A stretch of 64,000 nucleotides of DNA from the NCBI GenBank assembly GCA_044229975.1, contig JBGARZ010000002.1:384001-448000 (forward strand), read 5' to 3'. How positions within the stretch are numbered: the stretch's first letter is position 1; each line of letters begins with the position of its first letter. The translations under genes and the position numbers were made by a program. Under the pieces are notes generated by a model. It had not been told where the DNA came from and made no database searches. It was given only the letters and a program-made list of their open reading frames with translations. This DNA comes from Polyangiales bacterium (GTDB taxonomy: Bacteria > Myxococcota_A > Polyangia > Polyangiales > Ga0077539). Below, piece after piece: positions 1-64,000 of this stretch.

Positions 1-558
1 GCTCGCCCCACCCGGCGTCGCGCCGATCGCCGTGCGCGGATGGAAGCGGTACATCCCGATGGGCTCTTCGGGCTCGAACACCACGCCACCGCGTTCGAGC
101 AGACGGGGCCAGCCGGTGATGACCTGGCGCGCCCAGCCGATCTCGCAGGTGGTGGGGTGGTCGACGCTGTCGAAGAAGGCGACGCGGGTTCCGTCGCTCT
201 GCGGACCGAAGGCCACCGAGGCACCGCAGCGGTCGCGGTAGGCGTCGCGCCAGATGCGGCCGTCGCCCATCGCGAGCCCGCAGGTGGAGCCCTCGAAGAA
301 GTTGGCGTTGATGGCGATCTGCGCGCCGTACTCCTGCGCAAACGCAGCGACCGGAGCGCGGCGATCGCCCGGCCGCGTGGCGACCACATCGACCGCGGGG
401 CAACGCAGATCGATGACGACCACGTGCGCGTCGAGGCCGGGCACCACGCGGTGCACGTGCTCGACGCAGCGGTACGGGCGCGTGGTGCGATCGACCGCGA
501 CAGCGGGCGAGACGGCGAGGGCGATGGAGAGGAGGAGTGCGGTGGGCGCTTGCTTCAT
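1..558 (-). CDS. Phosphodiester glycosidase (NAGPA-like) family exported protein, runs off the window edge
   Basis: Not in the ORF track. Manual translation from the ATG at 558 (overlapping the upstream TGA) gives MKQAPTALLLSIALAVSPAVAVDRTT...DAHVVVIDL...IAINANFF...HPRTAIG, with a signal peptide and the same motifs as the neighbouring gene. Confidence 0.8.
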   Translation of the reverse strand, partial: MKQAPTALLLSIALAVSPAVAVDRTTRPYRCVEHVHRVVPGLDAHVVVIDLRCPAVDVVATRPGDRRAPVAAFAQEYGAQIAINANFFEGSTCGLAMGDGRIWRDAYRDRCGASVAFGPQSDGTRVAFFDSVDHPTTCEIGWARQVITGWPRLLERGGVVFEPEEPIGMYRFHPRTAIGATPGGAS

Positions 559-1844
559 GCCGGCGGGCGGCCGCGCCGACGGAGCGCAGCCACCAGCGAG
601 CCGAACACGCCGAGCACGCCCCACGCAAGGCCCGACGGGCGACCGGGCTGGGCGTTGCAACCGAGGCCCATGGAGGCTGTCATCACCTGCGGCGTGGGCG
701 CCGGACTGGTCATGATCGGGGCGACCGGTGCACGAACGGCAACGTCGAAGCGGATGGGCTCTTCGACGAGCAGGCCGCCCTGCGGGGCGACGAGGCGCGC
801 GCGTAGCGAGGTGTTGCCGAAGGTCTTGGGCTCCCACGCGACGACGAAGCGGCCGACCGCGCCGGGTGCGACCTCGTCGTTCGCGCGGGCCGACCAGGTG
901 TGGCCGCCGTCGCTGAGCTCCACCGTCGGTCCGTCGTTGCCGCGCCACGCGCGACGACCCGTGTTGCGCGCCTCGACCCAGAGCGACGCGGGGTGTCCCG
1001 CGGTGACGGTAGCGGGCGACCCCTGCCCCGTGATCTGCCCGGCGTACCAGACGGCGCCGGGACGAACGCGGATGCCGAGGTGCGTGATGACCGCGCGCTC
1101 GTGGTGATCGCTCGGGCGGTTCACGAGGCGGGAGTTCATGACGAGGGTGGTGGAGCCGCCGCCGTCGAGGTTGATGGCGTCGTGCGCGCCAAACTCGCGC
1201 AGCACGTCGACCATCTGGAAGCCCGTGAGGCCCGGAACGCCCGGCCGCCGACCGTCCGCGCTCAGCAGGATCATGGTGCTGCGATCGGCCGTCAGCGCCG
1301 CCGCCGTCCGGGGATTGGGACGATAGAGGTGCTGCGGGCGAACCCAGTTGCGCGGGGCCTGACCGCCGCGCATCAGCCACGGCTTGCCGCTCCACGCCTC
1401 GGTGATCATCGCGGGCAGCGGGCCGTGGGGAGAGGCGGTGGTGTCGAGCGCGACGGCATCGTTGGCCGGACCGACGCCCAGGGTCGCGATGCAGCCATCC
1501 TCGTAGATGGTGGGGTAGACCTCGCCGCCGCCCGCTGCGAGGCCGCACGAGCCGTGACCCCAGAAGTTGGCGTTGACGGCGACCACCGCGTCGTAGCGGC
1601 GCGCGAACTCCGTGGTGGTGGTGAAGCGGTCTTCCGGGCGGGTCGCGACGACGGACACCTCGGGGCTGCGGAGGTCGACGAGCACGACGTGCAGGTCGAC
1701 GCCGGGGCGCACGCGATGGAGGTGACGGATGCCCGGATGCGGGGCCGTCCACCGGTCGACCGCCGAGGCCGTGGCCGGAACCATCGCCATCGCTACCGCC
1801 GTCACCATCGCCCACGCGTTCGCTCGCCAACGACCGTCGTACAT
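555..1844 (-). CDS. Phosphodiester glycosidase (NAGPA-like) protein with Ig-like domain and MYXO-CTERM-like tail
   Basis: Motifs VAVNANFW, NPRTA, ADGR and AINLDGGGSTT. C-terminus GC...hydrophobic...RRR. Start moved to the ATG at 1844 (MYDGRW), ahead of a signal peptide. Confidence 0.85.
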   Translation of the reverse strand: MYDGRWRANAWAMVTAVAMAMVPATASAVDRWTAPHPGIRHLHRVRPGVDLHVVLVDLRSPEVSVVATRPEDRFTTTTEFARRYDAVVAVNANFWGHGSCGLAAGGGEVYPTIYEDGCIATLGVGPANDAVALDTTASPHGPLPAMITEAWSGKPWLMRGGQAPRNWVRPQHLYRPNPRTAAALTADRSTMILLSADGRRPGVPGLTGFQMVDVLREFGAHDAINLDGGGSTTLVMNSRLVNRPSDHHERAVITHLGIRVRPGAVWYAGQITGQGSPATVTAGHPASLWVEARNTGRRAWRGNDGPTVELSDGGHTWSARANDEVAPGAVGRFVVAWEPKTFGNTSLRARLVAPQGGLLVEEPIRFDVAVRAPVAPIMTSPAPTPQVMTASMGLGCNAQPGRPSGLAWGVLGVFGSLVAALRRRGRPPA

Positions 1845-2063
1845 GTAGGCAAGGTCAACGCGAGTGCCGCGGAGCCGCAAGAAATGGGCGGCGACGGGGC
1901 GGACACGTGCAGGTTCCTTGCGCGTTGGGGGCACGTTCAACGGGGCTCTCGCACCTTCGCACGGCCGAGAGATTTGCGAAACAGCAGAGGGTGCGGCGGC
2001 ACATGCGCTCGGGTGCGTGCAAGCTCCTGCCATGGCTCGCGTGGCGGTAGAGTCGGAGCGCGC

Positions 2064-3332
2064 ATGAAGGTCCACTGGCGTCACTGGGGTGCAGCGTCCA
2101 TCGCAGTTCACGCCGCGATGATGGGTGCGCTGTCGACCTCGCGACCGCCCGACGTGCGTCCGGTGCCTCGTCACATTTCAGCAACGACGACGGTGCCCGT
2201 GGAGTTCCCGGAGGCCGATCGTCCGATCGTCGCGGCGGGTGCGGCGCGACCGCAAGCTCCGAGTGAGCGGCCCGAGCTCGGTGGCATCGCCCATCGACAG
2301 AACCTCGATGCCGAGCACGCCGGTGAGCGTGGCGACGGCCGCAGTCTGGAGCGTGGCAGGCAGCTCGCCGCCCGCGCCGAGCACCTCAACCTCGACGAGC
2401 GATTGCTCGACGCCAACCGCGGATCGCAAGAGCAACGCATCGCCACGTCCGCCCGCCGTGCTTCACCGCAAGACGACCGGCGTACGCCGCACCCCGACGA
2501 AGACCCGTGGGTGTCGACGGGGGATGGCGTTCTGTTGTTGCGGCTACCTCACGCGACGGCGCTTCCGACGGCCGGCGCGACGAGCCACGACCAGGCGACG
2601 ATCGCCATGCAGGCTGGTCCGATGCCGAATGGTGAACGCCTGCCCGACGCCGTTGTTGTTGGGCCAGGGCGTGGCGATCGCGACCTTGTCGAGCGACCCA
2701 CCGCGGGTGTCGCCCACGCCACCGGTGCCAGCACGCGGGTCGCGGGTCCGGTCGCGATGCAGCGTCCTTCGCTCCATGCGGGTCACGCCTCCACCACCAG
2801 CGACCGGCTCGCGGCCCGCACCAGCGACGACGCCGACGCGGCGCTGCTCGCGGCCTCGATGCTCCGCGACCACATGAACGCCTCGGTGCAGGATGGCCCG
2901 CAACGCGCGGTCGGCGAAGGTGGCGTAGGCGGTGGTGGCGCTCCCGGATCAGGCGGCGGAACGGGTCGTGGGGGCGTCGCGCGCTCCCTCGGCGACGGCG
3001 ACGGCTGGATCGCGCTGGGCACCGAAGACGCTCGCTATGTGCGCTACCTCCACGAGGTGCGGCGGCGCCTGCAGCCGCTGTGGCGTGACGCCTTCCCCTA
3101 CGACGAAGCGCTTCGACTGCGGCAGGGCACGGTGGTGTTGCAGTTCGTCATCGCGCGCGACGGGTCGGTGCACGCCACCGCCGTCAGCCATCGGAGCGGC
3201 GTCGATCGCTTCGACGCCAACGTGCTCGCGGCCGTGTCGCGGGCCCACCTTCCGCCCATCCCGGCGTCTCTCGGACGCTCGGAGCTCCGGATCAGGGCAC
3301 CGTTCGAATTCAGCAATCCGGTGGTGCGTTAG
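2064..3332 (+). CDS. TonB family protein (TonB C-terminal domain)
   Basis: N-terminal hydrophobic anchor (MKVHWRHWGAASIAVHAAMMGAL). C-terminal YLHEVRRRL..W...GTVVLQFVIARDGSV...SG..FD..VLAAV.RA.LPPIP. Start trimmed from ORF 900..3332. Confidence 0.8.
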   Translation: MKVHWRHWGAASIAVHAAMMGALSTSRPPDVRPVPRHISATTTVPVEFPEADRPIVAAGAARPQAPSERPELGGIAHRQNLDAEHAGERGDGRSLERGRQLAARAEHLNLDERLLDANRGSQEQRIATSARRASPQDDRRTPHPDEDPWVSTGDGVLLLRLPHATALPTAGATSHDQATIAMQAGPMPNGERLPDAVVVGPGRGDRDLVERPTAGVAHATGASTRVAGPVAMQRPSLHAGHASTTSDRLAARTSDDADAALLAASMLRDHMNASVQDGPQRAVGEGGVGGGGAPGSGGGTGRGGVARSLGDGDGWIALGTEDARYVRYLHEVRRRLQPLWRDAFPYDEALRLRQGTVVLQFVIARDGSVHATAVSHRSGVDRFDANVLAAVSRAHLPPIPASLGRSELRIRAPFEFSNPVVR

Positions 3333-4453
3333 ACGAGGCGTTCGGCGACGCGCGCCAGGGCCGCGACGTCGTACACGTCCTCGTCCATGATCGGCACCAG
3401 CACGTGCCGCGGGACCGACGCCATCTCTCGTCGCGCGCGGGCGACCTCGATCGCGTCACGCTTCGCCCACGTCGCCATGTCGCGCCACGCCCGCGAGAAG
3501 GCAGCTCCCATCTCGGTGGGCCCGTTCTGGTGGGCGTCGGAGAGGAGGCCCGCGAGGCGATCGGCGCTGGGCGTCGGCAGGTCCTGGGCCTGGCGAACGC
3601 GGTTCATCACGATGGCCTCGGCGTTCATGTGGTGCTTCTGGAGGTGGTCGACGAAGAACATCGCCTCACCCACGGCCATGGGGTCGGGCGAGCTCACCAC
3701 CACGAAGGCGACCTCGCTGCCCATGAGCGCGTCACGCACCTTCGCCGCGCGCTCGCGGAAGCCGCCGAAGAGCGACTGGAGGTCGGCGAGGAACTCCGCC
3801 ACCTGGGCGAGGAAGTCCGCGCCGGTGAAGGTTCCGAGGCCCGAGAGCACCTTCGCCATCGCCTTGGACAGGAGGTTGAGCGACATCTTGCCCGTGCGCT
3901 CGAAGGCCCCGACGAAGGCCTGGATGGCGGGCGAGTCGACGGCCTCGATCATCTTGTCGGGCGCTTCGAGGAAGTCGAGCGCGTTGGACGTCGGCGGCGT
4001 GTCGAGGACGATGAGGTCGTACCGCGGGTCGTCGCGCAGGGCGTAGAGCTTCTCCATCGCCATGTACTCGGGCGTGCCCGCGAGCGAGCCGGCGATCTCC
4101 TGGTAGATGCGGTTGCCCAGGATGCGATCGCGCGTGGCGGGGTTGCTCGCGTAGCGGGTGACCAGCGCGTCGAAGGTTCCGCGCACGTCGAGCATCATGG
4201 CCGTGAGGGAGCCCTCCCCTTCGGTGCGCCACAGAGCGGGGTCGACCTCCTGGGCCTCGCGCGCCATCTCGCGCAGCCCGAGAGACGTCGCCAGCCGCTT
4301 GGCGGGGTCGATGGTGAGGCAGAGCACCCGCCGACCGCGACGCGCAGCCGCGAGGGCCAGCGCGGCGGCGATGGTGGTCTTGCCCACGCCGCCGCAGCCC
4401 ACGGTCACGATGACACGCTTCGAGGTGAAGAGATCGCCGAGGCTCGTCAACAT
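3329..4453 (-). CDS. ArsA/GET3-family ATPase
   Basis: Walker A GCGGVGKTT, TIDPAKRLA and LDTPP motifs. Start at MLTSLGD. Confidence 0.88.
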   Translation of the reverse strand: MLTSLGDLFTSKRVIVTVGCGGVGKTTIAAALALAAARRGRRVLCLTIDPAKRLATSLGLREMAREAQEVDPALWRTEGEGSLTAMMLDVRGTFDALVTRYASNPATRDRILGNRIYQEIAGSLAGTPEYMAMEKLYALRDDPRYDLIVLDTPPTSNALDFLEAPDKMIEAVDSPAIQAFVGAFERTGKMSLNLLSKAMAKVLSGLGTFTGADFLAQVAEFLADLQSLFGGFRERAAKVRDALMGSEVAFVVVSSPDPMAVGEAMFFVDHLQKHHMNAEAIVMNRVRQAQDLPTPSADRLAGLLSDAHQNGPTEMGAAFSRAWRDMATWAKRDAIEVARARREMASVPRHVLVPIMDEDVYDVAALARVAERLV

Positions 4454-4499
4454 CGCGGCGGACCCTAGTCCCACCGCTCGCCCACGCGCAACCGCGACG

Positions 4500-5618
4500 T
4501 CAGCGGAGCGCGAAGCCGTCGCTTCGAAGCGCGCTGCCGTCGTGGCCCCAGAGGAGGAGCAACCCACGTTCGTCGGGGAGGGCCACCGCGCTCATCCGGG
4601 GGGCGGGTGATCCATCAGGGTGCAACGCCGTCCAGCGCTCGGTGGCGAGGTCGAGAACGGCGCCATCGCCGCGCATGCCCGTCGCGTCGCGACCGCCCCA
4701 CACCACCACGGCGCCGTGGGTTGCGGCGAGGGTCACTCCGAGGCGTTGGGAGAGCGGACACGGGTCGATCGCGCGCCAACGGCGGGTGCTCCACTCGAAG
4801 CGCCCCGCGCCTTCCGATCCGACCGCGATCAAGCCGCCAGGGACGATCACCGCCTCGGGGCCGGAGCGAGCGGGCGGGGCGCCTTCGATGGAGATTGGTG
4901 TCCAGGTGGACGAGGTGAGATCGAGCACGGCTGCGTCTTCGGCGCCGAGCGCCAGGGCCTCGCCCGCGCCGCCCCAGATCAACACCTCCCGACCGTCGGG
5001 CGAGAGCACCGCCGACGCTCCCCGTCGCGCCCGCGGACCACCGCTCGGCAGGGCGATCCAGCGTCGCTCGATCGGGTCGAAGCGCGCGCCATCGTCGAAC
5101 TCGTTGCCGTCCCCGTCGCGGCCGCCCCAGAGAATCCAATCACGGCCGGTGAACACGCTGGCCATCGCGGCCCGCGGAGAGGGGGCGCCCTCTTCGGGCA
5201 GGCTCTCCCATCGACCGAGGCCGGGGCTCCAACACGCGCCGTCACCGCGCGCCTCGCCGTGCGCTTCGCCGCCGAAGACGCAGAGCGCGTCGCCCGTCCA
5301 CACCGCTGCGTGGCCGACGCGAGGACTCGGCGCGCCGTCGACGGGGAGCGCGGTCCATGCGGCGCCGTCCCAGAGCCACCCCTCGCCTGAGGGCCCGCGG
5401 GCGTCGAGGCCGCCGAAGAGGGCGTTGCCGCGCGGGGTCGGTGTGACGCTCGGGAACTGTCGAGGAGGAGGGAGGGCGGGGCCGTCGTAGGGCGTCCAGC
5501 GCGCGGGCGTGATCATCAGGTGGAGGGTACCGCCCTCATCGGTCGCTCGGAAGTTTGAGCATTCCATCGTGAGCATCGCCGTCACGAGGAGAACCAGGAG
5601 GCCGCGTGGTTTGGTCAT
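4500..5618 (-). CDS. Kelch-repeat beta-propeller exported protein
   Basis: Repeats such as PSPRxxHxAVWTG...FGG and WGG..DG..FDP...W, plus an N-terminal signal peptide. Confidence 0.8.
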   Translation of the reverse strand: MTKPRGLLVLLVTAMLTMECSNFRATDEGGTLHLMITPARWTPYDGPALPPPRQFPSVTPTPRGNALFGGLDARGPSGEGWLWDGAAWTALPVDGAPSPRVGHAAVWTGDALCVFGGEAHGEARGDGACWSPGLGRWESLPEEGAPSPRAAMASVFTGRDWILWGGRDGDGNEFDDGARFDPIERRWIALPSGGPRARRGASAVLSPDGREVLIWGGAGEALALGAEDAAVLDLTSSTWTPISIEGAPPARSGPEAVIVPGGLIAVGSEGAGRFEWSTRRWRAIDPCPLSQRLGVTLAATHGAVVVWGGRDATGMRGDGAVLDLATERWTALHPDGSPAPRMSAVALPDERGLLLLWGHDGSALRSDGFALR

Positions 5619-5679
5619 CGCGGGCGCCTCTTCGTTCTGTCCATCGGGCGGGTTTCGTCCGGGATAGACTCCGCGCACG

Positions 5680-7473
5680 ATGAGCCGCGAAGAGAGGCCC
5701 GGCGCGGGCGGGCCACCGATTCACTGTCACGTCTGCAACGCCGAGCTCCCGTCCGACGCGACGTTCTGCCTCCAGTGCGGATCGCGGGTTCGCGCGGTAC
5801 CGCCCGCCCCGACGCCCACCACCGCGGGCGCCGCGGCGCGACCAGCTCACACCCCGACCATGATGGGCGTCTCGCCCACCGCCGCGGTTGCTGCGCCGGT
5901 CGACCTCGGTGCCACGCTCGTCGACAAGCTCCCGACGGCGCCGCCGACCGCGGGCCCGCGACCCGCGCCCGTCGCCTCGTCCCTGCCTGCGGCTGTCGCC
6001 AACAAGCAGCGCACCATGATCGGCGTTGCGCGCGAGGGTCTCGCGCTGCCACCCGTCGCCGCCGAGGCGCCGCCCTCCGACCCGGCGCCGCCGCTCCCGC
6101 CGCGGTCATCGACCATGATCGGCCTGGTCGCGCCGGCCCCGCCCGCACCGCCACCGCCCCCAGCGCCCGCGCCTCCCGTGTTTGCGCCTCAACCCGCGCC
6201 GACGCCCGCGCCGCAACCGGCTGCTCGGCCTTACGTGCCGCAGCGATCGTTCGACAGCGCCGAGACCCTCAAGCTCATCGAGAAGCCGTCCGTGCTCCCG
6301 CGGGTGCTCGTCGGCCTGCTCGTGTTCGGCCTGCTCGCTGGTGGCGCGGCGTTGGCCTACCGGGCGTACGTCCCTTCGGGCCCGGCCGCCCTTCAGGCAG
6401 AGGTGCGCGTCGTCGATGGGGCGATGCATGTGCGCGCGACGATCCCAGGGAGCGATGCCCGCTGGCGCGTCTCCTATCGCGGTCAGGAGTCGGCGGTCGA
6501 CGCTTCAGGCGCCGTCGAGTTTCCTCTCGCGGGTATCTCCGCCGATGAGGTGGGCGACATCGTCCTCCCCGTCGAGGTGCGCGACGCCGCGGGTCAGCGC
6601 TCCTCGCGCGCTCTGCGAATCGTGATCGGTTACCGCGTGGTCACCGACCTTGATCACCTCGGCGACGATCCGCCGCGCGTGCACCTCCGCTTCCGGGTTC
6701 CGCTTGGCGCTTCGCTCTTCATCGCGGGGCAGCCCATCACGCTCGCTGGTCAGCTCGGCGTGGCCGAGATTCCGGCGCCCGCGCCGATGGCCATGGAGGC
6801 GCCGGCCGCGTCGCGGGTCGAGCGCTTTCCCATCGAGGTGCGCACCGCCTCGGGCGTCGTCATCCGTGGCGAGCACGAGCTGCGCGTCCCGCGGCTCCCG
6901 CTGCGCGTCGAGGTCCCCGGGCCGCTCAGTCACGTCGAAGCGGCGATGGTCACCGTCGAGGGCTCCCTCCCTCGCGCGAGCCGCGTCTTCGTCGGCAACC
7001 AGGCCGCGACGCTGATGGGCGATCACTTCCGCGCGGAGGTTCCGCTCGCTCCTGGCGCCAACAACCTCACGGTGCGGGGGTTTGCGCCCGGCGGTGCGCC
7101 CGCCACGGCGGCGTTTACCGTCTATCGATCGGTCACGGCGCAGGACTACCTCGCCTCCGGGGGCGGCGATCGCGGCGTCGCGCCGCTCGTCACACCGAGC
7201 CCTACGTCGGTGCGAGTTCGCGTCCGCGGTCGGGTGATCAACAGCACCCAGGCCGCGGGGGAGACTCCGTCGTTTCAGCTCCTCGTGACCGACCGCGCGT
7301 GCCCCGCGCAGCAGTGCCTCGCCTGGGTCGACGTCGCGCCCGGAACCCTCGTCCGCGTCAACGAGACCGTCGAGGTCGTCGGCGAGACCCACGGCACTCG
7401 CGCGTACGTCTCGCAGGGTGGACAGCGTCGCGCCGACACCGTCATCCGGGCTCTGTTCGTCACGCGCCCATGA
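5680..7473 (+). CDS. Membrane protein: zinc ribbon, Pro-rich linker, TM helix, Ig-like extracytoplasmic domains
   Basis: CHVC...CLQCG zinc ribbon, repeated TM(M/I)G motifs, TM segment VLVGLLVFGLLAGGAALAY and a beta-rich C-terminus. Confidence 0.75.
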   Translation: MSREERPGAGGPPIHCHVCNAELPSDATFCLQCGSRVRAVPPAPTPTTAGAAARPAHTPTMMGVSPTAAVAAPVDLGATLVDKLPTAPPTAGPRPAPVASSLPAAVANKQRTMIGVAREGLALPPVAAEAPPSDPAPPLPPRSSTMIGLVAPAPPAPPPPPAPAPPVFAPQPAPTPAPQPAARPYVPQRSFDSAETLKLIEKPSVLPRVLVGLLVFGLLAGGAALAYRAYVPSGPAALQAEVRVVDGAMHVRATIPGSDARWRVSYRGQESAVDASGAVEFPLAGISADEVGDIVLPVEVRDAAGQRSSRALRIVIGYRVVTDLDHLGDDPPRVHLRFRVPLGASLFIAGQPITLAGQLGVAEIPAPAPMAMEAPAASRVERFPIEVRTASGVVIRGEHELRVPRLPLRVEVPGPLSHVEAAMVTVEGSLPRASRVFVGNQAATLMGDHFRAEVPLAPGANNLTVRGFAPGGAPATAAFTVYRSVTAQDYLASGGGDRGVAPLVTPSPTSVRVRVRGRVINSTQAAGETPSFQLLVTDRACPAQQCLAWVDVAPGTLVRVNETVEVVGETHGTRAYVSQGGQRRADTVIRALFVTRP

Positions 7474-8564
7474 ACCGCATCGGGCTCGCGGTCGCGCTCG
7501 CGTCCGTCACGGGCGTCGCCCTCGCCGATCCGCCGTCGCGCGCTCTGCCCGCCGCGCCGTGGCCCGTCATCGACTCCATGGCGCTGCCAGGAACCGGCGT
7601 CACGGCGCCCCTCCTGCTTCCCGATGGGCGTCTCGCGGTGTTCACCCAGGCGCCACCGGCCTTCGCGCTCGTGGACCCCGACTCGGGCAACGTCCGGTCG
7701 AGCACCCTGCACGAGCCCCCCCTGGACGGCAGGGCGCGGATCGACTCCCTGGGAAGGCTCGCCGTGCAGGTCGACGGCTGGACGCTCTTTCGCGTCGGGC
7801 TCGACGGCGGATTGCGCGCGGCCGTGCCGCTGCCCGCGATGATTCGTGGAATCGTCGAGCGACCCGACGGCACCGAGGTCGCCACCATCGAGAGCGATCA
7901 GCGCGTGGACTTCGTGACCTTCCGTGCAGACGGCAGCGTCCTCGCGGCCCGTGCGCTCGCCGCCAGCACGACCTCCAGGCCGACCCTGCTCTACGACGGG
8001 CGCGTTGCCGTCGGCGTCCCCTTCGGCCTTGCGGTGCTCGATCGCACCGGGGCGATTCAGCTCGTCCCCGGCCTCGACGAGGTGCTGCACCTCGTGCGCC
8101 TCGGCGACGCGACGGTGGCCGTCACCGCGACGAGCTTCTCGACCCTCGATCGCGACCTGCTGCCCTCGCCACCGACCCCGCTCCCCGGCCGCACGCGCTG
8201 GTGGACCGCTCGTCCCGATGGCGGCGCCCTCCTCTGGATCGACGGCACCACCCCCACGCTGCTCACCCTCGACCGACGCGGGGTCATCGTGGGTCGCATC
8301 ACTACGCCGCCCGCCATCGAGTCCGTCTCGGTCGACGACTCGGGGGCGCTGCTCCTCGTCAACAACCTCAACGGTCGCGGGCACCTCGTGGCGTTGGAAC
8401 CCGACGGCCGCACGCGCTGGACCGTCGACCTGCCTCACGCGATCGTCCCCGAGGTGACGCTGGGCCCCCGCGGCGAAGCCTGGGTCACCTGCCGCGATAC
8501 GAACGTGTTGCGCTTGTCGAGCCGCCCCGCTTCGGCGCAAGAAGCACCGCGTGCGCACCGATGA
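7470..8564 (+). CDS. Exported beta-propeller (PQQ-like) protein
   Basis: ATG overlaps the upstream TGA. Signal peptide MNRIGLAVALASVTGVALA. Repeated P..DG and LVAL..DG..RW strands. Confidence 0.65.
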   Translation: MNRIGLAVALASVTGVALADPPSRALPAAPWPVIDSMALPGTGVTAPLLLPDGRLAVFTQAPPAFALVDPDSGNVRSSTLHEPPLDGRARIDSLGRLAVQVDGWTLFRVGLDGGLRAAVPLPAMIRGIVERPDGTEVATIESDQRVDFVTFRADGSVLAARALAASTTSRPTLLYDGRVAVGVPFGLAVLDRTGAIQLVPGLDEVLHLVRLGDATVAVTATSFSTLDRDLLPSPPTPLPGRTRWWTARPDGGALLWIDGTTPTLLTLDRRGVIVGRITTPPAIESVSVDDSGALLLVNNLNGRGHLVALEPDGRTRWTVDLPHAIVPEVTLGPRGEAWVTCRDTNVLRLSSRPASAQEAPRAHR

Positions 8565-9564
8565 CCTCCGCTTCGAACTCCCGCCCGAGCTGATCGCCTC
8601 CGCGCCCCTCGCCGAGCGCGACGCGAGCCGCCTGCTCGTCCTGCGACGCGACGCTGCGACCGTCGCCGACGACGTCATCCGCTCGCTGCCCGCGCTGCTG
8701 CCCGAAGGGGCCTTGCTGGTCGTCAACGACACGCGGGTCATCCCGGCGCGGCTGCGCGGCGTGAAGGCGAGCGGCGGGCGCGTGGAGTTTCTGCTCGTAC
8801 GCGCGAAGGACGACGAAGGAAGGCGCTGGGAGGCGCTCGGACGCTCGTCGAAGCCCATGCGCGACGGCACCGTCATCGCCATCGGCGAGGGGCTCTCGGT
8901 GCGCGTCGTCGGGCGCGACGGGATGATGTTCGACGTCGAGCTGCTGGCCGACGACCCGCGCGCGGCGGTCGAGCGCCACGGCGAGATGCCGCTGCCGCCG
9001 TACATGCACCGCCCGGCCGAGGAGAGCGACCGCGAACGTTACCAGACCGTGTATGCCGACCGCCCCGGCGCGGTGGCCGCACCCACCGCGGGCCTGCACC
9101 TCACCGATGCGCTCTTCGAGGCGATGAAGCTGCGCGGCATCGAGCGCGTCGCCGTGACCCTGCACGTCGGGCCCGGAACCTTCGCTCCCGTCATGGTCGA
9201 CGACCTCGACGAGCACCCGATGCACGCCGAGTGGTACGACGTCTCCGAGGCAACCGCCGCCGTGGTTCAGGCCGCGAAGCGCGACGGTCGACCGGTGGTG
9301 GCGGTGGGCACCACCGTGGTGCGAACGCTGGAGTCCTGGGCTCTCGACGGCCCGCGCACGGGCGAGACCCGGCTGCTCATCCAGCCGGGCTATCGCTTCC
9401 GCGTCGCCGACGCGCTGCTGACCAATTTCCACCTGCCGCGCTCGACGCTGCTCGCGCTCGCCATGGCCTTCGGCGGGTCGGAGCTCGTGCGCCGCGCCTA
9501 TGAGCGGGCCGTGGCCGAGCGCTACCGCTTCTTCTCCTACGGCGACGCGATGCTGATTCTGTGA
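8551..9564 (+). CDS. queA: S-adenosylmethionine:tRNA ribosyltransferase-isomerase
   Basis: LPPELIA, NDTRVIPARL, PLPPY, YQTVYA, AAPTAGLH, LHVGPGTF, TNFHLPRS and YRFFSYGDAM. Confidence 0.97.
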   Translation: MRTDDLRFELPPELIASAPLAERDASRLLVLRRDAATVADDVIRSLPALLPEGALLVVNDTRVIPARLRGVKASGGRVEFLLVRAKDDEGRRWEALGRSSKPMRDGTVIAIGEGLSVRVVGRDGMMFDVELLADDPRAAVERHGEMPLPPYMHRPAEESDRERYQTVYADRPGAVAAPTAGLHLTDALFEAMKLRGIERVAVTLHVGPGTFAPVMVDDLDEHPMHAEWYDVSEATAAVVQAAKRDGRPVVAVGTTVVRTLESWALDGPRTGETRLLIQPGYRFRVADALLTNFHLPRSTLLALAMAFGGSELVRRAYERAVAERYRFFSYGDAMLIL

Positions 9565-9594
9565 GGGTCGTGCGGTAGGTTCCGCGGCCCTCCC

Positions 9595-10752
9595 ATGATG
9601 ACCACTCCAGGGTTCTCCTTTGACGTCGAGGCGCGCGACGGCCACGCGCGGGTCGCGCAGCTCAACACCCCCCACGGGCCCGTCGAGACGCCCACCTTCA
9701 TGCCCGTCGGCACCATCGGCACCGTCAAGGGCCTCACGATGGAGGAGGTCGGCGCCACCGACGCCGGCATCGTGCTCGGCAACACCTATCACCTGTGGCT
9801 GCGGCCCGGCGCCGAGGTGGTGTCGGCCCTCGGCGGCCTGCACGGCTTCTCCCGCTGGCCACGCGCGATGCTCACCGACAGCGGTGGCTTTCAGGTGTTC
9901 TCGCTCGCCAAGCTGCGGACGATGGACGACGAGGGCGTCACCTTCCGCTCGCACATCGATGGCGCGTTGAAGCGACTCACGCCCGAGGAGAGCATTCGCA
10001 TCCAGTCACTGCTCGCGAGCGACATCGCGATGGTCCTCGACGAGTGCCCGCCCGGCGACGCCGACCGCGACGCCGTGCAGCGCGCGATGACCCGTACCAC
10101 CGCCTGGGCGCGCCGCTGCCTCGACGCGCCGCGCGGACCGAAGCAGGCGCTCTTCGGCATCGTGCAGGGAGGCGTTCACGAAGACCTGCGGCTGCGGCAT
10201 CTGGAGGACATCGCGGCGATGCCCTTCGACGGCATCGCGCTCGGCGGTCTCTCGGTGGGCGAGCCCGTGGTCGACATGCACCGCGTGCTCAACGCCGTCG
10301 CGCACCAGATGCCCGACGAGCGACCGCGCTACCTCATGGGCGTCGGAACGCCCCGCGACCTCCTCGTCGGCTCGCTCGCGGGCATCGACATGTTCGACTG
10401 CGTGCTGCCGACCCGCAACGCGCGCAACGGACAGGCGCTCACCTGGAGCGGCCGCGTCAACATCAAGCAGGCGCGCCACCGTACCGACGACGGCCCGCTC
10501 GACCCGCGCTGCGACGGGCAGTGCTGCAACGGGCAGGGCGGGCGATACACGCGCGGGTATTTGCGGCACCTCTTCCTGTGCGGGGAGATTCTCGCCGCGC
10601 GGGTGATGTCGCTCCACAACGTTCATTTCCTCGGGGCGTTGATGAAGGGGATGCGCGCGGCCATCCGCGAAGGGAGAGCGGCGGCGTATGTGGATGAGAC
10701 CTTGCGCGGGATGCGCGAGGGCGACGAGGTGGGTCCGCCGGCCAACGGGTAG
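9595..10752 (+). CDS. tgt: Queuine tRNA-ribosyltransferase
   Basis: TPTFMPVGT, NTYHL, TDSGGFQVFSL, GIVQGG, YLMGVG and DMFDCVLPTRNARNG. Follows queA. Confidence 0.97.
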   Translation: MMTTPGFSFDVEARDGHARVAQLNTPHGPVETPTFMPVGTIGTVKGLTMEEVGATDAGIVLGNTYHLWLRPGAEVVSALGGLHGFSRWPRAMLTDSGGFQVFSLAKLRTMDDEGVTFRSHIDGALKRLTPEESIRIQSLLASDIAMVLDECPPGDADRDAVQRAMTRTTAWARRCLDAPRGPKQALFGIVQGGVHEDLRLRHLEDIAAMPFDGIALGGLSVGEPVVDMHRVLNAVAHQMPDERPRYLMGVGTPRDLLVGSLAGIDMFDCVLPTRNARNGQALTWSGRVNIKQARHRTDDGPLDPRCDGQCCNGQGGRYTRGYLRHLFLCGEILAARVMSLHNVHFLGALMKGMRAAIREGRAAAYVDETLRGMREGDEVGPPANG

Positions 10753-10803
10753 CGCGTGTCGAAAAGTGGGCGACGGGGTGAGCGATGCGCCAACGTTTCT
10801 CCC

Positions 10804-11187
10804 ATGCAGACCGTCGACACGACCCGCAACGACCGCCGCTCCCGCCGCTCGGATGACCTCGCCACGGCGCTGAGGTTCCTGCTCGCGTCCCAGCGCGACC
10901 GGGCGGGGCTCACGCACCTCCTGCTCGCCACCTCCGAGGGGATGTTGCTCGCGTGGGACGGCGACCAGGCCGAGTGCGAAGAGCTCGCGGCGTACGCGCC
11001 CTTCATCGCGCGCGGCGAGGGCTACGTGCTCGACGCGCGGCGGCTCGCGGGCCTCTCGGTGCACTCCTTCAAGGTGCGCAACGACGAAGAACTCCTGCTG
11101 TTGTTGAGGGGCGAAGGCGCCGCCGACCACGTCGCCTCCGCGCTGCTCACGAGCATCGAGGGCGTCGCGCGCATCCTCGCGCGGTAG
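10804..11187 (+). CDS. Hypothetical protein, possibly roadblock/MglB-like fold
   Basis: LLLATSEGMLLA...LAA pattern resembles roadblock/LC7 proteins. Fills the gap with coding-like codon usage. Confidence 0.55.
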   Translation: MQTVDTTRNDRRSRRSDDLATALRFLLASQRDRAGLTHLLLATSEGMLLAWDGDQAECEELAAYAPFIARGEGYVLDARRLAGLSVHSFKVRNDEELLLLLRGEGAADHVASALLTSIEGVARILAR

Positions 11188-11190
11188 CGA

Positions 11191-12195
11191 CTACGAGCCG
11201 CGGCGGATGCGGACGTGGCGGATGAACACCGGCTGATCGGGGCGGTCGGACTCGTTGCGCGGGAGCGCGGTGATCTGCTGCACCAGTGACACCGGCGTGC
11301 AGTTGCCGAAGATCGAGTAGGTGCCGTCGAGGTGGTCGCGCGCGACCTCGGTGATGAAGAACTGCGCGCTCCCCGTGTTGGGTCCGCGGTTGGCCATGCA
11401 GAGCTGGCCGCCCGCGTTGTGGGGGCGGACGTTTTCGTCCGTGATGGTGTAGCCCGTGTCGCCGCTGCCCGAGCGGAGCTGGTCGCCGCCCTGGATCATG
11501 AAGCCCGGAATCACCCGGTGGAAGATCGAGCCGTCGTAGAAGGGACGGCGCGCCCACTCGGCCGCGACCGGGTCCCAGAACGGTCGCTTGCCGCGCGCGA
11601 GCCCGACGAAGTTGGCCACCGTGATGGGGGCTTCGCGCTCAGACAGCGTGCAGGTGAAGTCGCCGCGCGACGTCTCGATGACGGCCGTGAGCGCGCCCGT
11701 CCCGGTGAGACCCTCGGTGGCCTGCGCCATGGTGAACGCACCGTGCATCGGGTCGGGCGAGGTCGGCTCGCGGGTGCGCGCCGCGACGGGCGAACCATCG
11801 AGCCCACGGTCTTCGGGGGCGGGCCCGGCAGGCGGCGTCGGAGCAGGCGTCGGGGCGGCCGGTGCGCTCGGCGGCTCGGCGGTCGCAGCGTCGGCGGAGG
11901 GAGCCCCCGCGTCGGCGGTGGTGGTCGGGAGCGGGGGCGGAGCGGGGTTCTTCTCGCGGTAGAAGTACCAGCCGGCGACGGTCACGCCCGCGGCGAGGAC
12001 GATCGGGATGACGACGTCGCCCGAGCGCCACCACGGGGTCTTGTCGGAGGGCGGCTGCCCGGAAGGGTCCTTCGCGGGGATCGAGCTGCGCGGCGGGCGC
12101 GGCTCACCCGACGACGAAGCGCGCGGAGGAGTGGGACCGCGAGAGGGGCGATCACGAAAGCGGGCGTCACGAACCTTGGGGGGAGACTTGGACAT
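11191..12195 (-). CDS. Membrane-anchored cyclophilin-type peptidyl-prolyl isomerase
   Basis: APITVANFVGLA, FHRVIPGFMIQGGD, MANRGPNT.SAQFFIT and HLDGTYSIFG. N-terminal TM helix and Pro-rich linker. Confidence 0.93.
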   Translation of the reverse strand: MSKSPPKVRDARFRDRPSRGPTPPRASSSGEPRPPRSSIPAKDPSGQPPSDKTPWWRSGDVVIPIVLAAGVTVAGWYFYREKNPAPPPLPTTTADAGAPSADAATAEPPSAPAAPTPAPTPPAGPAPEDRGLDGSPVAARTREPTSPDPMHGAFTMAQATEGLTGTGALTAVIETSRGDFTCTLSEREAPITVANFVGLARGKRPFWDPVAAEWARRPFYDGSIFHRVIPGFMIQGGDQLRSGSGDTGYTITDENVRPHNAGGQLCMANRGPNTGSAQFFITEVARDHLDGTYSIFGNCTPVSLVQQITALPRNESDRPDQPVFIRHVRIRRGS

Positions 12196-12248
12196 GGGAC
12201 CTCGGGGTGAGCCTCGCGGCGCGACGTTGGTATCGCAGGACCCGTCGC

Positions 12249-12420
12249 GGGACCAGTACCTCCGGGCTGAAGTCCCCGCGCGTTTCCGAAGCAGACGCGA
12301 GCACCGCAAGGCGCGAAGAGCGCCGCGTGGCAGTGACACGCAAGCGATGAGCAACGCCGCGGGGCGACGTGGATGCGCACGGAAACACGCGGTGACTTCA
12401 GCCCGGAGGTACTGAGTCCC
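12249..12420. repeat. Long imperfect inverted repeat (REP-doublet/MITE-like element)
   Basis: 12254-12288 CAGTACCTCCGGGCTGAAGTCCCCGCGCGTTTCCG is the reverse complement of 12380-12414 at 33/35 positions. The match extends by GGGAC/GTCCC with a 1-nt bulge. Confidence 0.8.
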
Positions 12421-13243
12421 TCAGCCACGCGCTCACCTGCGGGAGCGCGTCGGCGAGGCGCGGCGAGTACCAGCACAATGCCTTGCCGTCGACGCGCCGC
12501 ACCCGCCCGGCCGTCGCGGCGGGGATGGCGAGCGAGCGAAAGACCGCGGCGTCGTCGTCGGTGAAGGGGTGCGGCTCGTCGGGTAGGAGCACCACGTCGG
12601 GCTGCCGCTCGGTGACCTCGTCGAGCGTCACGCGGGGGTAGCGGGTGTCGCGCAGGCCCACGCGGTCGTTGCTCCATGGGGTCGCGCCCGCGATGTCGGC
12701 CGCGAGCGGATAGCGGCGTGCGCGGTCGGCGAAGACGTTGGCGCCGCCGCAGAGGTCGAGCACGTCGGAGATGAAGGTGTCGCCGTGGATGGTCATCAAC
12801 GGATCCATCCAGATGGGGCAGAAGACGCGACGGGGAGCGGTGTGTTGGCGGGCGCGTTCGAGGTCGGCGACCACGTCGGCGAGGCGCACCAGCGCCGGGT
12901 GATCGGCGCGCACGTCGAGCATCGCGGCGAGTTCGCTCATCAGCGCCATGGCGTCGCGGACCGACTTTGGAAACGAGAGGTGCACGCGCAGACCACGAGC
13001 GACGAGGTCGCGGTGCATGGCCTCGGTGTTCTCCTCCTGGTTCATCAGCACGAGGTCGGGGGCGAGCGCGGCGATGGCGTCGACGTGGGCGTTCTTGGTG
13101 CCGCCGACCGAGGGGATGCTCACGACCTCGTCGACCGGCTCGACGCAGTAGTCCGTGCGACCCACCACACGGTCGCCCACCCCCAGCAGGAACAGGCTCT
13201 CGGTGACGCTCGGGACCAGCGACACCACGCGGCGGGCACTCAT
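12398..13243 (-). CDS. Helical-backbone metal receptor (BtuF/cobalamin-binding-like)
   Basis: RVVSLVPSVTESLF.LG....VGRTDYC, VGGTKN, PDLVLMNQEEN and PDVVLLPDEPHPF. ATG overlaps the upstream stop. Confidence 0.88.
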   Translation of the reverse strand: MSARRVVSLVPSVTESLFLLGVGDRVVGRTDYCVEPVDEVVSIPSVGGTKNAHVDAIAALAPDLVLMNQEENTEAMHRDLVARGLRVHLSFPKSVRDAMALMSELAAMLDVRADHPALVRLADVVADLERARQHTAPRRVFCPIWMDPLMTIHGDTFISDVLDLCGGANVFADRARRYPLAADIAGATPWSNDRVGLRDTRYPRVTLDEVTERQPDVVLLPDEPHPFTDDDAAVFRSLAIPAATAGRVRRVDGKALCWYSPRLADALPQVSAWLRDSVPPG

Positions 13244-14748
13244 GCGAAGGCGAGCGTTCCGTCGAGCCAGGCGTCGTGGGCGGGGCTCTGCGTGGCCTCG
13301 CCGAAGCGAACCCCGTGGCGGGCGAAGTCGCGCCGCAGCCGCGCCATGGAGCCGCGCACCTGCCGCAGCGTGCACTCGTACGCGCGCTCTTCGATCTCCT
13401 CCTGGTAGAGGAACTTCATCGGCGACCCCGACAGGATCTTCATCTCCTCCCCCTCCGGCCGGAAGAGATGGAACGCCACGCTCGGGTACATCTCCGACAG
13501 CGCCGAGTGCGCCTTGTCGAAGCGTCCGTTGATGAGCGCCTTCAGGCCCTGCATCGTCCCGAAGAGTCCGCCGCGGGCGTTTACGTAGCCCGCCTCCTGC
13601 GAGTAGATGGGCACCAGCGGGTCGACGAGCAGGCACAGCGACGCGCCGTGCTTCACCGCCACCCGCATGTTGGTCGTCCGCGTGAAGGCGCCGTCGACGT
13701 ACCAGCGGCCACCGATCTGCGTCGGCGCGTAGAAGGGCGCGAGCGCACACGAGGCGCGCACGGCCTTGTGGATGGGAACGTCGGTCCACCCCGGCTCACC
13801 AAAGACCACGGCCTCGCTCTTGTCCTGGTCGGTGGCGCCGATGAAGACCGGGCGGCGCGTCTCCTCGAAGTGGTCGCTCAGACCCGGTGCGGAGAGAGCC
13901 CGCGCGAAGTACTGCTCCAGACGATCGCCCGCGAAGACTCCCGTGGGGATCGCGCGGTAGAGCGCCGACAGCGGGCTGCGTGCGCCGCCGCCGCCGAGGA
14001 GCGAGCGGGCCAGGCCGAAGGCGCGTCGACCGAGCTCCTTCACGTTGGGGTCGAAGAGATCGCTGCGGCCGATGCGGGGGATGCGCGCGTTGCCCTTGCG
14101 CAGTCCCTCCATGATCTCGTCGGGCGTCACGCCGTTGGCGAGCAGCGCGGCGAGGAAGCTCCCGGCGCTGATGCCGAAGAAGAGATCGAAGTCGCACAGG
14201 CGCCGGTCGAGCACGAAGCGGTCGAGCGCACGCAGGGCGCCCACCTCGTAGAGCAGCCCCTCGATGCCGCCGCCTGCGAGGCACATGGCGATCTTGCCCC
14301 TCCCCTGCCCCGCGACGAGCGCCTCGACGGCCTCGAAGACCTCCGCCGTCGCCGGGTCGAAGAGGGGCTCGCGCAGCCGACGACAGCCCGCGCGCCACGC
14401 GACCTCGGCCGACGCCGCCCGCCGGTCGAGGAGCACCAGCGTGTGGTCGCGCGACGCGAGGCCGTGAGAGTCCTCGTCGGGGAAGAGCCGCGCGAGCATC
14501 TCGGTGGCCTCGGCGGGAGGGAGGCCGGTGTCCTCGCGCGCGTCGAGCAGCACCGCGTCCACCGGGCGCGCGGCGAGCCAGCGCAGGGCGCGGGCCGGGT
14601 CGCGCTCGACGATGACCCGGAAGGTTCGCACCTCGCCGTCGGCGTCGACGCGGCGCTGGAGCTGGATCTCACCGTCGCCGAGGCGCCGCGCCTCACCGCT
14701 TTCGAGGAGGGGGGAGGCGTCGATGGCCAGGAGGAGGAGGGTTCGCAT
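13240..14748 (-). CDS. Patatin-like phospholipase with degenerate N-terminal receiver-like domain
   Basis: LAGGGIEG glycine loop, GISAG nucleophile elbow and VDGA catalytic Asp. N-terminal ALRWL...VDAVLLD. Confidence 0.85.
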   Translation of the reverse strand: MRTLLLLAIDASPLLESGEARRLGDGEIQLQRRVDADGEVRTFRVIVERDPARALRWLAARPVDAVLLDAREDTGLPPAEATEMLARLFPDEDSHGLASRDHTLVLLDRRAASAEVAWRAGCRRLREPLFDPATAEVFEAVEALVAGQGRGKIAMCLAGGGIEGLLYEVGALRALDRFVLDRRLCDFDLFFGISAGSFLAALLANGVTPDEIMEGLRKGNARIPRIGRSDLFDPNVKELGRRAFGLARSLLGGGGARSPLSALYRAIPTGVFAGDRLEQYFARALSAPGLSDHFEETRRPVFIGATDQDKSEAVVFGEPGWTDVPIHKAVRASCALAPFYAPTQIGGRWYVDGAFTRTTNMRVAVKHGASLCLLVDPLVPIYSQEAGYVNARGGLFGTMQGLKALINGRFDKAHSALSEMYPSVAFHLFRPEGEEMKILSGSPMKFLYQEEIEERAYECTLRQVRGSMARLRRDFARHGVRFGEATQSPAHDAWLDGTLAFA

Positions 14749-14908
14749 CGATGCTCGGTGACTCCATGGAGGCGGCCGGCGCTCCGTGCAGAAGCGCCAC
14801 AGGCTCGCGGTGGGAGGCGGAGCCTAGCGTCGGCGCGGCGAGCGCTGCAAGCGAGACGGTGACGCATGGGGTACCCACGAGGCGCGGGCGTGTTGTACAG
14901 TCGCCCTC

Positions 14909-15364
14909 GTGGACAAGGAGCAGCGGTCGCACGCCACGATCGACGTGAAGGAACTCAAGCGGGCCCTCATCGCAACAGGGCTCGAGGTCTTTCGCGTGCG
15001 GGGCGATGAGGTGCACCTCGCGGAGCGACATCAGCTCCAGCTGATGGAGGCGCGGGTGCAGGTCGCGGGTGGGGGCGCGCCGGCGGTGACGGTGACCCTC
15101 CACGCGCAGCGCAGCGACGCCCCGAAGATGGAGCCGGCCAACCTCCTCGAAGTGGTTCGCGAGCACGCCGAGCCTCTCAAGGCCGACGGCTACGAGGAGG
15201 TCGACGCGAAGCCGAGGGAGATCTGCTCGGTGAACGACGGTACCGTGCTCGACGTCTGGTACGAGGTGACCTTGCGCCGCCAGGTCGCGAGCCTCGACGA
15301 GGCCGTGAGCGAGGCTCAGCGGGCCTTCGCCATCGACCGCTACGTCATCCCCACCCTGGACTGA
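14909..15364 (+). CDS. Hypothetical protein
   Basis: 151-aa ORF with globular composition and strong GC3 bias, filling the intergenic gap. Confidence 0.7.
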   Translation: MDKEQRSHATIDVKELKRALIATGLEVFRVRGDEVHLAERHQLQLMEARVQVAGGGAPAVTVTLHAQRSDAPKMEPANLLEVVREHAEPLKADGYEEVDAKPREICSVNDGTVLDVWYEVTLRRQVASLDEAVSEAQRAFAIDRYVIPTLD

Positions 15365-15370
15365 CGACGC

Positions 15371-15853
15371 TCAGCGGGCCTTGCGGCGCGCGAGGCGATC
15401 GTTGCGACGGGCGGTGGCCTCCTCGATGCGACGGCGGTCGTCGTCGCTCTCGGGGAGCAGCGGGGGGACAGGCCGCGCGTGGCCCTTGTCGTCGATGGCG
15501 ACGAAGGTGAAGCGCGCCTCGACGCAGCGCCAGCGCGCGCCCGTGGTGGGGTTTTCGCCGTGCACCGTGACCTCGACCTCCATCGACGAGCGGAAGGTCG
15601 CGTTGACCCTCCCCTCCAGGGTGACCATGTCGCCGATGAGGATGGGCTGCTCGAACTGGAGGTCGTCGAGCGCGGCCGTCACGGTGGTCCCGGCAGAGTG
15701 GCGCATGGAGCAGATGCCTCCGCACATGTCCGACCAGGCCATGACCTGACCGCCGAAGGCCTTGCCCAGGGCGTTGGCGTGCTCGGGAAACACCAGGAAG
15801 GTCATCACGGTGCGGGAGGCCGACGCGGGCTTCGGGGCGATGGAGTCGCTCAT
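15371..15853 (-). CDS. Acyl-CoA thioesterase (hotdog fold)
   Basis: VFPEHANALGKAFGGQVMAWSD, VTAALD.L.F..PI, SSMEVEV and FVAIDDKG. Confidence 0.9.
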   Translation of the reverse strand: MSDSIAPKPASASRTVMTFLVFPEHANALGKAFGGQVMAWSDMCGGICSMRHSAGTTVTAALDDLQFEQPILIGDMVTLEGRVNATFRSSMEVEVTVHGENPTTGARWRCVEARFTFVAIDDKGHARPVPPLLPESDDDRRRIEEATARRNDRLARRKAR

Positions 15854-15940
15854 GGCGCGGTGATCTCCCACGGACGTCGCTCGCGATGCAACGGGTGGGT
15901 TGACCCCGGGGCGCGAGGCGAGGCATCGACGAGTTCACCT

Positions 15941-17518
15941 ATGGAGCTGTCCAACGACCCGCCGACGCACCACCCCAGCAGCCGACCGCCCGGGTCGCGG
16001 CAGGACGAGGTCGTGGTGACGGACCTGTGCACGGGCGAGCGTCTCGCCGAGGTGGCGACGCACAGCCCCGACGAGGCGCGCGCGGCGTTGCGGGCGGCGA
16101 GCGATGCCCAGCGGGCGTGGTCGGCGGAGGGCGTCGGCACGCGCGCGACGGTGGTGCGACGGGTGACCGAGGCGGTCGTCGAGCACGCTGATGCGCTGGC
16201 CGAGGTGCTCCAGCGCGCGCAGGGGATGTGCCGCTTCGACGCCATCGTGCGCGAGCTGCTGCCCTGCGTGGACGCGGGGCAGTGGTACGCCGCCGAGGCC
16301 CGCGGAATGCTCGCCGACGTCGCCGTGGAGCCGCACCTCCGCGGTCACCGGCGCGGCGAGGTGCGCTACGTCCCGCGCGGCGTCGTCGCGATCTTCTCTC
16401 CCTGGAACGCCCCGCTCGCCGAGCCCCTCACGCTGGTGTTCGAGGCGCTGCTCGCGGGCAACGCGGTCGTGTGGAAGCCCTCGCCGCTGGCGCTTCTCCC
16501 GGCGTTGCGCGTGCGCGAGCTCGCCGTGCGCGACGGCCTTGCACCAGAACTCCTGACGGTGCTCGTGGGCGAGCGGGACGTGGGGGACGTTCTGCTCGAC
16601 GCGGGCGTCGACCTCGCGGTGACCATCGGATCGAAGGAGGCGTCGCGGCGCGTGTCGGCCCGCTGCGCGAAGGCCGCGGTACCTTCACTCTCGTCGGTGG
16701 CGGGCAAGACCACCCTCATCGCGTGCGACGACTGCGACGTCGAGCGCGCGGCGCGAGCCATCGTGGCGGGGCGCTTCGTTCACGCGGGGCAGCGGCGCGA
16801 CGCGGTGGAGCGGGTGATCGTGCACGCGAGCGTCGCGGGTGCCCTCACGGCGCGGGTGACGGAGCTCGTGGCGTCGCTGCGCGTCGGCGACCCGTGGCGA
16901 CAGGCGGTGGACCTTGGTCCGTCGCGCCATCACACGCGGGCGACCTTCCTGCGGGTTGTGACGGAGGAGGCCGTGCGACTCGGCGCGACGCTGGCGCTCG
17001 GAGGCGAAGTGCGCCACGGCGGCGGCGAGGGGTCGTGGTTTCAGCCGACGGTGCTCACGGGCGTCAACGAAGGCGCGCGGGTCGCCCGCGAGGTGCTGCA
17101 CGGCCCTGTGCTGCCGGTGCTCATCGCGAGCTCCAACGCGCACGCCCTCAACCTCGCGGACGACGGGCTGGGCGGGCCGTTTGCGTACGTGTTCACCGAG
17201 TCGGCCGATCGCGCGGCGGCGATGGCCGACGGGCTGCGCGCCTCGGTGGTGCTGCACGACGATGTCTTCGCGGCGGAGGTCGCCGTCGACGCCCCGATGG
17301 ACGCCGCGGGCCCCGGCGCCGCGGGGACGCTGCACGGCGCCGACGGGCTCACCCGCATGTGCCGCGCGCAGCACCGCAGCATTCCGAGCATCGCGCTCCC
17401 TGCGCGCGACCCGACGTGGCCGCCGTACTCGCCGCTGCGCGAGAAGGTGGCGATCCGCGCGCTGCGGACGGTGTTTGGTCGACACGGCGTGGTGGGGCGG
17501 CTGGCCGACCTCTTCTGA
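15941..17518 (+). CDS. Aldehyde dehydrogenase family protein, catalytic residues degenerate
   Basis: PRGVVAIFSPWNAP, LLAGNAVVWKPS, PTVL and GPV are present. SVAGK replaces ELGGK and AGQRRDA replaces AGQxC. Confidence 0.85.
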   Translation: MELSNDPPTHHPSSRPPGSRQDEVVVTDLCTGERLAEVATHSPDEARAALRAASDAQRAWSAEGVGTRATVVRRVTEAVVEHADALAEVLQRAQGMCRFDAIVRELLPCVDAGQWYAAEARGMLADVAVEPHLRGHRRGEVRYVPRGVVAIFSPWNAPLAEPLTLVFEALLAGNAVVWKPSPLALLPALRVRELAVRDGLAPELLTVLVGERDVGDVLLDAGVDLAVTIGSKEASRRVSARCAKAAVPSLSSVAGKTTLIACDDCDVERAARAIVAGRFVHAGQRRDAVERVIVHASVAGALTARVTELVASLRVGDPWRQAVDLGPSRHHTRATFLRVVTEEAVRLGATLALGGEVRHGGGEGSWFQPTVLTGVNEGARVAREVLHGPVLPVLIASSNAHALNLADDGLGGPFAYVFTESADRAAAMADGLRASVVLHDDVFAAEVAVDAPMDAAGPGAAGTLHGADGLTRMCRAQHRSIPSIALPARDPTWPPYSPLREKVAIRALRTVFGRHGVVGRLADLF

Positions 17519-17562
17519 CGGTCGCTTGACCGTCCCCCTCCCCCTGGGCTTCGCTCCCTCCG

Positions 17563-18150
17563 ATGCCATCAGGACCCTTTCCTCCGCCGCGCCAGCAGCT
17601 CTGGGCCCCGCAGACCTCGCCGCCGCTCCCGCCTCGCACCAACACCGGGCGCTTTCTCTTCATCGGCTGCCTCGGGCTCGTGATGCTCACCGTCTTCGGA
17701 ACCGTCGCCGCCGTGTACGTCCTCGGCTCGAAGCTCGCCGGCAGCACCCTCGGTCAGGTCGCGGTCACCGCGGGTGTGCCGACCGCGCTGACCTTTACGG
17801 ACCCCGGTAAGAACTCGTCCGCCGTGTGGCTGGAGCTCGACGCGACCCACACCCAGGGAGTGCGCGTCATGGGCACCTTCGCGGTGACGGCAAACGGTCG
17901 CGTGCTCGTTCAGTACAGCCTCAACGGCGACCTCTCCGGCCGCTGCGCCAACCCCGTGCTGGGGCAGAACTCGTCTGCCTGCGTGAACTGGGTCTACGTG
18001 CAGACGGGCGCGGGCGGTACCGTGTCCGGTCGCACGCGGCTCTTCTCGATCCCGCAGCAACCGATCGGCACCTCTGTCTCCGTCACCGGCACGCTCTACG
18101 TCGCTCCCGGCGTCACGACGCGACAGCTCACGCTCACCGCCCGCGACTGA
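17563..18150 (+). CDS. Hypothetical single-pass membrane protein
   Basis: Pro-rich N-terminus, TM helix FLFIGCLGLVMLTVFGTVAAVYVL and a beta-rich domain with a Cys pair. Confidence 0.7.
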   Translation: MPSGPFPPPRQQLWAPQTSPPLPPRTNTGRFLFIGCLGLVMLTVFGTVAAVYVLGSKLAGSTLGQVAVTAGVPTALTFTDPGKNSSAVWLELDATHTQGVRVMGTFAVTANGRVLVQYSLNGDLSGRCANPVLGQNSSACVNWVYVQTGAGGTVSGRTRLFSIPQQPIGTSVSVTGTLYVAPGVTTRQLTLTARD

Positions 18151-18153
18151 TCG

Positions 18154-20013
18154 TCACTGCGCGGGCGCGATCACGGGCATCGCATGCGCTGCGGCGGCCG
18201 GGCGCCCCTCCTCGGGCGCGTTGGCGCGCGAGTGCCGTAGCTCGACGCGCGCGCCGGGCTGGGTGGTGCCCGAGTACACGCCATGCCACCCGGCGGGCAG
18301 CACCGGGTCGGCCCAGAGAAACACCCACCGCGCGTCGCCCGGGCTCAGGTTGATGCAGCCGTGCGACATCCTCCACCCGAAGTAGCTGTGCCAGAACGCC
18401 CCGTGCAGCGCGTACGACCCGTGGAAGTACATCACCCACGGCACGTCCTCGATGCTGTACGGACCGTCGCCCGCCGTGTCGCCGTCCATCGTCGTGGTGA
18501 TGTGCCGCGACTGGATGCGGAAGCTCCCGGTGGGCGACTCGAACTCGTGCGTCTGGTCGCGTGACCGCCCCGCGCGCCCCGACGAGATGACCGTGGCGAA
18601 CACCGGGCGCGGGCCCTCGTACGCGACGAGCACCTGCTCATCGAGGTCGACGTCGATCCACTTCTCCGTCGGGCCGACGCCTTCGGGGGGCGTCCGCAGG
18701 ATGGCGCGGCGCACGTTGCGCTGGTTGACCGCGTGGCCGTCGACGGTGCGCCAGAACACCTGTCCGCCCGAGCGAATCGGCGGTGTGTCGCTGAGCGCGA
18801 AGCTGGTGAGGCGCGGCACCCGGCGGTGCGACGAGGCGCCCTGTCCGTTGGCGTAGGGCGTGTACTCCCACCCGGCCTCGCTCACCATCCACGCCATTGG
18901 GAGGTGGTGCGTCTCGTCGAGCACCTGTCCGCGAAACGGCGACCAGTTGCGGACGTTGGAGAGGCGCCCGTTGCGCACGAAGCCGCCGCTCTGGGTGCGC
19001 CAGTAGACGTCGCCCGCGGAGGAGTCGCGCACGGTGCGGTCGAGCGCCACGTACATGCCCGAGAGCAGCCGTCGGATGACGGGACCACCACGCTCGCCCG
19101 CGAGGTCGGACAGCCTCGGTGGGCCGCCCGCGTCGCGCACCTCGGCGACGCGACGCGCCTGGCGGTTTTCGGTGGTGTCGCCCGGATCAGCGGCGGTGCC
19201 CGCCGCGACGGTGACGGGAGTACCGGCGTCGAGGTCGGTGGCCGACGCGGCCTCGCCGCCATCGGGCGTCGCGCGGGAGAAGCGCCACGGCTCGTACTCG
19301 TGGAGGTCGGCCATGGTCGGCAGGCGCCGGTACATGATCGAGCGGCCGTAGTTGATCGCGTAGGTGTACGGCATCGCCGCGTCGAGGTCGGGCTGCGCGG
19401 GCGGGCGGTAGCCGCGGTTGGGCATCGGGGCCGCGAAGTTGCCGCCGACGCAGACGAAGCCGCCCCCGCGAACGTGGTACCAGCCGCCCTCGGGGTGGTC
19501 GCGGTGCACGATGCAGCCGTCACGACCGACGGGCCCGTCGAGGACGTCGACGACAGCGCCCGCGCGCATGTAGCCGAGCGCCTGCGCCTCGCGGCGGGCC
19601 TCGACGCGCACGGGCGTCCAGGTGGCGAGGGCGATGATCTGGGTGGGCCGCTCGATGACGCCCGCGTCGAAGGGAGGTGGGGTCGCAGCGAGCGTGGCGG
19701 GCGCGGCGGTGGGAGCATCGACGGAGGCGTCGACGAGGGCGACGGGAGACGGCGTGGGCTCGGTGACGAGCGTGGGCGTCACGGTGGGAGGCGCCGGGTC
19801 GCGCAGGGCGAAGATCACCGCCGCAGGGATGGCCCCCCAGAGCGCAGCACGAATCGAGTGGGACCACGGAGAGCGAGGCACGCGGGTGACCTGGAGCGCG
19901 GCGGTGGGCAGGGAGTCGTCCACCCGCGGCGGCAACGCTCCCTCTACCGCAATTCCGAGCGCGATCAACCGTCCGAAGTGACGAGCCCTCGCGGCCTTGC
20001 CACGGCTCTTCAC
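18154..20013 (-). CDS. L,D-transpeptidase (YkuD domain) family protein; start uncertain, probably downstream of 20013
   Basis: WIDVDLDEQVLVAYEG, ISSG, PTGSF and ALHGAFWH..FG..MSHGCINL (catalytic His and Cys). Confidence 0.9.
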   Translation of the reverse strand: MKSRGKAARARHFGRLIALGIAVEGALPPRVDDSLPTAALQVTRVPRSPWSHSIRAALWGAIPAAVIFALRDPAPPTVTPTLVTEPTPSPVALVDASVDAPTAAPATLAATPPPFDAGVIERPTQIIALATWTPVRVEARREAQALGYMRAGAVVDVLDGPVGRDGCIVHRDHPEGGWYHVRGGGFVCVGGNFAAPMPNRGYRPPAQPDLDAAMPYTYAINYGRSIMYRRLPTMADLHEYEPWRFSRATPDGGEAASATDLDAGTPVTVAAGTAADPGDTTENRQARRVAEVRDAGGPPRLSDLAGERGGPVIRRLLSGMYVALDRTVRDSSAGDVYWRTQSGGFVRNGRLSNVRNWSPFRGQVLDETHHLPMAWMVSEAGWEYTPYANGQGASSHRRVPRLTSFALSDTPPIRSGGQVFWRTVDGHAVNQRNVRRAILRTPPEGVGPTEKWIDVDLDEQVLVAYEGPRPVFATVISSGRAGRSRDQTHEFESPTGSFRIQSRHITTTMDGDTAGDGPYSIEDVPWVMYFHGSYALHGAFWHSYFGWRMSHGCINLSPGDARWVFLWADPVLPAGWHGVYSGTTQPGARVELRHSRANAPEEGRPAAAAHAMPVIAPAQ

Positions 20014-21523
20014 ATTCCCGTTGGCGAGGCACTACCGTGCGGCCGACGTGAGCCGCGCCCTCGACCTGCTCCGCGACCGACTCGCCGCCACCGCCCTCGG
20101 CGCGCGCGGACTCACCCTCGACGACCCCGACGGTGACCTCCTCGGACTCTCCTTCGAGGGCGACGACACCGGCGTGCGGGCGGCCGTGCGGCTCGTGCGC
20201 GTCCCTTCGCTCGCGTCCCTTCGCGTCGAAGGCCGCTGGATCGAGGTGACCATCGCTCCGTCCCTCCTCGCCGAGGCCGCTGCGCCGGTGGTGCTCGTCG
20301 TCCACGACCCGACGGGGCACGCGGTCTGGGCGACGCGCGAAGAGCTTCTCTCCCGTCTACCGAACGCGACGGCGGACGAATCGTGGCAGGTGCGCCTGAG
20401 CGCCCATGCGGGGGTCGGTGGCTTCGGTCTGCATCGGATGATCTTCGCGTGTGCGATGGGTGTGCTGCGAGCCGTGACGGCGGCTCCCATCGATGGGCTC
20501 GAACCCGGCGCGGTGCGAACGAAGACCCTGCTCCGTCGCTTCCTCGACGAGGGCGAAGGCTTCGACGCGTCGCTCGCCGATCTGCGTGCGCTCGCGGTGC
20601 CCGGGTGGTTCGTCGCGACGCACTCGACGGCGAAGGACGAGGCGACCGTCACCTTCGCAACACCCGCGTACGTCGAGCGGCTCGCGGTGGAGCTGCGCGG
20701 CGCGTTGGAGTCGCTCACGGCTCGTGATTGCGCGATGCGATGTGTCCAGGGTGGCGCGCTGCGGTCCATGTGGAGCAACGACCTCTCGCCTGCGACGGTG
20801 GCCTTCGTGCTGCGGCTCGATCACGCGCGCAACACCCTCGAACTCGAGGCGTCGATGCGCGGTGACCCTGCTTCGGCGGCGACGCTCGCGGTGGCAGCGC
20901 GCTTCGTCTGGCGCTTCGCGCAGGGAGGTCATGTGTCGCTCCTACCCGGGTGCAGCGCGGCGGGCGTGAGCGTTGGGTGCTTCCTCCCCGCGCAGGAGAG
21001 GCCGACGGTGTCGCACGGCGCGGTGGAGACGCTCGACGCGCTCGCGGCCATCGAGCGAAGCGTCGGTCACCCCTTCGACATCGCGCCCGGGCAGCTCGCC
21101 GACCCGATGCTGGCGGACGCTGTCCGCGAGCTGTTGCTGGTGCGATCGTCGGGGCGGGTCGAGCGACTCGCGACCTCGATGCGCTTGTCCCTCACGGCCG
21201 CGGAGGTGAGGCGCCTGCTCGACGCGTCGGGCTTTCAGCGGCGCGTGTCGTTTCGCATGCCCGCGTCGCGGGTGAGCCAGACCCTGATGGGCCTCCCGGT
21301 GGCGCTCGGATCGCGCGTGCAGGAGGTGACCGGAACGCTGGTGCAGTCGCCGGGAGCCCTCGCGACCTTCGTGGCCACGCTCTCGCCTGATGAGCAGGTC
21401 GACCTGGAGCTCAGCGCGGTCGAGGTGCGGGAGTTCTATGAGCTCGCTTCGCCGGGAGCGCCCACCACGGCACCGACGGCCACTCGTGGTGCTCCCAGTG
21501 GTAGCCGAAGTGGAAGCACGTGA
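19997..21523 (+). CDS. Hypothetical protein
   Basis: 508-aa ORF with normal composition filling the gap. No confident motif. Its 3' end overlaps the convergent crtW-like gene. Confidence 0.55.
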   Translation: MPRLFTFPLARHYRAADVSRALDLLRDRLAATALGARGLTLDDPDGDLLGLSFEGDDTGVRAAVRLVRVPSLASLRVEGRWIEVTIAPSLLAEAAAPVVLVVHDPTGHAVWATREELLSRLPNATADESWQVRLSAHAGVGGFGLHRMIFACAMGVLRAVTAAPIDGLEPGAVRTKTLLRRFLDEGEGFDASLADLRALAVPGWFVATHSTAKDEATVTFATPAYVERLAVELRGALESLTARDCAMRCVQGGALRSMWSNDLSPATVAFVLRLDHARNTLELEASMRGDPASAATLAVAARFVWRFAQGGHVSLLPGCSAAGVSVGCFLPAQERPTVSHGAVETLDALAAIERSVGHPFDIAPGQLADPMLADAVRELLLVRSSGRVERLATSMRLSLTAAEVRRLLDASGFQRRVSFRMPASRVSQTLMGLPVALGSRVQEVTGTLVQSPGALATFVATLSPDEQVDLELSAVEVREFYELASPGAPTTAPTATRGAPSGSRSGST

Positions 21524-22154
21524 GCAGCGACAGCGCGGGCGCGTAGTCGTTGCTGGTCGCGCGGTGCGCGTCGACGTAGCCGCCGGGTGGGGTGCGGTGC
21601 GGGAGGAAGGTTCCGAAGTAGAAGAGCTGCGCGGTGGAGGCGAGCGCGGGCAGCACCCACAGCGCCAGCAGTCGCCACTGCGAGACGTGCGCGAGGTGCT
21701 GGAGCATGTTGAAGATGACGGCGTGCCCGACGATCTGCGGCCAGCGGAGGTAGTGCCCGATGAAGCGCAGGTACCAGCGGCCGAAGCCCGTGTGTGCGCC
21801 GTCGTGGAAGTCGGGGTCGTCGGCGCTCGCGGGGTGCGCGTGGTGGCCGCGGTGTTCGCGCACGAGCACGTCGTAGGGGAAGAGCGCGTAGAGGCCGACG
21901 CCGAGCGCGCCGAGCGCGGCGTTGAGGCGCGGGCGACCGGGCGCGACCGTGCCGTGCATGGCGTCGTGGGCCACGATGAAGAGGCCCGTGTGGAGCCACG
22001 TGCGGAGCGCGATGAGCGGCAGCCAGAGCGGTAGCGGGAGCCACGCCGCGGGAGCAGCGAGCGCGACGGTGAGGGTGAGCGCCCACGCCGCGACGATGAG
22101 CGCGCCGAGGGCGAACCCGGCGAGGGGCTTCGTCGCTGTGGGCGAGGCGTTCAA
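21411..22154 (-). CDS. crtW: Beta-carotene ketolase (CrtW-type, fatty acid desaturase superfamily)
   Basis: His boxes TGLFIVAHDAMHG, HRGHHAHP...DPDF and CFHFGYHWEHH..P.VPWW.LP, plus QLFYFGTFLPH. Probable TTG start overlapping the upstream TGA. Confidence 0.85.
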   Translation of the reverse strand: MNASPTATKPLAGFALGALIVAAWALTLTVALAAPAAWLPLPLWLPLIALRTWLHTGLFIVAHDAMHGTVAPGRPRLNAALGALGVGLYALFPYDVLVREHRGHHAHPASADDPDFHDGAHTGFGRWYLRFIGHYLRWPQIVGHAVIFNMLQHLAHVSQWRLLALWVLPALASTAQLFYFGTFLPHRTPPGGYVDAHRATSNDYAPALSLLTCFHFGYHWEHHEWPSVPWWALPAKRAHRTPAPRPR

Positions 22155-24103
22155 CGCACGTTGATTTCGGGGAGGCCGCAGCGCACGCCGATGGCGTCGA
22201 GCTCGGAGCCCGAGCGCCCGAAGAAGGTCGTCACCGCGGTGTGCTGCCCCGCGCTCGCGTTGGGGCACTCGTAGTTGAAGACGGTGCCGCCGGTGCCGCC
22301 GTAGTCACCGCGAGCGGCGGTGCCCACGAGCTCCAGACGCCAGCCGGAGGTGGCAGAGCCGACGACGTTCCAGTAGCCGCAGGTGAAGGCGAAGCGGTCG
22401 ACGCGCGACCCTGAGCGCCCGCTGATGCCGGACACGAACGACCCCGACTCGCAGCTCGCCGAGAAGGGGGTCCCTCCGCTGCCGCCGCGCACCCCGGGGA
22501 TCGTCGTCGGGGGCACCGCGCGGACGTAGTAGCGAAACGGCGTCACGGTCCGGTCTTCCTGGAGCGAGAGCCGCATGCAGCGCACGCCGAGCTGATCGAC
22601 GCGAGACCCGGCGCGCCCGTCGAAGCCGACCGCCGCTCCGCTCGCGCAGATGTCGGTAAACGAACCGCCGCCGCCGCCGCCGTACTGCGGGCTGCTGGCG
22701 GTGTCGCCCGGCGTTCCGATGCCGGTGGGGCAGCCGTCGTCCACCACGCCGTCGCAGTCGTTGTCCGCGCCGTCGCAGACCTCCGTCACGGTGCGCCCGC
22801 ACGCGCCGCAATTTGCAGGCGTGTTGAGCGGGGTCTCGCAGCCATTGCCGTAGATCCCGTCGCAGTTGCCGAAGCCCGATCCGCACGCGGTGATCTGGCA
22901 CATCGACCCCGCGCACCCGGTGCTCGCGTTGGGCGCCGAGCACGCGCGACCGCACGCTCCGCAGTGGGCCTCGCTGCTACGCGCGTCGGTTTCGCAGCCG
23001 TTGGCGTCGTCGCCGTCGCAGCTCGCGTAGCCCGACGCGCACACCAGGGCGCACGCGCGGGACACACACGCCGCCGGGGCGTTGGGGCGCGACGGGCAGA
23101 CGGTGCCGCAGGCGCCGCACTGGGTGGGCGACGTGACGAGGTCGACCTCGCAGCCGTTGCCGGGGCTGCCGTCGCAATCGGCGAAGCCCACCTCGCAGGT
23201 GATCCCGCAGCGGCCCACCACGCAGGTGCGCGTCGAGACGTGCGGACCGATCGGGCACACGGTCGCGCAGGACCCGCAGTGATCGACGTCGGTCTCGGCG
23301 TTGACCTCGCAGCCGTTGGCCGCGGCGCCGTCGCAGTTGGCATACCCGGAGATGCAGGTGCCGACGTTGCACGTTCCGCCGCTGCACGCGCCGACGGCGT
23401 TGGGCAGGCCGCAGCGGTTGTCGCAGGCGCCGCAGCTCACCGTGCTCGCCATGAGGTTGACGCAGGCGCCCGAGCAGCAGGTCTCGCCCGTCGGGCACGC
23501 GCTCGTGGCGCTGCACCCGGCGACGCAGAGACCGCCGGCGCACTGGCGGCCGACGGGGCAGTCGGTGTCGGCGACGCACTGGGCGCACTCGTGGCGCGAG
23601 GTGTCGCAGCGCGTCCGCGTGGCGCCGCCGTCGGCGACGGAGAGGCAGCCCTCGTCGCTGCGGCAGCCCGCGACGCAGGTGAGGGTCGCGGGGTCGCAGT
23701 GGCGCGTGGGCTCGCAGGTGTCGGCCGCGGGAAGGCATTGCACGCAGCGCCCGGTGAGCGTGTCGCAGCTCCGACCGGCGGGGTCGGTCGCGCAGTCGGC
23801 GTTCGATCGACAGCTCGCCGTGTCGGCGGTGGGCGTATCCATCGTCGAGGGCGTGTCGATGGTGGGCGGCGTGTCCATCGACGCGGGGACGTCCGGGGTC
23901 GAGGCGTCGACGCCGAGGTCGATGACCGTTGGGACGTCTCGGGTTGCGCCGGTGTCCTCGCCCGCGTCTTCGACCACGCCGACGTCGGGGACGATGACCT
24001 CTGCCACGTCGCCCGCGTCACACGCCGCGAAGAGCGCGCCCGCCGTGAGGAGGAGTGCTGATCGATGAACCTTCGAGACCCGACCGACGCGCAGTGACCA
24101 CAT
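22151..24103 (-). CDS. Cys-rich repeat lipoprotein with C-terminal jacalin-like (beta-prism) lectin domain
   Basis: Lipobox-like LFAAC and NCDG...NGCE/CGACG repeats. EVCDGADNDCDG motif. C-terminal threefold GG.GG..F...C / GRSGS.(V/L)D repeats. Confidence 0.8.
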   Translation of the reverse strand: MWSLRVGRVSKVHRSALLLTAGALFAACDAGDVAEVIVPDVGVVEDAGEDTGATRDVPTVIDLGVDASTPDVPASMDTPPTIDTPSTMDTPTADTASCRSNADCATDPAGRSCDTLTGRCVQCLPAADTCEPTRHCDPATLTCVAGCRSDEGCLSVADGGATRTRCDTSRHECAQCVADTDCPVGRQCAGGLCVAGCSATSACPTGETCCSGACVNLMASTVSCGACDNRCGLPNAVGACSGGTCNVGTCISGYANCDGAAANGCEVNAETDVDHCGSCATVCPIGPHVSTRTCVVGRCGITCEVGFADCDGSPGNGCEVDLVTSPTQCGACGTVCPSRPNAPAACVSRACALVCASGYASCDGDDANGCETDARSSEAHCGACGRACSAPNASTGCAGSMCQITACGSGFGNCDGIYGNGCETPLNTPANCGACGRTVTEVCDGADNDCDGVVDDGCPTGIGTPGDTASSPQYGGGGGGSFTDICASGAAVGFDGRAGSRVDQLGVRCMRLSLQEDRTVTPFRYYVRAVPPTTIPGVRGGSGGTPFSASCESGSFVSGISGRSGSRVDRFAFTCGYWNVVGSATSGWRLELVGTAARGDYGGTGGTVFNYECPNASAGQHTAVTTFFGRSGSELDAIGVRCGLPEINVR

Positions 24104-24114
24104 GGCCACGCAGC

Positions 24115-24777
24115 CTAGCGGACCACGGCGCTTCGTGGGGAGGGACTCTGCCGCGGGGCGCGCACCTCGCGCTGACACTCCGACGCCTGCCGGTCGGCGT
24201 CGATCGCGGACAGCACGTATGAGCGCGGCGTCACCGAGAGGCGCGCCCGGTCACGACACATCGCGTCGCGCACCCGCAGGTGGGCTCCGACCGTCACGCG
24301 AACGCGGTGGGCGTCGTCGCCCGGCGGGTCGCTGGCATGGGCCGCGAGGTCGAGCGCGACGGCCTGCCAGAGGTCGTCGTTGCTGCCGCTGCACATCGTC
24401 GTGAGCGAGCTCGTCACGGCCTCGGCGCGCCGGTGATGGGCGTCGGTGGCGATGACCCGCAGCGGCCGACGCGCGACCTCGTCGCCCCAGCTCCGTCGCG
24501 AGACCGCGACGCGCAGGTCGTCGCAGTCGGCCTGGAGGAGAGCCCGCTGCGCGCCCGCCACCTCGCCCAGTCCGCCGCTGTCGCGCGCGTCCTGTGCGAG
24601 TCGGCCGAGGTCGCGGCGGGTCGCGTCGCCGCACGAGCAGATGCGCTCGGCGCGCGTCCACCACGTCGCCCGGTCGCGCCGCGCCCGCACCGCGAAGCCT
24701 GCGCCGACGAAGGCCAGCGCCGCGCCGACGACGACGCCAACGAGGGCCTTCCGAGAGGGAGCGTCGGCCACGCTCAC
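24115..24777 (-). CDS. Hypothetical membrane-anchored protein (last gene of tubulin-like operon)
   Basis: GTG overlaps the upstream TGA. TM segment ALVGVVVGAALAFVGAGFAV, then a helical domain with several Cys. Confidence 0.6.
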   Translation of the reverse strand: MSVADAPSRKALVGVVVGAALAFVGAGFAVRARRDRATWWTRAERICSCGDATRRDLGRLAQDARDSGGLGEVAGAQRALLQADCDDLRVAVSRRSWGDEVARRPLRVIATDAHHRRAEAVTSSLTTMCSGSNDDLWQAVALDLAAHASDPPGDDAHRVRVTVGAHLRVRDAMCRDRARLSVTPRSYVLSAIDADRQASECQREVRAPRQSPSPRSAVVR

Positions 24778-26642
24778 TCGCCCCGCAGGTGCGGGTCGAC
24801 GAACAGCGGCACCCGGAAGGTCGCGTTGAGCGCGTAGTGCTCGGTCGGCGCAGCAGCGCGCTGGCCGAAGCGACCCAGCACCAGGCCCGACCCCTCCATC
24901 ACCCACGCGATGAAGGTCTCCGCGGCCACGCGTCCGAGGCGCGCGCACTGCACCTCGGGCCGGTCGGCCTCGCCGTCGCCCACCGAGCGCCACGTCATGG
25001 CGTAGCGCTGGAGCGTGGCGAGACGGTCCCTCGCCCGTTGTCGCTCAGGATCGGCGCGCACCGCGAGCAGGGCGTCGCGCAGCACGTCGAGGGGGCGCTC
25101 GGCGTTGGGGAGCACCACGCGACCGAAGAGTTCCTTGCCCTCGTCGGCCGACCAGATGACCCGCGCGCCGTCGGAGCGCAGCTCCGCTTCACCGATGAAG
25201 TAGAGCCACAGCGCGAAGCCCAGCGCGCGCAGCTCGCCGACGTCCACCAGCCGCTGCGGCGCGCCAAAGCGCTCCACCAGGCCGACCGCCAGCGCCCCTT
25301 CGCCGCCCGGCACCGCCACGATGCGCGGGACGCTCTCGCCCGGCGTCCACCGCGCGAGCAGCGATCCCGTCTGCGGCGCCGCGACGCCGGGCTCCACCCG
25401 CGCGATCACCTCGCGCGAGAGGTGGATGCGAACGCCCCCCGCCTCGGCCTCGGCGGTCTGCGCCACGACCAGCCGAACGCTGTCGGGGAAGAGCACCGGA
25501 AACGCCGCCACGTCGGCTTCGGTGATGGCCGCGCGCCGCTGCGATCGCGCCGCGGCTGCGAGCAACGGGTTGAGCACGAGCGAGCGATAGCCCTGCGCGT
25601 TGGGGTGATCTTCGAGCCAGTGGGCCTGGCCGTGGCCGCGCGCCACGTTGGCGACGGACTCCAGGCGACCGACGCCCGCGAGCAGCTCGACGCCCGCCGT
25701 CGAGGCGCTGTCGGCCGCCATGCTGGTGCGCCCGGTGCCTGCGTCGCGCGACGTGTCCCGCGGGGCCATCCGCACCGTCACGACGGCGCGGCCGTTGGGG
25801 TCGACGAGGTCGACGGTTCCGCCTTCGCCGCGGATGGGCTGGAAGAAGAGCAGCTCCGCGAAGCGGGTGCCCCACCCCGGATCGCGCTGCGGCAGGTACG
25901 CGATGACCTCGCTCGCGTCGCTGCCGTTGCGCGGCACCACGCCGAGGCGCAGCGGGCCGACCCCGCGAGCGTCCGCCGAGAGCGCGCCCACCGACGGCGC
26001 CGTCTCGCCGAGCAGCACCTGCAAGCCCTTCTGCCACGGCGGCGCCGCTTCGTGTCCCGGCGACCACAAGCCGTTGCGCTCGAACCACCCGCGCCACTCG
26101 GCGAGCAGCTTCAGCGCGTCGGCGCGCTCGGCGCTGGCGTCGATGCGGGTCTTGAGATCGCTCCAGTAGTTTTCGCGCGCGACCCGCGGCGCGCACCACA
26201 GGAGACACATCGGATCGGCCCCGCCCACCAGCAGCCGTCGGCCTTCGGAGCCCTGTCGGCGCGCGTCGCGCAGGAGACCGAGAAACCGGCACTCGGGGCG
26301 CAGGTCGGCGAGCATCGCGCCGAGGTTGTCGACCTCGGGGCGGCGCAGGTCGGTGAGCTCCAGCGTGACCTCGCCGAGCACGAGACCGAGCAGGAGAAGA
26401 CGCCAGCGCTCGAAGGACTGCTGGAGCCGCGGGTTGACCAGCTCGGGCTGCGGCTGCTGGGCGCCCGGGTCGAGCAGGAGCTGCCCCAGCAGGTGGGACA
26501 TCATCTCGGCCTGCGCGAAGGGCGTCGGGAAGCTCTTGGTGCGCAGGTGCGCGGGCGTCGGCTGCCAGGCGCCCTTCTTCTGGTCGAGCGCGAAGGTGTC
26601 GGTGGTCGAGGCGTCGTTGGAGCCGGGGATGAGTTGGATCAC
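24774..26642 (-). CDS. Hypothetical 622-aa protein coupled to the tubulin-like gene
   Basis: Starts 4 nt after the tubulin-like stop. N-terminal SFPTPFAQA...WRLLLLGLVLG motif. Confidence 0.8.
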   Translation of the reverse strand: MIQLIPGSNDASTTDTFALDQKKGAWQPTPAHLRTKSFPTPFAQAEMMSHLLGQLLLDPGAQQPQPELVNPRLQQSFERWRLLLLGLVLGEVTLELTDLRRPEVDNLGAMLADLRPECRFLGLLRDARRQGSEGRRLLVGGADPMCLLWCAPRVARENYWSDLKTRIDASAERADALKLLAEWRGWFERNGLWSPGHEAAPPWQKGLQVLLGETAPSVGALSADARGVGPLRLGVVPRNGSDASEVIAYLPQRDPGWGTRFAELLFFQPIRGEGGTVDLVDPNGRAVVTVRMAPRDTSRDAGTGRTSMAADSASTAGVELLAGVGRLESVANVARGHGQAHWLEDHPNAQGYRSLVLNPLLAAAARSQRRAAITEADVAAFPVLFPDSVRLVVAQTAEAEAGGVRIHLSREVIARVEPGVAAPQTGSLLARWTPGESVPRIVAVPGGEGALAVGLVERFGAPQRLVDVGELRALGFALWLYFIGEAELRSDGARVIWSADEGKELFGRVVLPNAERPLDVLRDALLAVRADPERQRARDRLATLQRYAMTWRSVGDGEADRPEVQCARLGRVAAETFIAWVMEGSGLVLGRFGQRAAAPTEHYALNATFRVPLFVDPHLRGE

Positions 26643-26646
26643 GGCG

Positions 26647-28071
26647 TCAGCTCCGGAGGGCGGCGAGCAGCGAGCGCTCGATCTTCATGGCGAGCTCGGC
26701 GTCGGGGTCGGGCTGGTGCCCGCGGGCGCGCTCGGCCCCGGCCGTGGACTCGAACTGAAACGCATCGACCAGCAGCTTGAAGGCCTCAGGCGCCTTCCAC
26801 TGCCGGTGCTTGCGGACGGCGTAGAGCTGGCGCGCGCGCGGGTCGCCGAAGAGCGAGAGGTCGGTGTCGCCGAACACCTGCGCGAACCACGACGTGACGA
26901 AGCGGAGCTGGGCGCTGCGCGCTTCGAGGGCGTTGAGCACGCGCCGCGCGAAGGCCGAGTCGCGGTCGTGCTGCGCGCGGGCGACGTTGCTGATGAGCGA
27001 CCCCCAGGTGCTGCGCGCCTTCTCGTAGTCGAAGTCGACGAAGTCCGAGTCCTTCTGGCGAAACGACGCGTAGACCTCCTGAAGAATGAGCGCCTCCACG
27101 AGCCGCGCGCCGAGCGTGGCGTCGCGGGAGCCGCGCGGGGTGTTCCACTTGCGGCGCAGGGGCCAGGCGGGGTCGTGCTCGTCGTGCGAGAGGCCGTAGG
27201 TGCGGTGCATCGCGCGGGCCTGCGTGTCGGTCTTGTCGGGCAGCATCAGCAGGCCGTAGGCGGCGAGCAGGGGATACATGCTGACGGTCTCGTCGTTTTC
27301 CATCGCGGCGGGCACGGCCTTGATGTGCGCCGTGGGGTTGTCCGGAACGCCCAGCAGCACCGAGGCGTCGAGGAGCGCGCGGGTATACCGATAGAAGTAT
27401 TCGAGGCCGTGCCCCATCGAGGCGAGCAGGGTCGAGGTGTCGACGGTCTGCCCGGTGGTGGGCGGCAGGTCGAACCACCGCAACAGAAACGATCCGTAGA
27501 TGGGCTTCGCGGGCCCGACGGCCTCGCGCACCAGCTTGATGAGCTGGTGGGTGATGCCCGCGCCGGTGCCGCCGAGGAAGGAGCCCACGACAAAGATGCG
27601 CGCGGCGGTGCGGGCGCGGCCGAAGAGCGGGTCCATCGCGCCGCCCTTGCTCGACGCAAACACCGCGCTGCCGACGCTCGGATTGGCGAACATCCCCTTG
27701 CCGATGTCGACGCCCGCCGAGACGCCGACGCCGCCGTCCACGCCGCCCGACTCCTCGTCGTAGAAGAGCTCGAAGAGCTCGCGCTCCAACGGGTCGGCGC
27801 GGTCGTCGAGGAAGATCCGGCGGAAGGCCGTCTCCTTCATGGTGTCGCGCGCAAAGGGCGGGATCACCGCCTCGGCGCCTTCGAGCGGGTGAGGACACCC
27901 GGCGCTCACGGTGTTGCCGAAGGAGCGGAGCTTCACGGCGAGCCGCGAGTCGCTGTCGGCGTCGATGACGAAGGTCTCGATGGGCTCGGCGAGGGCGCCG
28001 ACCCGAAGGAGGCGCGCGACGGCGAGGGCGATGTGCTGTCCGCCGCCGCCGACGGCGATCACGAGGTCCAT
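26647..28071 (-). CDS. Divergent tubulin/FtsZ-superfamily GTPase
   Basis: N-terminal IAVGGGG loop, IDAD, GMFANPSVG, and signature loop GSFLGGTGAG (cf. GGGTG[ST]G) at about 27557-27575. Confidence 0.85.
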   Translation of the reverse strand: MDLVIAVGGGGQHIALAVARLLRVGALAEPIETFVIDADSDSRLAVKLRSFGNTVSAGCPHPLEGAEAVIPPFARDTMKETAFRRIFLDDRADPLERELFELFYDEESGGVDGGVGVSAGVDIGKGMFANPSVGSAVFASSKGGAMDPLFGRARTAARIFVVGSFLGGTGAGITHQLIKLVREAVGPAKPIYGSFLLRWFDLPPTTGQTVDTSTLLASMGHGLEYFYRYTRALLDASVLLGVPDNPTAHIKAVPAAMENDETVSMYPLLAAYGLLMLPDKTDTQARAMHRTYGLSHDEHDPAWPLRRKWNTPRGSRDATLGARLVEALILQEVYASFRQKDSDFVDFDYEKARSTWGSLISNVARAQHDRDSAFARRVLNALEARSAQLRFVTSWFAQVFGDTDLSLFGDPRARQLYAVRKHRQWKAPEAFKLLVDAFQFESTAGAERARGHQPDPDAELAMKIERSLLAALRS

Positions 28072-28108
28072 GTCGATGCTCTCCCGGGGTGAAGGCTGCG
28101 CGGTCTCT

Positions 28109-28633
28109 TCAGGTGCGGTTGGCGACGAGGCAACCCAGGAGGGTCACGACGAGAGTCGGGATGAGGCCGAGCACCAGCGCTCGCGCGAAGAGCTGGCTGC
28201 CGAGAAACACGTACTGCGAGAAGTCCGCCGAGTGCATGCACTGCTCGAGGATGTCGGCGCGCACCGGGTCCAGGCCCGCCACGGTGGTGCCGATGGCGCA
28301 CGCGAGGCCGACGCCCGTGAGGTAGCGACCGAAGGCGCTGCCCCAGAGCTTCTTGCGCATCACCACGAAGACCACGATGCCGATGAGCGAGGCGCCGACG
28401 GTGTAGCCCGCGGCGGAGATGAGCCCGTTCTTGCTCGCCTGCGTGCAGCTCTCCTGCGAGAGGTAGGAGGTGGGCGTCGCCGCGAACGACCCGCTGTTGT
28501 CACCGGTCGTCGTGGGCGCGGCGGGGACGGGTGCGGGCGCGACCGCGGCGTCGGCGCCATTGGCGGGTTGCGCGGGCTCGGCGGGCCAGCTCGGGGTGTT
28601 CGCGCGGGGTTGCAGGAGCAGGTTCGGGTGCAT
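28109..28633 (-). CDS. Small multi-pass membrane protein (first gene of tubulin-like operon)
   Basis: Pro/Ala-rich N-terminus followed by about 3 hydrophobic helices. Ends 37 bp upstream of the tubulin-like gene. Confidence 0.7.
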   Translation of the reverse strand: MHPNLLLQPRANTPSWPAEPAQPANGADAAVAPAPVPAAPTTTGDNSGSFAATPTSYLSQESCTQASKNGLISAAGYTVGASLIGIVVFVVMRKKLWGSAFGRYLTGVGLACAIGTTVAGLDPVRADILEQCMHSADFSQYVFLGSQLFARALVLGLIPTLVVTLLGCLVANRT

Positions 28634-28785
28634 TGCGGAGCGCCGGAGCAAAGCCCCCTTCGGGCACATGCGTCAAGGCCGTCGCACCGACGGCCGTCGG
28701 TGTCGCGAAGGTTCGCGGTGACCAGTGCGGCCGGAACATGCGACAGTCGTCGGGCACTCTCGTCTACGGAGGCTTTGGTGGTCCT

Positions 28786-31758
<2,973 letters not shown>

Positions 31759-31809
31759 CTCCAACAGCGCGGTTGCGACGGGCGGTGGTGTCCTTCACCC
31801 TCGCGCGTC

Positions 31810-34746
31810 GTGACCGAGGGCAACGACCCACCGCGCGATGCCTGGCTCGAAGTCGGGACCTCCGCATCCGAACCCGCTCCCCTCACCCAACCTCCCATCG
31901 CATCGGAGTCCTGGCTCCAGGCCGATCCCACCACCCCGGGCGCGGAGCCGGCGCGTCGCAAGGCCAAGGCCTCCGAGCGTGCCGCCCCGACCGCTGCCCA
32001 GGATGCGGCGTCCGTCGCCATCGTCGCCGCGCTCCAACGCGACCTGCCCCTCATGGCGGCGCTCTGGCCCGACGTTCGACCCGCCGAGCTCCTGCGGTCG
32101 CCGCCGCCCGCGGAGGCGTTTCAGGCCCGCTGCGATTTCGCTCGCCGCGCCGTCGACGCCGTCGGTCGTCGCGACGCCGAGTCCCGTGCCCGCGCCGAGG
32201 TCGCGCAGCGTCGGCTCGCCGACCAGCTCTCGCTCCTCGGTCGCGGCGGTGCTCCGGTCGCGGCGGCGCTGGTCGAGCTCGAAGCCCTCCAGGCCGGAGA
32301 GCTCCTCGACGCCGTGCGGACGCTCTTCCGTGACCAGCGAACGCTCTTCGCCGGTGACGTCGCGCGCGTCGACGCCGCGGCGGTGGAGGTCGGCCTCGCG
32401 CCGACGAGAGCGCGAGAGATCCTCGTGGGTGCGGGCTTCACGCTGGAGTCCGTCGAGGCGCGTCCGTGGTCGCCCTTCGCGCAGCTCCCCGGCGCGCCTG
32501 CCACCATGGATCAGCTCGCCGCCGCGCTCATGGCCCACCCCGCGCAGGCCATCGAGCTGCTTCGGCAGGGCGCGGTCGTCGAGTGGCTGCGGGCCAACGG
32601 CGCGAGCCCCAGCGTCATCGAGCGCTCGCGTGAGGTGCGGCTCGCGGCCGAGCGCGGCGGCTCTCCGCGGCTCGCGCTGCACCTCCAGGTGTGGGCCCTC
32701 GGTCGACGTGAGCTGCGCCTCGGGTCGGCGGTGGTTCCGTCGCCGGACTCCGTCGGGTCGATGGTGCGGAGCGGCGCGCTGACCCTCGACGAGCTCGCGG
32801 CCGCCGCGCACGAGGGGCTGCTCGCGACGTGGCTGCGCCTGTCCGGCTGGATCGTCGCCGCGGGCGCCGCGGACCTCGTCGCGCGCCATGACCCCAGCGG
32901 ACTCAAGCGCCTCGCGTGGTCGCTGGGCGAGCCGCTCTACCTCGGGTCGACGCCGATCACCGACGCGTCGTCGCTCGCGCGCGAGTCGCTCGCCAGTGGC
33001 CCTGCGCGCGAGGCCGTCGCCCCGTTGCTCTCGTCGGGCGACCTCATCGCGTGGATGGAGTCGCTCCCGCCGCCGCGCCGCGACGAGCGCTGGCTCGACG
33101 GGCTGCGACGCGCCCACGACGACCCGGCGCAGCGCGGAGACTCGCTGGCGTTCTGGATCGGGGTGTACGCGCTCACCCGCGCGCCGCTCTTCGAGGTGAT
33201 CGACCGGCGCGGCGTGACCCACGCCTTCAACGGGGTCGCCGCGCTCACCGTGACCCCGCAGCTCGCGGACGCGTGGGACGCCCTCAAGCGCTGCCACCGC
33301 AGCGGCGAGCTGCTCGCGTGGGTCATCACCCAGCGCCCCGAGCTCCCGCTGCCGACGCTCCCGCGGCCGCCGCGCGAAGAAGACGCCGAGCTCAACGAGC
33401 TGCTCTGGGCGCTCGGTCATCGCGGTCTGGTGCTGGAGTGGGGCGAGCGCGACCTCGCCATCACGGCGCCCACCGACCTGGTGCGCGCCTACCGCGACGA
33501 CTGGCGCTCCCTGGAGGCGATGCTCCCGCGGGGCCACGTCTTCGCGTGGATCTCCCGCTTCCACGGCGATCGTGCGCTCGTGCCGCGCGACCACGAGGGA
33601 CCGGGGCTCTCCGTCGCGGAAGCGCTGGAGGCGCTGCGCCTGGAGCTGCCTCGCCTCCCGGCGGGCTTCGCGGCGCTCAAGGTGGCCCTGCTCTGCGGAC
33701 TGCGCGCGCTGCCGACGGACCCGTGTCGCCCCGGCGATGACGCCACCGTCGAAGGCTTCGTCGACGTGACCCTCAAGCCCGACGGCGACACGCGCGCCTG
33801 GGAACCTCTGCGCGCCCATGTTCTCCATGGGTCGGCGCTGCTCTGGGTCGCGCTCGACCCGCGGGTGCGCCGCAGCGTGACCCGCTCGCTGCTCCACGCC
33901 GCCTTCGCCGCCTGGAACCCGGGTGTCAACCAGGTCGAGCACGCCGATCGGGTGATGGCTGGCCTGTCGCGCACCTTCGGTCGGCCGGTGCCTTCGCCCG
34001 CCCTCCAGGCGCGGCTGTCTCTCGTCGCCGACGAGGGTCGCCGCTCCATCGAGATGACCCGGCAGCTCGTCGACGCGCGCCGCGGTCGTCGACGCCTCGC
34101 GGCGCTCGCGATGTTCTTCTTCCTCGCGCTCTGCGGAACGGGCGCGCTCCTGCTGCGACCCGCGGCGGGCGTCGGTGAGCAGAGCCCGGGCGCGACCGAG
34201 GCGCTGGTGCGTCTGCGGGTCGAGGTCACCATCCCGGACGCGCAGCGCGGCCACCCGTGGGACCTCGACGGCAGCGGCCCCGAGCTGCACCTCGCGCTCC
34301 AGACGCGCGACGGACCATTGGAGATCGGACCGTGTCAGGCGGGCCGCGAGTGCGCGCAGACCTTCGACAACGTGCGCCTCGCCGCCAACACGCCGCTCCA
34401 GGTGGTGCTCGACGAGGATGACGTCGTGCGGCGCGAGCTCGTCGGCCGCACATGGCTGCGATGGCTGGGCGGTCGCGAGGAGACGCTCCGCAGCACCATC
34501 GGTCCGTGCGTGGTGCGCGTGGAGGTGAAGCGGGTGCTCCAGCTCCCCTCGCCGATCGCTCCGACCCCGACGGCGACCGCCACCACCACGCCTGCCCCGA
34601 CCCGGACCCCACGCGTCGACGCGGGCGCCTCTCCCGCGCGACCCGCCACGACCCGGCGCCCGCGCCCTTCGCGACGCGCGGCCGACGCGGGTGCGGCGAC
34701 CGAGGGGCTCCTCCCGACGCTGCAACGCGAGATCCTCTCGCCATGA
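31810..34746 (+). CDS. Helical-repeat membrane protein with C-terminal C2-like domain
   Basis: Repeated G.(L/V)..W(L/M/V/I) helical units and TM segment LAALAMFFFLALCGTGALLL. After the TM, WDLDGSGPE...VLDEDDVVRRELVG is C2-like. Confidence 0.7.
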   Translation: MTEGNDPPRDAWLEVGTSASEPAPLTQPPIASESWLQADPTTPGAEPARRKAKASERAAPTAAQDAASVAIVAALQRDLPLMAALWPDVRPAELLRSPPPAEAFQARCDFARRAVDAVGRRDAESRARAEVAQRRLADQLSLLGRGGAPVAAALVELEALQAGELLDAVRTLFRDQRTLFAGDVARVDAAAVEVGLAPTRAREILVGAGFTLESVEARPWSPFAQLPGAPATMDQLAAALMAHPAQAIELLRQGAVVEWLRANGASPSVIERSREVRLAAERGGSPRLALHLQVWALGRRELRLGSAVVPSPDSVGSMVRSGALTLDELAAAAHEGLLATWLRLSGWIVAAGAADLVARHDPSGLKRLAWSLGEPLYLGSTPITDASSLARESLASGPAREAVAPLLSSGDLIAWMESLPPPRRDERWLDGLRRAHDDPAQRGDSLAFWIGVYALTRAPLFEVIDRRGVTHAFNGVAALTVTPQLADAWDALKRCHRSGELLAWVITQRPELPLPTLPRPPREEDAELNELLWALGHRGLVLEWGERDLAITAPTDLVRAYRDDWRSLEAMLPRGHVFAWISRFHGDRALVPRDHEGPGLSVAEALEALRLELPRLPAGFAALKVALLCGLRALPTDPCRPGDDATVEGFVDVTLKPDGDTRAWEPLRAHVLHGSALLWVALDPRVRRSVTRSLLHAAFAAWNPGVNQVEHADRVMAGLSRTFGRPVPSPALQARLSLVADEGRRSIEMTRQLVDARRGRRRLAALAMFFFLALCGTGALLLRPAAGVGEQSPGATEALVRLRVEVTIPDAQRGHPWDLDGSGPELHLALQTRDGPLEIGPCQAGRECAQTFDNVRLAANTPLQVVLDEDDVVRRELVGRTWLRWLGGREETLRSTIGPCVVRVEVKRVLQLPSPIAPTPTATATTTPAPTRTPRVDAGASPARPATTRRPRPSRRAADAGAATEGLLPTLQREILSP

Positions 34747-34805
34747 ACCCGGCGTGTCCCTCGCGCACCGCCCCGTTGTAACCTCCGCCCCCGGTACCCC
34801 CAACG

Positions 34806-35522
34806 ATGTCTGGACGACCCCGCACTCTCGCCGTCGCCACGGCGCGCACCCTGGCGATCAGCTTCCCCACGGTCCTCGACCAGCTCCTCGGGCGCACCAG
34901 CATGGACGCGTGCGATGCCCGTCTGAAGCGCTGGTCGCGCGCGCTCCTCGACGACGTCGGCATCCAGGTCTCGGTGCGCGGCGCGGACAACCTCCAGCCG
35001 CGCGCCCCCATGGTGGTGATGTCCAACCACCAGTCGCTCTACGACATCCCGGTGATCTTCCAGGTCGTCGAGCAGCGCCTCCGCATGGTGTCGAAGATCG
35101 AGCTCGCGTCGGTGCCGGTGTGGGGCGCCGCCATGCGCGCGTCGGGCTTCATCTTCATCGACCGCCGCGACCGCGAGGCCGCCATCCGCAGCCTGCGCGA
35201 GGCGCGCCAGATGCTCGACGAGGGCGTGCTCGTCTGGATCGCCCCCGAAGGCACCCGCAGCCGCGACGGCGCGCTCGGCGCCTTCAAGAAGGGCGGCTTC
35301 GTGCTCGCGGAGGAGATGGGCGTCCCGGTGCTACCCATCTCCATCGACGGCACGGCGGCCATCCTCCCGGCGCGCACCTGGGATCTCCAACGTGACCGCC
35401 CCGTGCGCGTCACCGTCCACCCCCGGATGAGCCGCGAGTCGTACGCGTCACGCGAGGCCTTCATGACCGCCGTGCGCGACGTCATCGCCTCCGGCCTCGG
35501 TCCCCAACCCTCGGGCGGATGA
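34806..35522 (+). CDS. plsC: 1-acyl-sn-glycerol-3-phosphate acyltransferase
   Basis: NHQSLYD (HX4D), FIDR, PEGTRS and FKKGGF. Confidence 0.9.
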   Translation: MSGRPRTLAVATARTLAISFPTVLDQLLGRTSMDACDARLKRWSRALLDDVGIQVSVRGADNLQPRAPMVVMSNHQSLYDIPVIFQVVEQRLRMVSKIELASVPVWGAAMRASGFIFIDRRDREAAIRSLREARQMLDEGVLVWIAPEGTRSRDGALGAFKKGGFVLAEEMGVPVLPISIDGTAAILPARTWDLQRDRPVRVTVHPRMSRESYASREAFMTAVRDVIASGLGPQPSGG

Positions 35523-38500
35523 GCGCTTCGGCGCCGTTCACGCCCGCCCGCGAGGAGGCGCGCGTCGACGCCCTCCTCGCCACCGCCCGCACCCGCGGCC
35601 TCGACGGACCGCTCTGGCTGCTCTGCCCGCACGAGGCCCGCCGCGGCGCGCTCCTCGACCGGCTCGCGCGCGCGGGCGGCGGCTGGATCCAGCCGCTCGA
35701 CTGGCACGGCCTCCTCGACCTGCTGGAGCTACGCCTCGGCCTCGCCTCGCGTGCTCGCCTCGCCCCCGTCGACCGGGTGCTCGCCGTCGAGTCCGCGCTG
35801 GAGCTCGCCGCCGTTCGCGACCCCGCGCTCGCCGCGGCGCTTCGCGGCAACGCGCTCGCCGTCGCCCACGCCGTCGCCGACGTCGTCGACACGCTGCGCC
35901 TGCACGGTTGGGACGGCGCGCTCCCGACCGCTCCCGATCGCGGCGCCGCGCGCGTGGCGCTGGCCCACCTCGACGTGTTGAGCCGCGTGACCCGCGCCCT
36001 CGAAGCACACCTCGACGCCGACGGCTCGACCGACCTCCCCCGTCGCCTCGCCGCCCTGGCCGACGTCGCGCCGCGGTCGGTGCTGCGGGGCGTCGTGCTC
36101 TGGGTCGAGGGCGTCGATCACCTCACGCCTCGCGAGCGTCGCGCGCTCGACCTCGCCGCGTCGTGCGGCGCCGCCGTCTCGCTGCCGCCGTGGATCACCA
36201 CGCCCGAACACCCGCCCGACCCATCGAGCGTCGCACCGTCGCTGCTGGAGGCCCTCCGCCATGGCGCCGCACGCTGTGCTGCGGACGACGGCGCGCTCGC
36301 CTGGCACTGCCCCGCCGACCCGCAGGACGAGGCCGAGACGGTCGCGTCGATCATCGAGGCGCACCTCGCGAGCGGCGGTCGTCCCGAAGATGTGGCCGTC
36401 GTGTGCGGAGCAGAGAGCGGCGCATGGCCTCGCGTCGCACGCGCCCTCGACCGCTGGGACATCCCCTGGAACGGCAGCGGCTCCCTCCCGGTGCAACAGA
36501 CACCCTTGTGGCAGATCGTTCGCGCCTCGCTCCGCCTCGCCTGGAACGGCCCCGACGCCATCGACCTCGCCACCGTGCTCACGGCTCCGGGCTCCGGGAT
36601 CTTCGGCACCGAGCGCGACTACTTCCTGTCGCAGCTCCGCCGAAAGCCTCCTTCGACCTGGGTCGAGGTCCGCGAGCTTCTGGCCGGGTCCACCGCCGTC
36701 GACGAGGCCATCGCGGCGTCCGACGCCGCCGAGGTCGCGACGCGACGCTCGCGCGGGGACCAGATCCGCAAGCGCGTGGGCGCCCTGCTCTCCGCGTGGG
36801 AAGACGCCGGTCCCCTCCAGCGCCACTCGGCCGACCAACGCGCCGATGCGCTCCCCGCGGTCTTCGATCGCGCGGTCACCCCGCTGCTCGACGCCGAGGC
36901 CATCGCCCGCTCGGTGCGCGACCCCCGCGCCCAGGCCGCCTGGATCGCCGCGGCCGACGCCATCCGCCCCGCGATGGACCTCGTTCGGCGCCGCCTCGCG
37001 AGCGCGCCCCATCGCGCGCGCCGCCTCTTCGACGTCGAGCGCCTGCTGACCGATCTCGAAGCGTCGTTCGTGGTGTTGCGCGACGGCGCCCCGTCCCCCC
37101 GTCGGGACGGTGTCGCCCTCGTTGGCGAGGACGCCTGGCGCTGCGACCACCCCGCCGTGCTCCTCGTCACAAGCTTCGTCCGCGGGCGCTACCCCAAGGC
37201 CCCTGCGCCCCCCTTGCTCCTCGGTGCCGCCGAGCGCGCCCTCCTGGCGACGCTCTCCGCCGACCTCGCCGCGCTGCCCGACGAGGAGACCCTCCACGCG
37301 CTCGCCCGCCGCGCCACGTTGCGTGTGCTCTCGTCGCCCCGTCGTCGCCTCGTCCTGCTCTCGCCGCGACGCTCGGCCGATGGCCACCGCGCCGAGCCCG
37401 CGCTCGCGTTGCGCGACCTCCTCGACCGCCTCCCACCCGCCGCCCTCGTCGCGCCGCCCGCGCTCGCGCACCACGCTCCCCGCGCCCGCGCGGCCGAGGC
37501 CATCCGGCGCCTGGGCCGCGGTGACGTCGCGACGGCCGTCGCCACCGCCGCCGATCTCGCCCGCGCCGACCTCGCTTGGCGCGACCTCTTTGCTGCGCGC
37601 TTTCTGCCCGACACCGCCTTCGAGGTCGGCGACGTCGCCAAGGCCCTGCTGCGCGCTCTCCCGCACGACGCCAACGACCTGGAGTCCCTCCTCGGCTGCC
37701 ACTACCGCTACCTCGTGACGTCCCTGCTCGACCTGCGCGCCGCGCCGCTGCAGCGTGAAGCCCGCCTCCACGAGTCGGTGCGCCATGCGATCAGCCGCGA
37801 CCTCATCGCCCGCCTCGATGCCGCGCTCGCCACCACCGCAACGCTCTCCCCCGCGGCCATCGAAGGCGCCATCGACGAGTCGGTGCAACAACGCGCTCCC
37901 TGGTCTGGCCGCGCCGACCTGCGAGACGACCGTCGCCGCCTCCTCGAAGACACCCGCGACCTCGCGGCGCACTACCTGGAGATCCGGCGTGCGCTCGGCT
38001 CGGTGGCTTCGCAGATCGCGCCCGAGACGCCCGAGGCGCGGCCCCTCCTGTCGCTACCCGATGGGTCACCGGTGATGGTCCGGATGCCCGCCGCGACGAC
38101 GCTGCGTGTGACGGCTCCGGGCGGTGAGACGGTGCCGGTGCTGGTGCAGCTCACGCGGCAACGGGCGACCTCCCTCGCCTCCCGACGCGACGTCGGCCTC
38201 GACGTCGAGGCTGCACTCCTCTCGCAGCTCCCGACCGAGGGCGCCGGGGTCGTGCTGCGGATGAACCTCGGTCGTCACGCGGTCGACGGCATGGTCGCCG
38301 AGGGATCACCCGCGGCCACCGCTGCCCTCGAATCGATGGTCACCTCCACGGGTCGCAGCGACTGGGTCACCACCGCCCAGCTCACCCTCGACGACCACGT
38401 CGCGGCCACCACCGCGCGCATCACCGAAGCCCTCGCCGTCGTCGACGCCCCGGGCGGAACCTTCGCCCCCCTCGATCGCCACCGCGCCGAGAGCCTCGAC

Positions 38501-38578
38501 CGCGTTGGCGCGCTTCCGTGCAGCCGTTGTGAAGCGCGCCTCGGCTGCCGTGTCGGGCTCCCGGGTGGTGTTCGGTGA
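35519..38578 (+). CDS. AddB/RexB-like subunit (inactive helicase fold plus nuclease-like C-terminus)
   Basis: DEAETVA...DVAVV, LESLLGCHYRY and terminal CSRCEARLGC Fe-S Cys pattern. No Walker A. Overlaps the downstream UvrD-family gene. Confidence 0.72.
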   Translation: MSASAPFTPAREEARVDALLATARTRGLDGPLWLLCPHEARRGALLDRLARAGGGWIQPLDWHGLLDLLELRLGLASRARLAPVDRVLAVESALELAAVRDPALAAALRGNALAVAHAVADVVDTLRLHGWDGALPTAPDRGAARVALAHLDVLSRVTRALEAHLDADGSTDLPRRLAALADVAPRSVLRGVVLWVEGVDHLTPRERRALDLAASCGAAVSLPPWITTPEHPPDPSSVAPSLLEALRHGAARCAADDGALAWHCPADPQDEAETVASIIEAHLASGGRPEDVAVVCGAESGAWPRVARALDRWDIPWNGSGSLPVQQTPLWQIVRASLRLAWNGPDAIDLATVLTAPGSGIFGTERDYFLSQLRRKPPSTWVEVRELLAGSTAVDEAIAASDAAEVATRRSRGDQIRKRVGALLSAWEDAGPLQRHSADQRADALPAVFDRAVTPLLDAEAIARSVRDPRAQAAWIAAADAIRPAMDLVRRRLASAPHRARRLFDVERLLTDLEASFVVLRDGAPSPRRDGVALVGEDAWRCDHPAVLLVTSFVRGRYPKAPAPPLLLGAAERALLATLSADLAALPDEETLHALARRATLRVLSSPRRRLVLLSPRRSADGHRAEPALALRDLLDRLPPAALVAPPALAHHAPRARAAEAIRRLGRGDVATAVATAADLARADLAWRDLFAARFLPDTAFEVGDVAKALLRALPHDANDLESLLGCHYRYLVTSLLDLRAAPLQREARLHESVRHAISRDLIARLDAALATTATLSPAAIEGAIDESVQQRAPWSGRADLRDDRRRLLEDTRDLAAHYLEIRRALGSVASQIAPETPEARPLLSLPDGSPVMVRMPAATTLRVTAPGGETVPVLVQLTRQRATSLASRRDVGLDVEAALLSQLPTEGAGVVLRMNLGRHAVDGMVAEGSPAATAALESMVTSTGRSDWVTTAQLTLDDHVAATTARITEALAVVDAPGGTFAPLDRHRAESLDRVGALPCSRCEARLGCRVGLPGGVR

Positions 38579-41500
38579 GCACCCTTCGCCTCGTCTCCGC
38601 GGGCGCCGGGAGCGGCAAGACCTGGCGCATCGTCGAAGAGCTCGTCGACCGCGTGGCGGGTGGCGTCTCCCTCGACCGCATCGCCGCCGTGACCTTCACC
38701 GAAGCCGCCGCGAGTGAGCTGCAGGAGCGCCTGCGCGCGGGCCTCCAACGTCGCGGTCTCACCGCCGAGGCCGCTGGCGTCGAGCGCGCCAACGTCTGCA
38801 CCATCCACCGCTTCGCCCTCACGCTCCTGCGCCGCTATCCCCTCCCGGCGGCGCTTCCGCCCGACCCCATGGTGCTGGAGCAGGACGAGGCCCGCGCGCT
38901 CTTCCGCCGCTCGCTCCAGTCGGTGCTGCGGGGCGCCGAGCTCGCCATCGACGACGACCTCGCGCAGCTCGTGGAGGCGCTCGTCGAGAAGGCCCGCTCG
39001 CTCGGCATGGGGGCCGATGAGCTCGCGCGCCAGGCGCCCGCCGCCGTCGCGTGTGTCACCGACGTCCTCCCGCCATCGGCCGACGCCGACGCGACCGACG
39101 CGGACTTCCGCCGCGCCCTCGATGCCGCCTTCGCGTGGCTCGACGCGGGCGCCAAACCCCGCAGCACCGACGAGGGCATCCGCCGGGAGCTCCGCTCGTT
39201 GCGACGCGACGGGCCGACCTTCGCCCTCGACGCCGCGCAGCGTGTCCTCCGCGCACCCGCCCCGAGCAAGACCTTCGCGAAAGAACTCCCCGCGCTCCTC
39301 CCCGCCGCCCACGCCATGGCGCTGCGACACCCCGCCGCGCGCGACCGCATCGCGTCCATCGTGGAGGAGGCGTTTCAGCTCGCGGTCGATGCCCTGCGCG
39401 AGTACGCCGAGAGCCGTCACCGTCTCGGGGCGCTGGACTTCGAGGAGATGCAGCTCCGCGCGGTGCAGCTCCTCACCGGCGACGGCCGCGACGACCGCTA
39501 CGCCCGCGCGGTGGCCGCCGAGCTCCCCTACGTGGTGGTGGACGAGTTCCAGGATTCGAGCCCGTTGCAGTTTCGCCTCTTCGAGGTGCTGCGCGCCGCG
39601 GGCACCGAGGTCTGCTATGTCGGCGATCTCAAGCAGGCCATCTACGGCTTCCGCGGCGCCGACTCGTCGCTCTTCAGCGCGCTGCTCTCGCGCGCCTCGG
39701 CCGTCGGCCCCGCCCCCGAGGTGCTCGACCGCTCGCGCCGCTCGCGCCCCGAGCTCGTGCGCTTCGCCAACGCGCTCTTCTCCGTCGCGCTCCCCGCGGT
39801 GGGCGTCCCCTTCGACGCGCTCACCGCCGACAACGACTACACCCGCCTCGGCCTCGCGGAGAGCGCCGATGCCGTCGAGATCCTTCGCGTCCCGGCCAGC
39901 ACGCGCAGCGGTCCCCGCATCGAGCTCGGCGCCCGACGCATCCGCGCGCTGCTCGACTCCGACCTCACCGTGCTCGACCGCGTCACCCGCGCGCCGCGTC
40001 GCGTTCGCCCCGGCGACGTCGCCGTGCTCGGCCGCCAGCGAAGCCAGCTCGGTCAGTGGGCCGACGCGCTACGAACGCTCGGCCTCGCCGTCCACCAGGA
40101 GTCCGACGGCCTCTTCGAGACGTTGGAGGTGCGGCTCACCCGCGCGTGGCTCTCCATGCTCGCGTCGCCGCGCGACCGCTCCGCCGCCGCCATGGTGCTG
40201 CTCTCCGAGCTGTATGGTCTGCGCCAGTCCACCGTCGCCGCGCTCTCCGTGGAGAAGGTCAGCGGATCGCCCCGCCGCGCGCTCGAACTCGCCGCCTCCG
40301 CTCCCGCTCGCCTCACGCTCGTCCCCTTCGAGGAGCGCGCCCTCCAGCGCTGCGACGCCGACCTCCGCGCCTGCCGCGACGCCCTCCGCTCGCTCCCGCT
40401 CGGCGAGGCCGTCGAGGCCGCCGTCGAGCGCGTCGCCCTCGTCGATCGCCTGTCGCTGCGCTGCGACCCCGCCGAGGCCGCCCAGCTCCGCGCCAACGTC
40501 GGCTGGATCATCGCCGAGGCCCACACCCTGTCGGGTCGGCGCGACCACGCGCTCTCCCTTGGCGAGGCCACCGGCGCCACGCTCGAAAACCTCCTGCATC
40601 ACCTCCAGGCGCGATCGTTCGAGCGGCTGCGGCAGCCCGTCGCCCCGCACGACGACGTCGACGCCGTGCGCCTCATGACCCTCCACGGCGCCAAGGGCCT
40701 GGAGTTTCCGGTGGTGCTCGTCGACCTGCTGCACGCCGAGCTCAGGGTGCGCTCCCCCCGCGTCGATGTCGTCCGCCCCGCCGACCTTCTCGCCCCCGAC
40801 GCGCTCCGACACTTTACCCTGCGATGTATCCCCGACACGGGCCTTCCCCCCGTCGATGCGCTCCTGCGCGAGCGCCTTGGCGACCTCGACGAGGAGCTAC
40901 GCGAGGCGCTGCGCCTGCTCTACGTCGGCGTCACCCGGGCGCGTGACCACCTGCTCATCACCTGGCCCTCGGCCGCTCCCAGCAGCACCCGCTTCCTCCT
41001 GCGCGACGCGCTCGCCCGCTCGTTGCCCGAGCTCCCCGCCGCCTCCCCCGACGGCGGCGCCGCGTCGTGGCTCGACGTCCCCGTGCGCGTCTTCGCCGCC
41101 GACGATCGTCCCGCGCCCGTCGCCGCGCCCGCCGTCGCGTCCGTTGATCTCACGCCGTGGCGCGCGCTGGTCGACGACCCTTCGCCCGGCGATGCCCCGC
41201 CGCCACCGCGCACCACCGTCCCGAAACTCGCGCGGGTCACCCCGACGGACCTCTGCAAGGTCGCCGACTGCCCCGAGGTGATGGGCCTCGGCCGCGTCTT
41301 CCACAACGAGCACCTCATGGCCCGCAACGAGGACGTCGACGTCCTCCGCATCGGCGTCCCCAACGCGTATGCCTCGCGGCTCGCGGTGGGCCGCGACGAC
41401 GTCGCTCCCTCCCGCGTGGGTGAGCTCGTCCACGCCGCGGTGAGCCGCGCGGGCCTCCTGGCGCCGAGCGCCTACGACGTCACCGACGAACAGCTCGCCG

Positions 41501-42036
41501 ACGCCGTGCTCACCCAGCACGGCCAGGTCGAGCACCGCGCGGCGCTCACCCTCCTCATCGTCGACACGCTCGTGAGCCTGCGCGCCTGCGTCAACCTGCT
41601 GCGCGCCGTGGCCGAGCCCGCGCGCGAGATTCCCTTCGTGCTCGACCTCCGCGGAACCACCCTCCACGGCATCGTCGACCTCGTGGTGCGCGCCTCCGAC
41701 GGCCTCCACGTCATCGACCTCAAGACCCACCCCCTCCGCAGCCAGGACCTCGCGCGCTGGGCCGGCTACTACCGCCCGCAGCTCGACGCCTACGCCCTCG
41801 CGCTGCACCGCCTCAGCGGGATGCCCGTGCGCGGTCGACACCTCGCCGTCCCCGCCGCGGGCATGCTGCTCACGCTCACCGATCCGTTCTCGCCCGACGA
41901 GACCTACGTCGAGCTCGCCAACCTCGCCGACCGCATCGCGCGCGGCGACCGCGGCCCCGCCCGCGACTGCAATCGCTGCGGCTGGAAGGCCCACTGCGCC
42001 ACCGGGCACCGACACCTCCGCACCGCCGGCGGCTGA
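38575..42036 (+). CDS. AddA-like UvrD helicase with PD-(D/E)XK nuclease
   Basis: AGAGSGKT, TFTEAAA, TIHRF, VDEFQD, GDLKQAIYGFRGA, TLHGAKGLEF and LYVGVTRA. Nuclease motifs GIVDL...IDLKT...QLDAY. Confidence 0.92.
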   Translation: MSTLRLVSAGAGSGKTWRIVEELVDRVAGGVSLDRIAAVTFTEAAASELQERLRAGLQRRGLTAEAAGVERANVCTIHRFALTLLRRYPLPAALPPDPMVLEQDEARALFRRSLQSVLRGAELAIDDDLAQLVEALVEKARSLGMGADELARQAPAAVACVTDVLPPSADADATDADFRRALDAAFAWLDAGAKPRSTDEGIRRELRSLRRDGPTFALDAAQRVLRAPAPSKTFAKELPALLPAAHAMALRHPAARDRIASIVEEAFQLAVDALREYAESRHRLGALDFEEMQLRAVQLLTGDGRDDRYARAVAAELPYVVVDEFQDSSPLQFRLFEVLRAAGTEVCYVGDLKQAIYGFRGADSSLFSALLSRASAVGPAPEVLDRSRRSRPELVRFANALFSVALPAVGVPFDALTADNDYTRLGLAESADAVEILRVPASTRSGPRIELGARRIRALLDSDLTVLDRVTRAPRRVRPGDVAVLGRQRSQLGQWADALRTLGLAVHQESDGLFETLEVRLTRAWLSMLASPRDRSAAAMVLLSELYGLRQSTVAALSVEKVSGSPRRALELAASAPARLTLVPFEERALQRCDADLRACRDALRSLPLGEAVEAAVERVALVDRLSLRCDPAEAAQLRANVGWIIAEAHTLSGRRDHALSLGEATGATLENLLHHLQARSFERLRQPVAPHDDVDAVRLMTLHGAKGLEFPVVLVDLLHAELRVRSPRVDVVRPADLLAPDALRHFTLRCIPDTGLPPVDALLRERLGDLDEELREALRLLYVGVTRARDHLLITWPSAAPSSTRFLLRDALARSLPELPAASPDGGAASWLDVPVRVFAADDRPAPVAAPAVASVDLTPWRALVDDPSPGDAPPPPRTTVPKLARVTPTDLCKVADCPEVMGLGRVFHNEHLMARNEDVDVLRIGVPNAYASRLAVGRDDVAPSRVGELVHAAVSRAGLLAPSAYDVTDEQLADAVLTQHGQVEHRAALTLLIVDTLVSLRACVNLLRAVAEPAREIPFVLDLRGTTLHGIVDLVVRASDGLHVIDLKTHPLRSQDLARWAGYYRPQLDAYALALHRLSGMPVRGRHLAVPAAGMLLTLTDPFSPDETYVELANLADRIARGDRGPARDCNRCGWKAHCATGHRHLRTAGG

Positions 42037-42042
42037 CCGCGC

Positions 42043-42080
42043 TGTCGGCTCGTCGCGACAGATGTTCGCCCACCCCGACA
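42043..42080 (+). promoter_or_regulatory. Tandem GlrR-type enhancer boxes upstream of the SulP gene
   Basis: TGTC-N10-GACA at 42043-42060 and TGTT-N10-GACA at 42063-42080, 20 bp apart. Confidence 0.6.
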
Positions 42081-42130
42081 CGACCGATCGACTGACGATC
42101 GTTCGGACAGGTCCGTTCGATCGGTTGGGC

Positions 42131-42147
42131 TGAGCATCGGGTTTGCA
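42131..42147 (+). promoter_or_regulatory. Imperfect sigma54 -24/-12 promoter candidate
   Basis: TGAGCATCGGGTTTGCA versus consensus TGGCACGN4TTGC. The -12 element is good, but -24 has AG instead of GG. Confidence 0.3.
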
Positions 42148-42193
42148 GTGGGGCCCTGGGCTCTCCCACCAACCGAAGGATCCCATCCCTCCG

Positions 42194-43795
42194 ATGTCGA
42201 CCCCGACCCTGTCCGCCGCCGCCGCTCCCGACGACGACTCACGCCCCGCCGACTCGGGGTCGCGCCCGCTCTCCCCGTTCAACTCGCTCGCCTACGACGC
42301 CCCGGCTGGTCTCGTGGTGTTTCTCGTGGCCCTGCCGCTGTGCCTCGGGGTCGCGCTCGCCTCGGGCGCGCCGCTGCTCTCCGGCCTCGTCGCCGGCTGC
42401 ATCGGCGGCATCCTCATCCCCTTCGTCTCGCGCGCGCCGCTCAGCGTCAGCGGCCCTGCGGCGGGCCTCGCCGCCATCGTCCTCGTCGGCATCCACAAGG
42501 TCGGCAGCTTCCCCGCCTTCTGCGCCGTGGTCTGCGTCGCCGGGCTCGTCCAGCTCGCGATGGGCCTCGCGCGCGCCGGGCAGATCGTCTCGTTCATCCC
42601 CCTCTCGGTCATCCGGGGAATGCTCTCTGCCATCGGGCTCCTGCTCATCCTCAAGCAGACCCCACACGCCATCGGCTACGACGCCGAAAACTTCGCCTCG
42701 GTGTCCTTCCAGGTCGACGGCGAGGGCAACACCTTCACCGTCCTGCGGCACGCCCTCTCGCGCCTGGAGTGGGGCGCGATGCTCGTGAGCGCGGCGTCCT
42801 TCGTCATCCTGCTGGGCCTGCCCCGCACGAAGCTCGCGAAGGTCACCTGGCTGCCGGGCGCCCTGCTCGTGGTCGTCGCCTCGACGCTCATCAACCTCGC
42901 CCTCCAGCGCTGGGCCCCTCACTTCGCGCTCGAACCACGGCACCTCGTCGCGGTCCCCATGGGCGGCCCGACCGAGCTCGCCCGCGAGCTCCACACCCCC
43001 GACTTCTCCGTCCTCCGCCGACCCGACGCGTGGGTGCTCGTCGTCACCATCGCCGTCGTCGCCAGCCTGGAGTCGCTGCTCTCGGTGCAGGCCATCGACA
43101 AGCTCGATCCCTTCAAGCGCAAGTCGCCGCCCAACCGCGAGCTCATCGCGCAGGGCCTCGCCAACGCCGTCTCCGGCCTCGTCGGCGGCCTGCCCGTCAC
43201 GGCCGTCATCGTGCGATCCAGCGCCAACCTCAACGCGGGCGGACGCACCCAGGCCGCGTCCTTCTTCCACGGCGTGCTGCTGCTCCTCGCGCTGCTCTTC
43301 CTCGGGCCGCTGCTCAACCGCATCCCCCTCGCGGCGCTCGCCACGATCCTCATCGTGACGGGCTACAAGCTGGCGACGCCCGCGCTCTTCAAGAGCATGT
43401 TTCGCCGCGGCTGGTCGCAGTTTCTGCCCTTCGTGCTGACCATCGCGGCCATCCTCCTCACCGACCTCCTCAAGGGCGTCATCGTCGGCATCGTCGTCGG
43501 CGTGATCTTCGCGCTACGCACCAGCGTGAAGGGCGCCCTGTCGGTGATCGACGTCGGCCGCACCCGCACGATCCGCTTCGAGAAGGACATCTACTTCTTC
43601 CACCGCCCCGCCCTCATGGCGGCGCTCGACGCCATCCCCGAGGGGTACACGCTCGTCGTCGACCGTGGCGCCGCCGACTTCGTCGAGGACGACGCTCTGG
43701 AGATCCTCCACGACCTCCAGTCCACGGCCGGCTCCAAGAACATCCGCGTCGAGATTCGCGGCCTCGAGCCGAAGGCCGGCGTCGGCGCGCACTGA
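42194..43795 (+). CDS. SulP/SLC26 family anion (bicarbonate/sulfate) transporter
   Basis: AGLVVFLVALPLCLGVALASG, VSGPAAGL, NRELIAQGLAN..SGL.GGLPVTAVIVRSSAN and a short STAS-like tail. Confidence 0.93.
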   Translation: MSTPTLSAAAAPDDDSRPADSGSRPLSPFNSLAYDAPAGLVVFLVALPLCLGVALASGAPLLSGLVAGCIGGILIPFVSRAPLSVSGPAAGLAAIVLVGIHKVGSFPAFCAVVCVAGLVQLAMGLARAGQIVSFIPLSVIRGMLSAIGLLLILKQTPHAIGYDAENFASVSFQVDGEGNTFTVLRHALSRLEWGAMLVSAASFVILLGLPRTKLAKVTWLPGALLVVVASTLINLALQRWAPHFALEPRHLVAVPMGGPTELARELHTPDFSVLRRPDAWVLVVTIAVVASLESLLSVQAIDKLDPFKRKSPPNRELIAQGLANAVSGLVGGLPVTAVIVRSSANLNAGGRTQAASFFHGVLLLLALLFLGPLLNRIPLAALATILIVTGYKLATPALFKSMFRRGWSQFLPFVLTIAAILLTDLLKGVIVGIVVGVIFALRTSVKGALSVIDVGRTRTIRFEKDIYFFHRPALMAALDAIPEGYTLVVDRGAADFVEDDALEILHDLQSTAGSKNIRVEIRGLEPKAGVGAH

Positions 43796-43819
43796 CCGCG
43801 AACCCCGCGGCCCCTCCGA

Positions 43820-45285
<1,466 letters not shown>

Positions 45286-45289
<4 letters not shown>

Positions 45290-46740
45290 GCGCTCCTCTC
45301 CGGGTCGACCGGGAGCTCGATGCGAAACCTGGTGCCGCTCGCGTCGGACGACGCGACGGTGAGGTCACCCCCATGCAGCCGGGCCACCTCGCGTGCAAAC
45401 GCAAGCCCCAGCCCGATGCCCGCGGGGCGATCGATGGTGGCCACGGCGCTCGCGGAAAAAGGTCGAAACAGGTTGGCCCGCACTTCGTCGGCGATGCCCG
45501 GTCCGTGGTCGCTCACCTCGATCACCACCTTCCGCCGCGGGCCCTCCACGAGCGTTCGCTCGACCCGCACCGTAGCCCCCGCGCTCGACACCGAGACGGC
45601 GTTGCGGAGCAGGTTGGCGACCGCCCGCTCCACCAGCGCCGAGTCCATGTCCAGGGTCGGCGCCGTCCCCTCGCAGACCACCTCCACCACGACGCCGCGC
45701 TCGTCGGCCTCGGTGCGCTCGTCCTGCGCCGCGGCCGCCACCGCGCGGTCGACGTTGCCGCCGCCCTCGCGCATCACCGGGAGGCCCGAGCGCAGCCGCG
45801 ACATGTCCAGCAGCGCCTCGACGATGCGAACCTCCCGCTCGCACGCCCGCATCCCCAGGCTGACCACCCGCTCCTGCTGCGCGGTGAGGGGCCCCGCGGT
45901 GCCGTCGGCGAGCAGCCCGAGCGCCTCGCGCAGCCGCGTCAGCGGCGAGCGCAGCTCGTGCGACACGTTCGCCAGGAACGCGTGCTTCATCCGCTCCAGC
46001 TCCATGAGCCGCTCGCGCATGCGGTCGAGGTCGCTCCAGAGCGCCCGCACCTCCGCGGGGCCGTGGGCGTCGGGAATCGGCGCGAAGTCCCCCTCCCCGA
46101 CGCGCGTCGCGGCCCTCGCGAGCGACGCGATGGGCTCGGCCACGCTGCGCGCCGTCGAGCGCGCGATGACGATGGCCGCCAGCGCCGCGAGGAGCGCGAA
46201 CCCGAGGCCCGTCAGCGCCGTACGTACCCCGATGCGACGGGCCTCCTCCTCGCGCGCCCGGATGTCGCCGTGGAGCTGGTGCATCCGGGCGATCCAGGCG
46301 TCGGTCATGTCCTCGTCGAGGGCCGCGCGGAGGGCGTCGGTGCGCGGCGAGCGGAGGTTGGCGCAGACGTCCCCGGTGGTCACGCCGTCGGCGAGCGAGA
46401 CGTACCGACGCGCCGCCGCGAAGAGGGGCCGCGAGTCCTCCACGCGTCGGCTCCCGAGGACGCGGTGCAGCGCCTCCCGCGCGCGCTCGACGGAGGCCCG
46501 CACGTCGTGGTCGGGCGCGCCCGCCCCGCACGCCACGCGCCCGTGACGCACGCCCACCTCGATGGACCACGCGGCGCGGTGGAGTTCTTCCTCCGCGGCC
46601 ACCGTGGAGAGATGGTCATCGCGGATGTCGGTGATGAGCCCGAGCATCCGCACGAGGCCCTGCAGCGTGACCACGAGCAGGATGAGCAGGAAGGCCACGA
46701 AGGCGCCGTGGGTGATGCCAAGCTGGGTCGAGAGGCGCAT
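45286..46740 (-). CDS. Sensor histidine kinase with HAMP domain, GlrK(QseE)-like
   Basis: Two TM helices, HAMP, H-box SHELRSPL, N-box NLLRNA, DHGPGI and GIGLGLA. Stop overlaps the regulator start. Confidence 0.92.
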
Positions 46741-46887
46741 TGGGGGGCGGACCATCGAGCTGAACCGCTCGCGACTCTAGACCACGGCCGGTCCGGGAGT
46801 CGGGGTTTCGCCAGGAGGCGCGAGTTCGACAAGGTCCGACGAGCGCCTCGTGGCAACGTCACACCACCGCGCCGGGCTCACGGACGC

Positions 46888-46938
46888 TGTCGGTGACCGC
46901 CGACAGCCGATGGCGCGCTCCGTCGGAGCGTCACGACA
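46888..46938 (+). promoter_or_regulatory. Pair of GlrR-type enhancer boxes upstream of carbonic anhydrase
   Basis: TGTC-N10-GACA at 46888-46905, within the palindrome GCTGTCGG...CCGACAGC, and CGTC-N10-GACA at 46921-46938. Confidence 0.6.
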
Positions 46939-47002
46939 CCCGCCGCTCCGAGAGAGTGCACCGATCCCTTGATCGCCCGCGGAGAGCGCATCGCCACGTC
47001 GA

Positions 47003-47018
47003 CGGCACGGACCGTGGT
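47003..47018 (+). promoter_or_regulatory. Sigma54 -24/-12 promoter candidate
   Basis: CGGCACGGACCGTGGT: canonical GGCACG at -24, with GG rather than GC at -12. Confidence 0.35.
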
Positions 47019-47031
47019 CTGTGGTCGTCCC

Positions 47032-47694
47032 ATGCGACGACTCCTCGACGGTCTCCAGCGGTACGAGCACTCGAAGAAGTCGGGATACGCCAGCCGCTTC
47101 GCGAAGCTCGCCCTCACTCAGTCTCCGCCGGTGATGCTTCTCACCTGCTCCGACAGCCGCCTGGTGCCCAACCTGTTCACGTCTTCCGGGCCGGGCGAGA
47201 TCTTCTTCGTTCGCAACATCGGCAACATCGTCCCCGCCTACGACGTCGACGGCGACGCGAGCGTGCCGGCGGCGATCCTGTACGGCGTCGACGTCCTCGG
47301 CGTGAGCGACATCGTCGTCTGCGGACACTCCGACTGCGGCGGCATGAAGGCCCTGCTCGCGCCCCCTCCCAGGGACCCTCACCTCCGCCGCTGGCTCTCC
47401 TACGGCACGGCCGCCGTCACCTCCTTCCACGAGCGCGGCGCCGGCGAGCCCTCGCGCGCCCTGCACGACCAGCTCTCGCAGTGGTCCGTGCTCCGGCAGG
47501 TCGAAAACCTCTCGCGCTACCCCTGCGTCCGCGAGCGGCTCGCGCAGGGCACCATCAACCTCCACGCGTGGTGGTTCGACATCGCCTCGGGCTCGGCGCT
47601 CGCCTACTCGGAAGCTGACGCCGCGTACATCCCCGCCGTCGATGACCTCTCGTCCCGCCTCGGGGACGACGAGTCTGCCCTCCACGTCGCCTGA
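47032..47694 (+). CDS. Beta-class carbonic anhydrase
   Basis: Zn ligand motifs CSDSR and GHSDCGG, plus GEIFFVRNIGN. Confidence 0.95.
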   Translation: MRRLLDGLQRYEHSKKSGYASRFAKLALTQSPPVMLLTCSDSRLVPNLFTSSGPGEIFFVRNIGNIVPAYDVDGDASVPAAILYGVDVLGVSDIVVCGHSDCGGMKALLAPPPRDPHLRRWLSYGTAAVTSFHERGAGEPSRALHDQLSQWSVLRQVENLSRYPCVRERLAQGTINLHAWWFDIASGSALAYSEADAAYIPAVDDLSSRLGDDESALHVA

Positions 47695-47754
47695 CCCGCC
47701 GCCATCTTGGGGTGTCGATCGCCGCGCCGCGGCGGTAGAGTCCACCCCCACACG

Positions 47755-48660
47755 ATGATTCGCATCTCCGTCCCGTGCTCGACGAGCAACCTGGGTCCGG
47801 GCTTTGACAGCCTCGGCCTCGCGCTCTCCCTCTCCCTCGACGTCGAGCTCCGCGCCGCCGACACCCTCTCGGTGACCCGCGAAGGCGATGAGCTCTTCCG
47901 CGCCGTCTCCGACGCCGACGACCTCTTCCTCCACGCCCTCCGCCGCCGCCGCGAGTCCCGCGCGCTGCCCGCTACGCCCTTCCGCGCGCTGCTCCGGAGC
48001 GCCATCCCGACGGGCCGCGGGCTCGGCTCGAGCGCGGCCGCCGTCGTCGCCGGCATCATGGCCGCCGACGCCCTCGCGGGCCGCGGACACGACCCGGTCG
48101 ACGTGCTCACGGCCGCGACGGAGATCGAGGGGCACCCCGACAACGCCGCGCCGGCCATCCTCGGCGGTCTCTGCTGCGCCGTGGTCGACCGGCAGGTCCA
48201 CGCCGCCTGCGTCGCGGGCCTCGCCGACGTGCGCGCGGTGGTCGCCTCCCCCGAAGGCGTCTTCGAGACCAAGCGCTCGCGCGGCGCCCTGCCGACGACG
48301 CTCGACCACCACGACGCGACGGCCAGCCTCGGGCGCGCCGTGTTTCTCTCCCACGCGCTGCGCGACGGCCGCACCGACGGCCTCGCCTGGGCCTTCCGCG
48401 ACGCGTTTCACCAGCCCTACCGCGCGCCGCTGCTGCCCGGGCTCGCCGAGGCCATCACGGCCGCCCACGAGGCCGGGGCCATCGGGGCATTCCTGTCGGG
48501 CGCGGGGTCGTCGTGCATCGCGCTGGTGCGCGACGAGCGCGCGGTCGTCGACCGTGTGTCGGCCGCCATCAAGGGCGCCTACGAGCGCGCCCGCACCCCC
48601 GTGACGCTGCGCTCGCTCACCGTCGACGCGCGCGGCGCCATGGTCACTCGCCACGGTTGA
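47755..48660 (+). CDS. thrB: Homoserine kinase
   Basis: VPCSTSNLGPGFDSLGLAL, IPTGRGLGSSAAA, EGHPDN, HQPYR and LSGAG. Confidence 0.95.
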   Translation: MIRISVPCSTSNLGPGFDSLGLALSLSLDVELRAADTLSVTREGDELFRAVSDADDLFLHALRRRRESRALPATPFRALLRSAIPTGRGLGSSAAAVVAGIMAADALAGRGHDPVDVLTAATEIEGHPDNAAPAILGGLCCAVVDRQVHAACVAGLADVRAVVASPEGVFETKRSRGALPTTLDHHDATASLGRAVFLSHALRDGRTDGLAWAFRDAFHQPYRAPLLPGLAEAITAAHEAGAIGAFLSGAGSSCIALVRDERAVVDRVSAAIKGAYERARTPVTLRSLTVDARGAMVTRHG

Positions 48661-48726
48661 GCGGGCGGTGATTCGGCCCTCGCAGCGGTAGGCCCTTCGG
48701 CTATCCTCCGCCGCGAGCGAAGGGCG

Positions 48727-51700
48727 ATGGAGCAAGACACCCACTGCGAACACTGCGGCTTCGACCTGAGCCGCCTGGAGATGACGGTGCTCTTCGCGCG
48801 CAAGGGCGCCGAGCCCCGCAAGCTGCACTGCCCCATCTGCCGCAGCGATCGGGTGAAGATCCGCGCGCTGGAGCGGGTGTTCCCGCGGGCCGACTCGGGG
48901 CGCTGGGTGCGCTGGCGCGAGGGCGGCGTCGCGGGCCCGGCCAACGTCATCGCCGTCGGTCGGCTCAAGCTCCGCGTCGAGAGCGAGATCGAATCGCTCG
49001 CCAAGGAGCAGATCTGCTTCCGCGCGGTTCCGGTCTTCATGTCGGGGGGCGAGCGGCACATCCCGGTGCTGCCGGTGATGCCCGAGTACCTCGACTGCCT
49101 CGACCCGGCGCAGGTGCGCCTCGCCCGCGAGAAGCCCTCGCTCTTCGGCAGGGTCATCCAGGAGAAGGGCAAGTCCCGCTACCAGTGCGTGCTGCCGCTG
49201 CGTGGGCTCAAGCAGACCGAGTGGCCGACGTACGAGTGCGACCTGCTTCCGGCCAACCCCTTCTCGCCCAACGCCGGTGACGTCGACGCGGTGGCCTTCC
49301 GCGGCGTGACGCTGCGCGTGTGGCCCAACCTGCGGCGCCCCACCAACGCGTGGCGCTACTACGTCGCGGGCATCCACGCGGCGACCGAGGAGGGAATGGC
49401 GCTCTTCTCCCAGGGGCGAATGCTCCGCACGCGGATGCTCGTCCCGCCGAGCGACGCCGACGGTCGACCCACCAGCGAGACGAAGCTCGAAGTGGTCGCG
49501 CTCGATCAGGAGGTCGGCCGCGAAGGCGAGAGCGGTCCGACGGGCTACGTGGGCGCCACCCGCAAGGGGCGGCCCGCGTGGGTGAGCGTGGAGTTCATGC
49601 AGGCCACGCAGGGCGGCGGGGCCGAGCCCGTGGGCGGAGGTCTCTTCCCGCTCGCGCCACCGAGTGACGGGCTACCGAGCGACACGTGGTCCTTCGGCGT
49701 GGACTTCGGAACGTCCAACACCGTCGTCGCGGTGAAGCGCCGCGACGGCAACCTCCAGTGCGTCTCCCCGGAGCGCGGCCGCGACCGTGCGACGACCACG
49801 CTCAACCTCCTCGACGGCGGCCCTCCGACCATCCAGCGCGGCATCGATCTGTGGCCGGGCGGCGAGTGGTCCGGGCCCTATCACGACCTCCTCCCGAGCG
49901 AGCTCGGCTGCGTCCGCAAGTGGACCGACGTGGCCTCCGAGACGGCCATCAACGCGCTGTCCTTCGGCAAGGACTTCGGCGTCCCGTTGCGAGGCGCGTC
50001 GAGCGCGGTGTCGTCCGAGCACACCGTGAGCGAGTTCAAGTGGCTGCGCGCGGTGGAGAAGGACAAGAGCGCCCTCGCCCGCCGCGAGATCGTGCAGGCC
50101 CTCCAGTCGCGCTTCCTCGAAGCCGCGATGCTGATGACGGCGGCATCACTGCTGTCGGAGGAGGAAGCCTCGCCGCGTACGGTCAACGTCAACTACAGCT
50201 TCCCGCTGGCCTTCGACGAAGGCGACCTGGAGACGCTGCGCCTCGCCGCCGACGCCGCGGGCGAACGCCTCAAGCAGCTCACCGGCGCCGACTTCGTCTT
50301 CCCCGCGACGCCGCTCGTCGACGAGGCGCAGGCCGCGGCGGGGCACGCGTCATCCGACAAGATGTTCCGCGTGTACCTCGACCTCGGCGGCGGCTCGCTG
50401 GAGGTGCTCGTCGACGACACCCTGGCGCGCCACAACCACCAGGGCCACGCGGGGCTGCACCCCCACGTCTTCAGCTCATCGATCTTCTTCGGCGGCAGCG
50501 TGTACCTCCGCTCGCTCGTCGGCGCGGGCGAAGGCGATCGTCGCGGCGCGTGCGTGATGCCCGGCGTGGGCTCGTACACGCGCCTCGCGAGCGCGGTGCG
50601 TCAGAGCGTGTCGGCCAAGGCGCTCCTGGAGTCGCCCCACGTCATCGTCGAGGCGCGCAAGGCCACCGCCGAGCGACGCGCGCGGGTCTTCATCGGCTAC
50701 GTGGTGGAGTACGTCGCGCGCACGCTCGCGGGCGTCTGCCTTGAGCACGGCCGCACCGCCACTGGGGCGCTCGACCTGTCGCGCAACCGCCTCTTCTCGC
50801 TGACGGGGACGGGCTCGCAGCGGCGCTGGATTCTCGGCATCAACAAGGGCCCGCAGCAGCGGCGCGTGGTGGAGTTCTGCCTGGTGCTGCTGGGCAACGG
50901 CTGGGGCTTCGGCGACATCGTCCGCGACGGCATGAAGACCGTCGAGCAGATGATGGCCCATCGGGTCTATGAGCGGCTCCTGGAGCTGCTGCGCGAGACC
51001 GACATCGCGAGGGAGATCGGCGACGGGGAGTTCAACCTCCTGAGCGCCAACCTCGCGTTCGACATCTCCTTCGTGTTGCCCACCGAGGGGTCGCACCGCA
51101 AGGCCGCCGTCGCGCTCGGCCTGCTCGGCGCCCACCACAGCACAGAAGACGCCGCCCGCTTCTTCAAGAACCGCGCGCCCGAGCGCCACGGCGTCCTCGG
51201 CCTCGACCTCTGGCTCAACGACCAGAACCGTCGCATCCCCTGGTACCGACCGTTCGGCCCGCCCGCGCAGGACGACCCGAGCCAGTTCGAGTCCTTCGTG
51301 CCGGTCGTCGAAGCACCCGTTGCCGCGGTCGCACCCGTTGCCGCGGTTGCGCCGGTGGCTCCGATCATGCCCGCGATGCCGCCGATGGTTCCGCCGATGC
51401 CCGTCGTGATGCCCGCGCCCGTCGCGATGCCCGCGCCCATGGGCGCGGCGTATCCGGGCTTCGCGATGCCGCTGGAGATGGTCGCCTTCGCGCTGGTGCA
51501 GCAGTGGCCGATGCTTGCGGCGCAGGCGGCCGCGTCGGGCATCAACCCGGTGGAGTTCGCGCAGCGCCAGCTCTGGCAGCAGGTGGTGACGCAGGCCACG
51601 CAGGGAGCGCAGTCACCCGAGCGGCTGCTCGCGTCGCAGCAGTGGCAGAAGCTGATGCAGACGATGGTGATGCCGGGCATGACGCCCGAGCAGCTCGCGT

Positions 51701-51903
51701 GGGTGCAAAACCAGCAGATGACCTTCGTGTCGGCGCAGGCCGCGCAGCGCGGTCAGAGCCCCGAAGGCTTCCTCGCGGCGCAGCGCTGGGAGCAGCTCAT
51801 CGCGATGCTGACCCCGCCGCCCGACCCCACGTCCGGGGCTCTCCCGCCGATGCCCGGAATGCCTCCCATGCCCGGTATGCCCCCCTTCGGAGGAACCCGA
51901 TGA
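48727..51903 (+). CDS. Large actin/Hsp70-fold ATPase with N-terminal zinc ribbon and Pro/Met/Gln-rich tail
   Basis: CEHC...CPIC zinc ribbon. Phosphate-1 GVDFGTSNT (about 49699), YSFPLAF, DEAQAA connect motif, phosphate-2 LDLGGGSLE (about 50380) and adenosine-like LLGNGW. Confidence 0.8.
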   Translation: MEQDTHCEHCGFDLSRLEMTVLFARKGAEPRKLHCPICRSDRVKIRALERVFPRADSGRWVRWREGGVAGPANVIAVGRLKLRVESEIESLAKEQICFRAVPVFMSGGERHIPVLPVMPEYLDCLDPAQVRLAREKPSLFGRVIQEKGKSRYQCVLPLRGLKQTEWPTYECDLLPANPFSPNAGDVDAVAFRGVTLRVWPNLRRPTNAWRYYVAGIHAATEEGMALFSQGRMLRTRMLVPPSDADGRPTSETKLEVVALDQEVGREGESGPTGYVGATRKGRPAWVSVEFMQATQGGGAEPVGGGLFPLAPPSDGLPSDTWSFGVDFGTSNTVVAVKRRDGNLQCVSPERGRDRATTTLNLLDGGPPTIQRGIDLWPGGEWSGPYHDLLPSELGCVRKWTDVASETAINALSFGKDFGVPLRGASSAVSSEHTVSEFKWLRAVEKDKSALARREIVQALQSRFLEAAMLMTAASLLSEEEASPRTVNVNYSFPLAFDEGDLETLRLAADAAGERLKQLTGADFVFPATPLVDEAQAAAGHASSDKMFRVYLDLGGGSLEVLVDDTLARHNHQGHAGLHPHVFSSSIFFGGSVYLRSLVGAGEGDRRGACVMPGVGSYTRLASAVRQSVSAKALLESPHVIVEARKATAERRARVFIGYVVEYVARTLAGVCLEHGRTATGALDLSRNRLFSLTGTGSQRRWILGINKGPQQRRVVEFCLVLLGNGWGFGDIVRDGMKTVEQMMAHRVYERLLELLRETDIAREIGDGEFNLLSANLAFDISFVLPTEGSHRKAAVALGLLGAHHSTEDAARFFKNRAPERHGVLGLDLWLNDQNRRIPWYRPFGPPAQDDPSQFESFVPVVEAPVAAVAPVAAVAPVAPIMPAMPPMVPPMPVVMPAPVAMPAPMGAAYPGFAMPLEMVAFALVQQWPMLAAQAAASGINPVEFAQRQLWQQVVTQATQGAQSPERLLASQQWQKLMQTMVMPGMTPEQLAWVQNQQMTFVSAQAAQRGQSPEGFLAAQRWEQLIAMLTPPPDPTSGALPPMPGMPPMPGMPPFGGTR

Positions 51904-52211
51904 GCCAAGACCCCAGAGTCCCCCCCGTCATCGGCACGCGTGACCTCTACCAGTTCGCCGAGGAGCCCATCGCGCAGAAGGTCCAGCTCACCATCCTCGA
52001 AACCCCGAAGATGCCCTCCGACCTTCCTGGGCCGTCGAAGATCGATCCGGGTCTCGAAGCCACCAAGGTCGCCGTTGAGGCCCAGCTCGCGCGCAACGCC
52101 ATCGCGCCGCTGCCGCTCGTTCCGCCCGCCTCGACGCGCTGGCTCCGCTTCTCTCCGCTCGAGCTCTTCATGGAGCACGTTCTCGCCCGCCGCCTCTGGA
52201 CCATCGAATAG
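51900..52211 (+). CDS. Small hypothetical protein
   Basis: ATG overlaps the upstream TGA (MSQDPRVPP...). About 103 aa with coding-like codon usage. Confidence 0.65.
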   Translation: MSQDPRVPPVIGTRDLYQFAEEPIAQKVQLTILETPKMPSDLPGPSKIDPGLEATKVAVEAQLARNAIAPLPLVPPASTRWLRFSPLELFMEHVLARRLWTIE

Positions 52212-52221
52212 GCCCATCGCC

Positions 52222-52626
52222 ATGGCACGCCCCCTCCGCGTCTCCGTCCGCTGTCCGCACGCCAAGCCCGAGGACCTCTGCTCCCTCCCGCCCGGCGTCC
52301 GCTACTGCCTCTGCTACGCCGACCAGCACCGCGAGCCCGTCGGCGTCGTGAGCGTGCAGCACGGACAGCTCCTCTGGTCGGTGCCCGTCGCGGGGAAGGC
52401 CCGCGGGCTCTACTCGTACGTCGCCGTCGTTCGGCAGGGCACCGTGCTCACGCCGGTCGAGTTGCAGGACGAGGTCGCCGTCCGCGAGACCGTCGAAAAC
52501 GGCCGCGCCATCTACATCCTCCGCGGCCCGCGCGATCAGCGCCTGGAGGTCGCCGCCGCCTCGCTCGTCGAGGCCGCCGTGGACAACCGCGAGTACGTCG
52601 ATGCCAGCGTCATCACCGCGCACTGA
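52222..52626 (+). CDS. Small beta-rich hypothetical protein
   Basis: MARPLRVSVRCPH..., 10 bp after the previous stop. About 134 aa with four Cys near the N-terminus. Confidence 0.65.
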   Translation: MARPLRVSVRCPHAKPEDLCSLPPGVRYCLCYADQHREPVGVVSVQHGQLLWSVPVAGKARGLYSYVAVVRQGTVLTPVELQDEVAVRETVENGRAIYILRGPRDQRLEVAAASLVEAAVDNREYVDASVITAH

Positions 52627-54091
52627 GCGCGCGGTCGCAGCGGCGCTGCTCGCCCTCGCCGCCTGCAACTCCCGCTCGCCCTCGTCGCCCACCCCGCCGG
52701 GCCCGTCGCCCGTCCCCACGCCGACCGCGCCCACCGCCCCCGCGGTCCCACCCGGCCGCGGCGCGCAGGTCTTCGTCGACGTCTCCGAGAGCATCCGCGG
52801 CTTCACCTCGACGCGCTCCACCGCGCTCCAGACGCTGCACGCGCAGGTCATCGAAGCGTCGCTCTCCGCGCTCCAGCTCAACAACCCCTTCCAGCGCTGC
52901 GCCGTCGACGCCGCCGTCCGTTGCACCGCTCCGCAGCTCACCGCGCAGCAGGCGCGCCTCCCTACGACCTATGCGGGCGCCTCCGCGTCGTTGCACCTCG
53001 CGCTCCGTCGCCCGCCTCGCGCTCCGCGGCCCGACCTGCAACAGCCCGATCCGCTCGACCCGTACAACATCACGGTGCTGGTGACCGACGGCTTCCAGAG
53101 CACCAGCACGCCCTTCCAACCGGGCGCGACGGGCGACGTTGCGTGCACCGCAGGCGCCGACCCGAGCTGCCTCGCGGCGCTCCTCCGACAGCGCGTGGAA
53201 GAGGGCTACGGCCTGTGGGTCGGTCGGCTCATCCTCCCCTTCGACGGCCGCTACTTCGCCGAGCGTCGCCTCGACCCGGCGATGTGGACGCGGGTCACGC
53301 AACACGTCGCCGCCCTCAACACCGACCCTCTCTGGAACGGCGTGCGCTTCAACGCCTCCTCCCCATCGATGACCGGCGAGTCGGGCGCGTTTCGCTGGCA
53401 GGGCGCGCGGCCGTTGTTGGTGTTCGTGCTCACGCGGGACATCCCGCGCGGTCGACAGTTCGTCGGCGAGATGCAGCGACGCTTGCAGGTCGAGCGCATC
53501 ACGCTGCGACAGTCGGCGTCGGACGTCGACTTCAGCGAGTGGTCGCCCTTCGAGGGCCTCACCGCGCGCGTGCTCAACGCCGTCCGCAACGAGAGCGGCG
53601 GTACCTCCGACAGCGTCCTCGTCGATCGTCCCACGCGGCAGGGCGAGACCTTCATCATCCCCGCGCGTTGTGACGTCCACGGCCAGGCGCGCATCCGCAT
53701 GGACGGTGCCATCCAGTTCGGCGCGATGCCTCCGCCGCCCATCGCGCAGGTGTCCCTCACCTGGCAGTCGCCCGCTCCCCTCGACAGCTTCTTCCTGATG
53801 CCGCGCGAGGTGATGAACACCACGGCCGGACCCTTCACCGTCCGCACCGGCATCGACTGTCGGCAGCTCCCGCCCGGCACCCGCGACTACAACTTCGGCC
53901 TCTTCGGTCGATGGACCGTCAACCCCGCCGTGCTCGCCTCCGAGTGGTACACGACCGGCAGCGCCGAGACCTCGTACGACAGCCCCGAGAAGGTGTTCGG
54001 CCTCGCGGACCTCGCGCGCACCGTCATCGCCGCCGGCGTCAATCGCCAGGGTTATCTCGACCGCGTGACGCTCCGGGTCACGCGCCAGTAG
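52601..54091 (+). CDS. Lipoprotein with vWA-like (MIDAS) domain
   Basis: Lipobox LLALAAC and Pro-rich tether. MIDAS motif VFVDVSES (DxSxS) and VLVTDG. Confidence 0.75.
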   Translation: MPASSPRTERAVAAALLALAACNSRSPSSPTPPGPSPVPTPTAPTAPAVPPGRGAQVFVDVSESIRGFTSTRSTALQTLHAQVIEASLSALQLNNPFQRCAVDAAVRCTAPQLTAQQARLPTTYAGASASLHLALRRPPRAPRPDLQQPDPLDPYNITVLVTDGFQSTSTPFQPGATGDVACTAGADPSCLAALLRQRVEEGYGLWVGRLILPFDGRYFAERRLDPAMWTRVTQHVAALNTDPLWNGVRFNASSPSMTGESGAFRWQGARPLLVFVLTRDIPRGRQFVGEMQRRLQVERITLRQSASDVDFSEWSPFEGLTARVLNAVRNESGGTSDSVLVDRPTRQGETFIIPARCDVHGQARIRMDGAIQFGAMPPPPIAQVSLTWQSPAPLDSFFLMPREVMNTTAGPFTVRTGIDCRQLPPGTRDYNFGLFGRWTVNPAVLASEWYTTGSAETSYDSPEKVFGLADLARTVIAAGVNRQGYLDRVTLRVTRQ

Positions 54092-54104
54092 GCGATCACC
54101 GCGC

Positions 54105-55742
54105 GTGGCGATCTACGGCATCGACCTCGGAACGACGTACTGCTCCGTCGCCTACGTCGAGCGCGGTCAGCCCCGCCTCGTCACGCTCGAAAACGGCGGC
54201 CCCACCCTCGCCTCGCTCGTCCTTCTCTCTTCTCGTCCGACGCCCCGCGCCCTCGTCGGCGCCCACGCTCCAGCGGCCTATCGCGAGCTCGTCGGCGAGG
54301 CCGAGCGCGCGCCCGATGACGTGGTCCTCGTGCGCGGCTCCAAGAACCACATCGGCGTCGGAACGGCCGTCTACGCCGGTCCCCCGTGGCGTCTCGGAGC
54401 ACAGGAGCTCTTCGCGACCGACGTGGCCGCGGTGATCCTCCGCGCGCTGGCCGAGATGGTGCGCGCGCGCCCGGCGTTGCCGCCGCTCGACGGCGTGGTG
54501 GTGTCGCACCCGCAGCGCTTCCGCAACCGCGAGAAGCTCGCCACCGGACAGGCCGCGAAGATGGCCGGCCTCCCGCTGTGGGGAATGATCACCGAGCCCG
54601 ACGCCGCGGGCTGGGCCTACGGTCTCCAGTCGAGAGCCGCGAGCACGTCACAGACCTTCATGGTCTTCGACTTCGGCGGCGGAACCCTCGACGTCACCCT
54701 GCTCCGTCGCGACGGCGCACGTCTTCAGGCCATCGACTCCTACGGGGTTCAGCTCGGCGGGCTCGCGATCGATCAGCGCGTCCGTGACGCCCTCGTCGCG
54801 CAGTACGCCGAGCGCGCGTCCGACCAGGCGTTCAGCCTCGCGGCGGTGAACGAATCCACCCGCGAACGCCTCCTCGAACTGGCCGAGTGGTTCAAGGTCT
54901 CGCTCAACACCGACGCTGGCGCCGACCCCTCGCCGCTGTCGCGGGTGCGCCGACGGAAGTTCACCCCGGTCTTCGACCGCGACACCGAAGGCGAAGAGGT
55001 CACCCTCGAACTCTCCCTCGCCGACCTCGCGCGCTGCATCGGCGGCGAGCTCGACCGCGCCATGGCCTGCGCCGACGAGGCCCTGCGCCGCGCAGGTGTC
55101 GATTGGAGTTCCCTGGATGAGGTTCTCCTCACGGGAGGCTCATCGCTGCTCTGGCCGATGCAGCAGCGCATGCGCGAACGCTGTCCAAGGGTGCGAATCC
55201 ACGACGATCCCGGGCACCCGTTGAACCCGCTCACCATCGTCGCGGCGGGGGCGGCCGTCTACGGCGCGTCGCTCGCCGAGGGAGGCGCTCGCGTGGGCGT
55301 CGAGCTGCGCGGCGTGGTGCCCGACACCTTCCACGTGCGCGCGTGGGAGCCCGCGCCGGGGACGCCCGAGGGTCGTCGCGCGGTGCTCATCCCCTTGGTC
55401 CCGGCGGGGACGGCGACGCCCTTCGTGGGGCGACGGACGTTCAGCGTGCGCGGCGGGTCGAGCGTGCTCCCGGTGGAGGTCTTCGAGGGCCGCTCGGAGC
55501 GCGAGGCGACCCGCGTGGGCGAGTACCGATTGACCTTCGCGCAACCGATGCCCGATGGCGCGAAGGCGGAGGTGCGCCTCGACGTGCGCGCCAACGGGGT
55601 GCTGGTGCTCTCGGTGCAGGACGCGGCGACGGGCGACGTGCGCGAGGCCCGTCTCGACGACGCGCCGGGCCTCTACTCGGACGACGAGCTCGCGAAGCGA
55701 GCGTCGTGGCTGCAATCGCTCCGCGTCGACTGGAACGGCTGA
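54105..55742 (+). CDS. Hsp70/DnaK-family protein lacking the C-terminal lid
   Basis: GIDLGTTY, ITEPDAA, FDFGGGTLDV and LLTGGSS. Substrate-binding-domain motifs VEVFEG and LDVRANGVL. Only 545 aa. Confidence 0.9.
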   Translation: MAIYGIDLGTTYCSVAYVERGQPRLVTLENGGPTLASLVLLSSRPTPRALVGAHAPAAYRELVGEAERAPDDVVLVRGSKNHIGVGTAVYAGPPWRLGAQELFATDVAAVILRALAEMVRARPALPPLDGVVVSHPQRFRNREKLATGQAAKMAGLPLWGMITEPDAAGWAYGLQSRAASTSQTFMVFDFGGGTLDVTLLRRDGARLQAIDSYGVQLGGLAIDQRVRDALVAQYAERASDQAFSLAAVNESTRERLLELAEWFKVSLNTDAGADPSPLSRVRRRKFTPVFDRDTEGEEVTLELSLADLARCIGGELDRAMACADEALRRAGVDWSSLDEVLLTGGSSLLWPMQQRMRERCPRVRIHDDPGHPLNPLTIVAAGAAVYGASLAEGGARVGVELRGVVPDTFHVRAWEPAPGTPEGRRAVLIPLVPAGTATPFVGRRTFSVRGGSSVLPVEVFEGRSEREATRVGEYRLTFAQPMPDGAKAEVRLDVRANGVLVLSVQDAATGDVREARLDDAPGLYSDDELAKRASWLQSLRVDWNG

Positions 55743-55784
55743 CCTCGCGAGTACCTCGTCGCAAGAACTCCGACGGGTTGGAGA

Positions 55785-55882
55785 GGCCGCAAGGGCGCCA
55801 GGGTCGCAAGGGAGGGACCAACAGACCGATTCACCAACAGCTCATCTCATCTCGTCCTTGCGATCCTGGCGCCCTTGCGGCC
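55785..55882. repeat. Inverted repeat (REP-like element or large stem-loop) between convergent genes
   Basis: 55785-55811 GGCCGCAAGGGCGCCAGGGTCGCAAGG pairs with 55856-55882 at 26/27 positions around a less GC-rich 44-nt spacer. Confidence 0.75.
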
Positions 55883-55986
55883 CCACCCCCAACAGCCACG
55901 TCGCAAGGTGCCTGATGCGGGCCGCGATCTCCGCCTCGCCTGCCGCGAGCCCGGAGCGCGCCGCCAAAGGCGAGGCCGCGGGCCTC

Positions 55987-56457
55987 TCATACGTCCACCC
56001 AGCTCGCGTCGAAGTCGAGCGGCTCGTCGGTCACCCCGACGTCGTCCGCGTCGTTCCACACGGTCAACGCCCACCCGTCGAAGGCCAGCTCGATGCCGCC
56101 GCAGAGCTCACCCGCCGCAAGCAGTCGTACGCGGCGCACGACCACCCCTCGCAGCCGCTGCAGCACTGCTGGCCGGTCGCCAACCCACCACGACGCGTCG
56201 TCCCTGCCGACGATCGAGTGGCGGGGCGGGCGGCCGAGGTCGAGCGTGTCGCACGTCACGCCGAACTCGCCAGGGCCGATCGTCCACAGCTCAATCTGAC
56301 GAACGCCCACGCACAGCACGATCGGTGACCAGGAGTGCAGGTCGTCCCACGGCCCGTACCACTCCGCCCACGCGCGCTCGATCGGCTGACCGATCAAGCC
56401 ACGCAGCAGGGCGCCGTGTTCGGCGAGCACGTCGTCCAGTCGGGTCGCGATCCGCAA
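55987..56457 (-). CDS. Hypothetical protein
   Basis: 156-aa Trp-rich ORF with globular composition. It is the best candidate for this gap. Confidence 0.55.
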   Translation of the reverse strand: MRIATRLDDVLAEHGALLRGLIGQPIERAWAEWYGPWDDLHSWSPIVLCVGVRQIELWTIGPGEFGVTCDTLDLGRPPRHSIVGRDDASWWVGDRPAVLQRLRGVVVRRVRLLAAGELCGGIELAFDGWALTVWNDADDVGVTDEPLDFDASWVDV

Positions 56458-56690
56458 GGCACTTTCCTATCAGAAGCAGGCACGGGTCATTCGGACGTGC
56501 CTGTGTACGCGACGGTCGGGCCCACACTCTCGGACGCCCACGCCGCGACGTCAGCTCGTCGGCGCGCGTCGCTCGTCTGCCGTCTTCGCGTAAGGTCGGC
56601 GCAACGCCAACTCCACCGCATCACCATCGTTCGATTACCCGACCGGTGATGACGCTTCGCTCTCCCCCAACACCAGGAAGCCCTCCACCC

Positions 56691-57527
56691 ATGCCCGAGT
56701 TTCCCGAGGTCCATCATCAGGTCGTGTGGCTGCGTGAGCGCGCGACCGGCGCGGCCATCGAGGACTATGGCTTCACCGGCGGCCACTTCCCCGAGCTCAA
56801 GGACGACCCCGCGAAGAAGGCGAAGCTCGACGCGTTCTTCAAGGGCGCGACGCTTCGCACGATCACCCAACGCGGCAAGCACATCGTCATGTCGCTCTCG
56901 ACGGGCACCTGCACCTCGCACCTCATGCACTCGGGCCGTTGGACGATGGCCGACGAGCCCTACGTCTCCAACTACCGTCACCACAAAGACCTCCCGGCGA
57001 AGAAGGCCAGCACCTTCTGGATGACCTTCGGCGCACGACGCCTGGAGTTCAACGAGCCCGAGTACCGCGGCAAGGTCCGCGCGTTTCCGAAGCTCGCGAG
57101 CGATGAGGTCGACGAGCTACGCAAGCTCGGCCCCGACGTGATGCAGACCCCCGAGACCGACCCGGCGTACACACAGCCGTGGACGGTGGACTCGCTGCGG
57201 CGCTCGCTCTACGGCAACCGCAAGTCGGTGAAGGAGATCCTGCTCGATCAGGGTGAGCTCGCGGGCGTGGGCAACACCTACGCGTGCGAGGCGCTCTATC
57301 GCGCGGGCGTCGCGCCGACCGCGAAGGGCGCAGCGTTCGCGGCCGACCGCGTGGCGCCCCTGCACGCCGCCATCGTCGATGTCATCAGCGAGGCGATCGC
57401 GAGCGGGCTCGACTACGCGAAGGTGTTGAAGGTCTATCGGAAGGAGACCGACCCCGCGGGTCGCAAGGTCGAGGTCGTGAAGATCGGAGGGCGGGACACC
57501 TACTGGGTGCCCGAGCTGCAGCGGTAG
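56691..57527 (+). CDS. Fpg/Nei-family DNA glycosylase/AP lyase (zinc-less finger type)
   Basis: N-terminal MPEFPEV, RGKH, HLMHSG and LGPD. H2TH motif KEILLDQ..LAGVGNTYACEAL and terminal GRDTYWVPELQ. Confidence 0.9.
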   Translation: MPEFPEVHHQVVWLRERATGAAIEDYGFTGGHFPELKDDPAKKAKLDAFFKGATLRTITQRGKHIVMSLSTGTCTSHLMHSGRWTMADEPYVSNYRHHKDLPAKKASTFWMTFGARRLEFNEPEYRGKVRAFPKLASDEVDELRKLGPDVMQTPETDPAYTQPWTVDSLRRSLYGNRKSVKEILLDQGELAGVGNTYACEALYRAGVAPTAKGAAFAADRVAPLHAAIVDVISEAIASGLDYAKVLKVYRKETDPAGRKVEVVKIGGRDTYWVPELQR

Positions 57528-57528
57528 A

Positions 57529-59160
57529 TCAGCGCGCCGCGCTGAAGGTCAGCGTCATGCGCTGACGGGTCGGCGTGAAGGTGTTGTCGGTCTCGCCGTC
57601 GGCGACGCGGTTGGCGTCATGGCCGCGCTCCCAGGGGAGGTCGATGCGCATGCCGCCGAGGATGTCGGCGTAGGAGCGGAAGCGACCGTCGAGGAAAGCC
57701 ACCGCGAAGCGACCCGTCGAGGTGCCCGAGCCTTCGAGGTACACGGGCAGGCCGTTGGTGACGGTGTCGAGGTTGGCCGTGCCGCCCGGGTGCATGTCGA
57801 AGTACGCGTTGTAGTAGTTGAACGACACGCACGAGTTGACCATCAGGATCTGGTACCGGTTGGGAAACGACGACGCGCTGTAGTTGCGCGCATCGAGCGG
57901 GCCCGACCCCAGGTGCGAGTGCCCCGTGTACTGGAAGACGTCGACCTCGCGGAAGGCCGCCTGGTAGCGCTGCACCGCGCCCGACCCGAAGCTCTCCTCG
58001 TCGCCGTAGTACACGCGCACCTCCGCGGTGCCCGCGCGGGCCGTGCCGTTGATGGTGACGTTGGTCGGCGCGCTGAAGGTGATGGTCTTGTCGCGCCACT
58101 GCCGGATGACCGCGAGGCGGAAGGCGTCGCGCATCGCGAAGGACAGCTGCGAGGGGTAGTTGGTCTTGTCGACCATCCACTGCGTGACCTGCGCGAGGGT
58201 GACGTTGTTGACCGTGACGCCGCCGCCGGTGACCGTGGTGAGGTCGGTGCCGGGCGCCGAGGCTCGCAGCTCGGGCCGCGCCTGCGAGATGGCCCGAACG
58301 TACTGGAACAGGTTGCGCGCCCCGTAGTCGTTGGGGTCGTCGTGCTTGTCTTCGCCGAAGTACGACCCGATGACGAGGCGGCCGTCGTCCCAGATGCGGT
58401 GGTAGTCGGGGTACTTGGTCTCGGTGCGCGAGATGGCCGTGAACCGGATGGTGATGGGGGTGAACCAACGGGTGCTCTCGCCGACGCTGATCTCGCGGTC
58501 GCCGTTGCGGAGGAGGCGACGCTCGGCCGCGAGGCGCGTGACCTCGGCGTTGATGAGCGACTGACACCCGCTGAGGTGCGGCTCGAAGTTGTACCAGATG
58601 CCCGACGCGCCCCAGTCCTGGTGCTCGCTCTGGCACTGTTGGACGATCTCGCTGGAGTGGCTGTTGTAGTCGCCGAAGAGCGAGCTGGTCGACCACGCGC
58701 GGCGCGACTGGTGGCGGAGGTTGACCACCGCGCGGTCGCGGTACGTGAAGCGAACGCGCTGCATCTGCGCGACGCGCGCCTCGGGGCGGGCCGGGTCGAT
58801 GACGTCGACGGTGTCGCGCTGGAAGGTCGAGACGTCGATGAAGCTCGAAGCCGTCGGGGAGTCGAGGCGGTTGGCCAGGCCGATGTCCTGGGCCTTCATC
58901 GCGCCGAAGAGCGGACGAAGCTGCTGCACCGCCGCGCGCTGGATCTCGGAGTCGCTCGCGCCGACGCGCACCAGAACGTAGCTCTCGATGGTCGCGTTGC
59001 GTCCCACCGCGTTGGCGCCGGTGAGCTCGCTGACCGTCAGGTCGGTGGCCGACTCCGCGTCACTCTCGTCGTCGAGCAGCGCCTCGTCCGTCGCACAGCC
59101 TGCGAGCAGCAGCGCCACACAAGACACCCCGAGCCCGAACCGCGTCAGACGAGTTTCCAT
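57529..59160 (-). CDS. Lipoprotein, possible clan CD (caspase/gingipain-like) cysteine peptidase
   Basis: Lipobox LLLAGC. C-terminal VFQYTGHS and ILMVNSC motifs. Confidence 0.7.
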   Translation of the reverse strand: METRLTRFGLGVSCVALLLAGCATDEALLDDESDAESATDLTVSELTGANAVGRNATIESYVLVRVGASDSEIQRAAVQQLRPLFGAMKAQDIGLANRLDSPTASSFIDVSTFQRDTVDVIDPARPEARVAQMQRVRFTYRDRAVVNLRHQSRRAWSTSSLFGDYNSHSSEIVQQCQSEHQDWGASGIWYNFEPHLSGCQSLINAEVTRLAAERRLLRNGDREISVGESTRWFTPITIRFTAISRTETKYPDYHRIWDDGRLVIGSYFGEDKHDDPNDYGARNLFQYVRAISQARPELRASAPGTDLTTVTGGGVTVNNVTLAQVTQWMVDKTNYPSQLSFAMRDAFRLAVIRQWRDKTITFSAPTNVTINGTARAGTAEVRVYYGDEESFGSGAVQRYQAAFREVDVFQYTGHSHLGSGPLDARNYSASSFPNRYQILMVNSCVSFNYYNAYFDMHPGGTANLDTVTNGLPVYLEGSGTSTGRFAVAFLDGRFRSYADILGGMRIDLPWERGHDANRVADGETDNTFTPTRQRMTLTFSAAR

Positions 59161-59376
59161 GGTCAGCTCACCGCTCCATTGATGGGACGGACGACCTCCC
59201 TGGCCGTCACGATCGCCCGGCTTCTACGCGATGGCGCCGATGTAGGTCAAGCACCGATATCGGCAATCCGTCGAGGTTTGTTGCAAATCAATGAGGAGTG
59301 TCGGCTGCCGCGCCGCGTTGCCTTTCCGTGGGTGTCGAACGGATACTCGCGGCTCCTCTGAGGAGTCCAACCTTCC

Positions 59377-61494
59377 ATGCGCGCTCGACCCATCGGCCAT
59401 CGTGTCTCTCCCGTTGTGGTGTTCGGTCTCCTGGCCGGGTGCGAGGCGTCGACGCTCAACGTACCGCCCGAGCGCCTCGACGCGGGCGCCGATGTCTCGT
59501 CCGTCGACACCGGTCCTGACGTGCGACCGCCGCCCGCCCCGACGGTGGTTGGCGTGCAGCCCTCGCACGGGTCCTTCCTCGGTGGCACCGAGGTTACGGT
59601 GCGCGGCTCCAACTTCACCGAGGATTCCGTCGTGCGCTTCGGGGGCAACCTCGTTCAGCCGCGGTACACGACCTTCGTCGATCGCAACCGCATCACGGTT
59701 CGCACGCCCGCCGGGCGCGCGGGCGAGGTCGACGTGCAGGTCGAGGTCGACGGCCGCATCGGCACGCTGCCGGGTGGGTATCGGTACGACGCGTTCTACG
59801 TTGACCCGCCGATCGGTCCGACCACGGGCGGCGCGCGGGTGAGCGTGCACGGCCTCGGAACCCACTTCCGCGACGGCATGCGCGTCACCTTCGACGAGCT
59901 GCCCTGCACCGGGCTGACCGTCACGAGCGCCGAGCTCGCCTCGTGCCTCACGCCCGCGCACCCCGACGGACGCGCGGCCGTGGCCGTCAACAACGGCGAC
60001 GAACAGCTCTCCATCCCCGACGGCTACACCTACGCCGACGGCGGCGACACCATGGGCGGCCTCTCGGGCGGAACCCTCGCCGGCAGCCTCACCGTCACCG
60101 TGCTCAACGTGACGACGGGCGGCCCCGTGCCGTCGGCGTTCGTGTTCCTCAACGACGAGCCCGCGGCGGTGCCGCCCAACGCGGGGCAGACCAACGCGCG
60201 TGGCCAGGTGACGCTCTCGCCGCCGATGCTCCGCGCCCCGGTGACGGTGACCGCTTCGGAGCGCTGCTACACGACCACTACCATCCAGTCCTTCGACGCG
60301 CGCAACGCCACCATCTACCTCACGCCTCTGATGCTCCCCGGTTGCGGCATGGGCTCTTCCGGCGGCATGCCGCAGCGCCCTGTCTATCCGGCCGTTCTGT
60401 CGGGCGAGCTCGTGTGGCAGGGCTCCAACGAATTTGCCCCCAACCCCTGGTCGAACATCCCCGAACCCCGCCCCGGCTTCCACCGTGTCGCGTACGTCTG
60501 GACCACCCGCGACGACATCTTCACTCCTGATCCCAACGCGATGACGATCAACCTCCTGCGTGACGTCGTCTCCGAGGACGTCGCGCCCGGCTACGGCGGT
60601 CGCGGCTATCCCTTCTCGCTCCAGGCGCGACCCGCGGCGCTCGCCGTGTACGCACTCGCGGGCCTCGAATCCGACCTCGTCGAGGCGATGCCGGGGATGC
60701 CCGCCCCTCCGCCGCCGACCTTCATCCCGTGGGTGATGGGCGTCGCGCGCAGCGTGCTCGGCGCCCCTCGCGCCGAGGTCGAAAACATCATCATCGACAT
60801 GAACATCCCGCTCGACCACGAGACCCCGCTGGCGGTCGCGCCGCTCGACAGCATGGCCGCCGACGCGCCCGACATCTTCCACGCCAGCGCCTTCATCGAC
60901 CTCGGGGGCGAAGGGGTGATCCCGATGCCTCACGCCACCGTCACCGGCTTCGACGGCGGGAGCTATCGCCTCTCCGGTCTCCCGGCCTTCAGCCGCAACC
61001 TCGCCGACGCGCGGCTCACCGTGCACGCGCGCCTCGCCTCGGGAACCGTCACCGGCCCGACCGCGTTTCAGGACACCCCTGCCCCGTGCACGGGCCTCGT
61101 GATCTCGGGCATCACGTCCCCCGATGAGACGGTGCCGGTCCGCGGCTGGCTCGGCATCCCCTCGATGACCAACCCGCGGCAGGGCGAGCGCCTGCCCGAC
61201 GACCGCACGGTGCACTTCGAGATCCCGGGCATGTCGCCCGACCTGCTGATCTTCACGCTCCAGTGGGACGGTCGCTCGTGGCAGCACTACGCCCCCGGTG
61301 CCGAGCGCCTGGTCCGCTACCCCGACCTCTCGTCCCTCATGGGCCTCGCTGACCTCCCGGCGGGCTCCATCCTCGGGCTCTCGCTGGTGGGTCTGCGGCT
61401 GTCGGGCTTCGAGTTCGACCGCTTCACGTACACCACCATCGGCCCGCGCTACTGGACGGCGTACGCAGGCCGCGGCTCGTACCTGCTCCGGTAA
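59377..61494 (+). CDS. IPT/TIG-domain lipoprotein
   Basis: Lipobox LLAGC. Two IPT/TIG repeats (P..G...GGT.VTV.GSNF; GPTTGG.RVSV.G..F), then further beta-sandwich domains. Confidence 0.82.
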   Translation: MRARPIGHRVSPVVVFGLLAGCEASTLNVPPERLDAGADVSSVDTGPDVRPPPAPTVVGVQPSHGSFLGGTEVTVRGSNFTEDSVVRFGGNLVQPRYTTFVDRNRITVRTPAGRAGEVDVQVEVDGRIGTLPGGYRYDAFYVDPPIGPTTGGARVSVHGLGTHFRDGMRVTFDELPCTGLTVTSAELASCLTPAHPDGRAAVAVNNGDEQLSIPDGYTYADGGDTMGGLSGGTLAGSLTVTVLNVTTGGPVPSAFVFLNDEPAAVPPNAGQTNARGQVTLSPPMLRAPVTVTASERCYTTTTIQSFDARNATIYLTPLMLPGCGMGSSGGMPQRPVYPAVLSGELVWQGSNEFAPNPWSNIPEPRPGFHRVAYVWTTRDDIFTPDPNAMTINLLRDVVSEDVAPGYGGRGYPFSLQARPAALAVYALAGLESDLVEAMPGMPAPPPPTFIPWVMGVARSVLGAPRAEVENIIIDMNIPLDHETPLAVAPLDSMAADAPDIFHASAFIDLGGEGVIPMPHATVTGFDGGSYRLSGLPAFSRNLADARLTVHARLASGTVTGPTAFQDTPAPCTGLVISGITSPDETVPVRGWLGIPSMTNPRQGERLPDDRTVHFEIPGMSPDLLIFTLQWDGRSWQHYAPGAERLVRYPDLSSLMGLADLPAGSILGLSLVGLRLSGFEFDRFTYTTIGPRYWTAYAGRGSYLLR

Positions 61495-61497
61495 GAA

Positions 61498-63699
61498 CTA
61501 CGGCGCGGCGGTCGACGTCACGCCGAGGAAGTACGCGCCACGGGCGCCCGTGTAGAGGCCGCTCACCAGCACGTTGTAGTCGCCCGGGTCGAGGGTGAGC
61601 TCCAGCGACGACGACAACCCGAGGCCCGGCCCGTCGTCGTTGCACGTCACGCCGGGTAGCGCGGAGCCGGGGCACGCGTCGGCGCGGGTCACCCAGAGCA
61701 CCGTGTCGAAGGACGACCCCTCCATGGAGAAGAGCACCCGCGAGCGCGACGACACCCGGTAGCGAAACACCGCGTCGCCCGCCGTCGAGCCGGTCGCGCA
61801 GGGGAACGTGTACTCGTGCGCCATCGCCGTCGTGTCGCCCGAGTAGAGCCCTCCCCCCGCGGGAATCTCCTGCGCCGTCGAGCAGGTCTCGTTGCCCGTC
61901 ACGGCCATGGGCGCGAGCGAGGGTCGCGTCTCCAGCGTCACCTCGTACGTCGCCGTGCGCGGTCCACGGACGATCGCGTAGTAGGTGCCCGGGTCGAGGC
62001 CACGCTGCGTGTAGCGGGCCGGCGCGCCGTACCGACAACCGCGCTCGGTCGTGCGCTCGCCGCAGGTCGATTGCAGCGCCACATAGAGGTAGTCGCTCGC
62101 CCCGCCGCGGGCGGTGACCGTGACGTCGAGGCGCTCGGTGATCTCGAAGCGGTAGACCACGTCGCGCGATGCGCCCGAGTTGCACGAGATGGGCTGGTCG
62201 CTCTCGAAGACCGAGAGCGCGCCGCGCGCCGCCGTCCCGACCGTGAGCGGGAGCGCCGTGGCGCAGGTGTCTCCCGCGGGCGGGGGCGTCGGGGCGGCGG
62301 TGGTCACCGTGAGCTCGTAGTCGGGTAGCTCGCGCCCCTCGACGGCGAGGTAGTAGGTCCCCGCCGGGAGCTGGTGCGCGGTGATCGACGGAGCCGTGCC
62401 GCTCTCACAGCGCAGCGTCATGGGCGCGCGCGCGCACGAGTCGAGCAGGGACACCGTGACGCTGTCGAAGGTCGGGCCGGTGACGGTCGCGGTGAGGTCG
62501 CGCGGCTCGGTGAGCGTGATGCGGTAGAGCACGTCGGGGGTGGTGCCACCGCAGCGCGTGCTCACGTCGTCGGTGACGCCGATGAGGTCGCCGCGGAACG
62601 TCCCGCCCGCCGGGGGAATCTCCGTGGGCGCGGCGCAGGTGTCGTTGGCCGCGACGGGCGTCGGGTCGCTCAGGGTCACGTCGACGCTGACGTCGGAGGC
62701 CGCGCCGGTGGTCCCGGCGGAGGTGCCGACGACGAAGAAGTACTCGCCCGCCGGGAGGCTGTGCGCGCGCCATGTCGTCGCTGGGTAGGTGTAGATGCAG
62801 GCGCGGGTGTCGCTCGCCGTGGTCGACCCGCACGCGGTCTGCACCATCACGTAGACGGCGAAGCCCGAGCGCGCCTGGGCGGCCACGGTCACGTCGCGCG
62901 GGGCCGTGAGCACGAGGCGCATCACGGCGTCGCGCGCCTGCGTGCCGCCCGCGCAGCGAAACGGGTAGTCGCCCGCGGTGCCCGCCATCGCGAGGGAGAA
63001 GCGCCCTCCCCCGGAGACGTCGAGCGGGTCGTCGCAGGTGTCGTGCGGCGCGCGGGTGCAGCCGCCCGCCTCGCGCATGTCGATCTCGCCGTTGCAGTTG
63101 TTGTCGATGCCGTCGCCGCAGATTTCGGGGAGCGTTCCGCTGACGCGCGGGTCGCGGTCGTTGCAGTCGGCGCCGACCCAGCACAGGCCCGCGTCTTCTT
63201 CGCCCTCGACGCCGCCGTCGGGGCAGCGGTTGGAGCGGCACCCGATGTCGGGGTCGCCGTCGCGGTCGAAGTCGCGCGGGGCGTGCTGGCACTCGTGGGA
63301 CGCCTCGTCGCAGCGGTCGGTGGTGCAGCCGTCGTTGTCGTCACACGCGAGCGGCGCGCCGCGCACACAGCCGCGACGCACGTCGCAGGTCTCCAGGCCG
63401 TTGCAGTACACGCCGTCGTCGCAGGTGCTCGGGTCGGGCACGTGCGCGCACCGGCCGTCGGCCGAGCAGTAGTCCATCGTGCACGGAACGCTGTCGTCGC
63501 ACTGCGCACTGCGGGTGCAGGCGCGACCGTTGGCTGCTTCGACGCCGTCGGCGTCCCGCGTGGGGACGAAGACCTCCGCTTCGGTGGCGTCCATGGGGCT
63601 CACGGTTCCGGCGTCGGAGAAGAGCGGCTGCGGGTCGCCCGAGCAACCGAGCGCTCCGAGGACGGCGAGGCTGGCGAAGAGCGCGTACGGACGAAGCAT
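61498..63699 (-). CDS. Cys-rich lipoprotein with putative metal-binding motif and four tandem PPC-like beta domains
   Basis: Lipobox ALGC, CDD...CT.D.C repeats and DCNDRD...EICGDGIDNNCNG. Four repeats of about 120 aa begin with xDTC or NETC and carry L..G.Y. Confidence 0.8.
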   Translation of the reverse strand: MLRPYALFASLAVLGALGCSGDPQPLFSDAGTVSPMDATEAEVFVPTRDADGVEAANGRACTRSAQCDDSVPCTMDYCSADGRCAHVPDPSTCDDGVYCNGLETCDVRRGCVRGAPLACDDNDGCTTDRCDEASHECQHAPRDFDRDGDPDIGCRSNRCPDGGVEGEEDAGLCWVGADCNDRDPRVSGTLPEICGDGIDNNCNGEIDMREAGGCTRAPHDTCDDPLDVSGGGRFSLAMAGTAGDYPFRCAGGTQARDAVMRLVLTAPRDVTVAAQARSGFAVYVMVQTACGSTTASDTRACIYTYPATTWRAHSLPAGEYFFVVGTSAGTTGAASDVSVDVTLSDPTPVAANDTCAAPTEIPPAGGTFRGDLIGVTDDVSTRCGGTTPDVLYRITLTEPRDLTATVTGPTFDSVTVSLLDSCARAPMTLRCESGTAPSITAHQLPAGTYYLAVEGRELPDYELTVTTAAPTPPPAGDTCATALPLTVGTAARGALSVFESDQPISCNSGASRDVVYRFEITERLDVTVTARGGASDYLYVALQSTCGERTTERGCRYGAPARYTQRGLDPGTYYAIVRGPRTATYEVTLETRPSLAPMAVTGNETCSTAQEIPAGGGLYSGDTTAMAHEYTFPCATGSTAGDAVFRYRVSSRSRVLFSMEGSSFDTVLWVTRADACPGSALPGVTCNDDGPGLGLSSSLELTLDPGDYNVLVSGLYTGARGAYFLGVTSTAAP

Positions 63700-63734
63700 C
63701 GGAGGGGCTCCTTCGAGGTAGGCGCGCAGTATAG

Positions 63735-64000
<266 letters not shown>

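Follow-up and report, generated by a model that had tools for sequence, protein, structure and literature searches.

The question raised by this locus is whether two gene clusters, which lie about 20 kb apart and point away from each other, are unrelated neighbours or halves of one system, and what role such a system might have. The window, the whole 64,000-nucleotide stretch of DNA analysed here, contains the following features, each given with the basis of its assignment.

24115..24771, minus strand: 218-aa membrane protein with an N-terminal anchor, located where the operon breaks (one TM segment)
24774..26642, minus strand: 622-aa bridging protein, no known fold, SFPTPFA N-domain (profile alignment, fusions)
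26647..28071, minus strand: divergent tubulin/FtsZ-superfamily GTPase, 474 aa (loop motifs, weak Pfam matches)
28109..28669, minus strand: small multi-pass membrane protein, 186 aa as called (two strong hydrophobic segments)
31810..34746, plus strand: 978-aa single-pass membrane protein between the two clusters (neighbourhood in relatives)
48727..51903, plus strand: 1058-aa actin/Hsp70-fold (ASKHA) ATPase (profiles, model, motifs)
51900..52211, plus strand: 103-aa protein, split-off C-terminal domain of the ATPase (hhalign)
52222..52626, plus strand: 134-aa Cys-rich small protein after the ATPase gene (profile matches)
52601..54091, plus strand: 496-aa vWA-like lipoprotein with a MIDAS-like DxSxS...TDG motif (lipobox, motif)
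54105..55742, plus strand: 545-aa lidless Hsp70 (PF00012, E 2.6e-41)

Organization of the two gene clusters

Checking the ORFs of both runs confirmed all nine, which show high GC3 or are closely packed. The minus run, taken from the small membrane protein gene through the tubulin and bridge genes to the 218-aa gene, has gaps of 37, 4 and 2 bp, and the plus run, taken from the ATPase gene to the Hsp70 gene, has gaps of -4, 10, -26 and 13 bp. The starts of the two first genes lie 20,058 bp apart, and the sequence-only reading of tightly coupled, oppositely pointing operons about 20 kb apart holds. The gap encodes an AddA-type helicase-nuclease, an acyltransferase, a sulfate permease, a sigma-54 regulator and kinase, a carbonic anhydrase and a GHMP kinase. 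Of 11 window proteins searched against NCBIfam, the Hsp70 and the acyltransferase alone received a name, and PADLOC gave no match for the nine cluster proteins. A promoter scan returned 0 sites and terminator-like sites numbered 2 against 1.9 expected, the scan being uninformative at the GC content of the window. Regarding RNA data, six runs contained only 5-6% of words; in four runs, contigs from relatives cover both halves at approximately 85-99% identity, which was not counted as evidence because contigs cannot show transcription.

Tubulin-like GTPase

The 474-aa protein displays the loops T1 (GGGGQH), T3 (GMFANPSVG) and T4 (SFLGGTGAG), all of which are kept in the alignment, with GGTGAG invariant in 18/18 rows. 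Its T4 loop, xGGTGAG, has a single Gly fewer than the canonical signature, and on motif inspection of the alignment no conserved NxDxxD/E of a canonical T7 was identified at the expected position. Against Pfam, Tubulin_2 (PF13809) matched at E 9.5e-6 with 25.5 bits, under the cut-off of 27, and Tubulin matched at E 0.0014; the RepX/TubZ profiles also matched weakly, and the fused relative in locus L071 scored 27.0 bits against PF13809. Whole tubulin proteins of the set are 461-497 aa long, leaving no room for a long coiled coil of the FtsZl1 type. A crude heptad score was non-discriminating.

Identity of the tubulin to relatives G004, G008, G012, G014 and G016 is 94, 94, 78, 82 and 55%, compared with 87, 85, 71, 67 and 68% for FtsZ; the tubulin is thus the more conserved in 4/5 genomes tested, with G016 reversed, and MreB (82-96%) exceeds it in all five. 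Canonical FtsZ (ftsZ-ftsA) and mreB are encoded elsewhere in the same genome, by which replacement of FtsZ or MreB is ruled out. A phage origin was also rejected: a search of viral contigs for tubulin relatives gave 7 stretches with 0 confirmed, and the bridge had no viral structural match.

Bridging protein and actin/Hsp70-fold ATPase

The division of motifs proposed earlier was borne out: the 622-aa protein has SFPTPFA at residue 37, and the 1058-aa protein has DFGTSNT at residue 326. The fused protein that the earlier reading had described also exists: P0083 from Longimicrobium carries SxP(S/T)P together with a DFGTSNT domain and matches both window proteins.

In other bacteria, the N-domain of the bridge occurs in fusions with the tubulin, with the ATPase or with both. 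Aligned with the N-terminus of the fused giants, it scored 94.6% in hhalign, a value obtained with a set trimmed to the region of the common motif (about 110 columns aligned), against at most 1.8% for nine other windows; the full-length bridge profile scored 11.9%. The model of the 622-aa protein (pLDDT 78.6) had no PDB or viral structural match at E<=0.001, and an Atlas search with the bridge gave nothing usable.

The ATPase comprises an N-terminal CxxC...CxxC knuckle, a beta-rich region, a nucleotide-binding domain at approximately residues 320-830, and a variable tail rich in Pro, Met and Gln. Profile searches returned Hsp70 and MreB matches. In its AlphaFold model (pLDDT 83), Foldseek matched Hsp70 nucleotide-binding domains at E 1.5e-9, the matches spanning that domain only, and all five ASKHA motifs (phosphate-1, connect-1, phosphate-2, adenosine, connect-2) are kept across 27 rows. 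Of the two small proteins described earlier, both ORFs are present, but the 103-aa one proved to be part of the ATPase: it aligned with the tail of 13 unsplit ATPases at 97.2% (hhalign, E 3e-11), against at most 0.5% for six other windows. Variable tails in members of the system carry GYF domains.

Co-occurrence, adjacency and fusion

Profile searches and gene-neighbourhood analysis found homologues of the two halves adjacent, fused and co-occurring across genomes. In the family of the window genome, which is uncultured and probably myxobacterial, the tubulin was present in 22/24 genomes and the ATPase in 21/24; among 16 genomes of other families, both were present in the same single one. Beyond the family its distribution is patchy, with the system found in at least 7 of 298 sampled genomes, which is a floor. 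Distant loci were taken from Myxococcota, Acidobacteriota and Gemmatimonadota records and from other genomes of the same phylum. From a first set of 24 loci, 4 belonging to close family members and 13 that were short hits to the Hsp70 motif (9 checked) were dropped, and from a second set of 10 regions, 3 of Hsp70 type and 1 on too short a contig. The genes for the tubulin, the 622-aa protein and the ATPase were consecutive or fused in family genome G014 and in 15/15 informative distant loci, by which chance proximity of unrelated operons is ruled out.

Three kinds of fusion can be observed: tubulin with bridge (L071, L118, L122), bridge domain with ATPase (L069, L074), and all three in a single chain (L119, about 1467 aa; P0147; P0129). 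The bridge half was assigned by motif and position in L122 and L119, and the bridge profile match in L118 has E 0.057. A second, divergent copy of the system occurs in G015, on two short contigs, and in G019. Judged by co-occurrence, adjacency and fusion, the two clusters are confirmed as two halves, now apart, of a single conserved gene set with common ancestry, as first proposed; halves that never co-occur, adjoin or fuse, with proteins from unrelated families, are not what was found.

Split state, inheritance and selection

The operon is split at the same bridge/ATPase junction in 22/23 family genomes, with differing flanks, and only G014, which nests among split genomes in the trees, is joined. 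An operon read as "tubulin-less" may therefore keep its tubulin elsewhere in the genome. By synteny, the window layout is one inversion away from the joined state and likely arose by a single inversion ending at that junction. The inversion suggested earlier thus fits, but the split is the usual state in the family rather than an accident of one genome.

FastTree trees of the tubulin and the ATPase share 14/17 and 15/19 well-supported splits, with a patristic correlation r of 0.96 and 3-4 conflicting supported splits; among kin, such congruence represents co-inheritance, not co-evolution. Within the genus, dN/dS was 0.09-0.16 for the three core genes, compared with 0.18-0.40 for addA, plsC and thrB. 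Rows of G003 for genes beyond the fetched loci were discarded, and the comparison was confined to the genus because dS saturates beyond it at this GC content. Purifying selection on the core genes is evident at the sequence level. Intact frames and the low dN/dS rule out a decaying remnant.

Membrane, lipoprotein and accessory genes

The 28109..28669 membrane protein, the likely start of which is the second ATG near 28633, is a conserved component; its profile matches adjoin the tubulin gene within the family and in 9/15 distant loci. The 218-aa protein at the other end of the minus run has the membrane anchor described earlier, but it is a local, lineage-limited add-on, matched in the genus (62-66% identity), G011 and G012 and unmatched in G014 and 5 other tubulin-side loci. 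The 978-aa protein of the gap is likely an accessory that the sequence-only reading missed. Its family, present in 23/24 relatives, lies approximately 5 kb or less from the membrane and tubulin genes in G002, G011, G014, G020 and distant loci L042 and L068, and away from the tubulin in G009, G012 and G018; a paralogue adjoins a paralogue of the lidless Hsp70.

In the plus run, the 134-aa protein has strong matches in the family and in second copies, and weak positional ones (E 4e-6 to 0.45) in 7 distant loci. The lipoprotein keeps its lipobox Cys22 and Asp60 invariant in 13 rows. Its earlier description as a vWA lipoprotein stands for the lipobox and the MIDAS-like motif, but no vWA match was obtained against Pfam and PDB profiles; the nearest named Atlas cluster, VWA_2 at 0.76, is a lead only. 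The lidless state of the Hsp70 was upheld, since the PF00012 match ends at position 507 of 599 (504-507 of about 600). At 153 bits against the DnaK equivalog cut-off of 822, the protein is not a canonical DnaK with nucleotide-binding domain, substrate-binding domain and lid. It is a frequent but mobile accessory: it was found in 7/15 distant loci and unmatched in 8/15, and in 7 of the 23/24 relatives that have the family it lies on a different contig from the ATPase.

Proposed mechanism and alternative explanations

The best reading, with an even chance of being correct, is that the clusters are split halves of one operon for a machine that has two NTPases, is anchored at the envelope and serves a standing role. 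A physical complex of tubulin, bridge and ATPase is probable in view of the three kinds of fusion, and the core parts form one polypeptide in some species and four in the window genome. In the cytoplasm, the tubulin-like GTPase would likely be joined through the 622-aa bridge to the ATPase, and the putatively metal-binding lipoprotein would likely switch the GTPase through the small membrane protein, possibly by outside-in signalling. GTP and ATP might then drive assembly and disassembly of a membrane-bound scaffold, the Pro-rich or GYF tails of which could recruit partners, and the lidless Hsp70 may be a chaperone devoted to assembly. In the family, the machine likely has a standing function at the envelope or in cell contact, because its genes are found almost universally, pass vertically and are strongly conserved amid housekeeping genes. 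More tentatively, and with the chances somewhat against so broad a claim, this could be a bacterial machine not described before: a tubulin-fold GTPase coupled via a bridge of new fold to an actin-fold ATPase, the two forming a signal-triggered scaffold across the envelope that the myxobacterial family has domesticated for a near-essential task at the cell surface, for instance contact, adhesion or membrane remodelling.

The same system might instead serve anti-phage or anti-competitor defence, the lipoprotein and membrane parts sensing envelope breach and triggering assembly of the two NTPases in a Zorya-like or NTP-thresholded manner. This is unlikely, although it retains an appreciable share of the probability. 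In L071 and L118, the cassette is followed by ZorA-like (E 5e-7, 0.002) and ZorB-like (E 4e-15, 2e-20) genes, which together with the patchy spread outside the family fits defence; a MukB-family gene upstream in L119, the divergent copies in G015 and G019, and the tails bearing GYF domains point the same way, and conflict systems predicted in the consulted part of PMC7159879 include tubulin and Hsp70. Against this, the window genes include no nuclease, TIR or other effector, MotA/ExbB frames in genome G000 are all <=315 aa, so that no long ZorA-type gene was found, and the system shows near-universal retention, low dN/dS, housekeeping neighbours and an operon that outlives being split.

Envelope protein quality control, in which two Hsp70-type ATPases and the vWA-like lipoprotein would handle stressed membrane proteins with the tubulin-like GTPase as a mere switch, is improbable. 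The ATPase model is indeed nearest to Hsp70 nucleotide-binding domains, nearly half of the distant loci have the lidless Hsp70, and vWA/chaperone pairs are described in the consulted part of PMC7159879, but the Foldseek matches of the large ATPase are limited to that one domain, the other distant loci have no Hsp70 match, and no J-domain or GrpE gene was present among 25 scanned window proteins. That halves of shared ancestry were uncoupled in the family and now work separately is very improbable, since the recurrent break with differing flanks and the new anchored gene behind the bridge in some lineages are outweighed by retention of both halves in nearly all genomes, similar constraint on both, matching trees, and a joined G014 nested among split genomes.

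Comparison with known systems

In the open-access literature, no description of this system was found, nor of direct coupling between tubulin and actin folds up to full fusion. The envelope-anchored machine preferred here is presented by the family as a giant protein already dissected, into a tubulin of 474 aa, a bridge of 622 aa, an ATPase of about 850 folded aa and a tail of 103 aa; as these are separate, well-folding genes, interfaces and activities can be tested piecewise. With retention near-universal in one family, that family is also well suited to telling a standing envelope role from defence.

The closest described systems are the FtsZl1-vWA operons (Makarova and Koonin 2010, PMC2875224), with a predicted role in membrane remodelling and the Pfam domain Tubulin_2 (PF13809); in supplement 5, one row is annotated DnaK/HSP70 (1626 aa). 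In the consulted parts of that source, as here, a divergent tubulin-like GTPase exists alongside canonical FtsZ, its partners include membrane proteins and a vWA-type protein, which here is a candidate by motif, some loci have OmpA/MotB proteins, and the function is predicted only. Unlike the coiled-coil type of about 1000 aa in PMC2875224, the 474-aa window tubulin falls under the Tubulin_2 cut-off and has no room for an extended coiled coil and helical C-terminal domain, and its constant partners, the bridge and the large ASKHA ATPase, are absent from the components in supplement 6.

The GAP1-N2/DO-GTPase conflict systems (Kaur et al. 2020, PMC7159879), for which NTP-driven assembly was proposed, likewise bring tubulin, vWA, Hsp70 (some truncated), zinc ribbons, GYF domains and membrane proteins into one operon family. 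As far as the consulted part of PMC7159879 goes, their core consists of GAP1 and TRAFAC GTPases, for which no counterpart was found here, and their tubulin and Hsp70 themes do not overlap, whereas here the tubulin and the ASKHA ATPase are constant partners, sometimes fused. No P-loop (DO-)GTPase or GAP1 gene was present among the 25 Pfam-scanned window proteins, or in the distant loci, which were inspected by eye and with our own profiles.

Zorya is an ion motor system of ZorA and ZorB. Its resemblance to the present system lies in the two distant copies that end in ZorA-like and ZorB-like genes; unlike Zorya, the window has no ZorA/ZorB pair, G000 no long ZorA-type frame, and no ZorC-E-type effector match was obtained. 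In the FtsZ/FtsA cytoskeleton, a tubulin-fold GTPase works with an actin-fold ATPase at the membrane. The present system differs from FtsZ/FtsA and MreB in its bridging protein, its lipoprotein and its gene fusions, no canonical T7 was identified in its tubulin, and it resembles them in the pairing of a tubulin-fold GTPase with an actin-fold ATPase, predicted here from genes.

Organization and conservation of the window genes

It can be observed that the genes of both runs are tightly packed, with spacings of -26 to 37 bp, and that the run starts lie 20,058 bp apart, as the sequence-only reading had described. The 474-aa protein retains loops T1, T3, and T4 in 18/18 aligned relatives and matches Tubulin_2 with a score under the cut-off, which bears out its proposed tubulin-like identity. 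Similarly, the 1058-aa protein, put forward as an actin-fold ATPase, keeps all five ASKHA motif positions across 27 rows, and the structure predicted for it (pLDDT 83) resembles the nucleotide-binding domains of Hsp70 proteins. The 545-aa protein was rightly read as an Hsp70 without lid. Regarding the 496-aa protein, named a vWA lipoprotein, the lipoprotein part holds, the lipobox cysteine being invariant, and the sequence shows MIDAS-like motifs, while vWA was confirmed by none of the libraries searched. The model of the 622-aa “bridge” protein, of fair confidence (pLDDT 78.6), had no match among solved structures.

Within the genus (G001, G003, G004, and G008), dN/dS was 0.09-0.13 for the tubulin, 0.13-0.16 for the bridge, and 0.11-0.15 for the ATPase, compared with 0.18-0.40 for addA, plsC, and thrB in three of these four genomes. 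The tubulin was more conserved than full-length FtsZ in 4/5 genomes and less conserved than MreB in 5/5. The 218-aa anchored gene occurs in some lineages only and evolves faster. The host genome (G000, 10 Mb; window at 384001-448000 of contig C38, GC of the window ~72%) carries ordinary ftsZ-ftsA and mreB elsewhere. The nearest named protein matches are labelled Myxococcales or Polyangiales, making the host a probable, uncultured myxobacterium.

Evidence for one system

The two gene clusters very probably constitute one system, as had been proposed. Among the 40 relatives searched, the tubulin was found in 22/24 family genomes and the ATPase in 21/24; outside the family, both were present in the same one of 16 genomes, so the expected co-occurrence of the halves is seen. 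In the relative G014, the genes for the membrane protein, tubulin, 622-aa protein, ATPase, 103-aa and 134-aa proteins, and lipoprotein form a single run. In 15/15 informative distant loci (L042, L044, L065-L069, L071, L074, L115-L119, and L122), the tubulin and ATPase genes either follow one another with the bridge in between or are fused, the L069 tubulin being assigned by motifs and likeness to L074. The genome-collection scan took in 9/64 parts. At least 7 of the 298 non-family genomes in the phylum sample have a confirmed member of the ATPase family; this count is a lower bound, since two candidates were scored per genome. Trees of tubulin and ATPase (30 rows) agree at 14/17 and 15/19 supported splits, which is co-inheritance and not proof of binding.

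Tubulin and bridge share a single ORF in L071 (an Acidobacteriota record), L118, and L122, the latter two being called from motif, position, and weak profile score. Proteins with the bridge motif fused to an actin fold, as expected in the sequence-only reading, do exist, in Longimicrobium records (P0083), where the bridge N-domain is joined to the ATPase. Profiles of window-type and fused ATPases match at 99.8%. The full bridge profile matches the fused proteins at only 11.9%, whereas 16 bridge N-domains cut around the motif match the fused N-terminus at 94.6% over 107 columns, against a control of nine other windows at ≤1.8% each. In L119, P0147, and P0129, tubulin, bridge motif, and the rest lie in one chain of 1470-1640 aa; the ATPase motifs of P0129 were missed by pattern search, and it still aligns within the fused family. 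Given these fusions, and that the 103-aa gene is the ATPase C-terminal domain freed behind a Pro-rich tail (97.2%), what can be one polypeptide in other bacteria corresponds to four in the host.

Several variants were also observed. At L119:472-12106, the tubulin-bridge-ATPase triple fusion (~1467 aa) lies directly downstream of a MukB-family gene. At L042:11236-14670, a second-copy ATPase carries three terminal GYF_2 domains, whereas the window ATPase at this position has a tail rich in Pro, Met, and Gln that contains a repeated helical unit; the L042 bridge gene is spread over two frames. In P0134, a fused-type ATPase with a precomputed PF13676 annotation, the N-terminus resembles a TIR domain and takes the place of the bridge domain.

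The split and its history

The bridge-ATPase adjacency is absent in 22 of the 23 genomes with a main copy (both halves recovered for 20) and present in G014, which is sister of the split G020 in both trees. Nearly all family genomes thus encode the tubulin half at a site away from the ATPase-side operon. The Hsp70 has likewise moved away in 7 genomes. In the window, as in G014 and G020, the 978-aa membrane protein gene and the membrane-tubulin-bridge run point away from each other. Behind the 978-aa gene come plsC-addB-addA in the host genus, G009, G012, and G018; in G021, plsC and addA follow it. Judged from synteny, the window layout would be the joined order with the thrB-to-bridge block inverted, and flipping that block, as previously proposed, would give back the order in G014. 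Because the flanks of the split halves differ between genera, repeated breaks at one tolerant bridge-ATPase junction are preferred. The alternative is a single early break with later rejoining in G014.

One block of the window lies between addA and thrB:
42143-47694, genes for a sulfate permease, a sigma-54 regulator, a histidine kinase, and a carbonic anhydrase

It looks like a recent insertion, because thrB follows addA at a distance of no more than ~430 bp in G001, G002, G004, and G008. In G002 (L045-L047), several genes are read in two frames; since system and housekeeping genes are affected alike, assembly errors are suggested rather than decay.

Accessory and flanking genes

The 978-aa protein is likely an accessory of the system, because its gene neighbours the system in two distant copies and a paralogue stands beside a second lidless Hsp70 on contig C20 and in about ten relatives. 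The C20 pair, possibly a stand-alone two-gene module, includes:
1598-aa paralogue and, divergent from it, the second lidless Hsp70 (together at G000:C20:208080-215614, outside the window)

A ZorA-like and ZorB-like gene pair ends the cassette in the distant genomes of L071 (15702-18478) and L118 (1656-4276); the host genome yielded no long frame of the ZorA type. On the minus strand, the tubulin run has a gene for a Cys-rich repeat protein on either side (22151-24103, its product ending in a jacalin-like domain, and ~28764-31764). After the Hsp70 gene, in the host genus and G012, comes a gene (~56700-57527) that we take to resemble Fpg/Nei glycosylases.

Proposed mechanism and comparison with known systems

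The proposed mechanism builds on observed folds, motifs, ancestry, fusions, and selection. The lipoprotein would bind an external ligand in a metal-dependent manner, and the small membrane protein, or an ion motor in some lineages, would relay this signal. The bridge would hold GTPase and ATPase together, whose nucleotide cycles would assemble and release a membrane-bound scaffold. This scaffold would recruit partners via its variable tails and be chaperoned by the lidless Hsp70. Tubulin, bridge, and ATPase probably make up one physical core. A standing envelope role is given an even chance, and service in defence is considered less likely.

No description of a tubulin-bridge-ATPase system was found in the open-access literature searched; it is a real multi-gene system, undescribed there, and takes an informative split form in the host. 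Tubulin_2 proteins serve only as an outgroup in the accessible part of PMC9871819. As far as the available portions of the sources describe them, the window system would resemble the predicted FtsZl1-vWA machines (PMC2875224) in its way of working and has some parts in common with GAP1-N2 conflict systems (PMC7159879), but it differs from both in their defining features, namely the coiled coil, P-loop GTPase, and GAP1.
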